Source of the DNA: an uncultured Gemmatimonadales bacterium
GTDB lineage: Bacteria; Gemmatimonadota; Gemmatimonadetes; Gemmatimonadales; Gemmatimonadaceae
DNA length: 64,000 bases
Direction of reading: 5' to 3'
Assembly: GCA_963851265.1 (NCBI GenBank)
Contig: CAWKNZ010000006.1
Location: forward strand, 140,130-204,129
Positions 1-64,000 of the stretch are shown here, in pieces. Within the stretch, counting starts at the first letter, position 1. The number at the start of each line of letters is the position of its first letter. The notes beneath the pieces were generated by a model. It was not told where the DNA came from, did no database searches, and saw only the letters and a list, made by a program, of their open reading frames with translations. A program made the translations under genes and the position numbers.

Positions 1-1
1 G

Positions 2-247
2 CAGGTCGAGGCCGCCGACGCGGACCGGCCCGTCAACGTCTATACGCGCCGGCACGGCGGCACGGGGCTCGGGCTGACGATCGCGCGGCGCCTCACGCGG
101 CTCATGGGCGGCGACCTCACCCTCGAGAGCACGCCCGGGCGGGGCTCGCGGTTCAGTGTCTGGCTGCCGCTCGCGCCGGCGACGCGCTTCACGCCCGCGT
201 GGACGCCGGCGGTGCTGGACGCCCGGGCGTTAGGCGAACGCCCGTGA
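2..247 (+). CDS. Sensor histidine kinase, C-terminal HATPase_c fragment (5' end outside the window)
   Basis: Manual translation of frame +2 gives ...[43 protein letters not shown]..., i.e. the G2 box GGTGLGL and the typical GSxF tail. Stop TGA at 245-247. Confidence 0.85.
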
Positions 248-248
248 T

Positions 249-1961
249 TCAGGCCACGACGGCGGCGTCGCGGAGCAGCGCCTCGACGAGCACCGCGCGC
301 GCCGCGTGGTCGCCGTCGCCGATCGCCGGCGGGTCGATCAGCTCGGCGTAGCAGCGCGCCGCCGCCGCGGGCGCGGGATCACCCGCCGCGGCACCGCGCG
401 CCGCATCCTCGGCGAGCAGCACGAGCGCGAGGCTCTGCGCCAGCCGGTGCAGCAGGCGGCGCGCGTACACCGGACCGGCGTCGGGCGACGCGGTGGTCGC
501 GGCGTAGGCGCGCCGGTCCCCGTCGAGGCGGCCCGCGAGCGCCGCGCGCAGCCCGCCGGGTTCGTCAGGCAGCACGGCGAGCGCCCCGCCCGCGCGGCGC
601 TCGTACGCGGCGAACCCGCCGTAGCGCGGGTGGAGCAGGCGCATGAGTTCGAGCGCCTGGATGTTGGCGGGCCCTTCCCACACGGTGAGCACCTGCGCGT
701 CGCGCAGGAGACGCTCGACCGGGTAATCGCGCGTGTAGCCGTTCCCGCCGAGCAGTTCGAGCGCGGCGCGGCTCGCGGCCACCGCGTCGTCGGCGGTCAG
801 GTACTTCGCGAGGGCGGTGGTCAGGCGCAGCCACGCCCGGCGCGCGGGGTCGCGAAGCGCGTCGTCGACCGCGCCCGCGGCCTCGAAGGCGAGGAGGGTG
901 CCCGCGCGCCACCGCACCGCCAGCTCGGCGAGCGTCTCCTGCACCATCGGGTAGTCGGCGATCGCGCGGCCGAACGCGCGCCGCCGCGTCGCCCACGCGA
1001 GCGCTTCCGCGAGCGCCCGGCGCTGCACGCCGGCCGCGCCGACGGCGTTGTGCACGCGGCTGTAAGTGAGCGCCTCGAGCATCAGGCGCAACCCGTCCGG
1101 CGGCGCCGCGACCTCCACGGCTTCGGCGCCTAACAGCTCGATCTCGCCGGTCGGCAGGCCGCGCGTGCCGAGCTTCTCCTTGAGGCGGCGGATGAGGTAG
1201 TGGTTGACGCGCCCGTCGTCGAGGTGGCTCGGGACCAGGTAGAGGCCGAGCCCGGCGGAGCCCGGCGGGGCGCCCGCCGGGCGGGCGGTGGCGAGCGCGA
1301 GGCCGCCGTTGGCGTTGCTGGCGAACCACTTGAGGCCGTGGAGCGCGTGCGTCGCGGTCCAGCGACCCGCGACATCCGGCTGAGCCGCGACCGGACGCGC
1401 CTCGGTGGTCGTCGCGCCCACGTCGCTGCCGCCGTGCATCTCGGTCGCCCAGGTGCCGCCGGTCTTGGCGCGCCCGTCCGTCCGGGTGAGGTCGGGCAGG
1501 AACCGTTCGCGCAGCGCGGGCGAGGCGAAGTGGCCGAGCACGTACGCGACCGCGCCGGTGAGGGTGACCGGGCAGTGCAGGCTGATGTCGGCCTGCGACA
1601 GCAGGTACCCCATCGTGAAGCTCAGCAGATGCGGCGCGCCGTCGTGGTACGGACGGCCGACGATGCCGCGCGCGTAGACCTCGTCGTGCTGGGCGGCGTA
1701 GGCGGCGTTGAGCACGATCCGGTTGACCACGCGCCCGTCGCGGTCGTACGTCTCGAGCCGCGGCGGCGCGTCGCGGTCCGTCGTTGCCGCCTGCGCGTCG
1801 ACCTCGGTCCGCACCCAGCGGTGGAAGTCGCCGAGCTCCGCGCGGTACCGGTCGAAGCCGGGCACGCGCGCTTCGAGTCGCGGGGCGAGGTACGCGTCGT
1901 ACGCGTCGTCGGCGTGACGCGCGGGCGCGGCACGCGGCGGGGCGTTGCGGTCGGTCGTCAC
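249..1961 (-). CDS. Acyl-CoA dehydrogenase family protein (AidB-like)
   Basis: Motifs CPVTLT, WATEMHGGSDVG, GLKWFASN, RLKEKLGTR, GGNGYTRDYP and VWEGPANIQ. Confidence 0.9.
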   Translation of the reverse strand: MTTDRNAPPRAAPARHADDAYDAYLAPRLEARVPGFDRYRAELGDFHRWVRTEVDAQAATTDRDAPPRLETYDRDGRVVNRIVLNAAYAAQHDEVYARGIVGRPYHDGAPHLLSFTMGYLLSQADISLHCPVTLTGAVAYVLGHFASPALRERFLPDLTRTDGRAKTGGTWATEMHGGSDVGATTTEARPVAAQPDVAGRWTATHALHGLKWFASNANGGLALATARPAGAPPGSAGLGLYLVPSHLDDGRVNHYLIRRLKEKLGTRGLPTGEIELLGAEAVEVAAPPDGLRLMLEALTYSRVHNAVGAAGVQRRALAEALAWATRRRAFGRAIADYPMVQETLAELAVRWRAGTLLAFEAAGAVDDALRDPARRAWLRLTTALAKYLTADDAVAASRAALELLGGNGYTRDYPVERLLRDAQVLTVWEGPANIQALELMRLLHPRYGGFAAYERRAGGALAVLPDEPGGLRAALAGRLDGDRRAYAATTASPDAGPVYARRLLHRLAQSLALVLLAEDAARGAAAGDPAPAAAARCYAELIDPPAIGDGDHAARAVLVEALLRDAAVVA

Positions 1962-2076
1962 GACGCGAATCCTACGGCGCGGTCCGCTGCGGCGTTATGG
2001 TTGCCGTGACGCGCGGCGTATGCCGCGCGGGGAAGCGCACCTGCGCGCGCGACCGAACGGTCAACGGAGGATGGGC

Positions 2077-4110
2077 ATGGCGGGCCTACGGGGTCGAACC
2101 ACGGCGGCAATCGGGCACGCGGCGCCCACGGCGCGGTTCGGCGGGCCCGCGGCGCTGGCCGCGCGGGTCGGCGCCGTACTCATGGCGGTCACGGCGCTCG
2201 CCCCGGCGCTCGCCCCGGCGCGCGCGCCGGCGCAGCCTGCGGCCGCGCGAGCCGCGGCCGCGCCGGGTGCCCCGACGGAGGGTCTCTACCTTCCGCGCGC
2301 GGTCAAGCGCGCATTCTCCCGGGGCACGCGCTCGCTCGACGGGCGACCTGGCCCGCGCTACTGGCAAAACCGCGCGCGCTACACGATCACGCTCACCACG
2401 CTGCCTCCCGACCGCGCGGTGCGCGGGACGGAGCAGATCGTCTACGCGAACAACAGCCCCGACACGCTGCGGACGCTCGTGTTCAAGCTGTTCGCCAACA
2501 TCCACAAGCCGGGTGCACCGCGCGAGGCGCCGGCGAGCCCCGATTATCTCACGTCGGGCGTGCAGGTCGACGCGTTCACGGTCGACGGCCGCGAGGCGCG
2601 CTGGGGCGACGACGCGCGCACCTTCACGGTGCACGAGGTGCCGCTCGCCACGCCGCTCCTGCCGCACGACTCGGTCCGCCTCGCGATCAGCTGGCACTAC
2701 GACCTGTCGCGCGAGGCCGGCCGCGAGGGGATGCTCGACTCGACGACGTCGTACCTCGCGTACTTCTACCCGCGCGTGGCCGTCTACGACGACTACAACG
2801 GGTGGGACCGGATGACGTTCACCGACGCGCAGGAGTTCTACAGCGACTTCAACGACTACGACGTCACGCTGCGCGTGCCGGCCAACGACGTCGTCTGGGG
2901 CACGGGCACGCTGACCAACGCCGCGGCCGTGTTGCGCCCCGAGCCGCTCCGGCGCTTTCGGGCGTCGCTGACGTCGGACACCACGATCCACGTCGCCACG
3001 CGCGCGGAGTTGGCCGCGCACAGCGTCACCGTCCCCGCGGCGGCCGCCGGCGCGCCGGTCGCGTGGCACTTCGCCGCGACCAACGTGCCCGACGTGACCT
3101 TCGCCGTGAGCGACCACTACGTGTGGGATGCCGCGAGCGTCGTGGTCGACACGGCAACGGGCCGGCGCGCGGGCGTGCAGGCCGCGTACAACGACACGGC
3201 CGTCGACTTCCGCTCCATGGTGCAGTTCGGCCGCCACTCGCTCGACTGGCTGTCGCGCCACTGGCCGGGCGTGCCCTACCCGTACGAGAAGACGACGGTG
3301 GTGCAGGGCAGCGCCGACATGGAGTACCCGATGATGGTCAACGACGGCAGCACGCGCGACACCACGTTCTCGCGCTTCGTCGTCGAGCACGAGATCGCGC
3401 ACACGTGGTTCCCGTTCTACATGGGGATCAACGAGACGCGCTACGGCTTCATGGACGAGGGCTGGGCGACGACGTTCGAGTACCTCATCGGGCTCGCCGA
3501 CCTCGGCGCCGCGCGCGAGACGGCCTTCTACCAGCAGTTCCGCGTCGCGCGCTGGATCCGCGATCCGTCGCCGGTCGAGGACCTCCCGATCGTCACCCCG
3601 GGCGACGTACTCTCCGGCGCGGGACTCGGCAACAACGAGTACGGCAAGGCGTCGCTCGGCTACCTGGCCGTGAAGGATCTGTTAGGCGACGCCGTGTTCC
3701 GCCGGTCGCTGCACGCGTTCATGGACCGGTGGCACGGGAGGCACCCGATCCCGTGGGACTTCTTCGACACCTTCGACGACGTGTCCGGGCAGAACCTCGA
3801 CTGGTTCTGGCGCGCCTGGTTCTTCTCCAACGCGTACATCGACCTCGCGGTCGACGGCGTGCGGGGGACGCCCGGCGGCTACGCCGTCTCGCTCCGCAAC
3901 GTCGGCGGCATGCCGGCGCCCGTGAACCTCGTGCTGACCTACGCCGACGGCAGCACCGAGACCGTGCACGAGACGCCGGCGATCTGGGCGTCCGACCAGC
4001 AGCGCGCGACGGTCACCCTCCGCACGGGCAAGGCGCTCCGCTCGCTCGCGCTGGAGGGCGGCATCTTCATGGACGCGGACCGCTCGAACGACCGCTGGCA
4101 GGCGCCGTAG
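2077..4110 (+). CDS. Secreted M1 family zinc metallopeptidase
   Basis: HEIAH zinc motif with downstream FMDEG, DMEYP (GAMEN-like), YWQNRA and a hydrophobic signal-like N-terminus. GGAGG at 2066-2070 precedes ATG 2077. Start uncertain. Confidence 0.85.
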   Translation: MAGLRGRTTAAIGHAAPTARFGGPAALAARVGAVLMAVTALAPALAPARAPAQPAAARAAAAPGAPTEGLYLPRAVKRAFSRGTRSLDGRPGPRYWQNRARYTITLTTLPPDRAVRGTEQIVYANNSPDTLRTLVFKLFANIHKPGAPREAPASPDYLTSGVQVDAFTVDGREARWGDDARTFTVHEVPLATPLLPHDSVRLAISWHYDLSREAGREGMLDSTTSYLAYFYPRVAVYDDYNGWDRMTFTDAQEFYSDFNDYDVTLRVPANDVVWGTGTLTNAAAVLRPEPLRRFRASLTSDTTIHVATRAELAAHSVTVPAAAAGAPVAWHFAATNVPDVTFAVSDHYVWDAASVVVDTATGRRAGVQAAYNDTAVDFRSMVQFGRHSLDWLSRHWPGVPYPYEKTTVVQGSADMEYPMMVNDGSTRDTTFSRFVVEHEIAHTWFPFYMGINETRYGFMDEGWATTFEYLIGLADLGAARETAFYQQFRVARWIRDPSPVEDLPIVTPGDVLSGAGLGNNEYGKASLGYLAVKDLLGDAVFRRSLHAFMDRWHGRHPIPWDFFDTFDDVSGQNLDWFWRAWFFSNAYIDLAVDGVRGTPGGYAVSLRNVGGMPAPVNLVLTYADGSTETVHETPAIWASDQQRATVTLRTGKALRSLALEGGIFMDADRSNDRWQAP

Positions 4111-5908
4111 CGACGCCGCCCGCCTTCACCCGCGTGGTCCACTCGCGCACGCGCTGCTCGAGCACGTCCATGGGCAGCGCGCCGGCGCCGAGCACCTCGT
4201 CGTGGAAGGCGCGCACGTCGAAGCGTGGGCCTAACGTCTGGCGGGCCTCGTCGCGGAGGCGCAGGATCGTCAGCTGCCCGACCTTGTACGCGAGCGCCTG
4301 ACCCGGCCACGCGATGTAGCGGTCGGTCTCCGATTGCACCTCCGCGTCGGCCGCGCTCGAGTGCGCCCGAAAGAACGCCACGGCCTGCTCGCGCGTCCAC
4401 CGCCGGTCGTGGATGCCGGTGTCGAGCACGAGGCGGATCGCGCGGAGCATCTCGTCGTCCAGGCGCCCGTAGTCGCTGTACGGGTTCTGGTAAAACCCGA
4501 CCTCCTTGCCGAGCCGCTCGGCGTACAGCGCCCACCCCTCGACGTACGCGGTGTAGCCCGCCTGCTGGCGGAACGGCGGGAGCGACGGCAGCTCCTGCGC
4601 GATCGAGACCTGCATGTGGTGCCCCGGCACCCCCTCGTGGTACGCCGTCGACTCGTTGTTGATGGTGAGCTGGTGCGCGAAGTCGTAGGTGTTGACGAAC
4701 ACGTGCCCGGGGCGCGACCCGTCGGGCGTGCCCTGGTTGTACGCGGTCGACGCCTCCTTCTCGCGGAACGGCTCGACCGGCAGGATCTCCAGCTTCGCCT
4801 TCGGCAGCCGGCCGAAGAGCGTGGGGAGCTTCGCCCACATCTGCGCCGTGTAGCGGCGGTACTCGTCGAGGATCTGCTCGCGCGAGGTCGGGTGCAGGGC
4901 CGGGATCTTCACGATCGAGTCGCGGAACGTGCGGACGTCGGCGAAGCCGAGCCGGCGCGCGATGGCGAGCTGCTCGCCCTCGATGCGCGCGACCTCCCGC
5001 AGCCCGAGCGCGTGGATCTCGTCGGGCGTCATGCGCGTGGTCGTCGTGCGGCGCACGGCGAGCGCGTACCGCGCCGCGCCGTTAGGCAACGCCCGCGTGC
5101 CGATGTCGGCGCGCCCGCGCGGCGCGTACTCGTCGCGGACGAAGGCGGTGAAGCGCAGGTACGCGGGCAGCACGCTGTCGCGCACGGCGGCGAGCACGGC
5201 GGCGCGCAGCCGCGCCCGGTCGGCGTCGGAGAACTCCTTCGGCATCTGCGCGAGCGGCACCGCGAACGGCGTCGAGTCGGGCGCCTGGCCCGCGATGCCG
5301 CCCGCCTGCGTCGCCACCTGGGTGAGCAGGATCTTCGGCGGCATGAGCCCCTCCGCCATCCCCTCCCGCATCACGGCGGTCACCTGCGCGAAGGCCCGCG
5401 GCACCGCGCGGAGTCGTGCGACGTAGTCGTCGTAGTCCTTGACGGTCGCGAACGAGAGCGAGGTGACGAGCTGTGGCAGGTCGATGTGCAGCCCCGACAT
5501 CTGCGTGACCGGCATCTCCCACTCGCGGAAGGGCGCGGCCTCCAGCGCGGTGCGCAGGTTGAGCAGCATCAGGTCGCGGTTGAGCCGCTCCTGCTCGGGG
5601 AAGCCCGCCGTGTCGATAGCCGCGAAGCGCGCTTCGAACCGCCGTGCCGCGGCGACGTCGCGCTCGGCGGCGGCCGCCGACATGTCGCTGAGCTGGTCGT
5701 TGTAGCGCTTGTCGCCGAGCACCGACGCGAATTCGGGCGTCGTCCGCAGCGTGTACTCCCACTGCTCGTCGAGCAGGGCGTGGAGCGCGCGGACGCGGTC
5801 CTGAACGGCGGGGGAGAGCGTCACGGGCGGCGGAGCCACCTGTGCGCCCGCGCGGGCGCTGGCACAGGCGAGAACGAGCGCGGCGAGCAGCCGGGGAGTG
5901 CGCGGCAT
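4067..5908 (-). CDS. DUF885 family secreted protein
   Basis: C-terminal part of ORF 4067..7057. Signal peptide MPRTPRLLAALVLACASARAGAQ and motifs HEGVPGHHMQ, EGWALYAE, RLVLDTGIH, PGQALAYKVG. Overlaps the convergent M1 peptidase by 44 bp. Confidence 0.9.
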   Translation of the reverse strand: MPRTPRLLAALVLACASARAGAQVAPPPVTLSPAVQDRVRALHALLDEQWEYTLRTTPEFASVLGDKRYNDQLSDMSAAAAERDVAAARRFEARFAAIDTAGFPEQERLNRDLMLLNLRTALEAAPFREWEMPVTQMSGLHIDLPQLVTSLSFATVKDYDDYVARLRAVPRAFAQVTAVMREGMAEGLMPPKILLTQVATQAGGIAGQAPDSTPFAVPLAQMPKEFSDADRARLRAAVLAAVRDSVLPAYLRFTAFVRDEYAPRGRADIGTRALPNGAARYALAVRRTTTTRMTPDEIHALGLREVARIEGEQLAIARRLGFADVRTFRDSIVKIPALHPTSREQILDEYRRYTAQMWAKLPTLFGRLPKAKLEILPVEPFREKEASTAYNQGTPDGSRPGHVFVNTYDFAHQLTINNESTAYHEGVPGHHMQVSIAQELPSLPPFRQQAGYTAYVEGWALYAERLGKEVGFYQNPYSDYGRLDDEMLRAIRLVLDTGIHDRRWTREQAVAFFRAHSSAADAEVQSETDRYIAWPGQALAYKVGQLTILRLRDEARQTLGPRFDVRAFHDEVLGAGALPMDVLEQRVREWTTRVKAGGVATAPASGRSSGPRP

Positions 5909-6067
5909 GACGGGAACGCAAGAGTGGGGCGTGAGGCGGCTCGCCGGGGCGGCCCGCCGTGCGGCGGAGGTGCGAAGGACGTGCTGAGCGGAATATGCGT
6001 CACGTCGCCAGCTTTCCACCGCGCCGCGCGTGTTCGACGTGCGGCACGCCTCCCCGCACGGCTTCTC

Positions 6068-7411
6068 GTGACCACGCTCAACGCGCTCCGCGTCCTCGCC
6101 CGCGGCGCCTGTCTGGCCGCCCTCTGCGCGACGCACCTCGCCGCGCAGGCGCCGGTGGATTCCGCGCTCGCGGCGTACATCGCCGGCGTGCGCGCGATCG
6201 ACGCGCACGCCCATCCCATGCGCCCCGTCGCGCCGGGCGCGCCCGCGGACTCGGAGTACGACGCGCTGCCGCTCGACGGCATCCCGCCCGCCCCCCTGCC
6301 CGCGCGCTTCCGGCCCGGGCACCCGTCGTGGCGCGCGGCGCAGCGCGCGCTCTACGGCGTCACGCCGGCCGACACGACGGCCGCCGCCGCCGCGCCGCTC
6401 GCGGCCGCCGTCGCGCGCGTGCAGGCGGCACGCGGCGCGGCGTTCCCGGCCTGGGCGCTGGACCAGGCGGGCGTGGAGGTGATGCTCGCCAACCGCGTGG
6501 CGATGGGCCCGGGACTCGACGCGCCCCGCTTTCGTTGGATCTCGTTCGTCGACGCGCTGATGCTGCCGTTGGACGTCCGCGGCGAGGCGGCGCGCACGCC
6601 AGACGTGCGGTCGCTCTATCCGCGGGAGGCGACGCTCCTGCAGCGCTACCTCCGCGACCTGGGGCTGCGGGCGGTCCCGCCGACCCTCGACGCCTACGTG
6701 CGCCAGGTGGTCGCGCCGACGCTCGACCGGCAGCAACGCGCCGGCGCGGTCGGCGTGAAGTTCGAGGCGGCGTACCTGCGCCCGCTCGACTTCGACGACC
6801 CGGATCCGGCGCTCGCGCGCCGAGTCTACGCGCGGTACGTGGCGGGCGGCACGCCGACGCACGCCGAGTACAAGGCCCTGCAGGACTACCTGTTTCGCGA
6901 GATCGCGCGGGCGGCGGGGCGGCGCGGGCTCGCCGTGCAGATCCACGTGCTCGAGCAGTTCGGCGGCTTCTACTCCGCGCGCGGCAGCGCGCCGCACCTG
7001 CTCGAGCCGGCGTTCAACGATTCGACGCTTCGGGGCACGAACTTCGTCCTCGTGCACGGCGGCTGGCCGCTCGTCGGCGAGACGCAGGCGCTGCTCGCGA
7101 AGCCGAACGTCTACGCCGACGTCTCGATGATGGACCTGCTCGTGGAGCCGCCCGTCCTCGCAGGCGTGCTGCGGCCGTGGCTCGACGAGTGGCCGGAGAA
7201 GGTGCTCTACGGCAGCGACGCGTTCGACAACGGGCCCGCGCAGGGGTGGGAGCAGGCCGCCTGGGTCGCGTCCGCCAACGCGCGGCGTGCGTTAGGCATC
7301 ACGCTCTCCGCGATGCTCGGCGACGGCGAGGTCGACCGGGCGGGCGCCGAGCGGCTCGCGCGGATGGTGTTGCGCGAGAACGCGCGCGCGGCCTACCCGC
7401 GGCTGCGCTGA
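6068..7411 (+). CDS. Amidohydrolase superfamily protein, probably secreted
   Basis: IDAHAHP metal-binding HxH, VKFEAAY, QIH, LVHGGWP and LYGSD. GTG start followed by a signal-like segment. Confidence 0.8.
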   Translation: MTTLNALRVLARGACLAALCATHLAAQAPVDSALAAYIAGVRAIDAHAHPMRPVAPGAPADSEYDALPLDGIPPAPLPARFRPGHPSWRAAQRALYGVTPADTTAAAAAPLAAAVARVQAARGAAFPAWALDQAGVEVMLANRVAMGPGLDAPRFRWISFVDALMLPLDVRGEAARTPDVRSLYPREATLLQRYLRDLGLRAVPPTLDAYVRQVVAPTLDRQQRAGAVGVKFEAAYLRPLDFDDPDPALARRVYARYVAGGTPTHAEYKALQDYLFREIARAAGRRGLAVQIHVLEQFGGFYSARGSAPHLLEPAFNDSTLRGTNFVLVHGGWPLVGETQALLAKPNVYADVSMMDLLVEPPVLAGVLRPWLDEWPEKVLYGSDAFDNGPAQGWEQAAWVASANARRALGITLSAMLGDGEVDRAGAERLARMVLRENARAAYPRLR

Positions 7412-7415
7412 GCGC

Positions 7416-7440
7416 GTCGCCCGCGACGGCGGGGTCCACC
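7416..7440 (+). repeat. Degenerate REP-like palindrome (GTC...TCCA family)
   Basis: GTCGCCCGCGACGGCGGGGTCCACC lies between convergent genes and matches the copies at 18611-18675. Confidence 0.55.
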
Positions 7441-7457
7441 CGGCGGCGGCGCGTCAC

Positions 7458-9071
7458 TCAGCGGAGCGGCGGCGTGCTCGCCGGCGGCCGGCGGTGCCCG
7501 GTGGCCTGCTCGTACGCGTACGCGAGGCGGAAGAGGGTCGCCTCGCTCCACGCGCGTCCGAAGAGGGTGAGCCCCGCCGGCAGATTGCCCCGCGTGTAGC
7601 CCATCGGCACCTGCACGGCGGGCCAGCCGGTGGTCGGCGAGAAGATCTGGCTGTTGTCGCCCGCCGGCGTGTTCAGGTCGCCGATCAGCCGCGGCGGGTT
7701 GCTCCACGTCGGGTACACGAGCGCGTCGACCTTGAGTCGGTCCATCGCGGCGAGCACGGCCGCGCGCACGCCCGTGCGGAGCCGCTCCGTGGCGGCGCAG
7801 CCGGGGCTCGCCTCGGGCGCGACCGTCGCGCGCTGGGCGTACGTGAGGCGCGGCTCGATGGACGGGTGAAACCGCCGCGAGCGGACGATCTCGTCGAGGG
7901 TGTGCACCGGCGTCCGCCCGCCCGTGCTCGCGAGCCACCGCTCGAGGTCGTACTTGAAGCGGTTACACTCGCCGGTCTCCGTGCGGAGCAGGGAATCGAG
8001 CCCCGCGATCGGCACGCTGTCGAGCACCGTCGCGCCGGCGCGCCGCAGGTCGGCCACCGCGCGGTCGAACACGGCGAGCACCTCCGGGTCGGCCGACGGC
8101 CGCACGTACGCCTGGCGGAGAATCGCGAGCCGCGCCCCGTGGAGCCCGTCCCGCACGAGCGCGTCGGCGTAGTGCGGCATCGGGTGGGCGCGCGCTGCGT
8201 TCGTCGTCGAGTCGGCCGGGTCGTAGCCCGCGACGACCTGGAACACCGCGACCGCGTCGGCCACGGTGCGCGCCATCGGGCCGGCGATGTCGTAGCCGAG
8301 GTTGAGGGGGACGACGCCGGCGCGACTCGTGAGGCCCATCGTCGAGCGGATGCCCACGAGGGCGAGGTGCGACGACGGGCCGCGGATCGAGTTCCCCGTG
8401 TCGGTGCCGAGTCCCACCTCGCCGAGGTTGGCGGCCACCGCGGCGGCCGTGCCCCCACTCGAGCCCGCGGTCACGCGGTCGAGGGCGTAGGGGTTCTTCG
8501 TGTAGCCGGGCAGAATGGAGCTGACGGTCTCGTACGGCGTGAACGCGAACTCCGCCATGTTCGACTTGGCGAGGACGATCGCGCCCGCGGCGCGCACGCG
8601 TTCCACCATCGTCGCGTCGCGCACGGGCACGTAGCCCGCAAGCGAGAGCGAGCCCGCCGTGGTGGCGAGGCCGGCCGTCTCGAAATTGTCCTTCACGATC
8701 ACCGGTACGCAGTGGAGCGGCCCCACCGGCCCGGCCGCGCGGAAGCGCGCGTCGAGCGAGTCGGCCGTGCGCAGCGCGTCGGGATTCTGCACGATAAGCG
8801 CATTGACGGCCGGCCCGTTCTTGTCGTACGCGGCGGTCCGCTGCAGGTAGCGCGCGACGAGGTCGTGGCAGGTGAGCGTGCCCGCGCGCATCGCGGCGTG
8901 CACGTCGGCAATCGTCGTCTCCTCGAGGCGAAAGGGCGACGGGGCGACGGCCTGCGGCGCCTGCGCGGTCGCGACGCGCGCGCTCACGAGGGCGGGTCCA
9001 CTCGCGAGCGCGGCGTGGAGGAGGGCGCGCCCCGATCGGGCACGTCGCACGGCAACACGGGATGTCGACAT
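7458..9071 (-). CDS. Amidase signature family protein, secreted
   Basis: VKDN, GSSGGTAAAVAA and GTDTGNSIRGPS (Ser-cisSer-Lys triad). Signal-like N-terminus. Start estimated at ATG 9071. Confidence 0.9.
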   Translation of the reverse strand: MSTSRVAVRRARSGRALLHAALASGPALVSARVATAQAPQAVAPSPFRLEETTIADVHAAMRAGTLTCHDLVARYLQRTAAYDKNGPAVNALIVQNPDALRTADSLDARFRAAGPVGPLHCVPVIVKDNFETAGLATTAGSLSLAGYVPVRDATMVERVRAAGAIVLAKSNMAEFAFTPYETVSSILPGYTKNPYALDRVTAGSSGGTAAAVAANLGEVGLGTDTGNSIRGPSSHLALVGIRSTMGLTSRAGVVPLNLGYDIAGPMARTVADAVAVFQVVAGYDPADSTTNAARAHPMPHYADALVRDGLHGARLAILRQAYVRPSADPEVLAVFDRAVADLRRAGATVLDSVPIAGLDSLLRTETGECNRFKYDLERWLASTGGRTPVHTLDEIVRSRRFHPSIEPRLTYAQRATVAPEASPGCAATERLRTGVRAAVLAAMDRLKVDALVYPTWSNPPRLIGDLNTPAGDNSQIFSPTTGWPAVQVPMGYTRGNLPAGLTLFGRAWSEATLFRLAYAYEQATGHRRPPASTPPLR

Positions 9072-9173
9072 TCGGGCGAGCGTACGCAGTCGGCCCCGCT
9101 CGCGCAACGGAGGCGCGGGCGGGGCCGAAGCGAACACGTGAGTGGAACCGCGGCGGGAACCCCGCCCGCGCGA

Positions 9174-9956
9174 TTACGCCGCGCGCGACCCGCGACGGCG
9201 TGCCACGAGGGCGATCCCCGCGAGGCTCGCGCCGAGCATCACGACCGCGGTCGGCTCGGGGGTCGCGGTCACCGGGGTCTCGGTGATCAGCTCCTGGTAC
9301 CCGTGGTAGTCGTCGAGTCCGAGGCCGACGCTATTCACGTCGGTGAGCACCGTGAACCGGCTCCAGTCATAGGCGGCGAACGCCGCCGTCCCGGCGAACG
9401 CGTCGGCCGCGGCCTCCCACGACGCGACCGCCCTGGCCTCGCTCGGCATCGCGTAATCGTATGGCGCGAGTGTCGGCGCGAACTGTAGCCACATCGCGCC
9501 CTGAATCCCGGCGGTGTCGGTGAGCGTGTTGACCGTCGAATACTGGTCGACCAGCCACGCCGCCTTGCGGTAGCGCGTGAGCGCGTCCGAGACCACGCCG
9601 CCCTCGCGGGTGTGCGCGACCGACGTGTCGGCGAGATTGTTCAGGTAGACGTTCCAGCCCGACGGGTTGAAGGTGACGTCGTGAAGCAGGTCGACGCAGA
9701 ACGCGTCGATGGCTTGGTTGGTCGAGGGGGCGCCGGGTAGCGAGAGGAAGGTCGCCTTGAGGCGGCCGACGTCGGGCGGCCCGTACTGCGACGTGAAGGC
9801 GAGCATGCCCGCCTCGTCGAACCGGATCGTCGCCGTGCCGGGCGCCGTCTGGGCGTGAGCCGACGGTGCGGCGGTGAGAACGGCCACGCAGGCGGTCGCG
9901 GCGATCGTGGCGAAGCGGCGGACGCGGGAGGCGATGGGGAGAGAGAGCAGGCGCAT
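9174..9956 (-). CDS. PEP-CTERM sorting domain-containing surface protein
   Basis: Signal peptide ending AHA-Q, a FCVDLLH motif, and C-terminal TPEPTAVVMLGASLAGIALVARRR. Confidence 0.85.
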   Translation of the reverse strand: MRLLSLPIASRVRRFATIAATACVAVLTAAPSAHAQTAPGTATIRFDEAGMLAFTSQYGPPDVGRLKATFLSLPGAPSTNQAIDAFCVDLLHDVTFNPSGWNVYLNNLADTSVAHTREGGVVSDALTRYRKAAWLVDQYSTVNTLTDTAGIQGAMWLQFAPTLAPYDYAMPSEARAVASWEAAADAFAGTAAFAAYDWSRFTVLTDVNSVGLGLDDYHGYQELITETPVTATPEPTAVVMLGASLAGIALVARRRGSRAA

Positions 9957-10330
9957 GACGAGTGGTTGGGCGGCGCGGACGTGGGAAACGTGTTTCGCCG
10001 ACGACGTCGGCTCCGCGTCCTTTCCGAGGCAGACCGCATTCCGGCCACGTGCATCGGTCGCCCTCGAGTATCGGCCTCCAGGCGCTGGCGCGTCCCGGCG
10101 TTGTAGCACGTTGCTGGACAACGCGTTACGTCAACGACGTCCAACCGGCGCCGCCGCGCGTGCCCCGCGGCGTGCGGCATCCGCGCCCGCGGCGCTGTGG
10201 CGGGACTGCTACGACTGCGTGGCGGCGCGGCCTCACTCGAGCGCGGCACGCCGCGGGGCGACGCGCCGCGGCGGGTCGTGCGGACCCGATGCGGCGGGTC
10301 CGCGCGGGGCGGCCGAGTGCCGGCGCCGCC

Positions 10331-11569
10331 TTACGCCGTGACGATCGCGCGCGGGGCGTTGAGCCCGGTCGGCTGACCGCGCCTGCCCTGCTTCAGGAGC
10401 ACGCGCGGCGCGGGCGCGAAGAACTCGTTGATCGGGAGCGTGGCGACGCCGAGTGCGGCGGCGTCGGCGCCCGCCGTCGAGGGAAGGAGCGACGGGCCGG
10501 TGACCTTCCCGCCCATGCGCCGCGCGGGCAACTCCGTCGCGACGCGTTCGAAGAGTCCGGCGAGCATACGTTCGGGCAGCCGGCCGCCGATGACGATCGC
10601 CTCCGGGTCGAACAGGTACTCGACCGCGAGGAGGAGATACGTGAGGTGCGCCGCGCCGGTGTCCATCCACGCGAGCAGCTCGGAATCGCCGGCGTCGAAC
10701 AACGCCGCGAGATCGGCGGAGGTGCGCGCGTCGGTCCCGCGTGCGCGCAATCGCTCGTACAGGCGGGGGATGTTGAAGTGCACGCCCACGTGCTCGTCGG
10801 CGTGCGGGCCCGTGCCGACGCCCGAGAGCAGGTACCCCAGTTCGCCGGCGTTCCCGGTGGCGCCCGTGTAGGGCCGGCCGTCGATGATGAGCCCGCCGCC
10901 GAGGCCGCTGCCCACGAATACGTAGAAGAACGTGTCGATGTCGCGCCCCGCGCCGTACCAGCGTTCGCCGACCGCGGCGGCGGTGGCATTGTTCTCCAAC
11001 AGCACGGGCAGGTCGAGCGTTCGGCCGAGCCGCGACGCGAGCGGCACGTCGTGCCAGTCGGGGAACGCGGTCGGCGTGACGACGTAGCCCGTGCCGCGTG
11101 GCGACGGGTGCATGAGGCCCGGCACGCCCACCCCCACGCCGCACACGCGCTCGCGCGCGGCGCCCTGTCGCGCGATGAGCGACTCGGCCATCGTGGCCAT
11201 CATCTCGAGGGCCTCGTCGGGCGTGGGCAGGTTGATCTCGATGTGGGCGCGCTGGCGCACCGTGCCTGCGAGGTCGACGAGGACGCCGGTGAGGTGGTCG
11301 CGGTTGAAGTCGAGTCCGATCGAGAACGCGCCGTCCGGATTGATGGTCAGGTCGGTCGACGGCGCGCCGCGCGCTTCGGAGCGGCGGGGGGTCTCGATCA
11401 CGAGGCCCAGGTCGATGAGTTCGCGGACGAGGTTGGAGACCGTCTGCCCGGTGAGGGCGGTGTGCCGCGAGACGTCGGCGCGTGAGAGCGGGCCACGCAG
11501 CCGGACCGTCTCGTGGACGATCCGGAGGTTGAACTGCTTGGTGTGGAGCAGGTTCGAACCGGTGAGCAT
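10331..11569 (-). CDS. ROK family transcriptional regulator
   Basis: N-terminal HTH (LSRADVSRHTALTGQTVSNLVRELIDLGLV), GVGVPG, LENNATAAAVGE and GNAGELG. Divergent from the mannan locus. Confidence 0.9.
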   Translation of the reverse strand: MLTGSNLLHTKQFNLRIVHETVRLRGPLSRADVSRHTALTGQTVSNLVRELIDLGLVIETPRRSEARGAPSTDLTINPDGAFSIGLDFNRDHLTGVLVDLAGTVRQRAHIEINLPTPDEALEMMATMAESLIARQGAARERVCGVGVGVPGLMHPSPRGTGYVVTPTAFPDWHDVPLASRLGRTLDLPVLLENNATAAAVGERWYGAGRDIDTFFYVFVGSGLGGGLIIDGRPYTGATGNAGELGYLLSGVGTGPHADEHVGVHFNIPRLYERLRARGTDARTSADLAALFDAGDSELLAWMDTGAAHLTYLLLAVEYLFDPEAIVIGGRLPERMLAGLFERVATELPARRMGGKVTGPSLLPSTAGADAAALGVATLPINEFFAPAPRVLLKQGRRGQPTGLNAPRAIVTA

Positions 11570-11660
11570 GGCGCGGTCGACGAGGGGGCCGCGGGAGCGA
11601 TTTAGGCGGTCCCGTGCGGAAGTGGCTGCTTCCAACGCGGGGGTATGCTGCACACAAGGG

Positions 11661-11703
11661 ATTACAAAATCAACTTGACTAATGGAGCGTGTCGTTCCAG
11701 CAT
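11661..11703 (+). promoter_or_regulatory. Candidate ROK operator (11661-11683) overlapping a candidate sigma70 promoter (TTGACT-N17-CAGCAT)
   Basis: ATTACAAAATCAACTTGACTAAT is an AT-rich 23-bp quasi-palindrome with ATTA/TAAT ends in a GC-rich background, between the ROK gene and the mannan locus. Confidence 0.5.
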
Positions 11704-11723
11704 TGTGACATCCCGAGCACGAT

Positions 11724-11755
11724 TGAACCGGTTCACGCCGTGTGAGACCGGTTCA
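11724..11755. promoter_or_regulatory. Two tandem LacI-family-like operators
   Basis: Perfect palindrome TGAACCGGTTCA (11724-11735) and near copy TGAGACCGGTTCA (11743-11755), both with the central CCGG typical of LacI/GalR sites. Confidence 0.55.
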
Positions 11756-11940
11756 TCGCGGGCCGCACTGCCCGTCACACCTCCCGCCTGCCACACCCGC
11801 GCGTCGGCGCGCGAGCCGTCCCCTGTCGTCCCCGCCAGCCGTGCTCTTCCCCCCCGCGCGCCGTGCCCCGCAGCGCGCAGCCGTATCGCGCGTGCCGCTC
11901 GCTGCCGGCGCGCCGCCGGTCGCGCGTTCGCGCTGACGCC

Positions 11941-13443
11941 GTGCGACGGCTCGTTCTCGCCCTGGCGTCCGCCCTGCCGCTCGCGTCGGCCGCGACCGGC
12001 GCGCAGCCGCACGCGTCGTTACAACTGTCGCGGATCATCGGCGACGGCATGGTGATGCAGCGCGACGCGCACGTGCCGGTGTGGGGCTCGGCGGCGCCGC
12101 ACGCGCGCGTCGTGGTGGCGTTCGACGGGCGCGACTACGCGGCGACCGCCGACGCGGCCGGCCGCTGGGTGGCGACGCTGCCCGCCATGCCGGCGGGCGG
12201 CCCGCACGCGATGACCGTGGCCGCGGACGGCGAGCGCGTCGAGGTGCGCGACATCCTCGTCGGCGACGTGTGGGTCTGCTCGGGGCAGTCGAACATGGAG
12301 TTCGTGGTGCGCGACGCGGTGAACGGCGCGGCCGAGGCAGCCGCGGCGCACGACCCGCAGCTCCGGCACTTCAAAGTGCCGACCTCGTACGCGTGGTCGC
12401 CGAGCGACTCGCTGGTCGGCGGGGCGTGGGCGCCGGCCGACCCGCAGCACGCCGGGCAGTTCACCGCGGTCGGGTACTTCTTCGCGCGCGAGTTGCGCAA
12501 GTCGGTCGGCGTTCCGATCGGCCTGCTGCACACCTCGTGGGGCGGCAGCCGGATCGAGGCGTGGACGAGCGCCGAGGGGCTCGGGCTCGACGAGCGCGCC
12601 ATCGCGCGCCTCGAGGCCGACGAGCGCGCGTACGAGGCGCGCACGCTCGACTCGTTGCGCGGCCGGGGGGGCGCGGTCACGGCCGGCGTGCCCGACGGGC
12701 AGCACATCAACAAGATTCCGACGCTGCTCTACAACCAGATGGTCCACCCCCTGCTGCCGTTCCCGGTCAAGGGCGTGCTCTGGTACCAGGGCGAGTCGAA
12801 CGCCGACCGGTACGAGGATGCGGTCGCGTACCGCGCCCTGTTCGCCGGGATGATCCGCGACTGGCGCCGGCGCTGGGCGCTCGGCGACGTGCCGTTCCTC
12901 TGGGCGCAGCTGCCCAACTACATGCCGCCCGATACCGCGCCGGCGCTGCACAGCAACTGGGCGACGCTGCGCGAGTCGCAGGCGGCCGCGCTCGCCCTGC
13001 CCAACACCGGACAGGCCGTGACCGTCGACGTCGGCGAGACCGACAACATCCACCCGCGCGACAAGCAGGACGTCGGCGCGCGGCTCGCGCTCGTGGCCCG
13101 CCGGCTGGTCTACGGCCAGGCGGTCGAGGCGTCGGGGCCGGTGCTGCGGTCGAGCCGGTTCGACGGCGGGCAGGTGGTGCTCGGCTTCGATCACGCCGAG
13201 GGGCTCACGGTGCGGCCGCGCGACCACGCGCCCGCGGTGCTCGGCGGGTTCGCCGTCGCGGGCGAGGACCGGAAGTTCGTGTGGGCGGGCGCGCGCGTCG
13301 AGGGCGGTCGCGTGGTCGTGTCGAGCGACCGCGTGCCGCACCCGGTCGCCGTCCGCTACGCGTGGGGCGACAACCCCGACCGCGCCAACCTCTCCAACGC
13401 GGCGGGGCTGCCCGCGGCGCCCTTCCGCACGGACCGGTGGTAG
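11941..13443 (+). CDS. Sialate O-acetylesterase family (SASA) carbohydrate esterase
   Basis: GDVWVCSGQSNME, SWGGSRIEAW, WYQGESNA and DNIHPRDKQ, plus a signal peptide. Start uncertain (11863 or 11941). Confidence 0.88.
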   Translation: MRRLVLALASALPLASAATGAQPHASLQLSRIIGDGMVMQRDAHVPVWGSAAPHARVVVAFDGRDYAATADAAGRWVATLPAMPAGGPHAMTVAADGERVEVRDILVGDVWVCSGQSNMEFVVRDAVNGAAEAAAAHDPQLRHFKVPTSYAWSPSDSLVGGAWAPADPQHAGQFTAVGYFFARELRKSVGVPIGLLHTSWGGSRIEAWTSAEGLGLDERAIARLEADERAYEARTLDSLRGRGGAVTAGVPDGQHINKIPTLLYNQMVHPLLPFPVKGVLWYQGESNADRYEDAVAYRALFAGMIRDWRRRWALGDVPFLWAQLPNYMPPDTAPALHSNWATLRESQAAALALPNTGQAVTVDVGETDNIHPRDKQDVGARLALVARRLVYGQAVEASGPVLRSSRFDGGQVVLGFDHAEGLTVRPRDHAPAVLGGFAVAGEDRKFVWAGARVEGGRVVVSSDRVPHPVAVRYAWGDNPDRANLSNAAGLPAAPFRTDRW

Positions 13444-13605
13444 GCCGCCGGGCACCATGTTAGGCACGACCCGCACGACCCGTAATCTCCCCGCGCGCGT
13501 CCTCGCACGCGCGCACGCACGCCCCGAGTTCCTCCCCACCGCCGTGCCGCTCCGCGCCACGACACGAGTGGTTGCCGCTCACTTCACCTGTTGGAGACGT
13601 ACGTC

Positions 13606-16600
13606 ATGAAGTTCCGTAGGGAAGCAATCGTCTCGTCGGCGGTGGTCGCCGCGTGCATGGGTGCGACCGGGCTGCACGCCCAGGCGCCGACCGGCGTCGT
13701 GTCGGGGCGCGTCGTCGCGAGTTCGTCGCCGGCGGCCTCGCAGGCCGCGGCGGCCGCGTCGTCGAAGATCGCGTCGCAGGGTGCCCCTGTCTCGCAGGGC
13801 AACGCCAGCCAGTCGCCGCTCGCCGGCGCGCGCGTGTCGGTGGTCGGCACCTCGATCCAGACGATCGTGCGCGAGGACGGACGCTACGTGCTGCCGCGGG
13901 TGCCCGCGGGCCCGCAGCGAATCCGCGTCAACCTCGTCGGCTTCGCGCCGCAGGAGCAGGCCGTGACGGTCGTCGCCGGGCAGCCGGCGACGGTCAACTT
14001 CGGGCTGCAGGCGACCGCCGTCGCGCTCAGCAACGTCGTCGTCATCGGCTACGGCACGCAGCGCCGCGAGGACCTCACGGGGTCCATCGCGTCGGTCAAC
14101 TCGCAGGACATCCAGAAGACCGCGGTCAACACGCTCGAGCAGGGCCTGCAGGGGCGCGTGCCGGGCGTGCAGGTCACGCAGGGCGACGCGGCCCCGGGCG
14201 GCGGGATCCGCGTGCAGATCCGCGGTACGAACTCGATGAACCCGGGCAGCGCGCAGCCGCTCTACGTCATCGACGGCGTGCCGGTGGGCAGCAGCGGCAC
14301 GAAGGACGCCGGCAGCACGAGCGACCCGAGCCTCGTCTCGCTCACCCAGACCAACCCGCTCGCCGAGATCGCGCCCGAGGACATCGAGTCGATCGACATT
14401 CTCAAGGACGCGTCGGCGACGGCGATCTACGGCAGCCGCGGCGCCAACGGCGTCGTGATGATCACGACGAAGCGCGGGCGCCGGAACAGCGGCGGGCAGT
14501 ACACGCTCAACGTCTCGCAGGGCGTCGCGAGCACCGTGCGCGAGGTCCCGGTGCTCAGCGCGCCGCAGTACGCGACGTACGTCAACCAGGCCTTCATCAA
14601 CGCGTACGGCCCGGCGACGCAGTACCCGTACGGCGGCCGCCCGGGCTCGCTGACCCCGGACAGCATCCAGAAGGTGATGGGCTCCGGCACCGACTGGCAG
14701 AGCCTGATCTACCGCAACGCGCCGCTGAGCGACGCGAACATCGGCGCCTCGGGCGGCGACGACCGCGGCAGCTACGCGGTCAGCGGCAACCTGCTGCAGC
14801 AGCAGGGCGTGATCAACGGCTCGGAGTTCAAGCGCGGCGGCCTGCGCTTCAACCTCGACCGCAACGTCACCGAGCGGTTCCGCCTCTCGACGAACGTCAC
14901 GCTCACGCGCTCCGTGAACAACATGGTGCGCACCTCGACGATCAACGGCTACAACGCGATCGGCGTCGTGCGCGACGCGATCACCTACACGCCGATCTGG
15001 CGCACCGACAGCACCAAGACCGACCCGCGCGCGGAGGACCCGACGACGCTGGCGAACTTCGGGTCGAACCCGCTGCGCTACACCGACGAGGTGAGCGAGA
15101 ACGACCAGGTCACGCGCGGCCTCGGCGGCGTCCGCGGCACGGTGACGCTCGGCAAGGGCTTCTCGTTCGACCAGAACATCGGCGCGAACTACGAGTCGCG
15201 GAACTACGGCGTCTACTACCCGAGCACGGTCAACGAGGGGCGCACGTCGGGGGGCGACGCGATCCAGGCGCCCTCGCTGTACAACAACATCCTGAGCGAG
15301 AGCTGGCTGCGCTACGCGGGCGGGCTCGGCGCGAACCAGCGCGTCGACGCGATCGCCGGCTACACGTTCCAGAACGACCGCAGCACCTGGAACCAGCAGG
15401 AGGTCCAGGGCTTCCCGAACGACATCCTCGGCGGGAACGTCCTCCAGAACGGCACCGTGCCGCTGACGCCGCAGAGCGGGATCTCGACGTCGCAGCTCGC
15501 GTCGTGGCTCGCGCGCGTGAACTACCAGCTCCTCGACCGCTACCTGCTCACCGGGACCGTGCGCGCCGACGGTTCGTCGCGGTTCGCGGCGAACAACAAG
15601 TGGGCGACGTTCCCCGCGGTGGCGTTCGCGTGGCGCGCGTCGGAGGAGCCGTTCCTCCGCGGCCAGCGGCTGTTCAGCGACCTCAAGGTGCGCCTCAGCT
15701 ACGGCAAGTCGGGCAACCAGGCGATCAACCCGTATCAGTCGCTGCCGGCGATCGGCGGCATCACGGGCGTGACGCAGAACGAGACGACGGTGCCGGCGTA
15801 CGCGATCACGCAGCTCGGCAACCCGAACCTCAAGTGGGAGACCACCAACCAGTTCGACGGCGGCCTCGACCTCGGCGCGTTCAACAACCGCCTGACCGGC
15901 ACGTTCGACTACTACCACAAGAACACCTACGACCTGCTGCAGCAGATCACGCTCGCGCAGAACACGGGCTTCGGGAACACGTGGATCAACTCGGGCAACG
16001 TGACCAACCGCGGCATCGAGTTCCTGGTGGGCTACGACGTGCTGCGCAGCGCGCGCAAGGGCGGCCTCACGTGGAACACGAGCATCAACGCGTCGCACAA
16101 CGTGAACCGCATCGTGAGCCTCGGGAACGGCATCCAGCAGCAGTTCGCCACCCGGCTCGGCGCGGGCGGTAACCTCGAGGCCACGCCGTTCATCCAGAAG
16201 GTCGGGCTGCCGATCGGCGCGATGTGGGGCTACACGACGGCCGGCATCGTACAGAACGCCGCCGACTCGGCCGCGTACGCGAAGGTCCTCGGCGCGGCGG
16301 CGCACATCGGCGACCTGAAGTACGCCGACATCAACGGCGACGGGAAGGTCGACGCCAATGACCAGCACGTGATCGGCGACGCCAACCCGAAGTGGACGTG
16401 GGGGTGGAACAACACGTTCCGGATCGGGAAGTTCGACGCGAGCGCGCTCGTCATCGCGGTGAAGGGCAACAGCATCATCAACGCCGAGCGCATGCGGTAC
16501 ATCACGATGAACGGCAGCATCAACATCCCGACGTACTACCTGCAGAACGCGTTCGACCCGAAGACCAACCCGAACGGCACGTTCCCGATGATCCTCCAGA

Positions 16601-16872
16601 GCCGGCAGGCGGACACGCGGTTCTCGGACATCTACATCGAGGACGGCTCGTTCGTCCGCCTGAAGAACGTCCAGCTCGGCTACAACGTCAGCCTGCCGCG
16701 CGTGCACAGCGCGCGCGTGTACGTGAACGGCATCAACCTGCTCACGCACACGCGCTACACGGGCTACGACCCCGAGGTCAGCGCCTTCGGCGACCCGGCC
16801 CACCCCGGGGTGGACCTCGGCAGCTACCCGCAGCAGCGCACGTTCACGTTCGGCGTCAACACCTCCTTCTGA
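13606..16872 (+). CDS. SusC/RagA family TonB-dependent outer membrane transporter (mannan locus)
   Basis: VVIGYGTQ, PLYVIDGVP, LKDASATAIYGSRGANGVVMITTKRG, NPNLKWETT and C-terminal Phe. GGAG RBS at 13593. Confidence 0.95.
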   Translation: MKFRREAIVSSAVVAACMGATGLHAQAPTGVVSGRVVASSSPAASQAAAAASSKIASQGAPVSQGNASQSPLAGARVSVVGTSIQTIVREDGRYVLPRVPAGPQRIRVNLVGFAPQEQAVTVVAGQPATVNFGLQATAVALSNVVVIGYGTQRREDLTGSIASVNSQDIQKTAVNTLEQGLQGRVPGVQVTQGDAAPGGGIRVQIRGTNSMNPGSAQPLYVIDGVPVGSSGTKDAGSTSDPSLVSLTQTNPLAEIAPEDIESIDILKDASATAIYGSRGANGVVMITTKRGRRNSGGQYTLNVSQGVASTVREVPVLSAPQYATYVNQAFINAYGPATQYPYGGRPGSLTPDSIQKVMGSGTDWQSLIYRNAPLSDANIGASGGDDRGSYAVSGNLLQQQGVINGSEFKRGGLRFNLDRNVTERFRLSTNVTLTRSVNNMVRTSTINGYNAIGVVRDAITYTPIWRTDSTKTDPRAEDPTTLANFGSNPLRYTDEVSENDQVTRGLGGVRGTVTLGKGFSFDQNIGANYESRNYGVYYPSTVNEGRTSGGDAIQAPSLYNNILSESWLRYAGGLGANQRVDAIAGYTFQNDRSTWNQQEVQGFPNDILGGNVLQNGTVPLTPQSGISTSQLASWLARVNYQLLDRYLLTGTVRADGSSRFAANNKWATFPAVAFAWRASEEPFLRGQRLFSDLKVRLSYGKSGNQAINPYQSLPAIGGITGVTQNETTVPAYAITQLGNPNLKWETTNQFDGGLDLGAFNNRLTGTFDYYHKNTYDLLQQITLAQNTGFGNTWINSGNVTNRGIEFLVGYDVLRSARKGGLTWNTSINASHNVNRIVSLGNGIQQQFATRLGAGGNLEATPFIQKVGLPIGAMWGYTTAGIVQNAADSAAYAKVLGAAAHIGDLKYADINGDGKVDANDQHVIGDANPKWTWGWNNTFRIGKFDASALVIAVKGNSIINAERMRYITMNGSINIPTYYLQNAFDPKTNPNGTFPMILQSRQADTRFSDIYIEDGSFVRLKNVQLGYNVSLPRVHSARVYVNGINLLTHTRYTGYDPEVSAFGDPAHPGVDLGSYPQQRTFTFGVNTSF

Positions 16873-16886
16873 GCAGCACCCGACCC

Positions 16887-18590
16887 ATGACTTTCTATCG
16901 GACAGTGACGCGGACCGCGGCGGTCCTCGCGGCCGCCGCCCTCGGGCTCGCGGGCTGCAAGGACGCCACGAGCCTTCCGGAAACGGCGCAGACCTTCGTC
17001 TCGCCCGACCGGTACTACCAGAACGACGCGCAGGCGGCGGCGGCCGTGAACGGCGCGTACGCGCCGATCATGGGCTGGAACGGGTGGAAGTCGCCCGCCC
17101 AGTACTCCGTGATGTGCGACGACAACGAGATGACCTGCTGGAACTGGATGGCGGGCGGCTGGGCCGGGCAGCAGGGCGGCCAGTGGTACATGCAGGACAA
17201 CAGCCTCTACATCGGCGACTACCAGATCATCGAGCGGGCGAACGAGATCCTGGCGAACGTGCCGAAGAGCACGGGGATCACGGACGCGATGAAGAAGACG
17301 GCCACCGGCCAGGCGTACTTCGCCCGGGGGTACGCCTACTTCGACCTCGTCCGGCGCTACGGCGGCGTCCCGATCCGCACGGCGCAGTACACGCCCGACC
17401 CCCAGAACGGGGCGATGGCGCGGGCCGAGCCCGGGGCGGTGTGGAAGCAGGCCGCGAGCGACCTGCGCCAGTCGACGGCGCTGCTGCCGGCCACGTACAC
17501 CACGCCTAACGGCCAGGGACTGCCGCGCCTCGCGACGGCGTGGGGGCTCCTCGCCAAGGTCTACCTGCACATGGCCGGCGCCGAGGCGGTCGGCACGTCG
17601 CTCGCGTCGGCGAAATCGGCGTACATCGACTCGGCGCGCGCGGCGGCGCAGCTCGAAATGGCCGACGCGTCGGTCACGCTCGAGCCGGACTACATGGCGC
17701 TGTACGACATCAACAAGCAGAACACGAGCCCCGAGATCCTCTTCGCGGCGCAGGGCGCCGCGGTGAACAACGGCGGCTCGCAGATCCCGGCGTTCCTCAC
17801 CCCGCAGGGCGACTGCACGCTGATCGGCGGCTGCGGGATGGGGTTCCTCAGCATCCGCGAGGACTTCTACCGCGGCTTCGAGGCGGGCGACGCGCGCGTC
17901 GCGCCGAACAAGGCGGTCGCGATGTCGTGGGAGTACACGCGGAGCGCCGCCGGGAAGATCCGCGTCCTGCAGACCGACTCGCTCGCGAAGCTCAAGGCCT
18001 CGGGGCTGGTCGTCAGCGACAAGACGTTCAACTACGGCGCGTGGACGGAGGCGTGCGCGGCGTTCGGGACCAACCTCGACTCGCTCACCGTGCAGAACCC
18101 GTCCACCGGCGCGACGACCACCTCGGTGATCGGCGTGTCGCGGCCGCTCTACAGCCTCAAGTACATCGACCCGCAGCACCTCACGTCCGACCAGGCGGCG
18201 GCGAACAACTTCATCCTGCTGCGCCACGCCGACGTGCTGCTCGTGTTCGCCGAAGCGGAGAACGAGAAGAACGGCCCGACGGCTGCCGCCTACAGCGCGA
18301 TCAACAAGGTGCGCGCCCGCGCGGCCCTGAAGCCGCTCGCCGGGCTGAGCCAGGACCAGTTCCGCCAGGCGGTGTGGACGGAGCGCGAGCACGAGCTCTA
18401 CGCGGAGTTCCAGGCGCGCTTCGACCTCGTCCGCGAGGGGCGCTGGCTCGCCCTGATGAACGCGCCGTCGACCGTGTCGGACCTCGCGACCGGCCCGTGC
18501 CGCCCGCGGCAGTCGTTCCAGGTGCTGCAGAACATCCCGGGCCGCGAGCTGTCGGCCAACCCGCTGATGACGCAGAACCCGGGCTACTGA
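16887..18590 (+). CDS. SusD/RagB family glycan-binding lipoprotein
   Basis: Lipobox LAGC, ARGYAYFDLVRRYGGVP, LLRHADVLLVFAEA, EREHELYAE..RFDLVR and QNPGY terminus. Directly follows susC. Confidence 0.93.
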   Translation: MTFYRTVTRTAAVLAAAALGLAGCKDATSLPETAQTFVSPDRYYQNDAQAAAAVNGAYAPIMGWNGWKSPAQYSVMCDDNEMTCWNWMAGGWAGQQGGQWYMQDNSLYIGDYQIIERANEILANVPKSTGITDAMKKTATGQAYFARGYAYFDLVRRYGGVPIRTAQYTPDPQNGAMARAEPGAVWKQAASDLRQSTALLPATYTTPNGQGLPRLATAWGLLAKVYLHMAGAEAVGTSLASAKSAYIDSARAAAQLEMADASVTLEPDYMALYDINKQNTSPEILFAAQGAAVNNGGSQIPAFLTPQGDCTLIGGCGMGFLSIREDFYRGFEAGDARVAPNKAVAMSWEYTRSAAGKIRVLQTDSLAKLKASGLVVSDKTFNYGAWTEACAAFGTNLDSLTVQNPSTGATTTSVIGVSRPLYSLKYIDPQHLTSDQAAANNFILLRHADVLLVFAEAENEKNGPTAAAYSAINKVRARAALKPLAGLSQDQFRQAVWTEREHELYAEFQARFDLVREGRWLALMNAPSTVSDLATGPCRPRQSFQVLQNIPGRELSANPLMTQNPGY

Positions 18591-18610
18591 GCGGGCCGCC
18601 GCTGGACGAC

Positions 18611-18675
18611 GGACCCCCGCTTCCGCGGGGGTGACACCCCTCGTGCAGTCGCCCCCGCGCAGGCGGGGGTCCACC
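18611..18675. repeat. Inverted doublet of REP-like palindromes
   Basis: The minus-strand copy reads GTCACCCCCGCGGAAGCGGGGGTCC (18611-18635). The plus-strand copy reads GTCGCCCCCGCGCAGGCGGGGGTCCA (18648-18673). Confidence 0.75.
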
Positions 18676-18708
18676 TCTCCCTCGCGACCGCGGTAGCCAC
18701 AACGCCCC

Positions 18709-20646
18709 GTGAACCTTCATCCGGTCGACCTGCTCATCATCGGCGCGTACCTCGCGTCGACCGTCGCCGTCGGCTTCTGGATCTCGAAGCGCGCGTCGCG
18801 CAACCTGAAGAGCTACTTCCTCGGCGGCAACGAGATCTCGTGGTGGATGCTGGGCGTGTCGAACGCCTCCGGGATGTTCGACATCAGCGGGACGATGTGG
18901 CTGGTGTACCTGCTGTTCGTGTACGGGTTGAAGAGCGTCTGGATCCCGTGGCTCTGGCCGATCTTCAACCAGATCTTCCTGATGATCTTCCTCTCGGTCT
19001 GGCTCCGGCGGTCCGGAGTCATGACCGGGGCGGAGTGGATCACGTTCCGCTTCGGGCGCGGGCGCGGGGCGAACCTCGCGCACCTCAGCGTGGTGGCGTT
19101 CGCGCTCATCAACGTGATCGGCTTTCTGGCCTACGCGTTCATCGGCGTGGGCAAGTTCGCGGCGACGTTCCTCCCGTACCACCTCTCGGCCGACCCGGCG
19201 ACTAACGTCAACCTGTGGGGGCTGCTGATCACCGCGCTCACGACGGTCTACGTGGTGAAGGGCGGGATGTTCTCGGTGGTGTTCACCGAGGTGTTGCAGG
19301 CGGTGCTCAAGACGATCGCTTGCGTCTGGATCGGGGTCATCGCCATGCAGCGCGTGAGTCCGGCGATGCTGCGCGCGGCGGTGCCGGCCGGGTGGTACTC
19401 GCCGGCGTTCGGGTGGAAGCTCGACCTCGACTGGTCGCGCCTGATGCCGGCCGCGAACGCACGGATCGCGCAGGACGGGTGGACGCTGTTCGGCGCGTTC
19501 TTCATGATGGTGGTGTTCAAGGGCGTGCTGCTGAGCCTCGCCGGCCCCGCGCCCAACTACGACATGCAGCGCGTGCTCTCGACGCGCACGCCGCGCGACG
19601 CGGCGAAGATGAGCGGGCTCGTGAGCCTCGTGCTCATGCCGTTCCGCTACATGCTCATCACCGCGCTCGCGGTGCTCGCGCTCGCGTTCTACAGCCCGCA
19701 GCTGCGCGCGATGGGCGACAAGGTGGACTTCGAGCTCATCCTCCCGTTCACGATGCGCAACTTCGTGCCGACGGGGCTCCTCGGGCTGCTGATCGCCGCG
19801 CTGCTCGCCGCGTTCATGGCGACCTACTCCGCGACCGTGAACGCCGCGCCGGCGTACATCGTCAACGACATCTACCGACGGTACGTCCGGCCGGACGCCG
19901 ACCAGCGGACGCTCGTGCGGATGAGCTACGTGACGTCGGTGCTCGTCGTGGTGATCGGGACCGGGATCGGGTTCTTCGTCACGTCGCTCAACGACATCGT
20001 GCAGTGGATCGTCTCGGCGCTCTACGGCGGGTACGTCGCGGCCAACGTGCTGAAGTGGTACTGGTGGCGCTTCAACAGCTACGGGTACTTCTGGGGCATG
20101 GGCGGCGGGATCCTCGCGTCGCTCGTCGTGCCCAAGCTCATGCCCGACGTCTCCGCGATCTACGCGTTCCCGGTGATCCTCGCCGCGTCGGTGATCGGCT
20201 GCATCGCCGGCACGCTCGCGACGCCGCCGGACGACGAGGAGGTGTTGAAGCAGTTCTACCTCAAGACGCGGCCGTGGGGCTTCTGGGGCCCGATCCACGC
20301 GAAGCTCGCCCAAGAGCACCCGGGCCTCGAGCGTAACACGGGGTTCATGCGCGACGCGACCAACGTGCTCGTGGGCGTCCTCTGGCAGACCGCGCTCGTC
20401 GCGACGGGGATCTTCCTCGTGCTGCAGGAGTTCACCGCGTTCGCGGCGGCGATGACGACGGTGCTCGTGACGTCCGCGGTGCTCAAATTCAACTGGTTCG
20501 ACAAGCTGGAGGACTACCCCGCCGACCTCGCCGTGACCACGGCCGGGCGGCCGGCGGACGATCCGCCCGGGCGACTCGCCGCGGCCCGCGACGCGACGCG
20601 CCCGGCCGCCGGCGCACCGGCCGCGGCGCCGGTGGCCGGCGACTAA
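18709..20646 (+). CDS. Sodium:solute symporter family sugar transporter
   Basis: Many transmembrane segments, [31 protein letters not shown] and YDMQRVLS. Confidence 0.92.
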
Positions 20647-20716
20647 CGACCGCCGTACGCGTTCCGCCGCACCGCGCTACCGCACACACCACCCGACGCA
20701 CTCCCGCAGCCGCCGC

Positions 20717-21973
20717 ATGCAGACCACCGATCTCGCGTCCGACGCGATCTTCGCGGCACGTCGCCGCGCCCTCGAGACCGCCCACGAAGCGCTCGTCTCG
20801 CGCGTCAACGAGCGGATCACGGACGACCGCGGCGTGGTCGACCGCTACCGCCGGCCGGCGCTGACGGCCGCGCACACGCCGCCGGCCTGGCGCTACGACT
20901 TCGACCCCGCGACGAACCCGCGGCTGCTCGAGCGCATGGGGATCAACGCGGTGTTCAACCCCGGGGCCATCAAGCACGACGGGCGCTACCTGATGGTCGC
21001 GCGCGTGGAGGGGGTCGACCGCAAGTCGTTCTTCGCGGTGGCCGAGAGCCCGAACGGCGTGGACGGCTGGCGCTTCTGGGACTACCCGGTGCGGATGCCC
21101 GAAACGGACGAGCCGGACGTGAACGTGTACGACATGCGCCTGACCGCGCACGAGGACGGCTGGGTGTACGGCGTGTTCTGCACCGAGCGCAAGGACCCGC
21201 GCGCGCCGCACGACCCGTCGGCGGCGGTCGCGCAGGCAGGCATCGCGCGCACGCGCGACCTGGTCACGTGGGAGCGGCTGCCCGACCTCGTGACGCGCTC
21301 GGAGCAGCAGCGGAACGTGGTGCTGCACCCCGAGTTCGTGGCCGGCACGTACGCGTTCTATACACGCCCGCAGGACAGCTTCATCGAGGCGGGTTCGGGC
21401 GGCGGGATCGGGTGGGGGCTGTGTGACGACATCACCCGGCCCGTGGTGCGCGACGCAGGGATCGTGGACGGGCGCGTGTACCACACGATCAAGGAGGCCA
21501 AGAACGGGCAGGGGCCGCCGCCGATCCGCACGCCCGCGGGGTGGCTGCACCTCGCGCACGGGGTGCGCAACACGGCCGCGGGGCTGCGCTACGTCCTGTA
21601 CCTGTTCGTGACCGACCTCGCCGAGCCGTGGCGCGTGACGCACGCGCCCGCGGGGTACCTCATCGCGCCCGAGCACGACGAGCGCGTGGGCGACGTGTCC
21701 AACGTCGTGTTCGCGAACGGGTGGATCGCCGACGACGACGGGACGGTGTTCATCTACTACGCGTCGAGCGACACGCGCGTGCACGTCGCGACGAGCGACG
21801 TCGAACGGCTCGTCGACTACGCGCTGCACACGCCACCCGACCCGCTGCGCTCCGCCGCGTGCGTGGAGCAGCGGTACGCGCTCATCGCGCGCAACCTCGG
21901 CCACGCGTCGGGCGGCGGTGCCGGCATGGCGGTCGCAGGCGCGGTGGCGAACGGCACCGGGTCGGACGCATGA
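20717..21973 (+). CDS. GH130 4-O-beta-D-mannosyl-D-glucose phosphorylase
   Basis: [48 protein letters not shown] and [11 protein letters not shown]. Sits next to the epimerase and GH26. Confidence 0.9.
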
Positions 21974-23298
21974 GCGCGGGCACGGCGCCCGTGGCGCCCG
22001 CGGTGCGCCGCGACGACGCGCCGGGAAGCGCCGCCGCCCTAGGCGCGTTGCGCGCGGCGATGGCGCGCGAGCTGCGCGACGGGATCCTCCCCTACTGGAC
22101 GGCGCACGCGATGGACGAGCGCCACGGCGGGTTCGTCGGGTACGTCGACGGCGACGACGTGCCGGACCCGAACGCGCCCAAGGGCGCGATCCTCAACGCA
22201 CGGATTCTCTGGACCTTCTCGGCCGCCCACCGGGCGTCAGGCGGCGACGCGGAGCGCGCCGTCGCGGGTCGCGCCGCGCGCTTCGTGCGCGAGCGGCTGA
22301 CCGACCCCGTCCACGGCGGCGTGTACTGGATGGTGGAAGCGGACGGGTCGCCGCGCGACGCGCGCAAGCACGTGTACGCGCAGGCGTTCGCGATCTACGC
22401 GCTGAGCGAGCACCACCGCGCAACGGGTGACGAGGAGAGCCTGCGCGAGGCCATCACGCTGTTCCGGCTCGTCGAGCGGCACGCACACGACCCGGTGTAC
22501 GGCGGGTACGAGGAGGCATTCACGCGCGAGTGGGCGCGGCTGGACGACGTGCGGCTGAGCGACGAGGACGCGGACGAGCGCAAGAGCATGAACACGCACC
22601 TGCACGTGCTCGAGGCGTACGCGGGGCTGTACCGCGTCTGGCCCGACGCGCTGCTGCGCGAGCGGCTGGGCGAGGTGGTCGACCTGTTCGCCACGCGCAT
22701 CGTCGACCCGCGCGCGCCGCACCTGCGGCTGTTCTTCGACGCGGACTGGACGCCGAAGTCGGACGTGGTGTCGTACGGGCACGACGTCGAGGCGAGCTGG
22801 CTCCTCCGCGAGGCGGCGGAGGTGCACGGCGACGCGGCGCTCCGCGCGCGCGTGCAGCCGGCCTGCATGGCGCTCGCGACCGCCGTGCGCGACGAGGCGT
22901 TCGACGCCGAGTTCGGCGGGATCTTCTACGAGGCGCGGCCGGGACGGCCGCCCGAGACCTACAAGGAGTGGTGGGTGCAAGCTGAGGCGATCGTCGGGTT
23001 CGTCGACGCGTGGCGCGAGACGGGCGATGCGGCGTTTCTGCGCGCCGCGCACGAAACGTGGGGGTTCACGGACCGGCACCTCGTCGACCACGCACACGGG
23101 GAGTGGTACCGCCGCACCGCGCGCGACGGTGCGCGTCTGCGCGGCTTCGAGAAGATCGGGCCGTGGAAGTGCTGCTACCACAACGCGCGCGCGTGCCTCG
23201 AGGTGATCGCGCGCGCCGACGCCACGCTGCCGGGCGTGGTGCCGGGCGTGGTGCCGGGCGCGACGTCGGCGGCCGGGCGCGAGGCGGTGCCGGCATGA
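21970..23298 (+). CDS. Cellobiose/mannobiose 2-epimerase (AGE family)
   Basis: [54 protein letters not shown] and [13 protein letters not shown] overlap with the upstream gene. Confidence 0.92.
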
Positions 23299-24503
23299 GG
23301 CGGCGGGCATCGGGCTTGTTGCTCGCGGGCGCGCTGGCCGCGGGCGGGTTCGCGGCGGGCGCGTGTGCCGGCCGGGGACGGCCGGCGGCCGCGGCTCCGA
23401 CTAACGACGTCGTCGCGGGCGCGACGGCGCGCGCGGCCCGCACGGTCGACCCGCGCGCGACGGCCGAGACGCGCGCGCTGTTCGCCAACCTGCGCGGACT
23501 CGCCGGCCGGCGCATCCTGTTCGGACACCACGACGACCTCGCGTACGGCCACACGTGGGTCGACCAACCGGGGCGGTCGGACGTCAAGGAGGCCGGCGGC
23601 GCGTACCCGGCCCTGTACGAGTGGGACCTCTCGAACGTCGAGCGCGACCTGGCGGTCAACATCGACCACATCCCGTTCGCGCGCGTGCGCGGGTGGATCG
23701 TCGAGCGGTACGGGCGCGGGGACGTGAACGTGCTGAGCTGGCACGTGAACAATCCCGTGTCGGGCGGGAACGCGTGGGACACGACCGCCGCGGTGGCCGA
23801 CGTGCTTCCCGGCGGCGCGCGGCACGCGCAGTACGCGCGGTGGCTGGACGGCGTCGCGACGTTCGTGACGAGCTTGCGCGCGCCCGGCGCCGGCGGGACG
23901 TTAGTCCCGGTCGTGTTCCGCCCGTTTCACGAGATGAGCGGGGGCTGGTTCTGGTGGGGCGCCCGCCACGCGACGCCCGAGCAGTACAAGCAGCTCTGGG
24001 CGTTCACGGTCACGTACCTGCGCGACGTGAAGGGCGTGCACAACGTGCTCTACGCGTACTCGCCGGACGTCTTCGACTCGCCCGACGCCTACCTCGCGCG
24101 CTACCCGGGCGACGCGTACGTCGACGTGCTGGGGTACGACGACTACCAGAGCGTGCGCTCGCCCGCGACGCGCGCGACCATGACCGAGCGCATGCGGACG
24201 GTCGTGCGGCTCGCGGCCGAGCGCGGCAAGGTCGCCGCGCTCACCGAAACCGGCGTCGAGGGCGTGCCCGACTCGCTGTGGTGGACCGGCACGCTCCTCC
24301 CCGCGCTCGCGCAGGACTCGCTCACGCGACGCCTCGCGTGGGTGTCGGTGTGGCGCAACGCGCCGACCTCGCCCGAGCACCCGCACCACTTTTACGCGCC
24401 GTACGCCGGGCAGGCGAGCGCGCCCGATTTCGCGCGCTTCCGGCGGGACCCCCTGATGGCGTTCGAGGGAGACGTGCCCGACCTCTACCGCGCGCCGCGA
24501 TGA
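23295..24503 (+). CDS. GH26 endo-beta-1,4-mannanase, lipoprotein
   Basis: Lipobox AGAC, FRPFHEMSGGWFWWG (acid/base), YPGDAYVDVLGYD and ALTETG (nucleophile). ATGA overlap with the upstream gene. Confidence 0.92.
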   Translation: MRRRASGLLLAGALAAGGFAAGACAGRGRPAAAAPTNDVVAGATARAARTVDPRATAETRALFANLRGLAGRRILFGHHDDLAYGHTWVDQPGRSDVKEAGGAYPALYEWDLSNVERDLAVNIDHIPFARVRGWIVERYGRGDVNVLSWHVNNPVSGGNAWDTTAAVADVLPGGARHAQYARWLDGVATFVTSLRAPGAGGTLVPVVFRPFHEMSGGWFWWGARHATPEQYKQLWAFTVTYLRDVKGVHNVLYAYSPDVFDSPDAYLARYPGDAYVDVLGYDDYQSVRSPATRATMTERMRTVVRLAAERGKVAALTETGVEGVPDSLWWTGTLLPALAQDSLTRRLAWVSVWRNAPTSPEHPHHFYAPYAGQASAPDFARFRRDPLMAFEGDVPDLYRAPR

Positions 24504-24613
24504 TCGGTCGCGGGTCGTTACTGGCCCCGTCCTCCGGACTGGCCGGCGGCGTGATCGACGGCGTGACCCGGTAGAGCCCGACTCGCGCACCCCTCTTCAA
24601 CCCGCCCCCGATC

Positions 24614-26896
24614 GTGTCCGCCACTGCAGTCGCCCCCACCCCGGAACGCCCCGTCCCACTCCGCGATGATGGGCGCGAGGCCGGCGCGTCGCGCGCGCGG
24701 GTCGACGCCCTCCTCGCACGCATGACGCTCGAGGAGAAGGTGGGGCAGATGACGCAGATCAACCTCGGCGTGATTGCCGCCCCCGCCGCCGACCAGCGCC
24801 CCGGGCGCGTGACGCTCGACCGGCGCAAGCTCCGCGAGGCGCTCGTCACGCGGAACGTCGGCTCGATCATCAACGTGCTCGACGCGGCCCTGCCCGCCGA
24901 GGGGTGGCACGCCCTCGTCCGCGAGGTGCAGGACGTGGCGCTGCACGAGACGCGCCTCGGGGTGCCGGTGCTCTACGGCATCGATTTCGTGCACGGCGCG
25001 AATTACACGCAGGGCGGGACCATATTTCCGCACAACGTCGCGATGGGTGCGACGTTCGACGTGGCCCTCGCGCGCCGCGCGGGTGAAGTCACCGGGGCGG
25101 AGGCGCGGGCGTCGGGGCTGCCGTGGAACTTCGCGCCCGTGCTGGACGTGGGGCGCCAGCCGCTGTGGCCGCGCTTCTACGAAACGTTCGGCGAGGACCC
25201 GCTCGTGGCCGCGCGGCTCGGCTCGGCGTTCCTCGCCGGATCGCAGGCGGCGGGCGTCGCCGGCACCATGAAGCACTACCTCGGCTACGGCGCGCCGCGC
25301 TCGGGGCGCGACCGCACGCCGCCCGCGCTCACCGAGCGCGAGGTGCGCGAGGTGATCCTGCCTCCGTTCCGCGCGGCGGTGGCCGCGGGGGCGCGGACCG
25401 TGATGGTCAACTCGGGCGAGATCGATGGCGAGCCCGTGCACGCGAGCCGCCACTGGCTGATCGACGTCCTGCGCGGCGAACTCGGGTTCGACGGCGTCGT
25501 CGTCACCGATTGGGAAGACATCATCTTCCTCCACACCCGGCACCGCGTCGCGGCCACGACGAAGGACGCCGTGCGCATGGCGATCGAGGCGGGGATCGAC
25601 ATGAGCATGACACCCCACGAGTTCGGCTTCGTGGACGACCTGATCGCCCTCGTACACGAGGGCGCGGTCCCCGAGCGGCGCGTGGACGAGAGCGTGAGGC
25701 GAATCCTCCTGCTGAAGGCCGACGTCGGGCTGCTCGACCGGCCGTACCCGGACGCATCACTCGCCGCGCAGATCGGGACGCCCGAGGCCCGCGCGGTCGC
25801 GCGCCACGCCGCGCGCGACGCGATCACCCTGCTCAAGAACGACGGCGTCGCAGCCGGTGCGGCTCCGGTGCTGCCGCTCGCGCCCGGCGCGCGCGTGCTC
25901 GTCACCGGGCCGGCGGCGCACTCGCTCGCCGCGCTCAACGGCGGGTGGACGTACACGTGGCAGGGCACCGAGCCGTGGCGGTTCCCGGCGGGGGTGCCGT
26001 CGCTGCTCGACGCCATCCGCTACCACACCGACGCCGTGCGCTTCGTCGGCAACGCCGACGCGCGCGCCGCGTTCGCCGACCCGACCGACGTCGAGATTGC
26101 CGCCGCGGTGGCCGCCGCCCGCGACGTCGACGTCGCGATCGTCGCGCTCGGCGAGTCCGGGTACGCCGAGTGGGTCGGCGACATCAGCGACCTCACCCTG
26201 TCGCCCGCGCAGCTCCGTCTCGCCCAGGCGGTCCAGGCGACCGGCGTCCCTACGGTGCTCGTGCTGCTCGAAGGACGCCCTCGCCTGGTGCGCGACGTCG
26301 TGCCGGGGGCGGCGGCGGTCGTGATCGGCTACTGGCCCGGCATGGACGGCGCCGAAGCCGTCGCCGACGTGCTGTTCGGCGCCGTGAACCCGAGTGGGCG
26401 GCTGCCCTTCACGTACCCGAAGTGGCCCAACGCCCTCGCCACCTACGACCACAAGTTCACCGAGACGCTGGACATTGGCCTGACGCGTGCGTCGGGCGGG
26501 TTCGACCCGCAGTTCGAATTCGGGCACGGGCTGAGCTACACCACGTTCGGCTACGAGCAGCTGACGCTCGACCGCGACGCGATCGGCCGTGAGGAGCTGG
26601 TGCGGGGGGCGCGGGTGGCGGTCTCGGTGACCGTGACCAATACTGGGGGGCGCGCGGGCAAGGAGAGCGTCTTGCTCTTCATGCGCCAGCGCTACGCCAC
26701 GATCACGCCGCCGGTGCGTCGGCTGCGCGGGTTCGAGAAGGTCGAGCTCGCGCCCGGCGCTTCACGCACCGTCCACGTCGCGCTCGCGGTTGACGACTTC
26801 TCGTACGTCGGCCGCGACGGCCGCGACGTGCTCGAAGCCGGCGCGTTCGACGTGATGGTCGGCGGCCTCACGCACAGCATCGAGGTGACACGATGA
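24614..26896 (+). CDS. GH3 beta-glucosidase
   Basis: MTLEEKVGQMTQ, DFVHG, ETFGEDP, MKHY, VTDWED, NPSGRLPFT, FGHGLSYTTF and an Fn3-like tail. No evident signal peptide. Confidence 0.92.
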   Translation: MSATAVAPTPERPVPLRDDGREAGASRARVDALLARMTLEEKVGQMTQINLGVIAAPAADQRPGRVTLDRRKLREALVTRNVGSIINVLDAALPAEGWHALVREVQDVALHETRLGVPVLYGIDFVHGANYTQGGTIFPHNVAMGATFDVALARRAGEVTGAEARASGLPWNFAPVLDVGRQPLWPRFYETFGEDPLVAARLGSAFLAGSQAAGVAGTMKHYLGYGAPRSGRDRTPPALTEREVREVILPPFRAAVAAGARTVMVNSGEIDGEPVHASRHWLIDVLRGELGFDGVVVTDWEDIIFLHTRHRVAATTKDAVRMAIEAGIDMSMTPHEFGFVDDLIALVHEGAVPERRVDESVRRILLLKADVGLLDRPYPDASLAAQIGTPEARAVARHAARDAITLLKNDGVAAGAAPVLPLAPGARVLVTGPAAHSLAALNGGWTYTWQGTEPWRFPAGVPSLLDAIRYHTDAVRFVGNADARAAFADPTDVEIAAAVAAARDVDVAIVALGESGYAEWVGDISDLTLSPAQLRLAQAVQATGVPTVLVLLEGRPRLVRDVVPGAAAVVIGYWPGMDGAEAVADVLFGAVNPSGRLPFTYPKWPNALATYDHKFTETLDIGLTRASGGFDPQFEFGHGLSYTTFGYEQLTLDRDAIGREELVRGARVAVSVTVTNTGGRAGKESVLLFMRQRYATITPPVRRLRGFEKVELAPGASRTVHVALAVDDFSYVGRDGRDVLEAGAFDVMVGGLTHSIEVTR

Positions 26897-28176
26897 ACCG
26901 CATGGTTGTCCAACGCTCGCGGGTGGGGCGCGTCGTACGCCTGACCGCCGCCTTCCTCGCGGTCGTCCTCGTGGCGCTCGCCGGACCGCTCGCGGGCGCG
27001 GCCGGGGCGCAGAAGTTCGAGCACCTCGCGCAGACCCCGCCCATGGGGTGGAACAGCTGGAACAAGTTCGCCTGCAACGTGAGCGAGCAGCTGATCCGCG
27101 AGACGGCGGACGCGATGGTCACGTCGGGGATGCGCGACGCCGGCTACCAGTACGTCAACATCGACGACTGCTGGCACGGCGCGCGCGACAGCGCGGGCTT
27201 CATCCAGGTCGACGCCGCTCGGTTCCCGTCGGGAATGAAGGCGCTCGCCGACTACGTCCACGCGAAGGGCCTCAAGCTCGGCATCTATTCGGACGCGGGG
27301 TGGAAGACGTGCGGGGGACGGCCGGGAAGCCGCGGGCACGAGTACCAGGACGCGCTCACGTACGCACGCTGGGGCGTGGACTACCTCAAGTACGACTGGT
27401 GCAATACCGACTCGCTCAAGGCGCAGGGCGCGTACATCACGATGCGCGAGGCGCTCCGCGCGGCCGGGCGGCCGATCGTCTTCAGCCTGTGCGAGTGGGG
27501 CACCGCGCAGCCGTGGACGTGGGCCGCGTCGGTGGGCCACCTCTGGCGCACGACCACCGACATCACCAACTGCTTCGACTGCGTTCGCAACTACGGGGCG
27601 TGGGCGCCGGCGAGCGTGCTCACGATCCTCGACAAGCAGAAGGAGCTGCGGCAGTACGCGGGCCCGGACCACTGGAACGACCCCGACATGCTGGAAGTCG
27701 GGAACGGGATGACGGCTGGCGAGGACCGCGCGCACTTCGCGATGTGGGCCATGCTCGCGGCGCCGCTCATCACCGGAACCGACCTGCGCAGCATGCCGGC
27801 CGAGACGCGCGCGCTGCTCACCAACCGCGGGCTGATCGCGGTGGACCAGGACTCGTTAGGCGTTCAGGGCTTCGCGTCGCGCTCCACGCCGGACGGCGTC
27901 GAGGTGTGGCTCAAGCCGCTCGCGGGTGGGGACTGGGCGGTCGCGGTGCTCAACCGCTCGCTCGAGCCGCGCCGCGTGACGTACGACTGGCGCCGCGACG
28001 GCGTGGCCGATGGCCTCACGCACCACTCGGCGGACTTCGCGGCCCACACGTACCGCGTGCGCGACCTGATCGCGGGGCGCGACCGGGGGACGACGGCCAC
28101 CGCGCTCGTCGCGGACGTCCCCGCCCACGACGTGCTGGTGCTGCGCCTCAGCGCGCGGGAGACCGCGTCGCGCTGA
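26893..28176 (+). CDS. GH27 alpha-galactosidase
   Basis: TPPMGWNSWN, NIDDCW, WGVDYLKYDWC, LWRTTTDI and WNDPDMLEVGN, plus a signal peptide. Confidence 0.95.
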   Translation: MNRMVVQRSRVGRVVRLTAAFLAVVLVALAGPLAGAAGAQKFEHLAQTPPMGWNSWNKFACNVSEQLIRETADAMVTSGMRDAGYQYVNIDDCWHGARDSAGFIQVDAARFPSGMKALADYVHAKGLKLGIYSDAGWKTCGGRPGSRGHEYQDALTYARWGVDYLKYDWCNTDSLKAQGAYITMREALRAAGRPIVFSLCEWGTAQPWTWAASVGHLWRTTTDITNCFDCVRNYGAWAPASVLTILDKQKELRQYAGPDHWNDPDMLEVGNGMTAGEDRAHFAMWAMLAAPLITGTDLRSMPAETRALLTNRGLIAVDQDSLGVQGFASRSTPDGVEVWLKPLAGGDWAVAVLNRSLEPRRVTYDWRRDGVADGLTHHSADFAAHTYRVRDLIAGRDRGTTATALVADVPAHDVLVLRLSARETASR

Positions 28177-29497
28177 CGTGGTCGAAGATGTACCGGTCGA
28201 GAAACGCGTTGCGGAACTTGCCCTCGGGGTCGTGCGCCGCGAGCAGCGCGCGGAAGTCGGGGAGCCGGTCGTAGAGCGCGGCGATCCGGGACGGCGGTAC
28301 GGTGAACAGCTTGCCCCAGTGCGGACGTGCGTCGAACGGTTCGAGGGCCGCCTCGATCGCGGGCAGCAGCGCACGCACCGCGGGCCAGTCGGGCGCCCAC
28401 GTGAAGTGGATGCTGATGCAGTCGCGCCCGCGGCAGGGGCTCATCCACAGGTCGTCCGCCGCCACGGTGCGCAACTCGGAGACGAGCACGAGCGGCGCGA
28501 TGCGCGCGCGCAGCGCGTCGACGGCCCGCAGCGCGTCGCGCGCGTGTTCGCGCGGCACCAGATAGTCGGTCTGCAGCTCGGCGCCGTTGCTCGGCGCGTA
28601 GTCCATGCGGAAGTGCGGCAGCCGGTCGTGCCACGGGCCGGGAAGGCCGAGCTGCTCGGTGCAGTTGGCGGGCGAGACGCCGAAGATGGGGTGGCGGTGG
28701 CCGGTGGCGGGCGTCGCCGCGCGCAGGGCCCGGGGGAGCGGGTGCGCGCCGTGCTCAGGGCGCCGCTTGAGCCACACCTGGTCAACGCGCGGACCTCGCC
28801 AGCGGGTGAACACGCTCACGCTGTAGGCGCTGCCCAGCACGTCGTCGAGCCCGGCCTCGAGTTCGGCGAGCGGAACGTCCTCGTACACGTGTTGCACGAG
28901 GTCGTACGCGGGGCGCACGTCCAGCGTGAGGCGTGTGACGACGCCGAGCCCGCCGAGTCCGACCACCGCGCCGCGGAACGCGTCGCCGTCGTGCTCGCGC
29001 GAGAGCGTGACCACGTCGCCCGTCGCGGTGACGAACTCCATTGCGGCCACGGCGGTGGCGAGGTTTGCGTTCTCGTCACCCGACCCATGCGTCGCGGTCG
29101 CGCACGCCCCCGCGACGGAGATGTGGGGCAGCGACGCGAGGTTGTGCAGCGCGTACCCCGCCTCGCTCAGCGCGCGCGCGAGCGTCCCGTAGCGGATGCC
29201 GCCCTCGACGGTCACGGTGCGCTGCGCCGGGTCGAGCGCCAGCACGCGATTCATGCGTTCGAGCGAGATCAAATCGCCGGTGGTGTCGGCGACGGCGTTG
29301 AAGGAGTGGCGTGAGCCGAGCACCTTGACGCGGGTCGCGCCGGCGACGATCGCCTGCACCTCGTCGACCGTTCGGGGGTGGTGCAGGCGGGCCGCCTGGT
29401 ACGTATAGTTGCCGGCCCAATTCGTCAGTGTCCCGTCAACCGCCTCCGCCGTCGCGCCTGTCACGATCGCCTGCTCCCCGGGGTTCGCGTCGTTCAT
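28148..29497 (-). CDS. FAD-linked oxidase, alditol/xylitol oxidase-like (ALO family)
   Basis: NWAGN, GSRHSFN (FAD-linking His), NLASLPHISVAGACATATHGSG and RPHWGK. Start estimated at ATG 29497. Confidence 0.88.
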   Translation of the reverse strand: MNDANPGEQAIVTGATAEAVDGTLTNWAGNYTYQAARLHHPRTVDEVQAIVAGATRVKVLGSRHSFNAVADTTGDLISLERMNRVLALDPAQRTVTVEGGIRYGTLARALSEAGYALHNLASLPHISVAGACATATHGSGDENANLATAVAAMEFVTATGDVVTLSREHDGDAFRGAVVGLGGLGVVTRLTLDVRPAYDLVQHVYEDVPLAELEAGLDDVLGSAYSVSVFTRWRGPRVDQVWLKRRPEHGAHPLPRALRAATPATGHRHPIFGVSPANCTEQLGLPGPWHDRLPHFRMDYAPSNGAELQTDYLVPREHARDALRAVDALRARIAPLVLVSELRTVAADDLWMSPCRGRDCISIHFTWAPDWPAVRALLPAIEAALEPFDARPHWGKLFTVPPSRIAALYDRLPDFRALLAAHDPEGKFRNAFLDRYIFDHVSATRSPAR

Positions 29498-29596
29498 GTC
29501 CGACCGTGCACCCGCCGACGCGCGGCACACCGCGGTACATCCATGAAGATTAGCCGAGCCGTTCGCGCGGTGGTGACGCCGGCACCGTGTTCCCTG

Positions 29597-30841
29597 ATGC
29601 CGAGGCGGACCGTGGTGTTCGCGATCGGTCTCGCCGTCGCGGCCGCGTTCGGCGCGGCGAGCCGTGCGCGCGCCCAACTCACGATCCGGCTCGCGGCGCT
29701 CCCGGCGCGAACGCCGGCGGGCGCCGTCGTGCACGTCGCCGGGACGTTCAACGGCTGGAACCCGGTGGCGAGCGACGCCGTACTCGCGCCGCAGGCGGAT
29801 GGCGCGTACGCGATCACGCTGCCGGCCGCGGTGCGCGGCCCGGTCGCATTCAAGTTCACGCTCGGCTCGTGGCGGAGCGTCGAGACGACCGTCGACGGGC
29901 GCGACGTGCCCAACCGGACGGTGGTGGTCCCCGCGTCCGGCGCCGCCACGTACGACGCGACGGTCGCCGGCTGGCGCGACAGCACCTCGACCGCTCCGCC
30001 GCCTGCGTCCACCGCATCGCCGTCGGTCTCGATCCTGAGCGACAGCTTTCCGATGCCGCAACTCGGGCGCCGGCGTCGCGTGTGGCTTTACCTGCCGCCG
30101 GACTACGCAACGTCGCGGGCGCGCTACCCGGTGCTCTACATGCAGGATGGGCAGAACGTGTTCGATGCGGCGACGAGTTTCGCGGGCGAGTGGGGCGTCG
30201 ACGAGACGCTCGATTCGCTGCAGGCGACCGGCGGGCGCGGCGCGATCGTCGTCGCGGTGGACAACGACGGCGCGCACCGGCTCGACGAGTACGACCCGTG
30301 GCGGAACGCGGACCCCGCGCTCGGTGGAGGCGAGGGCGACGCGTACGTCGACTTCCTCGCGCGCTCGCTCAAGCCCTACGTCGACGCGCACTACCGCACC
30401 CGCGCCGACCGGCTGCACACGGGCGTGGTCGGGTCGAGCCTCGGCGGGCTGATCGCGTTGTATGCGGCGCTCAAGTATCCGGGCGTGTTCGGGCGCGCGG
30501 GCGTGCTGTCGTGCGCGTGCTGGATCGCGAAGCCGCAGTTGCTCGCCTATGCGCGCAAGGCACGGCCGGCGCGACCGTACGCGCGGCTCTATTTCGTCGT
30601 CGGCGCTCGCGAGACCGCGGACGGGCAGCCCGCGCGCGACCAGCAGGCGGTCGTCGACACGCTCGTGGCCGCGGGATTCCCGGTCGGCGTGGCCGACACC
30701 TCGGTCGTGCGCGCGGACGGGCAGCACGCGGAGTGGTTCTGGCGGCGCGAATTCCCCGCGGCGTACGCGTGGCTGTTCGGCGCGGCGCCCGCGGCTACCA
30801 TACGTGCGCGGCGCCTCGTCCCGACTCCTCCACGTCACTGA
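29597..30841 (+). CDS. Secreted alpha/beta-hydrolase esterase with an N-terminal CBM-like Ig domain
   Basis: VHVAGTFNGWNP...FKFTLGSW N-domain, RYPVLYMQDGQN, GSSLGG nucleophile elbow and GQHAEWFW. Confidence 0.82.
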   Translation: MPRRTVVFAIGLAVAAAFGAASRARAQLTIRLAALPARTPAGAVVHVAGTFNGWNPVASDAVLAPQADGAYAITLPAAVRGPVAFKFTLGSWRSVETTVDGRDVPNRTVVVPASGAATYDATVAGWRDSTSTAPPPASTASPSVSILSDSFPMPQLGRRRRVWLYLPPDYATSRARYPVLYMQDGQNVFDAATSFAGEWGVDETLDSLQATGGRGAIVVAVDNDGAHRLDEYDPWRNADPALGGGEGDAYVDFLARSLKPYVDAHYRTRADRLHTGVVGSSLGGLIALYAALKYPGVFGRAGVLSCACWIAKPQLLAYARKARPARPYARLYFVVGARETADGQPARDQQAVVDTLVAAGFPVGVADTSVVRADGQHAEWFWRREFPAAYAWLFGAAPAATIRARRLVPTPPRH

Positions 30842-30844
30842 CCG

Positions 30845-31627
30845 ATGCATCGTCGTCACGCCATCCTCACTCCGCTCGCGGCGTCGCTCGCCGCGGCGGC
30901 CCTGCTCGCCGCCGCCGCGGCCGGCGCGCAGACGCCAGCGGCCGCGCCCGCAGCCGCGCCCGCTGCCACCTCCGCCGAACAGCGCTTGCACGACGACTGG
31001 GCCTATCTCGGGCGCTACCGCGGCGCGAACGCCGCGCTCTCCGCCCCCACATCGGGGGAGAACCGCGTGGTCTTCCTCGGCAACTCGATCACCGAGGCGT
31101 GGGCGCCGCTCTTCGCGCGGCAGTTCGCGGGCAAGCCGTACATCGGCCGTGGGATCAGCGGGCAGACCACGCCGCAGCTGCTCGTGCGGTTCCGACAGGA
31201 CGTGCTCGACCTGCACCCGCGCGCGGTCGTGATCCTCGCGGGGACCAACGACATCGCGGGCAACACCGGGTCCAGCACGCTCGAGATGATCGAGGCGAAC
31301 ATCGCGTCGATGGTCGACCTCGCGCGGGCGAACGACGTGCGCGTGGTGCTGTGTTCGGTGCTGCCCGTGTACGACTACCCCTGGCGGCCGGGGCTCACGC
31401 CGGCGCCGAAGATCATCGCGCTGAACGCGTGGCTGCGCGACTACGCGCACCGGCGCGGGCTGGTGTACGCCGACTTCCACACGCCGATGGCCGATGCGCG
31501 CGGCGGGCTACCGGACAGCCTCGCCGCGGACGGCGTGCACCCCACCGCGGCGGGGTACGCGGTGATGGCGCCGATCGTCGAGCGGGCGATCGCCGAGGCA
31601 CTCGGGCCGGCGGGCGCGGCACGCTGA
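30845..31627 (+). CDS. SGNH/GDSL hydrolase family protein, secreted
   Basis: FLGNSITE (block I), GISGQTT, GTNDIAGN and DGVHP. Confidence 0.9.
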   Translation: MHRRHAILTPLAASLAAAALLAAAAAGAQTPAAAPAAAPAATSAEQRLHDDWAYLGRYRGANAALSAPTSGENRVVFLGNSITEAWAPLFARQFAGKPYIGRGISGQTTPQLLVRFRQDVLDLHPRAVVILAGTNDIAGNTGSSTLEMIEANIASMVDLARANDVRVVLCSVLPVYDYPWRPGLTPAPKIIALNAWLRDYAHRRGLVYADFHTPMADARGGLPDSLAADGVHPTAAGYAVMAPIVERAIAEALGPAGAAR

Positions 31628-31670
31628 CGCGCCGCGCTGACGCGCCGCGCGGGGCGGCGCGTCGCGTCAG
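31623..31670. terminator. Probable bidirectional hairpin between convergent genes
   Basis: Direct repeat GCTGACGCGCCGC followed by the inverted GCGGCGCGTC...GTCAG, spanning both stop codons. Confidence 0.4.
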
Positions 31671-33532
31671 AACACGCACCCCGCGCGCGCCGGGATCGAG
31701 ACCACGACCGCGCCGGCGTCGCGCCGCGGGGCCGGGCAGATGCCTAACGCGTCGGCGGCGGAGGCGCCGAGCGCCGCGGCGGGGAGCCGCACCTGCGTCG
31801 CGGCGGTGTCGTTGTTGAGCGCCACGACCGTGCGCCCGCGGCGGTAGACGTACGCCTGGTCGCCGACGTACAGGTTCTCGGTGGCGGCGCGCGCGAGATC
31901 GGGACGCGCGGCGCGCAGTCGGAGGAGGGCCTGCACGTGCGCCCACACGGCCTGTTCGGCGGCCGACCGCCCGGACGCTTGGAAGGCGTCGTGGGCGTCG
32001 CCGGGCCACCCGCCCGGGAAGTCGCGCCGGTTGTCGGGGTCGTTGCCCCCCGCCATCCCGATCTCGTCGCCGTAGTAGAGCATCGGCGTGCCGCGCGCGG
32101 TGAAGAGGAAGGTGAACGCCAGGCGGAGTCCGTCGGTCGTGGCGCCGCGCTCGCTCATGAAGCGCCCCATGTCGTGCAGCCCCGCGAAGGTGACTAACGC
32201 ATCGGGGTTGGGGTACAGCCGGTCGTGGGCGAGCACCTGCGCCACCTCGCGCACGGAGCGGCCGCGGGCGAACGCGTCGCGCACGGCGTAGTGCAGCGGA
32301 AAGTCGAACAGCGCGTCGACGCGGTCGTCGATGCGGTCGCCGGCGCCGTCGGGCTCGGCGCGGCCGCCCTGGAAGAAGGACACGAGCACCGGGTCGCCCT
32401 CGGAGACCTCGCCGACGACGCGCAGCGCGGGGTACTGCGCCTTGATCGCGCCCATCCAATCGCGCCAGAATCGACGCGGCACGTACGGCCAGGTGTCCTG
32501 CCGGATGCCGTCCATCCCGCTCATGCCCACCCACCAGAGCGTGTTCTGGATGAGGTAGCGCGCGACGTCCGGGTCGTCCTGGTTGAGGTCCGGGAGGAGG
32601 TTGACGAACCACCCGTCGAGCGTCGCGGCGCGCACCGCCGGCGGGGAGTGCGGGTCCGTCACGGTCCACACCTGGAAGGTGTTGACGAGGTGGTTGGCCT
32701 CGGTGCCGTGGAACCACGTGGGGGTCGGCGGGTTGGTCACCCACGGGTGGTACGCGCTCGTGTGGTTCTCCACCATGTCGAGGATGATCTTGATCCCCTG
32801 CCGGTGCGCGTCGTCGACGAGCGCGCGGAAGTCGGCGAGCGTGCCGAAGTGCTCTTCCAGCCCGTAGTAGTCGACCGCGTGGTAGCCGTGGTAGGGCGTG
32901 GTCGGGTGGCCCGCGACGAGCTCCTTGCGGTCGATCTCGTTCGTGTTGTCGTACAGCGGGTTGATCCAGAGCGCCGTGACGCCTAACGACTTGAGGTAGG
33001 GCAGGCGCGCGCGGATGCCCGCGAGGTCGCCGCCGTGGTAGAAGTGCGAGTCGTTCCGGTCGAACATGCCCTTCGACGCCGCCGGGTCGTCGTTGGCCGG
33101 GTCGCCGTTCGCGAAGCGGTCGGGCATTATCAGGTAGATCACGTCGGACGGGCCGAAGCCCTGGAACCGCCCCGCCGCGGCGAGCGGCGCCGCGAGCACG
33201 AACGGCACCGGCGCCACCCCACCCGCCGTGCGGATCGCGAGCGGATACGATCCCGGGCGCGCCCCGCCCGGGATCGTCACGTCGGCGAACACGTAGGTGC
33301 CGGCCGCGTTGACCCGCACGCCGCCGCAACTCAGGCGTGGGCAGTCGAGGCGCGCGCCGGCGAGGTTCCGCCCGCGGATCAGCACGCGGACGGGGTTGAT
33401 GGTGTGGCCGGTCCACCAGTTCGGCGGGTCGACCTTCTCGACCACGGGCGCGGCGGCCTGCGCGGCTGCAGCCGCGAACGGCGTGCCGAGCGACGCGAGC
33501 AGGATGACGACTCGGCGGATCAGACGGAGCAT
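31667..33532 (-). CDS. GH13 cyclomaltodextrinase/neopullulanase-like alpha-amylase
   Basis: Signal peptide, VDPPNWW N-domain, IYLIMPDRFANGD, GGDLAG, YHGY, GIRQDT, VGEV, LHD and YYGDEIGM. Confidence 0.9.
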   Translation of the reverse strand: MLRLIRRVVILLASLGTPFAAAAAQAAAPVVEKVDPPNWWTGHTINPVRVLIRGRNLAGARLDCPRLSCGGVRVNAAGTYVFADVTIPGGARPGSYPLAIRTAGGVAPVPFVLAAPLAAAGRFQGFGPSDVIYLIMPDRFANGDPANDDPAASKGMFDRNDSHFYHGGDLAGIRARLPYLKSLGVTALWINPLYDNTNEIDRKELVAGHPTTPYHGYHAVDYYGLEEHFGTLADFRALVDDAHRQGIKIILDMVENHTSAYHPWVTNPPTPTWFHGTEANHLVNTFQVWTVTDPHSPPAVRAATLDGWFVNLLPDLNQDDPDVARYLIQNTLWWVGMSGMDGIRQDTWPYVPRRFWRDWMGAIKAQYPALRVVGEVSEGDPVLVSFFQGGRAEPDGAGDRIDDRVDALFDFPLHYAVRDAFARGRSVREVAQVLAHDRLYPNPDALVTFAGLHDMGRFMSERGATTDGLRLAFTFLFTARGTPMLYYGDEIGMAGGNDPDNRRDFPGGWPGDAHDAFQASGRSAAEQAVWAHVQALLRLRAARPDLARAATENLYVGDQAYVYRRGRTVVALNNDTAATQVRLPAAALGASAADALGICPAPRRDAGAVVVSIPARAGCVF

Positions 33533-33591
33533 GCGAGAGGGGCGCGAACGGTGAATGGCGCGAAGCTGATGCGAGACAAGATGGCGGCCGC

Positions 33592-35193
33592 TCACGGCTG
33601 CACCCCCGCCTGCAGCACGACGGCGGTCGACGCGGACACCGCGAGATCCACCGCGCCCCCCGCAGCGACGGTCACCCGCGTCCCGGCGCACCCGCCGGCC
33701 GCGGCGCGGCCGCCGGCGAGCACGTCGCAGTAGTCGCCGGGGGCGAGCGCCGAGGTGGCAACCACGTGCGCGGCCGCCGCGCCGCGGTTGATGGCGACGA
33801 ATCCCTTCGCGCCTCGCGAGAAGGCGACCGCGTTCTGCCCGTCGTCCCAGTTCCACGTGAGGTCGGTGCCGGCGACCGCGCGCCGGAAGCCCACCATCGC
33901 GCGCAGCGTCGGGTCGCGGTGTTCGCACACCCACTGGCCGACCGCGGCGGTCTCGAGCGACCCGGCGCAGGCGACGGCGTTCGTGTTGCCGGCGCCGTCC
34001 GACGGCGGCCCGGCGTCGCGCCCGGCCTGCGAGCCGCGGTCGAACGCGTAGCTCGACATCACGGACGGGTAGCCGTAGGACTGGCCTAACAGGTACACCA
34101 TGCCGAGGCGGTACGTCTGCCCGTTGCGGTAGCCGAGGCCCGGGTTCGTCGCGTCGCGCTGCGTGTCGTGATTCTCGAGGAACACCACGGCCTTGTCGCT
34201 CGGGAGGATGCCCCAGTTGGCGACGGAGAAGGTCTTGAGGTCGGCCACGCGCTGCGCGCCGGTGTTGAGGAACTTGTCGCTCACGCCGCGCACCTTGAAC
34301 TCGGTGATGTCCGACGCGCCGCCGCTCGCGTAGCCGAGGCCGAGGTAGTCGGTCGCGTGCACGGCCTCGCCGCCGTAGTCGATCACCTCGGAGAAGTAGT
34401 ACGGCAGCGGGCGCCCTTCGGCCGCGAGCGTGCGGTTCGCGAGGCTGACGACGCTGTCGAGTTCCACGGGCTGCATGTGCTTGGCCGCGTCGAGGCGGAA
34501 TCCCGCCACGCCGAGCCGCGCGAGCCCGACGAGGTAGTTGGCGAGCGTCTGCCGAACGCTCGACGCGCCGGTGTTCAGGTCGGCGAGCCCGGTCAGCTCG
34601 CAGTCCTGCACGTTCGCCGCGTCCTGGTAGTTGCTCACCGCGCACGGCGCGTGGAAGTCACCCTGCTGCCACGTCCCCGGGTAGCCGTACTTCGTGTAGA
34701 CCGTGCCGTTGCTCCCCGTGCCGGCGCCGGCGGTCATGTGGTTGAGCACCGCGTCGACGTAGATGTCGACCCCCGCCGCCTTGCAGCGGCCCACCATGCT
34801 CGCGAACTCGGCCCCGGTCCCCGAGCGGCTGCGTGCGATGCTGTAGCTGACCGGCTGGTACCGCTGCCACCACGGGAAGCCCGCGATCACGGCAGCCTCC
34901 TGCGGCGGCGAGACCTGCACGGCCTTGTAGCCGGCGGGTCCGAGCACGGCCTCGCATTCCGAGGCGACGTCGGTCCACTTCCACTCGAACAGGTGGACGA
35001 AGACGTCGCCCGCGGCGGCGTGGCCGCTCGGGCGGTAGGTGGCGCCCAACGACGGGCGCCCTACGGGCGCGACGGCCGTGGGCGGCGCGGTGGTCGCGGT
35101 GGAGCCGCCACCGCCACCACATGCCGGAAGTGCGGCGAGTATGACGCACGCGAGTGCGCCGGCGGGGTGCGTGGCACGGATCAACGACGGCAT
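33592..35193 (-). CDS. GH13 alpha-amylase, lipoprotein (actinobacterial/animal-like type)
   Basis: Lipobox LPAC, VHLFEWKW, VQVSPPQE, WWQRYQPVSY, FRLDAAKH, SEVI, NHDTQR and WVCEHR. Confidence 0.92.
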   Translation of the reverse strand: MPSLIRATHPAGALACVILAALPACGGGGGSTATTAPPTAVAPVGRPSLGATYRPSGHAAAGDVFVHLFEWKWTDVASECEAVLGPAGYKAVQVSPPQEAAVIAGFPWWQRYQPVSYSIARSRSGTGAEFASMVGRCKAAGVDIYVDAVLNHMTAGAGTGSNGTVYTKYGYPGTWQQGDFHAPCAVSNYQDAANVQDCELTGLADLNTGASSVRQTLANYLVGLARLGVAGFRLDAAKHMQPVELDSVVSLANRTLAAEGRPLPYYFSEVIDYGGEAVHATDYLGLGYASGGASDITEFKVRGVSDKFLNTGAQRVADLKTFSVANWGILPSDKAVVFLENHDTQRDATNPGLGYRNGQTYRLGMVYLLGQSYGYPSVMSSYAFDRGSQAGRDAGPPSDGAGNTNAVACAGSLETAAVGQWVCEHRDPTLRAMVGFRRAVAGTDLTWNWDDGQNAVAFSRGAKGFVAINRGAAAAHVVATSALAPGDYCDVLAGGRAAAGGCAGTRVTVAAGGAVDLAVSASTAVVLQAGVQP

Positions 35194-35251
35194 CTGCGGC
35201 GGGAACGACGGAGTGAGCGGAGGGGGCGGCGGTCGGTGTGGGCGTGCAACG

Positions 35252-35308
35252 GCGAGGGTCCTACCGTCCGGGAAAGGGCAACGTTTCCCCGGACGGTAGG
35301 ACCCTCGC
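35252..35308. repeat. Perfect 21-bp inverted repeat (strong hairpin) downstream of the starch susD
   Basis: GCGAGGGTCCTACCGTCCGGG (35252-35272) pairs with CCCGGACGGTAGGACCCTCGC (35288-35308). A second 11-bp stem lies at 35332-35363. Confidence 0.85.
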
Positions 35309-35372
35309 GGCGCTCGGGCCGAGGGGGCGTGCGTCAGGCGGGCATCGCGCCCCCCGCCTGACGTGCCCGGCG

Positions 35373-36980
35373 TCAGTACCCCGGGTTCTGCTTGAGCGTC
35401 GGGTTCGCCGAGAGCTCGTTGGCCGGGAGCGGGTAGATGTCGCGCGTGGCCGGCGTCGCGGCCCCGGCGGGCACGCCGCCCTTGAACGCCCAGACCTTCG
35501 TGGCGCCGGTGAAGCGGCCGTACCGGACGAGGTCCGTCCGGCGGTGTCCTTCCCAGAACAGCTCGCGCGCGCGCTCGTCGAGCACGAAGTCGAGCGTGAG
35601 CTGGCCGGCCGCGATCGGCGACGCACCGGCGCGCGCCCGCAACGCGTTGACGTACGAGAGCGCGGTCGCCTGGTCGCCGCCGCCGCCGCGCAGGAACAGC
35701 TCCGCGTACATCAGGTAGGCATCGCCCAGGCGGAACATCGGGTAGTCGGTGTCGGCGAAGTTCTGGTCCGCGCCCGCCAGCCCCGTCGACGTGACGTTGC
35801 GGTACTTGCGGACGAGATACCCCTGCCCGAAGTCGGTGAGGCTGTTGATCGCCAGCGACTGGCCGTTGGCGTAGAGCATGGCCCCGCGCTGGTCGGTCGT
35901 GGTGCTCGGGTTGCCGGTGCTCGTGAACAGCGTGACGAACTCGGGCTTGGCGCGCAGGCCGTACCACCCGCCGTTGATCCCGAAGTTCGACGTCGCGCTG
36001 TCGTTCAGCGTGCCGCCGATCGGCGCGTGCACGAGGAACGTCGTCCCGCCGTAGCTCTGCGTGTGCACCCCGTCCTGCGGCACGACGAAGATCAGCTCGG
36101 GCGAGGTGTTGTTGTCGGCCATGAACATGCGCCGGTAGTTCGGGTCGAGCTGGTACGCGCCCGAGCCGATGACGCGCTGCACGGCGGCCATCGCGCTCGC
36201 GTACTGCGGCGCGCCGGTGTAGACGCCGGCATTCATGTACAGCTTGGCGAGCAGCATGTCCGCCGCCGCCGGGGTGGCGCGCCCGTAGGTGGCGGCGCTC
36301 TTGGCGGGTAGCTGGTCGCGGATGGCCGTCAGCTCGCTGACGACGAACGTGTACAGGTCATTGCGCGACGTCTGCGCGGGCGGGGCGCCGCCAATCGGCG
36401 TGGCCTCGGTCACGAGCGGCACGCTCCCGAAGATGTCGAGCGCGTGCCAGTACGAGAGCGCGCGCAGGAAGCGCGCCTCGGCGCGGTACGTCTGGATCTG
36501 CGTCTTGAGGGTCGCGCTCACGTTGCGGCCGGCGAGCTGCGCGTCGGTCGTCTGCCGCAGGAACTCCGCCGCGAACGTCGCCTGCTGCTGGATGCGCGAG
36601 TACATCGTGCTGGAAAAGCCGTTGGACGACGTCCAGCCCTGCGTGTTCAGGTCCTGCAGCCCCGACCCGTCGGTCCAGGCGATGACCGCCTCGTCGGTGG
36701 GCAGCTCCTCCATCTGCCAGAGCAGCCGGAGGTACTGCGAGAACCCGGCGTCGAGTCCCTGGATGTCGCTGGTGCCCGGGCCGGTGGGTCCGCTCAGGGC
36801 GAGCACGCCGTAGAGCTTGGCGAGCGACGCCTGGTAGGCGCTGGGGTCGCTGAAGACGTTGCTGCTGCCGATGGCGCTCGGGTTGGTGACGTCGACGTTC
36901 GTGCAGCCCGCCAGGCCGCCGGCGCCGGCGAGCACGAGGCCGGCCAGGGCCGCGGCGCGATAGGACGATGTGTTAGGCAT
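35373..36980 (-). CDS. SusD/RagB family lipoprotein (starch-type)
   Basis: Lipobox LAGC, ELPTDEAVIAW, EARFLRALSYW, DTDYPMFRLGDAYLMYAE, ERARELFWEGHRRTDLVR and QNPGY terminus. Confidence 0.95.
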   Translation of the reverse strand: MPNTSSYRAAALAGLVLAGAGGLAGCTNVDVTNPSAIGSSNVFSDPSAYQASLAKLYGVLALSGPTGPGTSDIQGLDAGFSQYLRLLWQMEELPTDEAVIAWTDGSGLQDLNTQGWTSSNGFSSTMYSRIQQQATFAAEFLRQTTDAQLAGRNVSATLKTQIQTYRAEARFLRALSYWHALDIFGSVPLVTEATPIGGAPPAQTSRNDLYTFVVSELTAIRDQLPAKSAATYGRATPAAADMLLAKLYMNAGVYTGAPQYASAMAAVQRVIGSGAYQLDPNYRRMFMADNNTSPELIFVVPQDGVHTQSYGGTTFLVHAPIGGTLNDSATSNFGINGGWYGLRAKPEFVTLFTSTGNPSTTTDQRGAMLYANGQSLAINSLTDFGQGYLVRKYRNVTSTGLAGADQNFADTDYPMFRLGDAYLMYAELFLRGGGGDQATALSYVNALRARAGASPIAAGQLTLDFVLDERARELFWEGHRRTDLVRYGRFTGATKVWAFKGGVPAGAATPATRDIYPLPANELSANPTLKQNPGY

Positions 36981-36994
36981 GGGTCAGGCGAACC

Positions 36995-39900
36995 TCAGAA
37001 TCCGACGTTGAGACCGAACGTGAAAATGCGCGACAGCGGGTACGTGTTGAGGTCGAGGCCGACCCCCGTGGCGCCGCTCGACCCGTTGCCGATCGGGGGG
37101 AGCGGGTCGACGCCGCTGTACTTGGTCGCCGTGAACACGTTCTGGACGGTCGCGAACACGCGCGTGCTGCGCAGCGCCCGGTACGTCGGGAGCGTGTAGC
37201 CGAGCGTGATGTTGTCCATGCGCAGGAAGTTCGCGTTCTCGACGTAGAGATCCGAATTGTACTGCGGCGTCACGAAATTGTACTTGAGGACCGCCGAATT
37301 GAGGGCGCGCGGCGCGCCGCCCTGCTGCACCACCGAGTAGCTGCCCTGCGTGGCCGCGACCGCGTTGTACACGTAGTAGCCGAGGTACGAGCGCAGCGTG
37401 AAGCTGAAGTCCGCCCGCCCGAGACCGAAATTCGACGTGTGCCCGAGGATCCAGCGCGGCTGCGGGCTGTGGAAGGGAACCAGGTCGCTCTGGTTGATCT
37501 GCCCGTCGCCGTTCTGGTCGACGTAGTACTTGGTCGCGGTGGCCCCGCTCGTCGTCGTGTTCGGCCCGACGACGGGGTTGCCGCTCGCGTCGGTCTGGTG
37601 GCGAAACACGTAGAACGTCCCGAGGGGCAGCCCCGGCTGGATGACCTGCACGTTCTGGAAGCCGATGTTGCCCGTCGGAATCTGCGACGCGCCGCCGGCC
37701 CCGCTGATCGAGAGCACGCGGTTGCGGTTGGTGGCCGCCGAGAAGTTCGCGTCGTAGCGCAGCCGGCCGAGCGCGCCGTCGCCGCGGCCGCGCAGCACGC
37801 TCACGTTCAGCCCCGCCTCGAACCCGGCGTTGCGCAGCGACCCGATGTTCTCGAGCACGTAGTTGCTGAAGTTGGAGCCGCCGGCCACCGGCACGTTGAA
37901 CAGCAGGTCGGTCGTCTTCTTGTTGTAGTAGTCGAACGTGCCGCTCACGCGCCCCTGGAACAGCGCGTAGTCGAGGCCGACGTCGTTCGTGCGCGACTGC
38001 TCCCACTTGAGGTTCGGGTTGGCCGCCGACGGCTGGACCGTCGGGATGAAGCCGGTGCCGAACTGCACGTACGACTGCGGCACGGAGTAGCTGTACGTCG
38101 ACTGCGCCGTGTACAGGCCGCTCGGCTGGTTGCCGTTGAGGCCGAGCGAGTAGCGCAGCTTGAGGTCGGACACCCCCGGCAGGCGGTCCTTGAGGAAGCT
38201 CTCCTCCGACAGGCGCCAGCCGACGCTGAAGGCCGGGAAGGTGCCCCAGTGATTGTTGGCGCCGAACCGCGACGAGCCGTCCGCGCGCACCGAGAGGCCG
38301 AGGAGGTACTTGTCGGCGATCGTCGCGTTCGCGCGGCCGAAGAACGACGCGAGGCGGCTCTCGTCAACGCTCACGTTCGGCTGCAGGATCCGGTTCGCCG
38401 CCGGGATGCCGCCGGCGCCGAGCGCGTTCGAGCTCAGGCCGAGCGCGGTGAAGTTGGCGTAGTTGCCGCGGAACGTCTCGTACGAGTAGCCCGCGGTGAG
38501 GTCGAGGTCGGCCTTGTAGGCGTCGAGCCGGTGCACGTAGTTGCCGTACGCGTCCAGCACGAGCGTCGTCTGGTCGGGCAGATTCTGGTAGTACGAGCCC
38601 TTCAGCGTGTCGGCCGTGAAGCGCTGCGTCGGGTCGCTGGTCGGGACGAACGTCGTCTGCCGCGTGCGCGCCGCGTCGAAGCTGCCGCGCAGCGTGGCCG
38701 AGAGCCCGGTGAGGAAGGGCGCGTTGGCGCGCAGCTGCACGTTGCCGATGCCGCGGTCCGTCTGCCCCGTGTTGTTGGTCAGGGCGAGCCGCGCGAGCGG
38801 GTTGTTGGGCGCGTTCACGTTGTTGAACTCGTAGAACGTGCCGTCGGTGTTGTAGATCGGCTGCGTGGGCGCGAAGCCGTACAGGTCGCCGAGGTAGCTG
38901 CCGAGGCCGAAACTGTCGTGCGTCCGCACCGCGCGCAGCGTGGCCTGCACGTCGAAGACGTTGTGGAACAGCCGGTCCGCGTAGTTGAACTGGCCCGAGA
39001 CGCGCTTCGTGTTGTCTCCCTTGAGAACGCCGTTGTCGGTCAGATAGTTCAGCGACAGGCGGTACTGCAGGTCCTGGCGGGTGCCGCCGACGGCGAAGTT
39101 CTGCTCGGTGCCGCCGCCGGTCTGCTTCGCGGCGTCGATCCAGTTGGTGGTGGCCGTGCCGAGGAGCGACACGTTGCCGGGCGCGTACTGCTGCACGGCC
39201 GCGCGGTAGGCGGTGGCGTCGAGGTAGCTCGGCGTCCGGGCGACCTGGCGGTCGCTGTAGTTCGCGCCGTAGGTGACCTGCGGGCCGCCCTGGCTGCCGT
39301 TCTTCGTCGTGATGAGGACCACGCCGTTGGCGCCGCGCGAGCCGTAGATCGCGGTGGCCTGCGCGTCCTTCAGCACGGTGATGTTCGCGACGTCCTGCGG
39401 GTTCAGGAAGTTCAGCGGGTTGCGACCGCCGGACAGCCCGCCGCCGATCGGGAGCGGGATGCCGTCGACGACGAACAGCGGGTCGGTGACGCCGTTGACC
39501 GACGCCTGGCCGCGCACGCGCACCGAGATCCCGCCGCCCGGCGAGTTGTCGGTGAGCACCTGCACGCCCGGCACCTTGGCCTGGATCAGCTCTTCGGGGC
39601 TGTTCACGCGCCCCTTGTTGAACAGCGTGCTGTCGACCGCGGTCACGGAGCCGGTGACGTTGCGCCGGTCCTGCCCGCCGCCGCCGCTGTACGCCTGCGC
39701 GACGACCACCTCGCTCAGGCGCGCGACGAGCGCGCCCAGCGCGAAGTTGAGCGTCGTCGTCCCGCCGTTGGTCACCTGCACGGTGCGCGACTGCGCCGCG
39801 AAGCCGATGCGCGCGACGCGCACGGTCTGCGCGCCCGTGGGCACGCGCGCGAGCGTGAAGCTGCCGTCGGGACGCGTCTGCGTGCCGATCGTCGTCCCGG

Positions 39901-40054
39901 CCAGGGTCACGTTCACGCTCGGCACGCCCTGCTGCGAGACGGAGTCGACGACGCGGCCGGAGACGGTCCCGGTCTGGGCCTGCGCCACGACCGGGATCGC
40001 GGCGGTGAGGAGCGCGGCGGCGGACGCGCGGACGTGCTTCGGAACGGATCTCAT
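36995..40054 (-). CDS. SusC/RagA family TonB-dependent transporter (starch locus)
   Basis: PLFVVDGIP, LKDAQATAIYGSRGANGVVLITTK, NPNLKWEQ and C-terminal Phe. Lies upstream of susD. Confidence 0.95.
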   Translation of the reverse strand: MRSVPKHVRASAAALLTAAIPVVAQAQTGTVSGRVVDSVSQQGVPSVNVTLAGTTIGTQTRPDGSFTLARVPTGAQTVRVARIGFAAQSRTVQVTNGGTTTLNFALGALVARLSEVVVAQAYSGGGGQDRRNVTGSVTAVDSTLFNKGRVNSPEELIQAKVPGVQVLTDNSPGGGISVRVRGQASVNGVTDPLFVVDGIPLPIGGGLSGGRNPLNFLNPQDVANITVLKDAQATAIYGSRGANGVVLITTKNGSQGGPQVTYGANYSDRQVARTPSYLDATAYRAAVQQYAPGNVSLLGTATTNWIDAAKQTGGGTEQNFAVGGTRQDLQYRLSLNYLTDNGVLKGDNTKRVSGQFNYADRLFHNVFDVQATLRAVRTHDSFGLGSYLGDLYGFAPTQPIYNTDGTFYEFNNVNAPNNPLARLALTNNTGQTDRGIGNVQLRANAPFLTGLSATLRGSFDAARTRQTTFVPTSDPTQRFTADTLKGSYYQNLPDQTTLVLDAYGNYVHRLDAYKADLDLTAGYSYETFRGNYANFTALGLSSNALGAGGIPAANRILQPNVSVDESRLASFFGRANATIADKYLLGLSVRADGSSRFGANNHWGTFPAFSVGWRLSEESFLKDRLPGVSDLKLRYSLGLNGNQPSGLYTAQSTYSYSVPQSYVQFGTGFIPTVQPSAANPNLKWEQSRTNDVGLDYALFQGRVSGTFDYYNKKTTDLLFNVPVAGGSNFSNYVLENIGSLRNAGFEAGLNVSVLRGRGDGALGRLRYDANFSAATNRNRVLSISGAGGASQIPTGNIGFQNVQVIQPGLPLGTFYVFRHQTDASGNPVVGPNTTTSGATATKYYVDQNGDGQINQSDLVPFHSPQPRWILGHTSNFGLGRADFSFTLRSYLGYYVYNAVAATQGSYSVVQQGGAPRALNSAVLKYNFVTPQYNSDLYVENANFLRMDNITLGYTLPTYRALRSTRVFATVQNVFTATKYSGVDPLPPIGNGSSGATGVGLDLNTYPLSRIFTFGLNVGF

Positions 40055-40148
40055 GTCTGCTGTTGTTCGGAAGGAGCGGTAGGGGACCGGACGGCGCGAA
40101 CGTACGCCGGCGGTGGGTGCTACGGGCCGAGCGGGGCGCGAAACATCG

Positions 40149-42656
40149 TTAGGCGCTCGGCCGCGCGGGCGCGCGGCGGCAGGCGATGGTGACCGCGCCC
40201 GCGGCGAGGTGCGGCGACGTCGCCTCGACGCGCAGCGCGCCCGGTTCGCGCGCCGCCTGGACGATCGCCGTCCCGAGCCCGTTGAAGGCGCGGCGCGTGG
40301 GGCCTCGGTCGCTCTCGTGGCTGCTCGGGTCGCCGTTGCCGACGCCGAGCAGCCGGCCGGCGCCCGAGGTGCGAAACTCGATCGCGTCGTTCGCGGTGGG
40401 CACCGTGCGCCCCGCGGCGTCGACGACGCGCGCCGTCACCACGGCCACGTCCGCGCCGTCGGCCGCGAGCTCGCCGCGGTCGGCGTCGAGCACGATGCGC
40501 GCGGCCGGCCCGGTCGTCTCGCGGCGCGCGACCAGCGCCTGCGCGCCGCCGCGGAAGCCGCGCGCCTCGATCGCGCCCGGCGCGTACGGCACCTTCCACG
40601 CGGCGTGGCCGTAGCGCGGCACGTCGCGCGCGCCTAACGAGCGGCCGTTCAGGAACAGCTCGACGCGTTCGAGGTTGGTGTGGCACCAGACCTCGACGTC
40701 CTGCCCCTCCTTCCCGGCCCAGTTCCAGTGCGGGAAGAGGTGCAGGACCGGGCGGTCGGTCCACTGCGCCTGGTAGTAGTAGAAGAGGTCCTTCGGATTG
40801 CCGCACGTGTCGAGCACGCCGAAGTGCGAACTGATGCACGGCCACGTGTACGGCGTGGGCTCGCCGCGGTAGTCGAAGCCGGTCCAGATGAACCCGCCCG
40901 CGAGCCACGGCCGCACCGCGAACCGCGAGTACCAGGCCTCGGCGGTCGAGGCCCACCACGGCGCGTTGACGTCGTACGCGCTCACGTAGCCGCGCTCCGG
41001 GTCGTTGGCGTAGATGCCGCGCGTGGTGACCGTGCTCCCCTGTTCGGTGCCCCAGATCGGCAGGGCGGGGTGGGACTGGTGGAACGCGTCGGTCTGCGGC
41101 GCGCGGTAGTTGAAGCCGACCACGTCGAGCGCGGCGGTGATCCCCGTACCCCACCCCTGGTCCATCGCCGCGGTGATGGGCCGGGTCGGGTCGAGGCGGC
41201 GGACCACGCGTTTCATCGACTCGGCCACGCGCAGGCCGAGCGCGGTGCCCTGCGCGGGCTCCTCGTTGGCGATCGACCACGCGATCACGCACGGCCGGTT
41301 GCGATCGCGGCGCAGCATCCGTTCGAGCTGGCTCTCGCCCTCCTCGCCCGACGAGAAGAGGCGCGTCTCGTCGACGACGAGCATCCCGGAGCGGTCGCAC
41401 GCGTCGAGCAGCTCGGGCGCGGGCGGGTTGTGCGCGGTGCGGTAGGCGTTGACGCCCATCTCCTTGAGCCGCTCGACGCGGAAGCGGTGCAGCCGGTCGG
41501 GAAGCGCCGCGCCGACCCCGGCGTGGTCCTGATGGTTACACGTGCCCTTGATCTCGACGCGACGGCCGTTGAGGAAGAACCCCTGTGCCGCGTCGAAGCG
41601 GATCGTGCGGACGCCGAACGTCGTGTCGTAGCGGTCGACCGTCGTGCCGTCGACCTCGATCGTGGTGACCAGGGTGTAGAGGTGGGGCACGTCGGGCGAC
41701 CAGAGCGCGGGCGACGCGACGCGCAGGCGCTGCTCCCGGTCGGCCCGATCCCACGCGGGTACTGGCACCGCGTCGAGGGCCGAGCTGGCGACGGTGCGCC
41801 CGGCCGCGTCGAGCACGGTCGAGACGACGCGGCACGTGGCGGGCGCGTCGGCCTCGTTCGCCACCTCGGTCACGACGCGCACGACCGCGTCGCCGCCCGC
41901 GAGTTCGCTCGTGACGTAGGTGCCCCACTGCGGCACGTGTAGCGGCGCGGTCTTCACGAGCCACACGTGGCGGTAGATGCCCGCGCCCTCGTAGAACCAC
42001 CCTTCGTGCTCGCTCGCGTCGACGCGCACGACGAGGACGTTGCTACCGCCGACGTTCGCGACGTCGGTGACGTCGTAGCGGAAGGGTGCGTAGCCGCTGA
42101 GGTTGCGGCCGAGCAGGTGCCCGTTGAGCACGACCGTGGCGTCGCGGAACACGCCGTCGAATTCGAGCGAGAGTCGGCGTCCGGCGTCGGCCGCCGGGAG
42201 CGCGAACACCTTGCGGTACCACCCGATGCTCGTGTCGGGGTACTCGCGGTAGAGCGGCTTGAACCCCCAGTTGACGAGGCGCGGGTCGTCGACGAACGGA
42301 AGATCGACGGCCCAGTCGTGGGGGAGGTCCACGGCACGCCAGGCGGCATCGTCGAACTGGGCGCTCGACGGGGCGAACAGCGTGCCCGCCTTCGCGAACC
42401 CCGGGTCGGTGGCTGCGCCGAAGCCCATGGCGGGGTCGGCCCCACGGCCGAGCGAAAAGCGCCAGCCGGCGTCGAGGCACAGGCGCTCGCGCGGCGCGCC
42501 TGGCGGTGCCAGCGACGCAACGTCGGCGGGCGCGACGTCGGCCAACGCCCCGTCGGTGGGCGCAGCCAGCGCCTGCAGCATCGCGGGCCGGAGCGCGGTC
42601 GCGCCGGCGGCCGCGATCCCGCTCGTCAACACTTCCCGCCGCGTCCAGTTGCGCAT
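40149..42656 (-). CDS. GH2 beta-galactosidase (GalA-like), Tat-exported
   Basis: Tat signal MRNWTRREVL, LPHDW, GWFYEGAGIYRHV, KGTCNHQD, WSIANE and WTGFDYRGEPTP. Confidence 0.9.
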   Translation of the reverse strand: MRNWTRREVLTSGIAAAGATALRPAMLQALAAPTDGALADVAPADVASLAPPGAPRERLCLDAGWRFSLGRGADPAMGFGAATDPGFAKAGTLFAPSSAQFDDAAWRAVDLPHDWAVDLPFVDDPRLVNWGFKPLYREYPDTSIGWYRKVFALPAADAGRRLSLEFDGVFRDATVVLNGHLLGRNLSGYAPFRYDVTDVANVGGSNVLVVRVDASEHEGWFYEGAGIYRHVWLVKTAPLHVPQWGTYVTSELAGGDAVVRVVTEVANEADAPATCRVVSTVLDAAGRTVASSALDAVPVPAWDRADREQRLRVASPALWSPDVPHLYTLVTTIEVDGTTVDRYDTTFGVRTIRFDAAQGFFLNGRRVEIKGTCNHQDHAGVGAALPDRLHRFRVERLKEMGVNAYRTAHNPPAPELLDACDRSGMLVVDETRLFSSGEEGESQLERMLRRDRNRPCVIAWSIANEEPAQGTALGLRVAESMKRVVRRLDPTRPITAAMDQGWGTGITAALDVVGFNYRAPQTDAFHQSHPALPIWGTEQGSTVTTRGIYANDPERGYVSAYDVNAPWWASTAEAWYSRFAVRPWLAGGFIWTGFDYRGEPTPYTWPCISSHFGVLDTCGNPKDLFYYYQAQWTDRPVLHLFPHWNWAGKEGQDVEVWCHTNLERVELFLNGRSLGARDVPRYGHAAWKVPYAPGAIEARGFRGGAQALVARRETTGPAARIVLDADRGELAADGADVAVVTARVVDAAGRTVPTANDAIEFRTSGAGRLLGVGNGDPSSHESDRGPTRRAFNGLGTAIVQAAREPGALRVEATSPHLAAGAVTIACRRAPARPSA

Positions 42657-42766
42657 CAGATGCTGTGAGTGCACCAAAGAATCGCCACCGTTCGCGATGC
42701 GCCGGACGACGGTGGCAGGCCCGAATGCACGTGCGGCGCGAACCGGCTGAACGCCGCCGAACGCTA

Positions 42767-42870
42767 CCGAACGGTTTCGGAACCAGGTAATTGTGGTACC
42801 AATCGTGCCGCGCCGCGACTGACGTGTCAAGTCGGAATCCGGCGAATCCGCCCGTCGGCGCGCTTAGAAT
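42767..42870. promoter_or_regulatory. Divergent promoter region with candidate operators
   Basis: Minus-strand TTGACA (42825-42830) N17 CACGAT. Quasi-palindromes CCGAACGGTTTCGG (42767-42780) and ATTGTGGTACCAAT (42790-42803). Plus-strand TAGAAT (42865-42870) is 7 nt before ATG 42878. Confidence 0.45.
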
Positions 42871-42877
42871 CCACTCA

Positions 42878-45553
42878 ATGCTCAAACCTGACATGCGCGC
42901 TCTACAGGTAGGGCTCGCCGCGATCCTGGGCTGTAGTGCGCTCGCGGGCGCGGGGGCGCAACCGGCGAACGTGCGCGGCGCCGCCGCGCGTGCGGACGCT
43001 CCGGGGGCGGCAACTCGCGCCGCGTACGTCGACGCCGCCGGCGTGATCCGCTGGCGCGACACGCGCGACGAGGTCGCCCTCTTCGGCGCGAACTACACGC
43101 TGCCGTCGGCCTCCGACTACCGCGCCGCGGGCTACCTCGGACTGGACCGTAAGCGCCAGATCGACGCCGACCTCGGGCAGTTCGCGCGCATGGGGTGGGA
43201 CGCGATCCGCCTGTCGTTCTGGGGCGACTGGGAAAACTCGGACTCCGCCGGCAACCTCGTCGCCAACGATCACCTCGACCTGCAGGACTACCTGATCGCG
43301 AAGGCGCACGAGCGCGGCATCTACATGCTCCTGAGCCCGATCGTGACGTACGAGGCCACGTGGCCGGACGCGCTCGCCGACACGCGGCGGCAGCCGGGGT
43401 TCAGCAACCACTTCGCGAAGTGCGAGTTAGGCACGAGCCCCGCCGCGATCGCCGCGCAGGCCAACTACCTGCGGCAGGTGCTGAACCACGTCAACCCGTA
43501 CACCGGCGTGGCGCTCAAGGACGAGCCGGCGATCCCGTTCGTCGAGATGATCAACGAGCCCTGCCACCACGCGGACGACCCCGCGCGCTCGGTGCGCTAC
43601 ATCGACGCGCTCGTCGCGGCGGTGCGCGGCACGGGTTCGAAGCAGATCCTCTTCCACAACGTCAGCCAGGACTTCGCGATCGCCGAGCCGATCCGGCGGT
43701 CGGCCGTGCAGGGCGCGACGTTCGGCTGGTACCCCACGGGGCTCAACTCGGGGCACGAGTTGCAGGGCCAGTACCTGCGCACCGTCGACGACTACGGGCC
43801 GATGCGCACGCCCGCGCTGGCCGGCCGGCCGCGCATCGTCTACGAGTTCGACTCGCCCGACCTGCGCACCGGCTACATGTATCCCGCGATGGCGCGGACC
43901 TTCCGCTCGGTGGGCGCGCAGTTCGCGGCGATGTTCGCCTACGACATGCTGGGGACGGCGTCGCGCAACCTCGGCTGGCAGACGCACTACCTCAACCTCG
44001 TCTACACGCCGCGCAAGGCGATGAGCGCGGTGGTCGCGGCCGAAGTCATGCGGCGGCTGCCGCGCGGCCAGCGTTACGGCGCGTACCCGGCCAACACGCG
44101 CTTCGGCGATTTCCGCGTCAGCGCCGACGAGAACCTCGGCGAGCTCGTCGCGCCCGACGCGTTCATCTACGCGGGGTCGACGCGCAGCGTCCCGCCGCGG
44201 CCGGCCGCGCTGCGGCGCGTGGCGGGTTACGGTTCGTCGCCGGTCGTCACTTATGAGGGCGAGGGGGTCTACTTCCTCGACAAGGTGCGCGACGGTCTGT
44301 GGCGGCTCGAGGTGTACCCCGACGCGGTGCCCGTGCGCGACCCGTTCGAGCTGCCGAGTCGCGACAAGGTGGTCACGCGGGCACTGGACGCGGCACGGCC
44401 GATGACGGTCGCGCTCCCCGACCTCGGGCCGGCCTTCACGGTCCAGTCGGTTCCCGACGGGGCGGCGCCGGGGTCGTCGGCGACCGCCGCGGCGGGCCGG
44501 TTCGACGTGAGGCCCGGCGTCTACGTACTGAGCGCCCGCGGGCCCGTCACCCGTGCCGCGCTGCCGGCGACGCTCGGGCGCCTGCGGTTCGACGAGTACC
44601 ACGCCCCTCCGCGCGACACCGTCCCGCTCCGCGTGACGATGCTCACCGCGGGCGACCACGTCGCGGGCCGCCCGGCGACGGTGGTCGCCGGCGTCGTGGA
44701 CACCGCCGCGCCCGGCCGCGTCGTGCTCTGGATGCGCCGGGCCGCGTCCGGCGGGTTCCGCCCATTCCCGATGGCGCCGTCGCGCCCGTACGAGTACGCC
44801 GCGCGCCTGCCGCCCGACGCGCTACGCGAGGGCGCGTACGAGTACGTCGTCAGCGTCACGCGCGGCGACTCGGTCACCACGTTCCCCGAGGGGCTGCACC
44901 GTCAGCCCGGGGACTACGACTTCGACGGCCAGCAGTTCTGGACGACCACCGTCGTCGCGCCTAACACCCCGCTGCGGTTGTTCGAGCCCGCGGGCGACGC
45001 CGGGCGCCTGGCGTTCACGCGCGTCGGCGACGGCGGGCGCGAGGGGCTCTTCCGCGTCGTGCCGTCGTCGGCCACCGGCGCACCCGCGTTCCACCTCGAG
45101 CTGCCGGTCGTGCGCGGGCGCGGCCTCGACGACTACACCGCGTCGCTCGTCGTGCAGGACCGGATCACGCCGCGCGCGGACGACCTCGCGCGGGCCGACC
45201 GCCTCACGCTGCGCGCGCGCGGGCTCGTACCGGCGCAGCTGGTGCACGTCACCCTCGTCGAGCACGACGGCACGAGTTGGGGCGCCGCCGTTCGGCTCGA
45301 CACGGCGTGGGGTGAGCACACCGTGCGGATCGCGGACCTCGCGCCGGTGCGCAGCGCGATGCTGCCCGAAGCCTTCCCGGGCGAGTGGAGCTACTGGGTG
45401 GGCCCGGCGGCCGGCCGAGGCGTGACCGGTGACCGCCCCCGACTCGCGAACGTCGAGCGGCTGCAGCTCTCGTTGCGCGGAGCGGACGCGCTCTCGCCCG
45501 TTTCAGGCGCGGCGGGCGTCGAAGTTGAATCGGTGACACTCACCTTCCCGTGA
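42878..45553 (+). CDS. Secreted clan GH-A glycoside hydrolase (GH5-like, possibly GH147-type beta-galactosidase) with extra C-terminal domains
   Basis: Signal peptide, FGANYTLP, NHVNPYTG, INEP (acid/base-like), YEFD (nucleophile-like) and FAYD. The family assignment is from recall only. Confidence 0.65.
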   Translation: MLKPDMRALQVGLAAILGCSALAGAGAQPANVRGAAARADAPGAATRAAYVDAAGVIRWRDTRDEVALFGANYTLPSASDYRAAGYLGLDRKRQIDADLGQFARMGWDAIRLSFWGDWENSDSAGNLVANDHLDLQDYLIAKAHERGIYMLLSPIVTYEATWPDALADTRRQPGFSNHFAKCELGTSPAAIAAQANYLRQVLNHVNPYTGVALKDEPAIPFVEMINEPCHHADDPARSVRYIDALVAAVRGTGSKQILFHNVSQDFAIAEPIRRSAVQGATFGWYPTGLNSGHELQGQYLRTVDDYGPMRTPALAGRPRIVYEFDSPDLRTGYMYPAMARTFRSVGAQFAAMFAYDMLGTASRNLGWQTHYLNLVYTPRKAMSAVVAAEVMRRLPRGQRYGAYPANTRFGDFRVSADENLGELVAPDAFIYAGSTRSVPPRPAALRRVAGYGSSPVVTYEGEGVYFLDKVRDGLWRLEVYPDAVPVRDPFELPSRDKVVTRALDAARPMTVALPDLGPAFTVQSVPDGAAPGSSATAAAGRFDVRPGVYVLSARGPVTRAALPATLGRLRFDEYHAPPRDTVPLRVTMLTAGDHVAGRPATVVAGVVDTAAPGRVVLWMRRAASGGFRPFPMAPSRPYEYAARLPPDALREGAYEYVVSVTRGDSVTTFPEGLHRQPGDYDFDGQQFWTTTVVAPNTPLRLFEPAGDAGRLAFTRVGDGGREGLFRVVPSSATGAPAFHLELPVVRGRGLDDYTASLVVQDRITPRADDLARADRLTLRARGLVPAQLVHVTLVEHDGTSWGAAVRLDTAWGEHTVRIADLAPVRSAMLPEAFPGEWSYWVGPAAGRGVTGDRPRLANVERLQLSLRGADALSPVSGAAGVEVESVTLTFP

Positions 45554-46545
45554 CCTCCATCCGACCCATGCCCGCGTCCGACCGCTACGACCAGATTCCC
45601 TACCGCCGCTGCGGCCGCAGCGGCCTCCTGCTGCCGGCCATCTCGCTCGGCCTGTGGCACAACTTCGGAACCGTCGACGTCTACGAAACGGGGCGGGCGA
45701 TCATCCTCCGCGCGTTCGACCTCGGCGTCACGCACTTCGACCTCGCCAACAACTACGGGCCGGTCCCCGGCTCGGCGGAGGAGACGTTCGGGCGCGTACT
45801 GTCGCGCGACCTCGCGGGCTACCGCGACGAGCTGATCATCTCGTCGAAGGCCGGCTACCGCATGTGGCCGGGCCCGTACGGCGAATGGGGGTCGCGCAAG
45901 TACCTGCTCGCGAGTCTCGACCAGAGTCTCGCGCGCATGGGGCTCGACTACGTCGACATCTTCTACTCGCACCGCCCCGACCCCGACACGCCGGTCGAGG
46001 AGACGATCCTCGCGCTCGACCAGGCCGTGCGGCAGGGGAAGGCGCTCTACGCGGGGCTCTCCAACTACAGCGCCGAGCAGACGCGCGCCGCGGTCGCGGT
46101 CGCGCGCGAGGTGCGACTCCCGCTCGTCATCCACCAGCCGAAGTACAGCATGTTCGAGCGCACGCCCGAGCAGGGGCTACTCGACGTGCTGACCGAGGAG
46201 GGGATCGGGGCGATCGCGTTCTCGCCGCTCGCGCAGGGGCTGCTGACGGACCGCTATCTCCGCGACATCCCGGCCGACTCGCGTGCGGCCAAGGATCACG
46301 GGTTCCTGCAGGCCGCCGCGATCACGGACGAGCGGCGGGCGCAGATCCGGGCGCTCGGCGAGATCGCAGCGGGGCGGGGGCAGACGCTCGCGCAACTGGC
46401 GCTCGCCTGGGTGCTCCGGAAGCCGGCCGTGACGTCGGCGCTGATCGGGGCGAGCCGGGTGGAGCAGCTGGAGCAGAATCTTGCGGCGTTGCGGAATCTG
46501 ACGTTAGGCGACGACGAGCAGGCGGCGATCGAGCGGCTGCTCTGA
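45550..46545 (+). CDS. mgrA: Aldo/keto reductase, L-glyceraldehyde 3-phosphate reductase (YghZ/Gpr/MgrA-like)
   Basis: YRRCGRSGLLLPAISLGLWHNFG, FDLANNYGP, SKAGYRMWPGPYGEWGSRKY, IHQPKYSM and FSPLAQG. Confidence 0.9.
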   Translation: MTSIRPMPASDRYDQIPYRRCGRSGLLLPAISLGLWHNFGTVDVYETGRAIILRAFDLGVTHFDLANNYGPVPGSAEETFGRVLSRDLAGYRDELIISSKAGYRMWPGPYGEWGSRKYLLASLDQSLARMGLDYVDIFYSHRPDPDTPVEETILALDQAVRQGKALYAGLSNYSAEQTRAAVAVAREVRLPLVIHQPKYSMFERTPEQGLLDVLTEEGIGAIAFSPLAQGLLTDRYLRDIPADSRAAKDHGFLQAAAITDERRAQIRALGEIAAGRGQTLAQLALAWVLRKPAVTSALIGASRVEQLEQNLAALRNLTLGDDEQAAIERLL

Positions 46546-46550
46546 TGAAA

Positions 46551-46592
46551 GGGCGGCGGGGTGGGCCGGCGCGCCGGCCCACCCCGCCGCCC
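46551..46592. terminator. Perfect 42-bp palindrome, probable bidirectional terminator
   Basis: GGGCGGCGGGGTGGGCCGGC-GC-GCCGGCCCACCCCGCCGCCC lies between the convergent AKR and phoU genes. The AAA at 46548-46550 gives a short U-tract on the minus strand. Confidence 0.75.
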
Positions 46593-46598
46593 CCACGC

Positions 46599-47375
46599 TC
46601 ACCGCGTCCGCCGAATCCCCCTCGACGGCCACTGCTCCACGTGATGCTTGATCTGCTTCCCCTCGGCGAGATACACCGCATCCTCGCCGATATTGGTCGC
46701 CAGATCCGCCACGCGCTCCAGATTGCGGCTCACGAGCAGGTGCTCGAGTGACGCGTTGATGGTGCGCGGGTCGCTCATCATGTGCGTGATGAGGATGCGG
46801 AACACCGACTCGTGCAGCGAGTCGACCTGGTCGTCGCGCCCGCAGACGTCGCGGCCGAGCGCGCCGTCGCCGCGCGTGAACGCGGTGATCGAGTCGCTCA
46901 GCATCTCGCGCGCGCGCTCCGCCATGTCCGAGATCTCGGGCGTCGGCAGGAGACCGGAGCGGTTCGCGGTGAGGCGGAGCGTGGACTGCGCGATGTTGAC
47001 GGCGTGATCGCCCACGCGCTCGAGGTCGCTCGACACCTTGATGGCACCGATGACGAAGCGCAGGTCGCGCGCGAGCGGCTGCTGCAGCGCGAGGAGCGAG
47101 ATGGCGAGCTGCTCGACGACGAGTTCGAGCTGGTCGAGCTCGTCGTCGTTGGCGATCACGGCCTGCGCGAGGCCCTCGTCCTCCTGGAGCAGCGCGTTGA
47201 CGCTCAACTCCACGAGGGCCTCGGCTTTATGCGCCATCTCGAGCAGCCGCTGCTTCAGCGTCTCGAGATCTTCGTGAAAGTGCCGGTACCCCGAGGCCGA
47301 CGCGGCCGACGTGGGGGCGGCCGGCCGTGCGGGGGTCGGCTCCCCGTCGGTGGGGGCGACGATCGGTGCGGTCAT
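46599..47375 (-). CDS. phoU: Phosphate signalling complex protein PhoU
   Basis: [23 protein letters not shown] and [19 protein letters not shown] overlap with pstB. Confidence 0.95.
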
Positions 47376-48202
47376 CCGAACCTCCCGGTGATGTACGCTT
47401 CCGTGCGGTCCTCGCGCGGACTCGTGAAGATGCGATCCGTCTCGCCGACTTCGACGAGGCGGCCGAGGTAGAAGAACGCCGTGTGATCCGAAATGCGCGC
47501 CGCCTGCTGCAGGTTGTGCGTGACGATGACGACGGTCAACTCGCGCTTCAGCTCGTACAGCAGTTCCTCGATCTTCTGCGTCGCGATCGGGTCGAGCGCC
47601 GAGGCCGGCTCGTCGAGCAGGAGCACCTCGGGTTCGTTGGCCAGCGCGCGCGCGATGCAGAGGCGCTGCTGCTGGCCTCCGGAGAGACTCAACGCGCTCG
47701 AGTCGAGGCGGTCCTTGACCTCGTCCCACAGCGCGGCGCGGCGGAGCGAGCTCTCGACGATTCCGTCGAGCGCACGGCGCTGGCGCGTGCCGTTGACGCG
47801 CGGGCCGTACGCGACGTTGTCGTAGATCGAGCGCGGGAAGGGGTTCCAGCGCTGGAACACCATCCCCACGCGCTGCCGGAGCGCCGTGAGGTCGTAATTG
47901 CGGTCGTAGACGTCGGTCCCGTCGAGTTCGAGCGCTCCCGTGTGCCGCACGCCCGGCAGCAGCGCGTTGAGCCGGTTGATGGAGCGCAGGAACGTCGACT
48001 TGCCGCACCCGGACGGCCCGATGAACGCCGTGACCGCGTGGGCCGGAATGCCGAGGTCGATGTCGAACAGGGCCTGCTTGGGGCCGTACCAGAACGAGAA
48101 CTTGCGCGCGGTGATCGTTCCGTGGCCGGTCGCGTCGCCAGCCGACGGCGCGCCGGTCGTCGGCACCGCGGCCCGAGCCGGCGGCTGCGGCGCGACCGTC
48201 AC
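47372..48202 (-). CDS. pstB: Phosphate ABC transporter ATP-binding protein (copy 2)
   Basis: [45 protein letters not shown] and [13 protein letters not shown] start overlaps the upstream stop. Confidence 0.95.
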
Positions 48203-49152
48203 CCGAACCGCCCGGTGATGTACGCTTCCGTGCGGTGGTCGGCCGGCGTGGTGAACAGGGTGCGGGTGTCCGACACCTCGACCAGTTGGCCCGCGAGCAT
48301 GAACGCGGTACGGTCCGAGACGCGTGCCGCCTGCTGCATGCTGTGTGTGACGATGGCGACCGTGATCTCGCGCTTCAGCTCGTGCACCAGCTCCTCGACG
48401 CGCTGCGTGCTGATCGGGTCGAGCGACGCGGTGGGCTCGTCGAGCAGGAGCACCTCGGGTTCGTTGGCGAGCGCGCGCGCGATGCAGAGGCGCTGCTGCT
48501 GCCCGCCCGAGAGGCCGACCGCGCTCGCGCCGAGGCGGTCCTTGACCTCGTCCCACAGTGCGGCGCGGCGCAGCGCGCGCTCGACGATTGCGCCGTGTTC
48601 GGCGCGCTTCGGCTGGTCGCTCCCCATCGTGCGCAGCCCGGCGAGCACGTTCTCGCGGATCGACATCGTAGGGAACGGCGTCGGGCGCTGGAACACCATG
48701 CCGACGAGGCGGCGTACCGAGACCGGGTTCGCACCGCGCGCGTAGATGTCGTGGCCGTCGAGGCGCACCGACCCGCCGACGCGCGCGCCGGGCGCGGTCT
48801 CGTGCATCCGGTTGAAGCAGCGCAGGAGCGTCGACTTGCCGCACCCGGACGGCCCGATGATCGCGGTCACCTCGTGCTCGGTGAACTCGAGCGACACCTG
48901 CTTCACGGCGTGCGTCGCGCCGAAGTACGCGTCGAGGCGGTCGGCGGCGAGCCGCGTGCGCCGCGGCGGCGCGGCCTGCCGCGCGGCGACGGCCGCCTCG
49001 TCCTGTTCGGGGAGCGCGACCGCTGCGCCGAGCGAGCGGTCCGCGCGCGCGGCCGTGGTCGGAATCGGGCGCTCCTGGTCGGTGAGGGTCGTGCCGGGCG
49101 CCGTCGCCGGCGCGCGGGGAACCGTGACGGGCACTTCGATGGCCGGGGTCAT
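48199..49152 (-). CDS. pstB: Phosphate ABC transporter ATP-binding protein (copy 1)
   Basis: [43 protein letters not shown] and [10 protein letters not shown]. Low-complexity N-terminal extension. Confidence 0.95.
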
Positions 49153-49157
49153 GGAGG

Positions 49158-50072
49158 TCAGTCGCCGCCAGCGCCGTAGCGCGTGCGCGTCGCGTAGCGG
49201 GCCGCGACACTGAGAACGAAGATCAGGAGCAGCAGCACGAGCGCGCCCGCCCACGCCTGCGCGTGCCATTCGTCGTACGGACTGATGGCGTAGTTGAAGA
49301 TCTGCAGCGGCATGGCCGCGATCGGCTGCGTGGGCGAGAACGACCAGAACTGGTTGCCGAGCGCGGTGAAGAGTAGCGGCGCGGTCTCGCCCGCGATGCG
49401 CGCGACGGCGACCAGGGCGCCCGTCGCGATGCCGGGGAGCGCGGTGCGCAGCACGATGGTCAGCGACGTGCGCCACCGCGGGTACCCGAGCGCCAGCGCG
49501 GCCTCGCGCAGGGCGTTGGGCACGGTGCGGATCAGCTCCTCGGTGGTGCGGGTGAGGAGCGGGATCATCATCACGCCCAACGCAACGCCGCCGGCGAGCG
49601 CCGAGAAGTGGTGCACGGGCCGGACGAGCAGGGCCCAGGCGAAGATGCCGATCACGATCGACGGCATGCCGTTGAGCACGTCCGACAGGAAGCGGACGGC
49701 CGTGGCGAGCGGGCCGCCGCGGAACTCGGCCAGGTAGATGCCCGCGCCGATGCCGACGGGGAGGCCGATCACGCACGCCATCCCGACCAGCACGAGCGTG
49801 CCGACGATGGCGTTCCCCATCCCGCCGCCGGCGTCGCCCACGGGGGCGGGGCCGTGCGTGAAGAAGTTCAGGTTGATGGAGCTGAACCCGACCTTGAACA
49901 GGTAGAACAGGATGAACAGCAGCGGCAGCACGGCCACCACCGCGGCGGCGCCGAGCAGGCCCAGCATGATCGCGTTGACGACCGTGCGGCGGTGCTTGAG
50001 GGCCGCACTCCCGCGCGCGCGCGGCGGGACGGGGCGCGGGGCCGACGGGACGGGCAGGGCGGCCGTCGTCAC
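49158..50072 (-). CDS. pstA: Phosphate ABC transporter permease PstA
   Basis: [26 protein letters not shown] and [15 protein letters not shown] start overlaps the pstC stop. Confidence 0.95.
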
Positions 50073-51172
50073 GCGGCGCTCCCCGGGCTGCGCGAGACGC
50101 GCCAGACGAGCCACCGCGCGATCGCGTTGACGAGGAGCGTGATCGCGAAGAGCACCACGCCGACGGCCATGAGGGCGGAGAGGTGGATGTCGCTCGACGC
50201 CTCGGAGAACTCGTTCGCGATGAGCGAGGCCATGGTATAGCCGGGCTTGAAGAGCGACGCCGCGATGTCCTGCCGGTTGCCGATCACCATCGTCACGGCC
50301 ATCGTCTCGCCGAGCGCGCGACCGAGGCCGAGGATGATGCCGCCGATGATGCCCGACTTGGCGTACGGGATGACTGCGCCGCGGATGGTCTCCCACCGCG
50401 TCGCGCCCAACGCGAGCGCGGCCTCGCGCTGCGAGCGCGGCACGACGAGCAGCACCTCGCGCGAGACCGACGAGATGTAGGGCAGCACCATGATCGCGAG
50501 GATCACCCCCGCGGCGAAGACGCTCGGGCCGTACGGCGCGCCGCTGAAGAGCGGGAAACTGCCGAGGTGCAGGTCGCGTTGAATGAAGGGCATGACGTGC
50601 TCGCGGAGCAGCGGAATGAGCACGAACACGCCCCAGAGCCCGTACACGACGCTCGGCACCGCGGCGAGCAGGTCGACGAGGAAGCCGAGCGGCGCGCGCA
50701 GCCAGCCGGGCGCGAGCTCCGAGATGAACACCGCGACGCCCAGGGCGAGGGGCGTCGCGAGCAGGAGCGCGAGGATGGAGGTGACGATCGTGCCGAAGAT
50801 CGCCGGCCCGGCGCCGAACTGCCCCTGCACCGGGTCCCAGTCGGTCGAGACGAGGAAGTGCGGGCCGAACTGCCGCAGCGCCGGCCACCCCGCCGACACC
50901 ACCTCGATCGCGAGCAGGAGCAGCAGGACGGGGATGCAGGCGGCGAAGAAGGTCACCGTCCAGCGGTAGATCGAGTCGCCGACTGCGCGGCCGGCCAACT
51001 GCTCGGCGGCGACCGGCTCGGCGGGACCGTCGGCGACCGGCGGAACGCTCGGCGGCGGCGCCCCGGCCGGAGGCGGAGCCGGCGGGGGCAACGGGGCCCG
51101 AACCGGGGCCGTACTCACAGACGTCGCCAGGGTCGCCGCAGCCGCGTCGGACGGGAGGGTCAGGTCAGACAT
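50069..51172 (-). CDS. pstC: Phosphate ABC transporter permease PstC
   Basis: [34 protein letters not shown] and IANEFSEA. Pro-rich N-terminus. Confidence 0.95.
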
Positions 51173-51234
51173 AGGAGGCGGGCGGAAACCTAGGCGTGCC
51201 GGTCAAGAGGGGAGAGGCGAGCCGACCGGGGCGT

Positions 51235-51251
51235 TGTAACGACGTGGTCAC
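51235..51251. promoter_or_regulatory. Candidate Pho box upstream of pstC
   Basis: TGTAACGACGTGGTCAC has GT(A/C)AC half-sites 11 bp apart, the same pattern as at 55376 and 54092. Confidence 0.55.
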
Positions 51252-51275
51252 AGGCCCCGGGGCTGCGCGTCCCGG

Positions 51276-52781
51276 TTACGGCAGGTAGTAACGGAACGAG
51301 CTGTAGACCATGTTGTCGGTCGCGAGCGGTTGGACCCGCCCGCCGCCCGTCGCCGCGGTCGCCGTCGCGTTCGACGACCAGGTGGCGCGCTCGGTGTGCG
51401 AGTACTGCATGCCGAACTGGACCGTGCCGCGGGTACCGCGGTAGAAGCGGTACCAGAACCCGCCGGCGCCCTGCGCGACGAAGCGCGTGTCCGCGCTGCA
51501 CGCACCGGCGGTCGGGGCGGTGACGCTCGTGGGGAGCAGTTCGGCGTCGCACCCCGTGTTGTTGAGGAGAGGCGACCCGTAGCCGACGCCCTTCCCGGCG
51601 GCGTTCGCATCGGCCGTGCGGTACGCGTACTCGCCGCCGCCATAGGCGTAGATGTCGAGCGCGGGCGTGGCGTGGATGTCGAGGGTGGCCAAGCCGTGCG
51701 CGGCGCGGATCGGCACGATCTGGCCCTGCGCGTTCGTCGTGGCGTCGGCGATCTGCGACGACCCGTACCGGCCGATCCCGCGCCCGTACAGGGCGTTGAG
51801 GCCGATGTCGACCTTCTTCTGGATCGGCAGGAAGAGGCTCGCCCCAACGCCGCCGGCGGTGGTCGTGTAGTTGTTCGCGCCGCCGTTGCTCGCCGGCACC
51901 GTGCCAGCGGCCGGGATGACCGTGTAGATGCGGTCGCGGAAGACGCGGCCGATGGCCTTGAGCTCGAAGTGCGCGACGCCGGGCTGGTCGAGCGCGATCT
52001 TCACGATCGCGTCCGGGGCGGCGTCGTAGGAGTAGTTGTTCGTCGCGTTCAGCGCGCCGCCGCCGGCCTGCCCGTAGAGCGGAGTGACCGTCGGGTTGTA
52101 GTTGTTGCCGCGCACCGTGAGGGTGGTCTGCGGCTCCTCGAGCGACCCGGCGATCGTGAAGTTCGGGTTCGCGCGGTACGTGAGCCGCGCCGTGAACTGG
52201 CGCGCCCAGTCGAAGCCGGGCACGTACTGGGCGTCGATCGTCGACGGGACGTACTCGCCGCGCGCGACGATGCCCTGGCGGTTGGCCGCGAGCAGGCTCC
52301 AGGTCTGGCCGCCGGTGAACGTGAACCCGTTCTTGAACGCCGCCTGCGCCCAGAACTGGCGCACGCGGAACGTGTAGCTGTTGCTCTCGTTGGAGTTGGA
52401 GCTCGCGCCGGCCGAGAGGAAGTCGCCCTCGAAGTACCCGGTCGCCGTGACCTGCGACAGGCGCCCCTCGCCCAGCACGCCGAGCCGAGACTGGCGCGCC
52501 GAGCCGCGGAACTCGGAGATCTGGCCCTGGGCCGTGTGCGTGAACGGTAAGGCGTTGTACGACGATGGCATGTCGGACTGCAGCGTGCGCTGCCGGTAGA
52601 ACGCCTCCGCCGCGAAGAAGGCGACCGGCGTGATGGTCACGCCCTTGTAGCGCAGGTTGGTGGGGCCGGACGCACTGTCACTCGGCAGGTTGGTGGCGCC
52701 CGAGGGCTGCGCGAGAATCGTGGCCGGGCCGACGAGCGCTGCGAGGACGGCCGCGGTCACGAAGGAGCGACGCTGAGTCAT
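51276..52781 (-). CDS. Putative outer membrane beta-barrel porin within the pst cluster
   Basis: Signal peptide, amphipathic beta-strand patterns (YFEGDF, FTFTGGQTW, VQFGMQYSH) and aromatic C-terminus FRYYLP. Located between pstS and pstC. Confidence 0.7.
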   Translation of the reverse strand: MTQRRSFVTAAVLAALVGPATILAQPSGATNLPSDSASGPTNLRYKGVTITPVAFFAAEAFYRQRTLQSDMPSSYNALPFTHTAQGQISEFRGSARQSRLGVLGEGRLSQVTATGYFEGDFLSAGASSNSNESNSYTFRVRQFWAQAAFKNGFTFTGGQTWSLLAANRQGIVARGEYVPSTIDAQYVPGFDWARQFTARLTYRANPNFTIAGSLEEPQTTLTVRGNNYNPTVTPLYGQAGGGALNATNNYSYDAAPDAIVKIALDQPGVAHFELKAIGRVFRDRIYTVIPAAGTVPASNGGANNYTTTAGGVGASLFLPIQKKVDIGLNALYGRGIGRYGSSQIADATTNAQGQIVPIRAAHGLATLDIHATPALDIYAYGGGEYAYRTADANAAGKGVGYGSPLLNNTGCDAELLPTSVTAPTAGACSADTRFVAQGAGGFWYRFYRGTRGTVQFGMQYSHTERATWSSNATATAATGGGRVQPLATDNMVYSSFRYYLP

Positions 52782-52958
52782 GTTGGCAAGCGGGATTGTG
52801 AGATGAGCGGCCACCGTCCCTCGCAGCCGGGAAGTGTGCCGAACGTGCTACAAAAATGCGGCGGGCGACGTGGTCGCGCCCGCGCACGGCCGAGACCGGG
52901 CGCGGGCGCGCCCGGCGTAGGGCGGGGATGGGCGGTGCGCGCTACCGGCTTCGACGGT

Positions 52959-54023
52959 CTAGCGCGAGGCGACGGTGACCGTACCGAGGCGCTTGCGGAG
53001 CTGGACCAGCAGGTTGGGCGGGAGCGGCGCGTAGTCGAGCTGCGCGGCGCTCTGCTGGCCGTCGCCCAGGCCGTACCGCAGGAAGTCGAGCAGCTTCTTG
53101 CCCTTGGCCGCGTCCTTCTGGTTGGTGTAGATGAGCGCCCACGTCATCGACGAGATCGGGTACGCTTCGCGGCCCGGCGCGTTGATGATGGACACCCGGT
53201 AGTCGGTGTTGGCCGGCAGACCCTTCGCGATCGCGGCCGCGGCGGCGGTCACGCCCGCGGGGCTCGGCAGCACGAACTGACCGGCCGCGTTGCGCACCAT
53301 CGGGAGCGGCAGCTTGTTCTGCCGCGCGTACGCGAGCTCGACATAGCCGATGCCACCGGGCGTCTGCTTCACCTGCCCGGCGACACCCTCGTTCCCCTTG
53401 CCGCCGAGGCCGACCGGCCACTTCACGTCCTTGCCGGTGCCCACCGTCGACTTCCACGACGGACTCACGGTCGAGAGGTAGTCCGTCCAGATGTACGTCG
53501 TCCCGCTGCCGTCGGAGCGGTGGATGACGAGGATGTCGGTATCCGGCAGGCGCGCGCCGCGGTTGAGCGCGACGAGTTGCGGGTCGTTCCACTTCGTGAT
53601 CTTGCCGAGGAAGATGTCGGCGAGCACTTCACCGGTGAAATGCAGCGGCTGCGTCACGCCCGGGAGGTTGTAGACCGGGAGGACGGCACCCATCGCGACC
53701 GGCACGTGCAGGATCGGGCCGCCCTTCGCCGCGGCCATCTCGGCCGGCGTCATCGGGGCGTCGGTGGCGCCGAAGTCGACCGTCATTTCGGAGAGCTGGC
53801 GGATGCCGCCGCCCGAACCGATCGACTGGTAATTCACGCGCACGCCCGCCTTCGCCGCGTAGTCCGTGGCCCAGCGCGAGTAGAGGGGCGCGGCGAAGGT
53901 CGAGCCCGCGCCCGTCAGGTCCTGCGCGCGCGCGGCAGCCGGCGCGACGAAGGTGAACGCGACGGTTACGGCGAGCGTCGCGCGCCGGTAGAGGGTGGAT
54001 TTCGAGAGTGATTTAACGTTCAC
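52959..54023 (-). CDS. pstS: Phosphate-binding protein PstS with a cleavable signal peptide
   Basis: GAGSTF, NYQSIGSGGG, VDFGATD, HRSDGSGTT, GGKGNEGV and GYVE. GGAG precedes GTG 54023. Confidence 0.95.
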   Translation of the reverse strand: MNVKSLSKSTLYRRATLAVTVAFTFVAPAAARAQDLTGAGSTFAAPLYSRWATDYAAKAGVRVNYQSIGSGGGIRQLSEMTVDFGATDAPMTPAEMAAAKGGPILHVPVAMGAVLPVYNLPGVTQPLHFTGEVLADIFLGKITKWNDPQLVALNRGARLPDTDILVIHRSDGSGTTYIWTDYLSTVSPSWKSTVGTGKDVKWPVGLGGKGNEGVAGQVKQTPGGIGYVELAYARQNKLPLPMVRNAAGQFVLPSPAGVTAAAAAIAKGLPANTDYRVSIINAPGREAYPISSMTWALIYTNQKDAAKGKKLLDFLRYGLGDGQQSAAQLDYAPLPPNLLVQLRKRLGTVTVASR

Positions 54024-54067
54024 GAAGCGCTCCAGGGTCGGGGTGAGGCCGGGATGATGACCCGCTC

Positions 54068-54108
54068 CTGTCACGCCGGAGGCTACAATCGTGTCACGGC
54101 CGGGTAAC
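54068..54108. promoter_or_regulatory. Candidate Pho-box-like direct repeats upstream of the second pstS
   Basis: CTGTCAC at 54068, then GTCAC at 54093 and GTAAC at 54104 (11-bp spacing). Confidence 0.45.
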
Positions 54109-54152
54109 GCACCAGCCTGGCAGCCGGGGCCGTGTCGTGAAACGCCAACCCG

Positions 54153-55244
54153 TCACTTCGCGGCGCCGACACCGAGGGAGTCGAGGCGTTGCCGCAGGCG
54201 GGCGGTCATCGCGGTGGGGAGCGGCGCGTAGTCGAGCGCGGTTTCGACCGCCTGGCCGTCGGTGAGGCCCCAGCGGAGGAACTGGACGAGCTTGCGCGCC
54301 TTCGCCGTGTCGCGCGGCGTCCGGTAGACGAGCATCCACGTCATCGTCGAGATCGGATACGCGTTGCCGCCGGGCGCGTTGGCGATCGAGACGCGGTAGT
54401 CCGTGTTGGCAGGCAGGGCGGCGAGCGCACCGGCCGCGGCTGCGGTGGTCGTCTCGACCGACGGGGCGACGAAGTTGCCCGCCGCGTTGCGGATCGCCGC
54501 CGCGGGGAGCTTGTTCTGCCGCGCGTACGCGAGCTCGACGTAGCCGATGGCGCCCGGGCTCTGCTTCACCGTACCGGCGACGCCCTCGTTGCCCTTGCCG
54601 CCGAGGCCGACCGGCCACTTGACGTCCTTCCCCTTGCCGACCGCCTGTTTCCACGCCGGGCTCACGGCCGTGAGGTAGTCGGTGAAGGTGTAGGTGGTGC
54701 CGCTGCCGTCGGAGCGGTGCGCGACGAGGATGGCCGTGTTGGGCAGGCTGACGCCGGGGTTGACGGCCGCGATGCGCGGGTCGTTCCAGGACGTGATCTT
54801 GCCCAGGAAGATGTCGGCGAGCACATCGCCGGTGAACTTCAGCGGCGTCGTCACCTGGGGCAGGTTGTACGTGACGACGACGGCACCCATCGCGGTCGGG
54901 ATGTGCATGATGGGGCCGCCCTTGGCCTTCGCGAGTTCGTCGTCGGTCATCGGCGCGTCGGTGGCGCCGAAGTCGACGGTCTGCTCCGAGAGCTGGCGGA
55001 TGCCGCCGCCCGAACCGATCGACTGGTAATTCACGCGCACGCCCGCCTTCGCCGCGTAGTCCGCGGCCCACCGCGAGTAGAGCGGCGCGGCGAAGGTCGA
55101 GCCCGCGCCGGTGAGGTCGGCGCCGCCCGCCCCCGAGCCGCCGGCCGCGCTCGAGTTGCCGTTATCAGACTTGCCGCCGCAGGCGGCGAAGGCCGCCACG
55201 GCGAGAACGCCGAGGATGGTCGAGTGTGGGAACAGGCGTCGCAT
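54153..55244 (-). CDS. pstS: Phosphate-binding protein PstS, lipoprotein form
   Basis: Lipobox FAAC followed by a Gly/Ser linker, with the same PstS motifs as the neighbouring paralog. Confidence 0.95.
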   Translation of the reverse strand: MRRLFPHSTILGVLAVAAFAACGGKSDNGNSSAAGGSGAGGADLTGAGSTFAAPLYSRWAADYAAKAGVRVNYQSIGSGGGIRQLSEQTVDFGATDAPMTDDELAKAKGGPIMHIPTAMGAVVVTYNLPQVTTPLKFTGDVLADIFLGKITSWNDPRIAAVNPGVSLPNTAILVAHRSDGSGTTYTFTDYLTAVSPAWKQAVGKGKDVKWPVGLGGKGNEGVAGTVKQSPGAIGYVELAYARQNKLPAAAIRNAAGNFVAPSVETTTAAAAGALAALPANTDYRVSIANAPGGNAYPISTMTWMLVYRTPRDTAKARKLVQFLRWGLTDGQAVETALDYAPLPTAMTARLRQRLDSLGVGAAK

Positions 55245-55375
55245 TGCGGGATTCGTCGGGAGTCGCGGAAGGTGGCGGAAGCTGTGCGACGAGCGCTGCG
55301 CGCGTCACGTTGGGCGAGCCGGGGGATGCTACTCGCGACCGGCGTTCCGGTGGCGTGGCGGCCAGTCGCGCGCCA

Positions 55376-55392
55376 TGTAACGATTACGTCAC
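55376..55392. promoter_or_regulatory. Candidate Pho box between the divergent pstS and recombinase genes
   Basis: TGTAACGATTACGTCAC has half-sites 11 bp apart and shares 13 of 17 positions with the site before pstC. Confidence 0.55.
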
Positions 55393-55494
55393 CGCGGGCG
55401 CACATCCGGCGACGTTTGGCGGCGGGTTGCGGCGTATATTCGGCGCCGGGCCCATGCGCCCGCCGCACCGCTACTGCCGCTCCAGACATCTCCC

Positions 55495-56574
55495 GTGAAC
55501 GATCCCGTCTCGCCGGCCGCCGGCTCGCCCGTGGGTGCCGGACCGCACGCGCTCGCCCCGGTGGTGGCGGCGCTGTACCTGCCGCCGGCGGTGGCCGAGC
55601 GCCTGGCCGCGACCGCGCAGCGCGTGGCCGGGGCGCGGGCGGCAAATACGCTGCGGGCGCTGCGCAGCGACCTCTCGCTCTGGACGCGGTGGTGCCGGAG
55701 CGAACGTCGCCTGCCGCTGCCGGCGCGGCCGGGCGACGTGGCGGCGTTCATCGACGCGCACGCGGTCACGCGCGCCCCGGCCACGGTGCGGCGGTACGTG
55801 GCGAGTGTGGCCGCGCTCCACCGTGCGGCCGGGGTGAACGACCCGACGAAGGCCGAGGACGTGCGGCTGGCGCTGACGGCGGCAACGCGGGCGTGGAGTG
55901 CGGCCCGTGCCGCGGCGGGGCAGGGCACGCGGCAGCGGCAGGCCGCGGGGCTCACCGAACGCGCGGTGGCGCACATCCTCGCGAGCTACGGCGCCGGAGG
56001 TCCGGCGCGGCTCATCGATCAGCGCGACGTCGCGATCCTGCTGGTCGCGCGCGATCTGCTGGCGCGCCGCAGCGAGCTCGTCGCCCTGCGGGTGGACGAC
56101 GTCGTGGCGGCGGACGACGGCGGCGCGACGGTCACCATCCGACGAAGCAAGACCGACCAGACCGGCGAGGGCGCCACGGCCTACATCGGCCCGGAGGCGG
56201 CCTCGGCGTTGCGCGCGTGGCTCGCCGCCGCCGTGATCGTGCGCGGGCCGGTGTTCCGCGCCGTCACCGCACGTGGGCGCGTCGGCGAGACGGCGCTGCA
56301 CGCGCAGAAGGTGCCGGCCATTCTCAAGAAGATGGCCGGGCGCGCGGTGCCGCAGCTGCGGCGGCTCGGCGTCGAGCAGTCCGCCGTCTCGGGGCACTCG
56401 TGCCGGGTGGGGATGGCGCAGGACCTGGTCGGCGCGGGGCTCGAATTGCCTGCCGTGATGCAGGCCGGCCGGTGGCGGACGCCGGCCATGGTCGCGCGCT
56501 ACGCGGAGCGGCTGCTGGCGCAGCAGGGCGCGGTGGCGCAGTACCACGCGCGGAAGTCGCGGCGGCACGGGTGA
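55495..56574 (+). CDS. Cre-like tyrosine recombinase/integrase
   Basis: N-terminal SAM-like domain (ANTLRALRSD...APATVRRYVASVAALH). Catalytic set R(RSEL), K(SKTDQ), H-S-C-R, W(GRW) and Y(MVARY), with Trp in place of the second His as in Cre. Confidence 0.9.
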   Translation: MNDPVSPAAGSPVGAGPHALAPVVAALYLPPAVAERLAATAQRVAGARAANTLRALRSDLSLWTRWCRSERRLPLPARPGDVAAFIDAHAVTRAPATVRRYVASVAALHRAAGVNDPTKAEDVRLALTAATRAWSAARAAAGQGTRQRQAAGLTERAVAHILASYGAGGPARLIDQRDVAILLVARDLLARRSELVALRVDDVVAADDGGATVTIRRSKTDQTGEGATAYIGPEAASALRAWLAAAVIVRGPVFRAVTARGRVGETALHAQKVPAILKKMAGRAVPQLRRLGVEQSAVSGHSCRVGMAQDLVGAGLELPAVMQAGRWRTPAMVARYAERLLAQQGAVAQYHARKSRRHG

Positions 56575-58034
56575 CGCCGACGTCCTGCGGACGAGGGGTG
56601 CGACGCCCGGCGGCGTGGGTGCTCGCGGGCGTCGCCGTGTGTGCCGGCGCGTGCTCGCGCGACCGCACGCCTGCGGGCGGGCGGTCGACCGGCGCGACGC
56701 CGGCGGGCGTGTCGACCGGCGCCCCGGCGCCGCCTCCCCAGCCGATGTCGCGTTTCGCCGTGCCGCTCGACTACGACGTGACGCCGGTGCTCGGGATCGT
56801 CGAGCGGGTGGTGCCGCGCACGTTCGGGTCGCTCGACAGCGTGCGGCGGCTGGGCGACGACGACCGCAAGCACTACGCGTTCGTCGCGACGCGCGCGCCG
56901 TTCGTCGCCACGATCGCCGGCCCGGAGGTGCGCATGCGCACGACGCTCGCCTACGCGGCGCGGGGCTTCTACCGCACGCCGGTAGGCGCGACGCTGAAGG
57001 CGGGCTGCGGCGGCGACGCGCGCGACGCGCGGCCGCGCGTGGTGGTGGAACTCGCGGCCCCGCTCACGCTCGCGCCGAACTGGCACCTGCGGGCCGTCTC
57101 GCGCCTCGAACGGTTGGAGCCGGCGTCGGCGGCGCCCCGCGATCGTTGCCGCGTGGGGATTCTCAACGTCGACGTGACCGACCGCGTGGTCGAGGCGGCG
57201 CGGCACGCGCTCGAGGCCCAGCTGCCGGCCATCGACCGCAAGGTGGCCGCGGTGGACCTGACCAAGCAGGCAACCGGCTGGTGGGGCGCGCTCAGCCGGC
57301 CGATTCGCCTCACCGACGGCGTGTGGCTCCTGCTCGGGCCGCAGACGCTGCGGGTGGGGCGGGTCGGCGGGGCGGGGCACGTGCTCGACGTCCAGGCGGG
57401 GCTCGACGCGTATCCGAAGATCGTCACCGGCGCCGAGCCACCGACGCCCGACGTGCCGCTGCCGCCGCTCGCGCGCGAGGTGGCGGGCTCGGGATTCCAC
57501 GTGGCGCTCGAGGGGGTCGTCGACTACGCGACGGCGTCGCGCGTCGTCACCGCGGCGCTGCGCGGGCGCTCGGTGACGCAGGCGGGGCAGACCATCACGG
57601 TGCAGTCGGTCGCGGCGGCGCCGGCGGACTCGGGGCGGCTCGCGCTCACCGTCGCCTTCACTGGTGACGCCGCGGGGACGCTGCACTTCGTGGGGCGGCC
57701 GCGCATCGACGCGCGCCGCGGCGAGGTGGACGTGCCGGACCTCGACTACGACCTGCGCACGAACAACACGCTCGTGAACGCGGCGGCGTGGCTGGGGTCC
57801 GACGCGCTGCGTGCGCTGTTTCGCGAACGGGCGCGCGTGCCGGTGGCACCGGCGCTCGAGCGCGGGCGGGCGCTGCTGCTGAGCGGGTTGAACCGGACGA
57901 TCGCCGGCGTGCTCACGCTGTCGGCGACGGTGGACTCGGTGATGGTGCAGGGGGCCTACGTCACGGCCGCGGGGCTGGTGGTCCAGGCCGGGGCGACGGG
58001 ACAGGCGCGGGCGTCGGTGCACGCGAAGCGCTGA
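56571..58034 (+). CDS. DUF4403-like lipoprotein
   Basis: GTGA overlap with the recombinase stop. Lipobox AGAC, and motifs W..LSRPIRL..GVWL, G.LHFVG.P..D and DLDYDL.T resembling DUF4403. Confidence 0.65.
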   Translation: MTPTSCGRGVRRPAAWVLAGVAVCAGACSRDRTPAGGRSTGATPAGVSTGAPAPPPQPMSRFAVPLDYDVTPVLGIVERVVPRTFGSLDSVRRLGDDDRKHYAFVATRAPFVATIAGPEVRMRTTLAYAARGFYRTPVGATLKAGCGGDARDARPRVVVELAAPLTLAPNWHLRAVSRLERLEPASAAPRDRCRVGILNVDVTDRVVEAARHALEAQLPAIDRKVAAVDLTKQATGWWGALSRPIRLTDGVWLLLGPQTLRVGRVGGAGHVLDVQAGLDAYPKIVTGAEPPTPDVPLPPLAREVAGSGFHVALEGVVDYATASRVVTAALRGRSVTQAGQTITVQSVAAAPADSGRLALTVAFTGDAAGTLHFVGRPRIDARRGEVDVPDLDYDLRTNNTLVNAAAWLGSDALRALFRERARVPVAPALERGRALLLSGLNRTIAGVLTLSATVDSVMVQGAYVTAAGLVVQAGATGQARASVHAKR

Positions 58035-58194
58035 CCCGGCTCGCGCCGTGCGCGGCGTCGGACCGACGGTCGTCGGCGCATCGTGCGGCGATGTGGCAGC
58101 GGCGCTGCAGTCGCGCGGCCGTTCGACCGGCGTCGTCCCGCGCGTCGTGCCTCACGTTGCGCGTGGCCGCGTTTCCTCCCGCCCAGGTGTCACG

Positions 58195-58470
58195 ATGCCC
58201 TGCCGTCCACCGCGGAGCACAGCGCGTGCACGCCGATTCCCGTCGGCACTCCTATCTCTCGTCGTCGCGGCCGGCGCGTGTACGGATGCCGCCCCGACCG
58301 CCGCGCCCAGCGCGGGGCGCGGGTTGTTCCAGAACGGCCAGTACCTCAACTACGAGCACCAGTTCACGAACGTGGTCGCCGAGGTCACGCCCGAGCCGGC
58401 CACCTGGGTGCTGTTCGGCGCGGGGCTCGGCGGCGTGCTCCTCGTCGCGCGCCGGCGCCGGAGCGTCTAA
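58195..58470 (+). CDS. Very short PEP-CTERM protein, possibly a deletion remnant
   Basis: 91 aa with a signal/lipobox-like AGAC, about 35 residues of body, then VTPEPATWVLFGAGLGGVLLVARRRR. Confidence 0.55.
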   Translation: MPCRPPRSTARARRFPSALLSLVVAAGACTDAAPTAAPSAGRGLFQNGQYLNYEHQFTNVVAEVTPEPATWVLFGAGLGGVLLVARRRRSV

Positions 58471-58482
58471 CGCCGGCGGGAG

Positions 58483-58935
58483 TCAGCAGGTACCCCGGAC
58501 GGTCGCGCGCTCGAACCGCGCGTGCCCGACGATCCGGGGCACGCGCACGACGTCGACGGGCGACGTGATCATCTGCGCCGTCATGCACCCCGGCGCCGGC
58601 TCGGTCACCGCGTAGCGGACGACCGCGTCGGCGCCGTCGCGCGTGACGCCCGTGACGCGCACGTCGTGGCCACCCGACGATCGCTGGCCGATGGCCACGA
58701 GGACGACGCTCGAGGCGCTGAAGTCGACCGCGGGAAGTGGTGGCGCGACCATGCCGTTCTGCAGCCGTGCCCAGGCCGCGTCCCACGCGGCGCGGTCGCG
58801 GACGACCGTTTCCTCCCCCATGCCGTACTCGCTCACGAGGGCGTGGTACAGTGGGACGGGCTCCGCGGCCTGCGGCGCGGTGGGGGCGCAGTGCAAGACG
58901 GCGAGGGCCAGGAGTGCGAGCGCGGTGCGGGGCAT
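58483..58935 (-). CDS. PrcB C-terminal domain-like lipoprotein
   Basis: Signal ending in Cys (AVLHC), P.VDFS, GQRSSGGH.V and P.PGCMTAQMITSP...VRVPR. Confidence 0.7.
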   Translation of the reverse strand: MPRTALALLALAVLHCAPTAPQAAEPVPLYHALVSEYGMGEETVVRDRAAWDAAWARLQNGMVAPPLPAVDFSASSVVLVAIGQRSSGGHDVRVTGVTRDGADAVVRYAVTEPAPGCMTAQMITSPVDVVRVPRIVGHARFERATVRGTC

Positions 58936-59079
58936 GGGAACACGTTCGTCGACTGGAGTCGGGCGTGGGGACGACTGCGGCCGCATTCTCGTTCGGGGGC
59001 GCCATATTGTCGAGGCGTTCGGCGCCGACCGGCTGCGCGAGCCGACCCCGGCGGATGATCCGTCCACCCCGTTTGCACC

Positions 59080-60112
59080 ATGACCCAGCCGCTCGCACTC
59101 GGGCTTGATACGTTCGGCGACGTCACCGCGGACGCCGACGGGCGGCCGCGCCCGTACGCGCAGGTGCTCCGCGACGTGGTCGACGAGGCGGTGCTCGCCG
59201 ATAGGGTGGGGATCGACTTCATCGGTGTCGGGGAGCACCATCGCGCCGACTTCGCGGTCTCGGCGCCGGAGGTCGTGCTCGCCGCGATCGCGGCCCGCAC
59301 GCAGCGGATCCGGCTTGGCTCCGCGGTGACGGTGCTGAGCTCGGACGACCCGGTGCGGGTGTTTCAGCGCTTCGCCACCGTCGACGCGTTGTCGCGCGGG
59401 CGGGCCGAGGTGATCCTCGGGCGCGGCTCGTTCACCGAGTCGTTTCCGCTGTTCGGGTACGACCTGCGGCAGTACGAGACGCTGTTCGACGAGAAGCTCG
59501 ACCTGTTCGCGGCGCTGCTCCGACAGGAACCGGTGACCTGGCAGGGGACGACGCGGGCGCCGCTCAGTGGGCAGCGCGTGTTCCCGACGGTCGAGTGCGG
59601 GACGCTGCGAACGTGGGTCGGTGTCGGGGGAAGCCCGGAGTCGGTGGTACGCGCGGCACACTACGGCCTTCCGATGATGCTCGCGATCATCGGCGGCGAT
59701 CCGCGGCGCTTCGCGCCGTACGTCGACCTCTACCACCGCGCGTTGGAGCAGGCCGGCGTACCGGTGCAGCCCGTCGGCGTGCACTCGCCGGGGTACGTGG
59801 CCGAGACGGACGCGCAGGCGCGCGACGAGCTGTGGCCGGACTACCGCCGGATGCACGACCGCATCGGCGGCGAGCGCGGGTGGGGGCCGATGCTCGCGGG
59901 CGGCGTTCGAGCAGGAGGTCGAGCGCGGCTCGCTGTACGTGGGATCGCCCGAGACGGTGGCGCGCAAGATCGCCGCCACGGCGAGCGCCCTCGGCATCGC
60001 ACGCTTCGACATGAAGTACAGCGCGGGGACGCTCTCGCACGACCGGATGATGCGGAGCATCGAGCTGTACGGCACGCGCGTGATTCCGCGCGTGCGTGAG
60101 CTGCTCGGCTGA
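59080..60112 (+). pseudogene. LLM class flavin-dependent oxidoreductase with a frameshift near 59893
   Basis: LGLDTFGD, GEHHR, GSAVTVLSSDDPVR and GRGSFTESFPLFG. After ATG 59890-59892 the family-like tail (FEQEVERGSLYVGSPETVARKI...RSIELYGTRVIPRVRELLG*) continues in the +1 frame to TGA 60110-60112. Confidence 0.8.
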
Positions 60113-60174
60113 CCGGGCGCGCGTCCGATGCCGGCGTTTCCCGACGGCGGCATCGGTGGACGGGTCCGGGCGGT

Positions 60175-60291
60175 GCTGTTCGCGTTCGGACAGCGCCGTC
60201 CCGCGGTCGGACACGCCCGGCGCCGCGGGTGGCTTCGTAAGTCGTTGCGATTGAACGGCGTCCGCCCCGTGACGGGCGGTACGGGAGTTGT
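60175..60291 (+). promoter_or_regulatory. Candidate sigma54 promoter with two upstream activator sites and an IHF-like site
   Basis: Quasi-palindromes GCTGTTCGCGTTCGGACAGC (60175-60194) and CGTCCCGCGGTCGGACAC (60197-60214). TAAGTCGTTG near 60238-60247 reads CAA-N4-TTA on the minus strand. CGGTACGGGAGTTGT gives GG-N10-GT at 60278-60291. Confidence 0.45.
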
Positions 60292-60348
60292 CGTGTGGGG
60301 GCGCGTTCTCGTGTCACCGCCCGCCCGCTTTTCCGCCCGACGCTGTTC

Positions 60349-61650
60349 GTGGACATCGCCCGCCCCAAGCGCAAGAAATCGCTCCGCAACGCTCTGATCG
60401 CCGCCGCGCTCGCGCTCGCGGCGGTCGCGACCGCGGCGCTGGCGCGGCTCGAGCCCGCAGCGCCGACGGTGGAGCGCGCGACGCTGTGGATCGACACCGT
60501 GCGGCGGGGGTCGCTGGTGCGGCAGGTGCGCGCGCCGGGGACGCTCGTGCCCGAGCACGTGCGCCTCATCTCGGCACTGACGCAGGGGCGCGTGGAGCAG
60601 ATCCGCGTGCGTCCGGGCGCGGCGGTCGAGGCGGGCACGGTGATCCTCGAACTCTCGAACCCCGACGTGCAGCTGCAGTTGCTCGACGCGGAACGCCAGC
60701 TCGGGGCCGCACAGGCCAACCTCGTGAGCCTGCGGACGCAGCTCGAGACGCAGCGGCTCGCGCAGCAGTCGGCGGTCGCGGCGCTGCAGAACGAGTTCGC
60801 CGAGGCGCGGCGGACGTCCGAGGGGTTCGACACGTTAGGCCGCCGCGGGCTGGCGAGCGGCTACGAGGTGCAGAACGCGCGGGAGAAGGCGAGCTCGCTC
60901 GCGCTGCGGCGCGACATCGAGCAGCGGCGGCTGGCGCTGGCGGCGAGCACGATCGGGCAGCAGCTCTCGCTCGAGGAGGCGAACGTCGGCCGCATGCGCG
61001 CGGTGGCCGAGTTCCAGCGGCAGCGGCTCGCGTCGATGCGCGTGACCGCGGGCGAGGCGGGGGTGCTGCAGAGCATGGACCTCGACTTCGGGCAGTGGGT
61101 GCTGCCGGGGCAGGTGCTCGCGCGCGTGGCGCAGCCGGGGCGGCTGAAGGCCGTGCTGCGCGTGCCCGAGACGCAGGCCAAGGACGTCGCGGTCGGGCAG
61201 CCGGTGGCGGTCGACACGCGCACCGGCTCCGCGAACGGCGACCAGCGCGCGGGGCAGGCCGTGGCGACGGGCGGGGCGACCGGGGTGATGCCGGGGCACG
61301 TGATGCGCGTCGACCCGTCGGTGCAGAACGGCACGGTCGCCGTCGAGGTCGCGCTCGACGGGCCGCTGCCGCCGGGCGCGCGCGCGGACCTCTCGGTGGA
61401 CGGCACGGTCGAGATCGAGCGGCTGCCGGACGTGCTCTCGGTCGGGCGCCCGGCGTACGGCCAGCCGGAGAGCACGGTCGGGATCTTCCGGCTCACGGCG
61501 GACGGCGGCGCGGCCGAGCGGGTGCGCGTCACGTTAGGCCGCGCCTCGGTGAACGCGGTCGAGGTGGTCCGCGGGCTCCGGCCGGGCGACCGGGTGATCG
61601 TCTCGGACGTGTCGCAGTACGACGCGCAGGACCGGTTACGGATCCGGTGA
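60349..61650 (+). CDS. Efflux RND/MacA-type periplasmic adaptor subunit
   Basis: N-terminal membrane anchor, VRAPGTLVPE, a coiled-coil hairpin, RVDPSVQNGTV and GLRPGDRVIVSD. Confidence 0.9.
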   Translation: MDIARPKRKKSLRNALIAAALALAAVATAALARLEPAAPTVERATLWIDTVRRGSLVRQVRAPGTLVPEHVRLISALTQGRVEQIRVRPGAAVEAGTVILELSNPDVQLQLLDAERQLGAAQANLVSLRTQLETQRLAQQSAVAALQNEFAEARRTSEGFDTLGRRGLASGYEVQNAREKASSLALRRDIEQRRLALAASTIGQQLSLEEANVGRMRAVAEFQRQRLASMRVTAGEAGVLQSMDLDFGQWVLPGQVLARVAQPGRLKAVLRVPETQAKDVAVGQPVAVDTRTGSANGDQRAGQAVATGGATGVMPGHVMRVDPSVQNGTVAVEVALDGPLPPGARADLSVDGTVEIERLPDVLSVGRPAYGQPESTVGIFRLTADGGAAERVRVTLGRASVNAVEVVRGLRPGDRVIVSDVSQYDAQDRLRIR

Positions 61651-61663
61651 CCCTCATTCTCCC

Positions 61664-62386
61664 ATGGCTTCCCTCCTCTCGCTCGACGGCGTCCAGAAGG
61701 TCTTCCTCACCGACGAGGTCGAGACGCACGCCCTGTCCGCGGTGCACCTCGCGATCGGCGAGGGCGAGTACGTGGCGATCGCCGGCCCCTCGGGGTGCGG
61801 CAAGACGACGCTGCTCTCGATCCTCGGCCTGCTGGACACGCCGAGTGGGGGCACGTACACGCTCGCGGGGCAGGACGTGACCACGCTGGACGCGGTCGGG
61901 CGGGCGCGGGTCCGCAACCGGCAGATCGGGTTCGTGTTCCAGGCGTTCAACCTGATCGGGGACCTGACGGTGTACGAGAACGTCGAGCTGCCGCTGACGT
62001 ACCGGTCCGGAGAGTACGCGTTGGGCGCGGCGGAGCGGCGGCGGCGCGTCACCGCGGCGCTCGAGCGGGTAGGGATGGGTCACCGGCAGCGACACTACCC
62101 CGCGCAGCTTTCGGGCGGCCAGCAGCAGCGGGTGGCGGTGGCGCGCGCGGTGGTCGGCGACCCGGCGATCGTGTTGGCGGACGAGCCCACGGGCAACCTC
62201 GACAGCGCCAACGGCGAGAGCGTGATGGAGCTGTTGAAGGAGTTGCACCGCGGCGGCGCGACGGTGTGCATGGTGACGCACGACCCGCGGTACGCGCTGC
62301 ACGCGGAGCGGACCGTGCACCTGTTCGACGGGCGGGTGGTGGAGGAGACCGTGAACGACCCGGCGGCGGCGCTGCGGGCCGACTGA
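61664..62386 (+). CDS. ABC transporter ATP-binding protein (MacB/LolD-like)
   Basis: [42 protein letters not shown] and VTHD. Confidence 0.95.
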   Translation: MASLLSLDGVQKVFLTDEVETHALSAVHLAIGEGEYVAIAGPSGCGKTTLLSILGLLDTPSGGTYTLAGQDVTTLDAVGRARVRNRQIGFVFQAFNLIGDLTVYENVELPLTYRSGEYALGAAERRRRVTAALERVGMGHRQRHYPAQLSGGQQQRVAVARAVVGDPAIVLADEPTGNLDSANGESVMELLKELHRGGATVCMVTHDPRYALHAERTVHLFDGRVVEETVNDPAAALRAD

Positions 62387-64000
62387 TGCTGCACGCCATC
62401 CTGCGCGACCTCCGCTTCGCCGCCCGGATGCTCCGCAGGAGCCCGGTCTTCACCGTTGTGGCGGTGCTCGTCATCACGCTCGGCACGGGCGCGGTGACGA
62501 CGATCTTCAGCGCGGCGAACGCGATCGCGCTGCGTCCGCTCCCGGGCGTGTCGGACGTCGGCGGCCTCGTCGAAGTGCATCGCACGCTGGCCGACGGCAC
62601 CGGCGAGGGCACCGGCTCGGATTGGGCGTCGTACCCGTACTACCGGTTCCTCCGCGACGGCGCCCGGGCGCGTCCGGCGGCGGACGTCGCCGCCTGGGCG
62701 ATGATGCCGCTCACGATCAGCACGGGGCGCGAAGGCATCGCCGCCCAGGGCACCCTCGCGTCGGGGAACTACTTCGGCGTACTGCGGGTGCGGCCGGCGC
62801 TCGGACGCTTCTTCACGCCCGACGAGGACGGCGCGCCGGGCGCACACCCGGTGGTCGTGATCTCGCACGACTTCTGGACGACGCGGTTCGCCGGCGATTC
62901 GGGCGTGATCGGTCGCACCGTGCGGCTGAACGGGAACGCGTTCACCGTCGTCGGCGTCGCGCCGCCCATGTTCCACGGCGTGTACGCTCCGCTGCGCACC
63001 GACGCGTGGGTGCCGCTGGCGATGCAGCGGCTGCTGGGGCGGGGCAGCGACCTCCTCACGGACCCGCACCCCACGTGGCTCCAGCTCGTCGCGCGGGTGC
63101 GGCGCGGCGTCGGCCGGGACGTGCTCCAGCGCGAGCTGTCGCGCCTCACGGCGCAGTGGGCCGCGGACGGGAACGAGCCGGTCGACTACCGGCGCTTCAC
63201 GGCGGCCCGCCTCTCGTCGCTGTCGGGCCTTCCGTCCGACCTCCACGGCCGGGTCCTGGGATTCCTCGCGCTCCTGCTCGGCGCGTCGGGGCTCGTGCTG
63301 CTCATCGCGAGCGTCAACGTCGCCGCGATGTTGCTGGCGCGCGCCGTCGCCCGCCGGCGCGAAACGGCGGTGCGGCTGGCGCTCGGCGCGACGCGCGGCC
63401 GCCTCGTCCGGCAGCTGCTCACCGAGAGCCTGCTGCTCTACGCGCTCGGCGCGGCGGGCGGCGTGCTGGTCGCGGTGAACGCGACGCGCCTGCTCGCGCA
63501 CGTTCCGATGCCGGTGAACACGCCGTTCGTCGTCGGCGACCTGTCGCCGGACGCGCGCGTGCTCGCCTTCACGCTCGTGGTGTCGCTCGCCACCGGCGTC
63601 GCCTTCGGCCTCGCGCCGGCGCTGCAGGCGGCACGGGTCGACGTCAACACGCGCCTGCGCAACGACACCGCCGGCGCCGGCTCGCGGCGCTCCACCGCGC
63701 GGGGCGTGCTCATCGCCGGCCAGGTGGCGGTCTCGCTCCTGCTGCTCGTCACCGCGGGGCTTTTCCTGCGGGCGCTCGACCGGGGCCGCCGCGTGGACGT
63801 CGGGTTCGACCCGTCCAACGTGGCGGTCGCCGACTTCGACGTCTGGACGTACGGCTACGACGACGCGAAGGTGCGCCTCTTCTATCGCGCGGTGAAGGAC
63901 GACATGGCGCGGAGGCCGGGCGTGGTCGCCGTCTCGTACACGGGCGACCTCCCGTTGACCATGCACTACACCGTCGACCTGGACATCGACGGGTCGGCGG
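62386..64000 (+). CDS. MacB-like (ADOP-type) ABC transporter permease, 3' end outside the window
   Basis: Manual translation from ATG 62386: MLHAILRDLRFAARMLRRSPVFTVVAVLVITLG..., later VLLIASVNVAAMLLARAVARRRETAVRLALGA and QVAVSLLLLVTAGLFLR. No stop before the window end. Confidence 0.9.
   Translation, partial: MLHAILRDLRFAARMLRRSPVFTVVAVLVITLGTGAVTTIFSAANAIALRPLPGVSDVGGLVEVHRTLADGTGEGTGSDWASYPYYRFLRDGARARPAADVAAWAMMPLTISTGREGIAAQGTLASGNYFGVLRVRPALGRFFTPDEDGAPGAHPVVVISHDFWTTRFAGDSGVIGRTVRLNGNAFTVVGVAPPMFHGVYAPLRTDAWVPLAMQRLLGRGSDLLTDPHPTWLQLVARVRRGVGRDVLQRELSRLTAQWAADGNEPVDYRRFTAARLSSLSGLPSDLHGRVLGFLALLLGASGLVLLIASVNVAAMLLARAVARRRETAVRLALGATRGRLVRQLLTESLLLYALGAAGGVLVAVNATRLLAHVPMPVNTPFVVGDLSPDARVLAFTLVVSLATGVAFGLAPALQAARVDVNTRLRNDTAGAGSRRSTARGVLIAGQVAVSLLLLVTAGLFLRALDRGRRVDVGFDPSNVAVADFDVWTYGYDDAKVRLFYRAVKDDMARRPGVVAVSYTGDLPLTMHYTVDLDIDGSA

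What the first reader, a model, noticed from the sequence alone, without database searches (positions are those of the whole stretch)
229..61539. Dispersed heptamer GTTAGGC/GCCTAAC overrides codon bias: candidate undescribed genome-wide DNA mark (HIP1/DUS-like)
Seen: manual scanning found 20 exact copies. GTTAGGC on + starts at 229, 3681, 5081, 7291, 13459, 27855, 36972, 40148, 43426, 46503, 60834 and 61533. GCCTAAC on + starts at 1128, 4229, 17504, 31742, 32981, 34084, 40632 and 44959. In 19 of 20 the consensus extends to YGTTAGGC. About 26 of the roughly 30 TTAG/CTAA tetramers I found sit in GTTAGNC. The motif is read in different ways: 14 times as TTA-GGC (Leu-Gly), 4 times as CCT-AAC (Pro-Asn), once as a TAA stop and once intergenic. 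TTA and CCT are otherwise strongly avoided in these GC-rich genes, so the constraint appears to be on DNA, not protein. Both orientations occur (12:8), unlike replichore-polarised Chi or KOPS. Established: cyanobacterial HIP1 and Neisseria/Pasteurellaceae uptake sequences also accumulate within coding regions. Inference: this is the target of a methyltransferase, repair/recombination system, DNA-uptake receptor or nucleoid-organising protein encoded elsewhere. I know of no description of it, but cannot check.
Basis: partly seen in the sequence, partly recalled or inferred. Interest (0 to 1): 0.85.

Follow-up and report, generated by a model that had tools for sequence, protein, structure and literature searches.

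The report
Hyper-abundant GTTAGGC DNA word, Gemmatimonadaceae
This soil bacterium and a scattered set of its relatives write the exact DNA word (C)GTTAGGC into genes, stop codons and spacers 20 to 40 times more often than their own codon habits allow, which most resembles the DNA-uptake "self tags" of Neisseria and Haemophilus, and the word is identical to the recombination core of the integron gene cassettes these bacteria carry; what reads it is unknown.

Summary
All 20 copies sit at the stated places (2.46 expected). The genome holds 1,762 copies (71% of all its TTAG tetramers). Coding DNA holds 1,299, against 71 and 30 under two codon-aware nulls.

The unit is Y-GTTAGGC-R, with nothing conserved beyond it. 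It is strand-symmetric at unconstrained sites and shows no replichore polarity. It is written synonymously on existing Leu-Gly and Pro-Asn dipeptides and on stop codons. It is densest behind convergent genes and is still being gained in three sister species.

The same word is hyper-abundant in scattered genera of one order only, at up to 1.5 per kb. None of 63 sampled genomes of the phylum outside that order is enriched.

Integrase presence does not track the enrichment.

No RecC or AddB, C5 methylase or Vsr was found. ComEC and type IV pilus genes are present but not discriminating. The best reading is an uptake/exchange self-tag (about 0.4) with an unknown reader.

This scan has reported the same word from at least eight other windows of this genome and from another genome. 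My literature searches found no description.

The parts
229..235 (+). CGTTAGGC, read xxG-TTA-GGC (Leu-Gly) in a + strand gene that runs off the window start
1128..1134 (-). TGTTAGGC, TTA-GGC in acyl-CoA dehydrogenase-like gene 249-1961(-)
3681..3687 (+). TGTTAGGC, TTA-GGC in gene 2071-4110(+)
4229..4235 (-). CGTTAGGC, TTA-GGC in gene 4067-5908(-)
5081..5087 (+). CGTTAGGC, antisense to gene 4067-5908(-), read CCT-AAC (Pro-Asn)
7291..7297 (+). CGTTAGGC, TTA-GGC in gene 6068-7411(+)
13459..13465 (+). TGTTAGGC, intergenic, just after gene 11941-13443(+)
17504..17510 (-). CGTTAGGC, antisense to SusD-like gene 16905-18590(+), read CCT-AAC
27855..27861 (+). CGTTAGGC, TTA-GGC in gene 26923-28176(+)
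31742..31748 (-). CGTTAGGC, TTA-GGC in alpha-amylase-family gene 31667-33532(-)
32981..32987 (-). CGTTAGGC, TTA-GGC in the same gene 31667-33532(-)
34084..34090 (-). TGTTAGGC, TTA-GGC in gene 33592-35049(-)
36972..36978 (+). TGTTAGGC, antisense to SusD gene 35373-36980(-), read CCT-AAC near its start
40148..40154 (+). CGTTAGGC overlapping the stop of the GalA beta-galactosidase gene 40149-42656(-), read GCC-TAA-C
40632..40638 (-). CGTTAGGC, TTA-GGC in GalA gene 40149-42656(-)
43426..43432 (+). AGTTAGGC (the one copy without Y at -1), TTA-GGC in gene 42878-45553(+)
44959..44965 (-). TGTTAGGC, antisense to gene 42878-45553(+), read CCT-AAC
46503..46509 (+). CGTTAGGC, TTA-GGC in aldo-keto reductase gene 45568-46545(+)
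60834..60840 (+). CGTTAGGC, TTA-GGC in gene 60295-61650(+)
61533..61539 (+). CGTTAGGC, TTA-GGC in gene 60295-61650(+)

Best explanation
Y-GTTAGGC-R is a self-propagating "self tag" of the DUS/USS kind. Some step of DNA exchange between kin favours fragments that carry the word. The likeliest step is binding of incoming double-stranded DNA by the type IV pilus / ComEA / ComEC uptake route. Alleles with the word are therefore imported and fixed slightly more often than alleles without it.

This weak, genome-wide push is about as strong as codon bias and weaker than selection on protein sequence. It fills every place where the word costs little: Leu-Gly as TTA-GGC, Pro-Asn as CCT-AAC, stop codons as GT-TAG-GC or GCC-TAA-C, and above all the spacers behind genes.

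Shown here: the statistics, the placement rules, the ongoing gain and retention, and the clade distribution. Inferred: that the push is biased uptake. The reader protein is unknown.
For: 1. Size and sharpness. CDS holds 1,299 copies vs 30-71 under codon-aware nulls. The density is 383 per Mb, vs 20 per Mb in 400 kb of the word-poor relative G006. One-letter variants stay near that relative's baseline. G006 has no alternative hyper-abundant word.

2. Symmetry.
- 885 forward and 877 reverse copies.
- In spacers between co-directional genes, 78 copies share the gene direction and 79 oppose it.
- There is no association with GC skew: forward 416/469, reverse 402/475.
- The sense-strand excess in genes is explained by the supply of Leu-Gly vs Pro-Asn.

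3. Placement by cost.
- Occupancy is 7.8% of Leu-Gly and 10.9% of Pro-Asn sites.
- 83 of 769 TAG stops and 128 of 455 TAA stops lie in the word.
- Density is 1.30 per kb in convergent spacers, 0.58 in tandem spacers, 0.33 in divergent spacers and 0.31 in coding DNA.
- The protein is not altered.

4. Dispersal.
- 1,051 of 3,823 genes carry at least one copy, vs 1,043 expected under Poisson.
- Close pairs are under-represented: gaps under 500 bp are 11.0% vs 17.5% expected.

5. Residence-time gradient. Density rises from 0.14 per kb in the 10% of genes with the least typical codon usage to 0.41 per kb in the top quartile.

6. An active process.
- 621 Leu-Gly sites are conserved in three species (about 80% nucleotide identity). 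At 58 of them the word is in one species only. At 18 of those the other two share one spelling, and 12 of the 18 come from G-CTC-GGC, two changes to the rarest Leu codon.
- Where two species share G-CTC-GGC and the third differs (127 cases), the word is the commonest two-step outcome: 12, next 6.
- Among the 12 commonest spellings at 921 conserved sites, the word is retained best: 0.49, phi 0.38, vs 0.43 and 0.21 for the favoured G-CTC-GGC.

7. Clade pattern.
- The same 8-9-mer, with the same -1 C and +7 R, occurs in all five genomes of this genus and in G012, which has 62% GC and 7,758 copies, about 1.5 per kb.
- G012 occupies 22% of Leu-Gly sites conserved with G000 (25 of 112).

8. Machinery.
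- ComEC is present in 40 of 41 genomes of the order, G000 included.
- G000 also has a ComEA-like HhH protein, PilA, PilM/N/O and a PilQ secretin.
Against: - The uptake machinery is equally present in word-poor relatives, so it explains nothing about who has the word.
- No receptor was found. Two pilin-like proteins that I tested occur in word-rich and word-poor genomes alike.
- I know of no demonstrated natural competence in this phylum. One search returned 9 papers, seen as a listing only, and none looked relevant.
- The word is shorter than DUS (10-12 bp) or USS (9 bp plus flanks).
- One identical word is scattered over genera of three families. That differs from genus-specific dialects and suggests a mobile or repeatedly lost reader.
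- Four-fold-site divergence between species is not lower near words (0.62-0.64 at all distances), so no word-linked homogenisation was detected.
- The identity with the integron core is left as coincidence or co-option.
Confidence: 0.4

Rival explanations
1. Self-marker or binding array for a chromosomal DNA-handling machine. This could be a Chi-like stop signal for an unrecognised helicase-nuclease or defence system that spares DNA carrying the word. It could also be a dense array of sites for a nucleoid or segregation protein. Selection would act on density, not on position.
For: - It is the most over-represented word of the genome.
- It is enriched in genes with typical codon usage.
- Close pairs are under-represented.
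- Density is maintained while positions turn over.
Against: - RecC was found in only 1 of 41 genomes, G017, and not in G000.
- No AddB match in G000, G001, G012 or G006, and only one weak hit in G009 (E 4.9e-4, 19 bits).
- There is no orientation bias at unconstrained sites (78:79) or against GC skew, whereas Chi and KOPS are polar (recalled).
- No known nucleoid protein uses thousands of exact 8-mers (recalled).
Confidence: 0.2
2. Integron-linked. The word is read by the integron integrase, or by a protein derived from or associated with it. The dispersed copies would be double-stranded R-box sites, serving as attI/attG-like landing or binding sites, or a by-product of integrase-linked recombination.
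For: - The word equals the R''/R' boxes of attC sites of this order. GCCTAAC-N76-106-GTTAGGC pairs with conserved internal arms number 25 in G027, 8 in G025 and 9 in G037, some next to intI.
- G000 has its own array: C10 from about 188 kb to the contig end, plus C6:1-2.7 kb. Its attC ends carry mostly C at -1 and G at +7, like the dispersed word.
- IntI scores over the cut-off in 25 of 41 genomes of the order.
- Enrichment is confined to that order: 0 of 63 sampled genomes of the phylum outside it.
- A preprint shows integrases inserting cassettes at double-stranded genome sites (10.1101/2022.09.11.507474, passages read).
Against: - Only 3 of the 8 word-rich genomes have an apparently intact intI (G003, G004, G040).
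- In G000 it is split by an inserted serine-recombinase element. In G001 it is degraded with a stop. In G012 it lies in three frames. G002 and G018 have none. G132, word-rich and 99% complete, has none at E<=1e-30.
- Many genomes with intact intI have baseline counts, for example G009 with 11 copies.
- The preprint reports that genome insertion needs only GWT, not a strict 8-mer.
- Fewer than about a dozen of the 1,762 copies have an inverted partner.
- Landing sites inside genes should be selected against.
Confidence: 0.15
3. Donor-side drive. A packaging or transfer machine, such as a gene-transfer agent, a transducing phage terminase or a conjugative nickase, starts preferentially at the word. 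Word-bearing DNA would then be exported to kin more often.
For: It predicts the same statistics as uptake bias. A mobile machine would also fit the patchy distribution of one identical word.
Against: No such machine was looked for or seen. Known pac/cos and oriT sites are few per genome (recalled).
Confidence: 0.08
4. Mutation or repair bias. A context-specific hotspot, such as deamination of a methylated precursor GTTGGGC/GCCCAAC, or a very-short-patch-like repair, converts neighbouring words into GTTAGGC.
For: - GTTGGGC is a frequent alternative state at non-shared sites.
- Methylases are patchily inherited (recalled).
Against: - G000 has no PF00145 and no PF01555 methylase, only frameshifted PF02384 remnants, and no Vsr.
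- Its one Eco57I/MmeI-type protein is conserved in 40 of 41 genomes regardless of the word.
- The supposed precursor is not depleted: 303 per Mb vs 222 in G006.
- Most clean gains come from G-CTC-GGC by two changes.
- Known repair biases shift word counts by far less than 20-40 fold (recalled).
Confidence: 0.07

Closest known systems
DNA uptake sequences: DUS of Neisseriaceae (minor pilin ComP as receptor) and USS of Pasteurellaceae (features recalled, not from a call)
   Same: A short exact word, thousands of copies at about 0.4-1.5 per kb. Both orientations, dispersed through ordinary genes against codon habits. Densest behind genes, shared by related genera, with positions turning over while density is kept.
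   Different: The word is shorter (8-9 bp with flanks). The same word, not dialects, is scattered patchily over three families. Inverted pairs are rare. No competence is known in the phylum and no receptor was found. The word coincides with the integron core.
Integron attC / attI core site (GTTRRRY and its inverse RYYYAAC; consensus recalled)
   Same: The letters are identical: GCCTAAC...GTTAGGC bound the attC sites of this order and of this genome's own array. The TAA stop inside GCCTAAC is the usual cassette arrangement.
   Different: The 20 window copies, and nearly all of the 1,762, are solitary double-stranded words inside housekeeping genes. They have no hairpin partner, no cassette and no integrase nearby. 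Integrase presence does not track the enrichment.
Chi sites of RecBCD/AddAB (features recalled)
   Same: The most over-represented word of the genome, with a spacing of a few kb, and enriched in resident genes.
   Different: No RecC or AddB was found. No orientation bias. The word overrides codon usage instead of riding on common codons.
HIP1 of cyanobacteria (features recalled)
   Same: A hyper-abundant short word inside genes, limited to one clade.
   Different: HIP1 is a palindrome tied to methylation. This word is asymmetric, and no matching methylase was found.

Membership tests
DNA uptake sequences (DUS/USS) | Genome-wide over-representation of one short word far beyond composition and codon usage | tested here: met
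   1,299 in CDS vs 71 and 30 under two codon-aware nulls. 1,762 vs 126.5 under order-3 Markov. 383 per Mb vs 20 per Mb in the word-poor relative G006.
DNA uptake sequences (DUS/USS) | Both orientations, no replication polarity, dispersed through genes and spacers | tested here: met
   885:877. 78:79 in tandem spacers. No link to GC skew. Poisson-like spread over genes.
DNA uptake sequences (DUS/USS) | DNA carrying the word is taken up or transforms better than DNA without it | not testable with these tools
   Needs uptake or transformation assays in a word-rich isolate.
DNA uptake sequences (DUS/USS) | Competence machinery present (ComEC, ComEA, type IV pilus and secretin) | tested here: met
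   The same genes are present in word-poor relatives, so this condition is necessary but not discriminating.
DNA uptake sequences (DUS/USS) | A specific receptor whose presence goes with the word (ComP in Neisseria) | tested here: inconclusive
   Two pilin-like proteins of G000 occur in word-rich and word-poor genomes alike. Other pilin-like genes were not tested.
Integron attC site | Inverse core and core as an imperfect inverted repeat (about 60-140 bp) able to fold, at the 3' end of a cassette | tested here: not met
   None of the 20 window copies has a partner. Genome-wide only 11 -/+ pairs lie within 160 bp, most of them in the array on C10/C6.
Integron attC site | Core letters GTTRRRY / RYYYAAC | tested here: met
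   The word is the core used by attC sites in G027, G025, G037, G005 and G000. The consensus itself is recalled.
Integron attC site | Dependence on an integron integrase | tested here: not met
   Only 3 of 8 word-rich genomes have an apparently intact intI, and many intI-bearing genomes are word-poor.
Chi | RecBCD or AddAB present | tested here: not met
   RecC in 1 of 41 genomes, not in G000. No AddB match in G000, G001, G012 or G006, and one weak hit in G009. Other helicase-nucleases were not searched.
Chi / KOPS | Orientation skew along the replichores | tested here: not met
   Orientation follows the gene sense strand only and is 78:79 in spacers. Origin and terminus were not mapped, so a weak skew cannot be excluded.
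HIP1 | Palindromic word with a cognate methylase | tested here: not met
   The word is not a palindrome. No PF00145 or PF01555 methylase, and only broken PF02384 genes.

The most novel reading that the evidence does not exclude
The exchange tag and the integron core are the same word for a reason. In this order the DNA-uptake (or export) step reads the very letters that bound every gene cassette, so each cassette carries two tags and is preferentially trafficked between kin. The thousands of chromosomal copies would be the drive's by-product. That would couple natural transformation to integron cassette capture at the level of one 8-letter signal. A published link exists between transformation and cassette recombination in Vibrio (PMC12614218; I saw only its title and abstract start in search listings and a primer-table passage).
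Probability: 0.12. Interest if true: 0.9.

Novelty: new variant of a known kind. Interest (0 to 1): 0.8.

Why it matters
Sequence-biased DNA exchange is established in only two proteobacterial families (recalled). A third, independent case would make the evolution of such tags directly testable, for three reasons.
- It lies in an abundant, little-studied soil phylum.
- Word-rich and word-poor species sit side by side, even in one genus. In genus g71, G212 has 1,061 copies of CGTTAGGC against 271 of the control word (the word read backwards). G153 has 181 against 452.

The identity with the integron core raises a concrete question about how gene cassettes travel and where they land.

Practically, the word is a strong marker for binning and for telling resident from recently acquired DNA in these genomes.

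Tried and rejected
- Replichore polarity: none against GC skew or in spacers. GC skew is noisy here, and origin and terminus were not mapped.
- A longer element around the word: 219 fully intergenic copies show information only at -1 (C 73%, T 16%) and +7 (G 46%, A 28%). It is not a REP or MITE.
- Dialects: the word-poor relative G006 has no other hyper-abundant word.
- Integrase as reader: no tracking.
- Chi machinery: not found.
- Methylase / Vsr: not found. The Eco57I/MmeI-type 1,141-aa protein is conserved in 40 of 41 genomes at 38-57% identity outside the genus, no closer in word-rich G012 (52%) than in word-poor G006 or G008 (53-54%).
- Pilin-like candidates: C9:34212-35204 was found in 37 of 41 genomes but not in G001 or G002, with its best hits in word-poor genomes. 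C3:174674-175138 was found in 27 of 41, in both classes. Neither tracks the word.
- Word-linked homogenisation between species:
  - Raw identity falls with distance from words, from 0.833 to 0.796.
  - Within genes, four-fold sites are flat at 0.62-0.64.
  - The raw trend therefore reflects words sitting in better-conserved genes.
- Shared ancestry of sites between genera: 5 shared at conserved Leu-Gly sites between G000 and G012, against 2.2 expected. That is too few to tell.
- Rfam on the integrase region: nothing.
- DtxR/IdeR iron box: a paper listing shows the word in DtxR operator sequences (PMC1382209, listing only). The operator is a 19-bp palindrome (recalled), and the flanks here show no such extension. 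Rejected.
- Literature:
  - The word alone gives primer noise.
  - Gemmatimonad + 'uptake sequence' gave 0 papers.
  - Gemmatimonad + integron + attC gave 6 papers, none on a dispersed word, judged from titles and abstract starts.
  - PMC8618304 only lists the phylum among integron carriers (passage read).
- Not used: the look-up of sequencing runs, read laying, structure tools and complex prediction. About 8 words per 20 kb would give too little power.

Full report
**Observation.** Dinucleotide-preserving shuffles give 2.46, and 0 of 100 reach 20.
- 14 copies read TTA-GGC, 4 read CCT-AAC, one overlaps a TAA stop and one is intergenic.
- 19 of 20 have a pyrimidine in front.
- 26 of the window's 30 TTAG/CTAA tetramers lie in GTTAGNC.

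The window is G000:C6:140130-204129 of a 4.60-Mb, 73% GC assembly in 12 contigs. Its genes are SusC/SusD loci, glycosidases and a pst operon. The best named relative of one of them is a Gemmatimonadaceae MAG. Together these fit the family label given by earlier notes of this scan.

**Genome scale and nulls.**
- The genome holds 1,762 copies, 885 forward and 877 reverse, on every contig at 0.33-0.55 per kb. That is 1,762 of all 2,470 TTAG tetramers.
- Against an order-3 Markov model, GTTAGGC is the top 7-mer (1,762 vs 126.5) and CGTTAGGC the top 8-mer (1,396 vs 58.3).
- Coding DNA holds 1,299 copies. Shuffling synonymous codons within each gene, which keeps the inflated TTA count, gives 71.4 +/- 5.4. 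Resampling from word-free codon usage gives 30.2 +/- 5.6.
- Outside the word, TTA is 324 of 131,409 Leu codons.
- A word-poor relative gives an empirical baseline: 8 copies in 400 kb of G006 (20 per Mb), against 383 per Mb here.
- One-letter variants stay near that baseline, so the specificity is sharp at all seven letters.
- In 219 fully intergenic copies the only further information is at -1 (C 73%, T 16%) and +7 (G 46%, A 28%). The unit is therefore Y-GTTAGGC-R and is not part of a longer repeat.

**Placement rules.**
- Inside genes, 997 copies read xxG-TTA-GGC, 202 xxG-CCT-AAC, 75 xGC-CTA-ACx and 25 GTT-AGG-C.
- The 79% sense-strand excess is a matter of supply. 7.8% of 12,873 Leu-Gly dipeptides and 10.9% of 1,906 Pro-Asn dipeptides are written as the word.
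- Orientation along contig C2 follows gene direction, not a separate axis.
- 83 of 769 TAG stops and 128 of 455 TAA stops lie inside the word.
- Density is 1.30 per kb in convergent spacers, 0.58 in tandem spacers, 0.33 in divergent spacers and 0.31 in coding DNA. In tandem spacers, 78 copies share the gene direction and 79 oppose it.
- There is no association with GC skew.
- Copies are spread over genes as a Poisson process would spread them: 1,051 of 3,823 genes carry one, against 1,043 expected.
- Close pairs are under-represented: gaps under 500 bp are 11.0% vs 17.5% expected.
- Density rises from 0.14 per kb in the genes with the least typical codon usage to 0.41 per kb in the most typical quartile.
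- Word-coded Leu-Gly is as conserved at the protein level as other Leu-Gly: 81 vs 73% against G001, 58 vs 54% against G006 and 40 vs 42% against G012.
- The force therefore overrides codon preference but not protein sequence.

**Dynamics.** Sister species of the genus are about 80% identical in syntenic DNA.
- Over 366 kb aligned between G001 and G000, 56 copies are shared, 116 are G001-only, 58 are G000-only and 33 lie at gaps.
- At 921 Leu-Gly sites conserved between the two, 40 carry the word in both, against 9.0 expected if independent. 41 carry it only in G000 and 62 only in G001.
- Among the 12 commonest spellings at these sites, the word is retained best: 0.49, phi 0.38. The favoured G-CTC-GGC scores 0.43 and 0.21, and the two other rare-Leu-codon spellings most like it, G-TTG-GGC and G-CTG-GGC, score 0.15 and 0.06.
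- With a third species (G004), 621 Leu-Gly sites are conserved in all three.
  - 22 carry the word in all three, 43 in two and 58 in one.
  - Of the 58, 18 have the other two species agreeing on one spelling, and 12 of those are G-CTC-GGC, two changes away.
  - Where two species share G-CTC-GGC and the third differs (127 cases), the word is the fourth commonest outcome and the commonest two-step one: 12, next 6.
- The word is thus being created in all three lineages and, once made, is kept at least as well as the best codon pair, while about half of the sites differ between species.

**Who has it.**
- Among 41 genomes of the order, 8 have more than twice the count of the control word (the word read backwards). 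These are all five genomes of this genus (977-3,304 copies), G012 of another genus (7,758 in 5.1 Mb), G018 and G040. G036 and G023 are intermediate, and most others hold 10-100 copies.
- G012 has 62% GC and the same flanks: C at -1 in 85%, and R at +7. It writes the word at 25 of 112 Leu-Gly sites conserved with G000.
- In an even sample of 201 genomes of the phylum, 7 exceed twice the control for CGTTAGGC, and G219 reaches 1.7 times. The seven are G000, G122, G132, G166, G194, G174 and G212.
- All eight belong to the same order, and 0 of 63 genomes outside it are enriched.
- One genus, g71, spans rich and poor genomes.
- Among 80 named loci around a GalA relative, three Gemmatimonadaceae MAG loci carry 11-16 copies of CGTTAGGC in 10-22 kb. 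Nine other loci labelled as members of this phylum carry 0-1, and one Gemmatimonadales locus carries 5, clustered. The 67 loci of other phyla carry 0-2.
- G011 and G086, G125 and G204 are unpublished genomes. They enter only as word-poor rows of these tallies.

**The integron link.**
- In the order, GCCTAAC-N76-106-GTTAGGC pairs with conserved inner arms recur every 0.4-0.6 kb. G027 has 25, G025 has 8 and G037 has 9, in several cases beside an integrase gene.
- G000 has its own array of small minus-strand cassettes. They include PIN-like/DUF433 pairs, BrnT, HicAB and DUF4926/DUF6883. The array runs on C10 from about 188 kb to the contig end and continues on C6:1-2.7 kb. Stop codons sit in GCCTAAC, and the attC ends carry mostly C at -1 and G at +7.
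- The adjacent integrase gene is split at C6:2951-3322 and 5202-6044 by an insert encoding a large serine recombinase.
- Integrase does not track the enrichment. It scores over the cut-off in 25 of 41 genomes, many of them word-poor. Only 3 of the 8 word-rich genomes have an apparently intact copy. G132 is word-rich and has none.
- A preprint reports that integrases insert cassettes at double-stranded genome sites needing only GWT (10.1101/2022.09.11.507474, passages read). That is much less than the strict 8-mer seen here.
- Fewer than about a dozen of the 1,762 copies have an inverted partner.

**Candidate machines.**
- ComEC is present in 40 of 41 genomes.
- ComEA-like and PilQ-like genes occur in rich and poor genomes alike.
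- G000 has pilA, pilM/N/O and a secretin in one locus.
- Two pilin-like proteins do not track the word.
- RecC was found in 1 of 41 genomes and not in G000. AddB gave no match in G000, G001, G012 or G006, and only a weak hit in G009.
- G000 has no PF00145 or PF01555 methylase, only frameshifted PF02384 remnants, and no Vsr.
- Its Eco57I/MmeI-type protein is conserved in 40 of 41 genomes.
- The supposed deamination precursor GTTGGGC is not depleted.

**Reading.**
- The statistics are those of a weak, genome-wide, strand-blind push towards one exact word. The push acts wherever the word is cheap, is still active, and is present or absent as a unit in scattered lineages.
- The only established process with this signature is sequence-biased DNA uptake (DUS, USS). 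I rate that, or a closely similar bias in DNA exchange, at about 0.4.
- The rivals are a density-selected self-marker or binding array (0.2), an integron-linked reader (0.15), donor-side packaging bias (0.08) and mutation or repair bias (0.07).
- No local lowering of synonymous divergence near words was seen. This does not help the uptake reading but is weak evidence at 80% identity.
- The reader protein remains unknown.

**Novelty.**
- My searches found no paper describing the enrichment. The library lacks most subscription journals.
- Within this scan the same word has already been reported from at least eight other windows of this genome and from another genome.
  - the polarised three-species gain and retention analysis;
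  - the spacer-class densities;
  - the codon-typicality gradient;
  - the phylum-wide limit to one order;
  - the negative tests for Chi machinery, methylase/Vsr, integrase tracking and two pilins.

Noticed in passing
G000 C10:~188,000-215,025 and C6:1-2,700 (outside the window; loci L086, L085): A sedentary chromosomal integron array of dozens of small minus-strand cassettes. They include toxin-antitoxin pairs (PIN-like/DUF433, BrnT, HicA/HicB, DUF4926/DUF6883), SnoaL and DUF4440. The cassettes are bounded by GCCTAAC...GTTAGGC attC sites. One cassette (72 + 94 aa) occurs at C10:194.6 kb, C10:214.5 kb and C6:1.0 kb, so C10's end probably joins C6's start.
   Followed up: partly
G000 C6:2951-6230 (locus L085): The integron integrase gene is in two pieces: the C-terminal catalytic part at 2951-3322 and the N-terminal part at 5202-6044. 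They are separated by an insert carrying a large serine recombinase (Resolvase + Recombinase + Zn ribbon). There is no Rfam match in the region.
   Followed up: partly
G000 C10:200,855-202,064 and 206,388-207,597: Two identical copies of an IS110-family (DEDD) transposase element lie inside the cassette array, each with GCCTAAC on both sides. This is the arrangement known for IS1111-attC elements (recalled). Their flanks are identical too, so this is a segmental duplication.
   Followed up: partly
G000 C7:579,717-585,511 (locus L087) and relatives: A 1,141-aa Eco57I/MmeI-type methylase-domain protein sits next to an SNF2-type helicase and is conserved in 40 of 41 genomes of the order. In many relatives the match carries one in-frame TGA (sometimes TAG) or is split near residues 507-546.
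   Followed up: no
G000 C7:771,474-772,495 and C9:923-1,858: Two N6_Mtase (PF02384) genes are broken into several frames. They look like remnants of restriction-modification systems.
   Followed up: no
window 19200, 20641, 23399, 23900, 32192: Five copies of the one-letter variant GTTAGTC (56 in the genome), all five with C in front like the main word. They are probably near-cognate or decayed copies.
   Followed up: no
whole genome G000: Under a maximal-order Markov model the top 7-mers are AGCGCCT, AGCGCTT, AGCGGCT and the like. AGCGCT itself is rare (1,233, against 8,622 for GGCGCC), which may mean avoidance of a restriction-type hexamer. Leu codon CTG is about 3-fold depleted before any GGN glycine codon.
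   Followed up: no
G000 C2, 0-800 kb: GC skew flips sign roughly every 50-100 kb (+/-0.03-0.08) without matching gene orientation. From 1.0 to 1.4 Mb genes are about 90% on +, and from 1.4 to 1.6 Mb about 88% on -. The replichore structure is unclear.
   Followed up: no
G000 C1:176716, C2:11211, C2:116118: Three tight inverted pairs of the word: head-to-head GCCTAACGTTAGGC, and two short perfect hairpins with the words as the outer arms. They resemble terminator-like DUS pairs but are very rare here.
   Followed up: no
G012 sample (loci L041-L060): In the richest genome the last letter is looser. In 260 kb, GTTAGGT occurs 75 times, GTTAGGG 40 and GTTAGGA 21, against GTTAGGC 378. T is common at -2 (35%).
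   Followed up: partly
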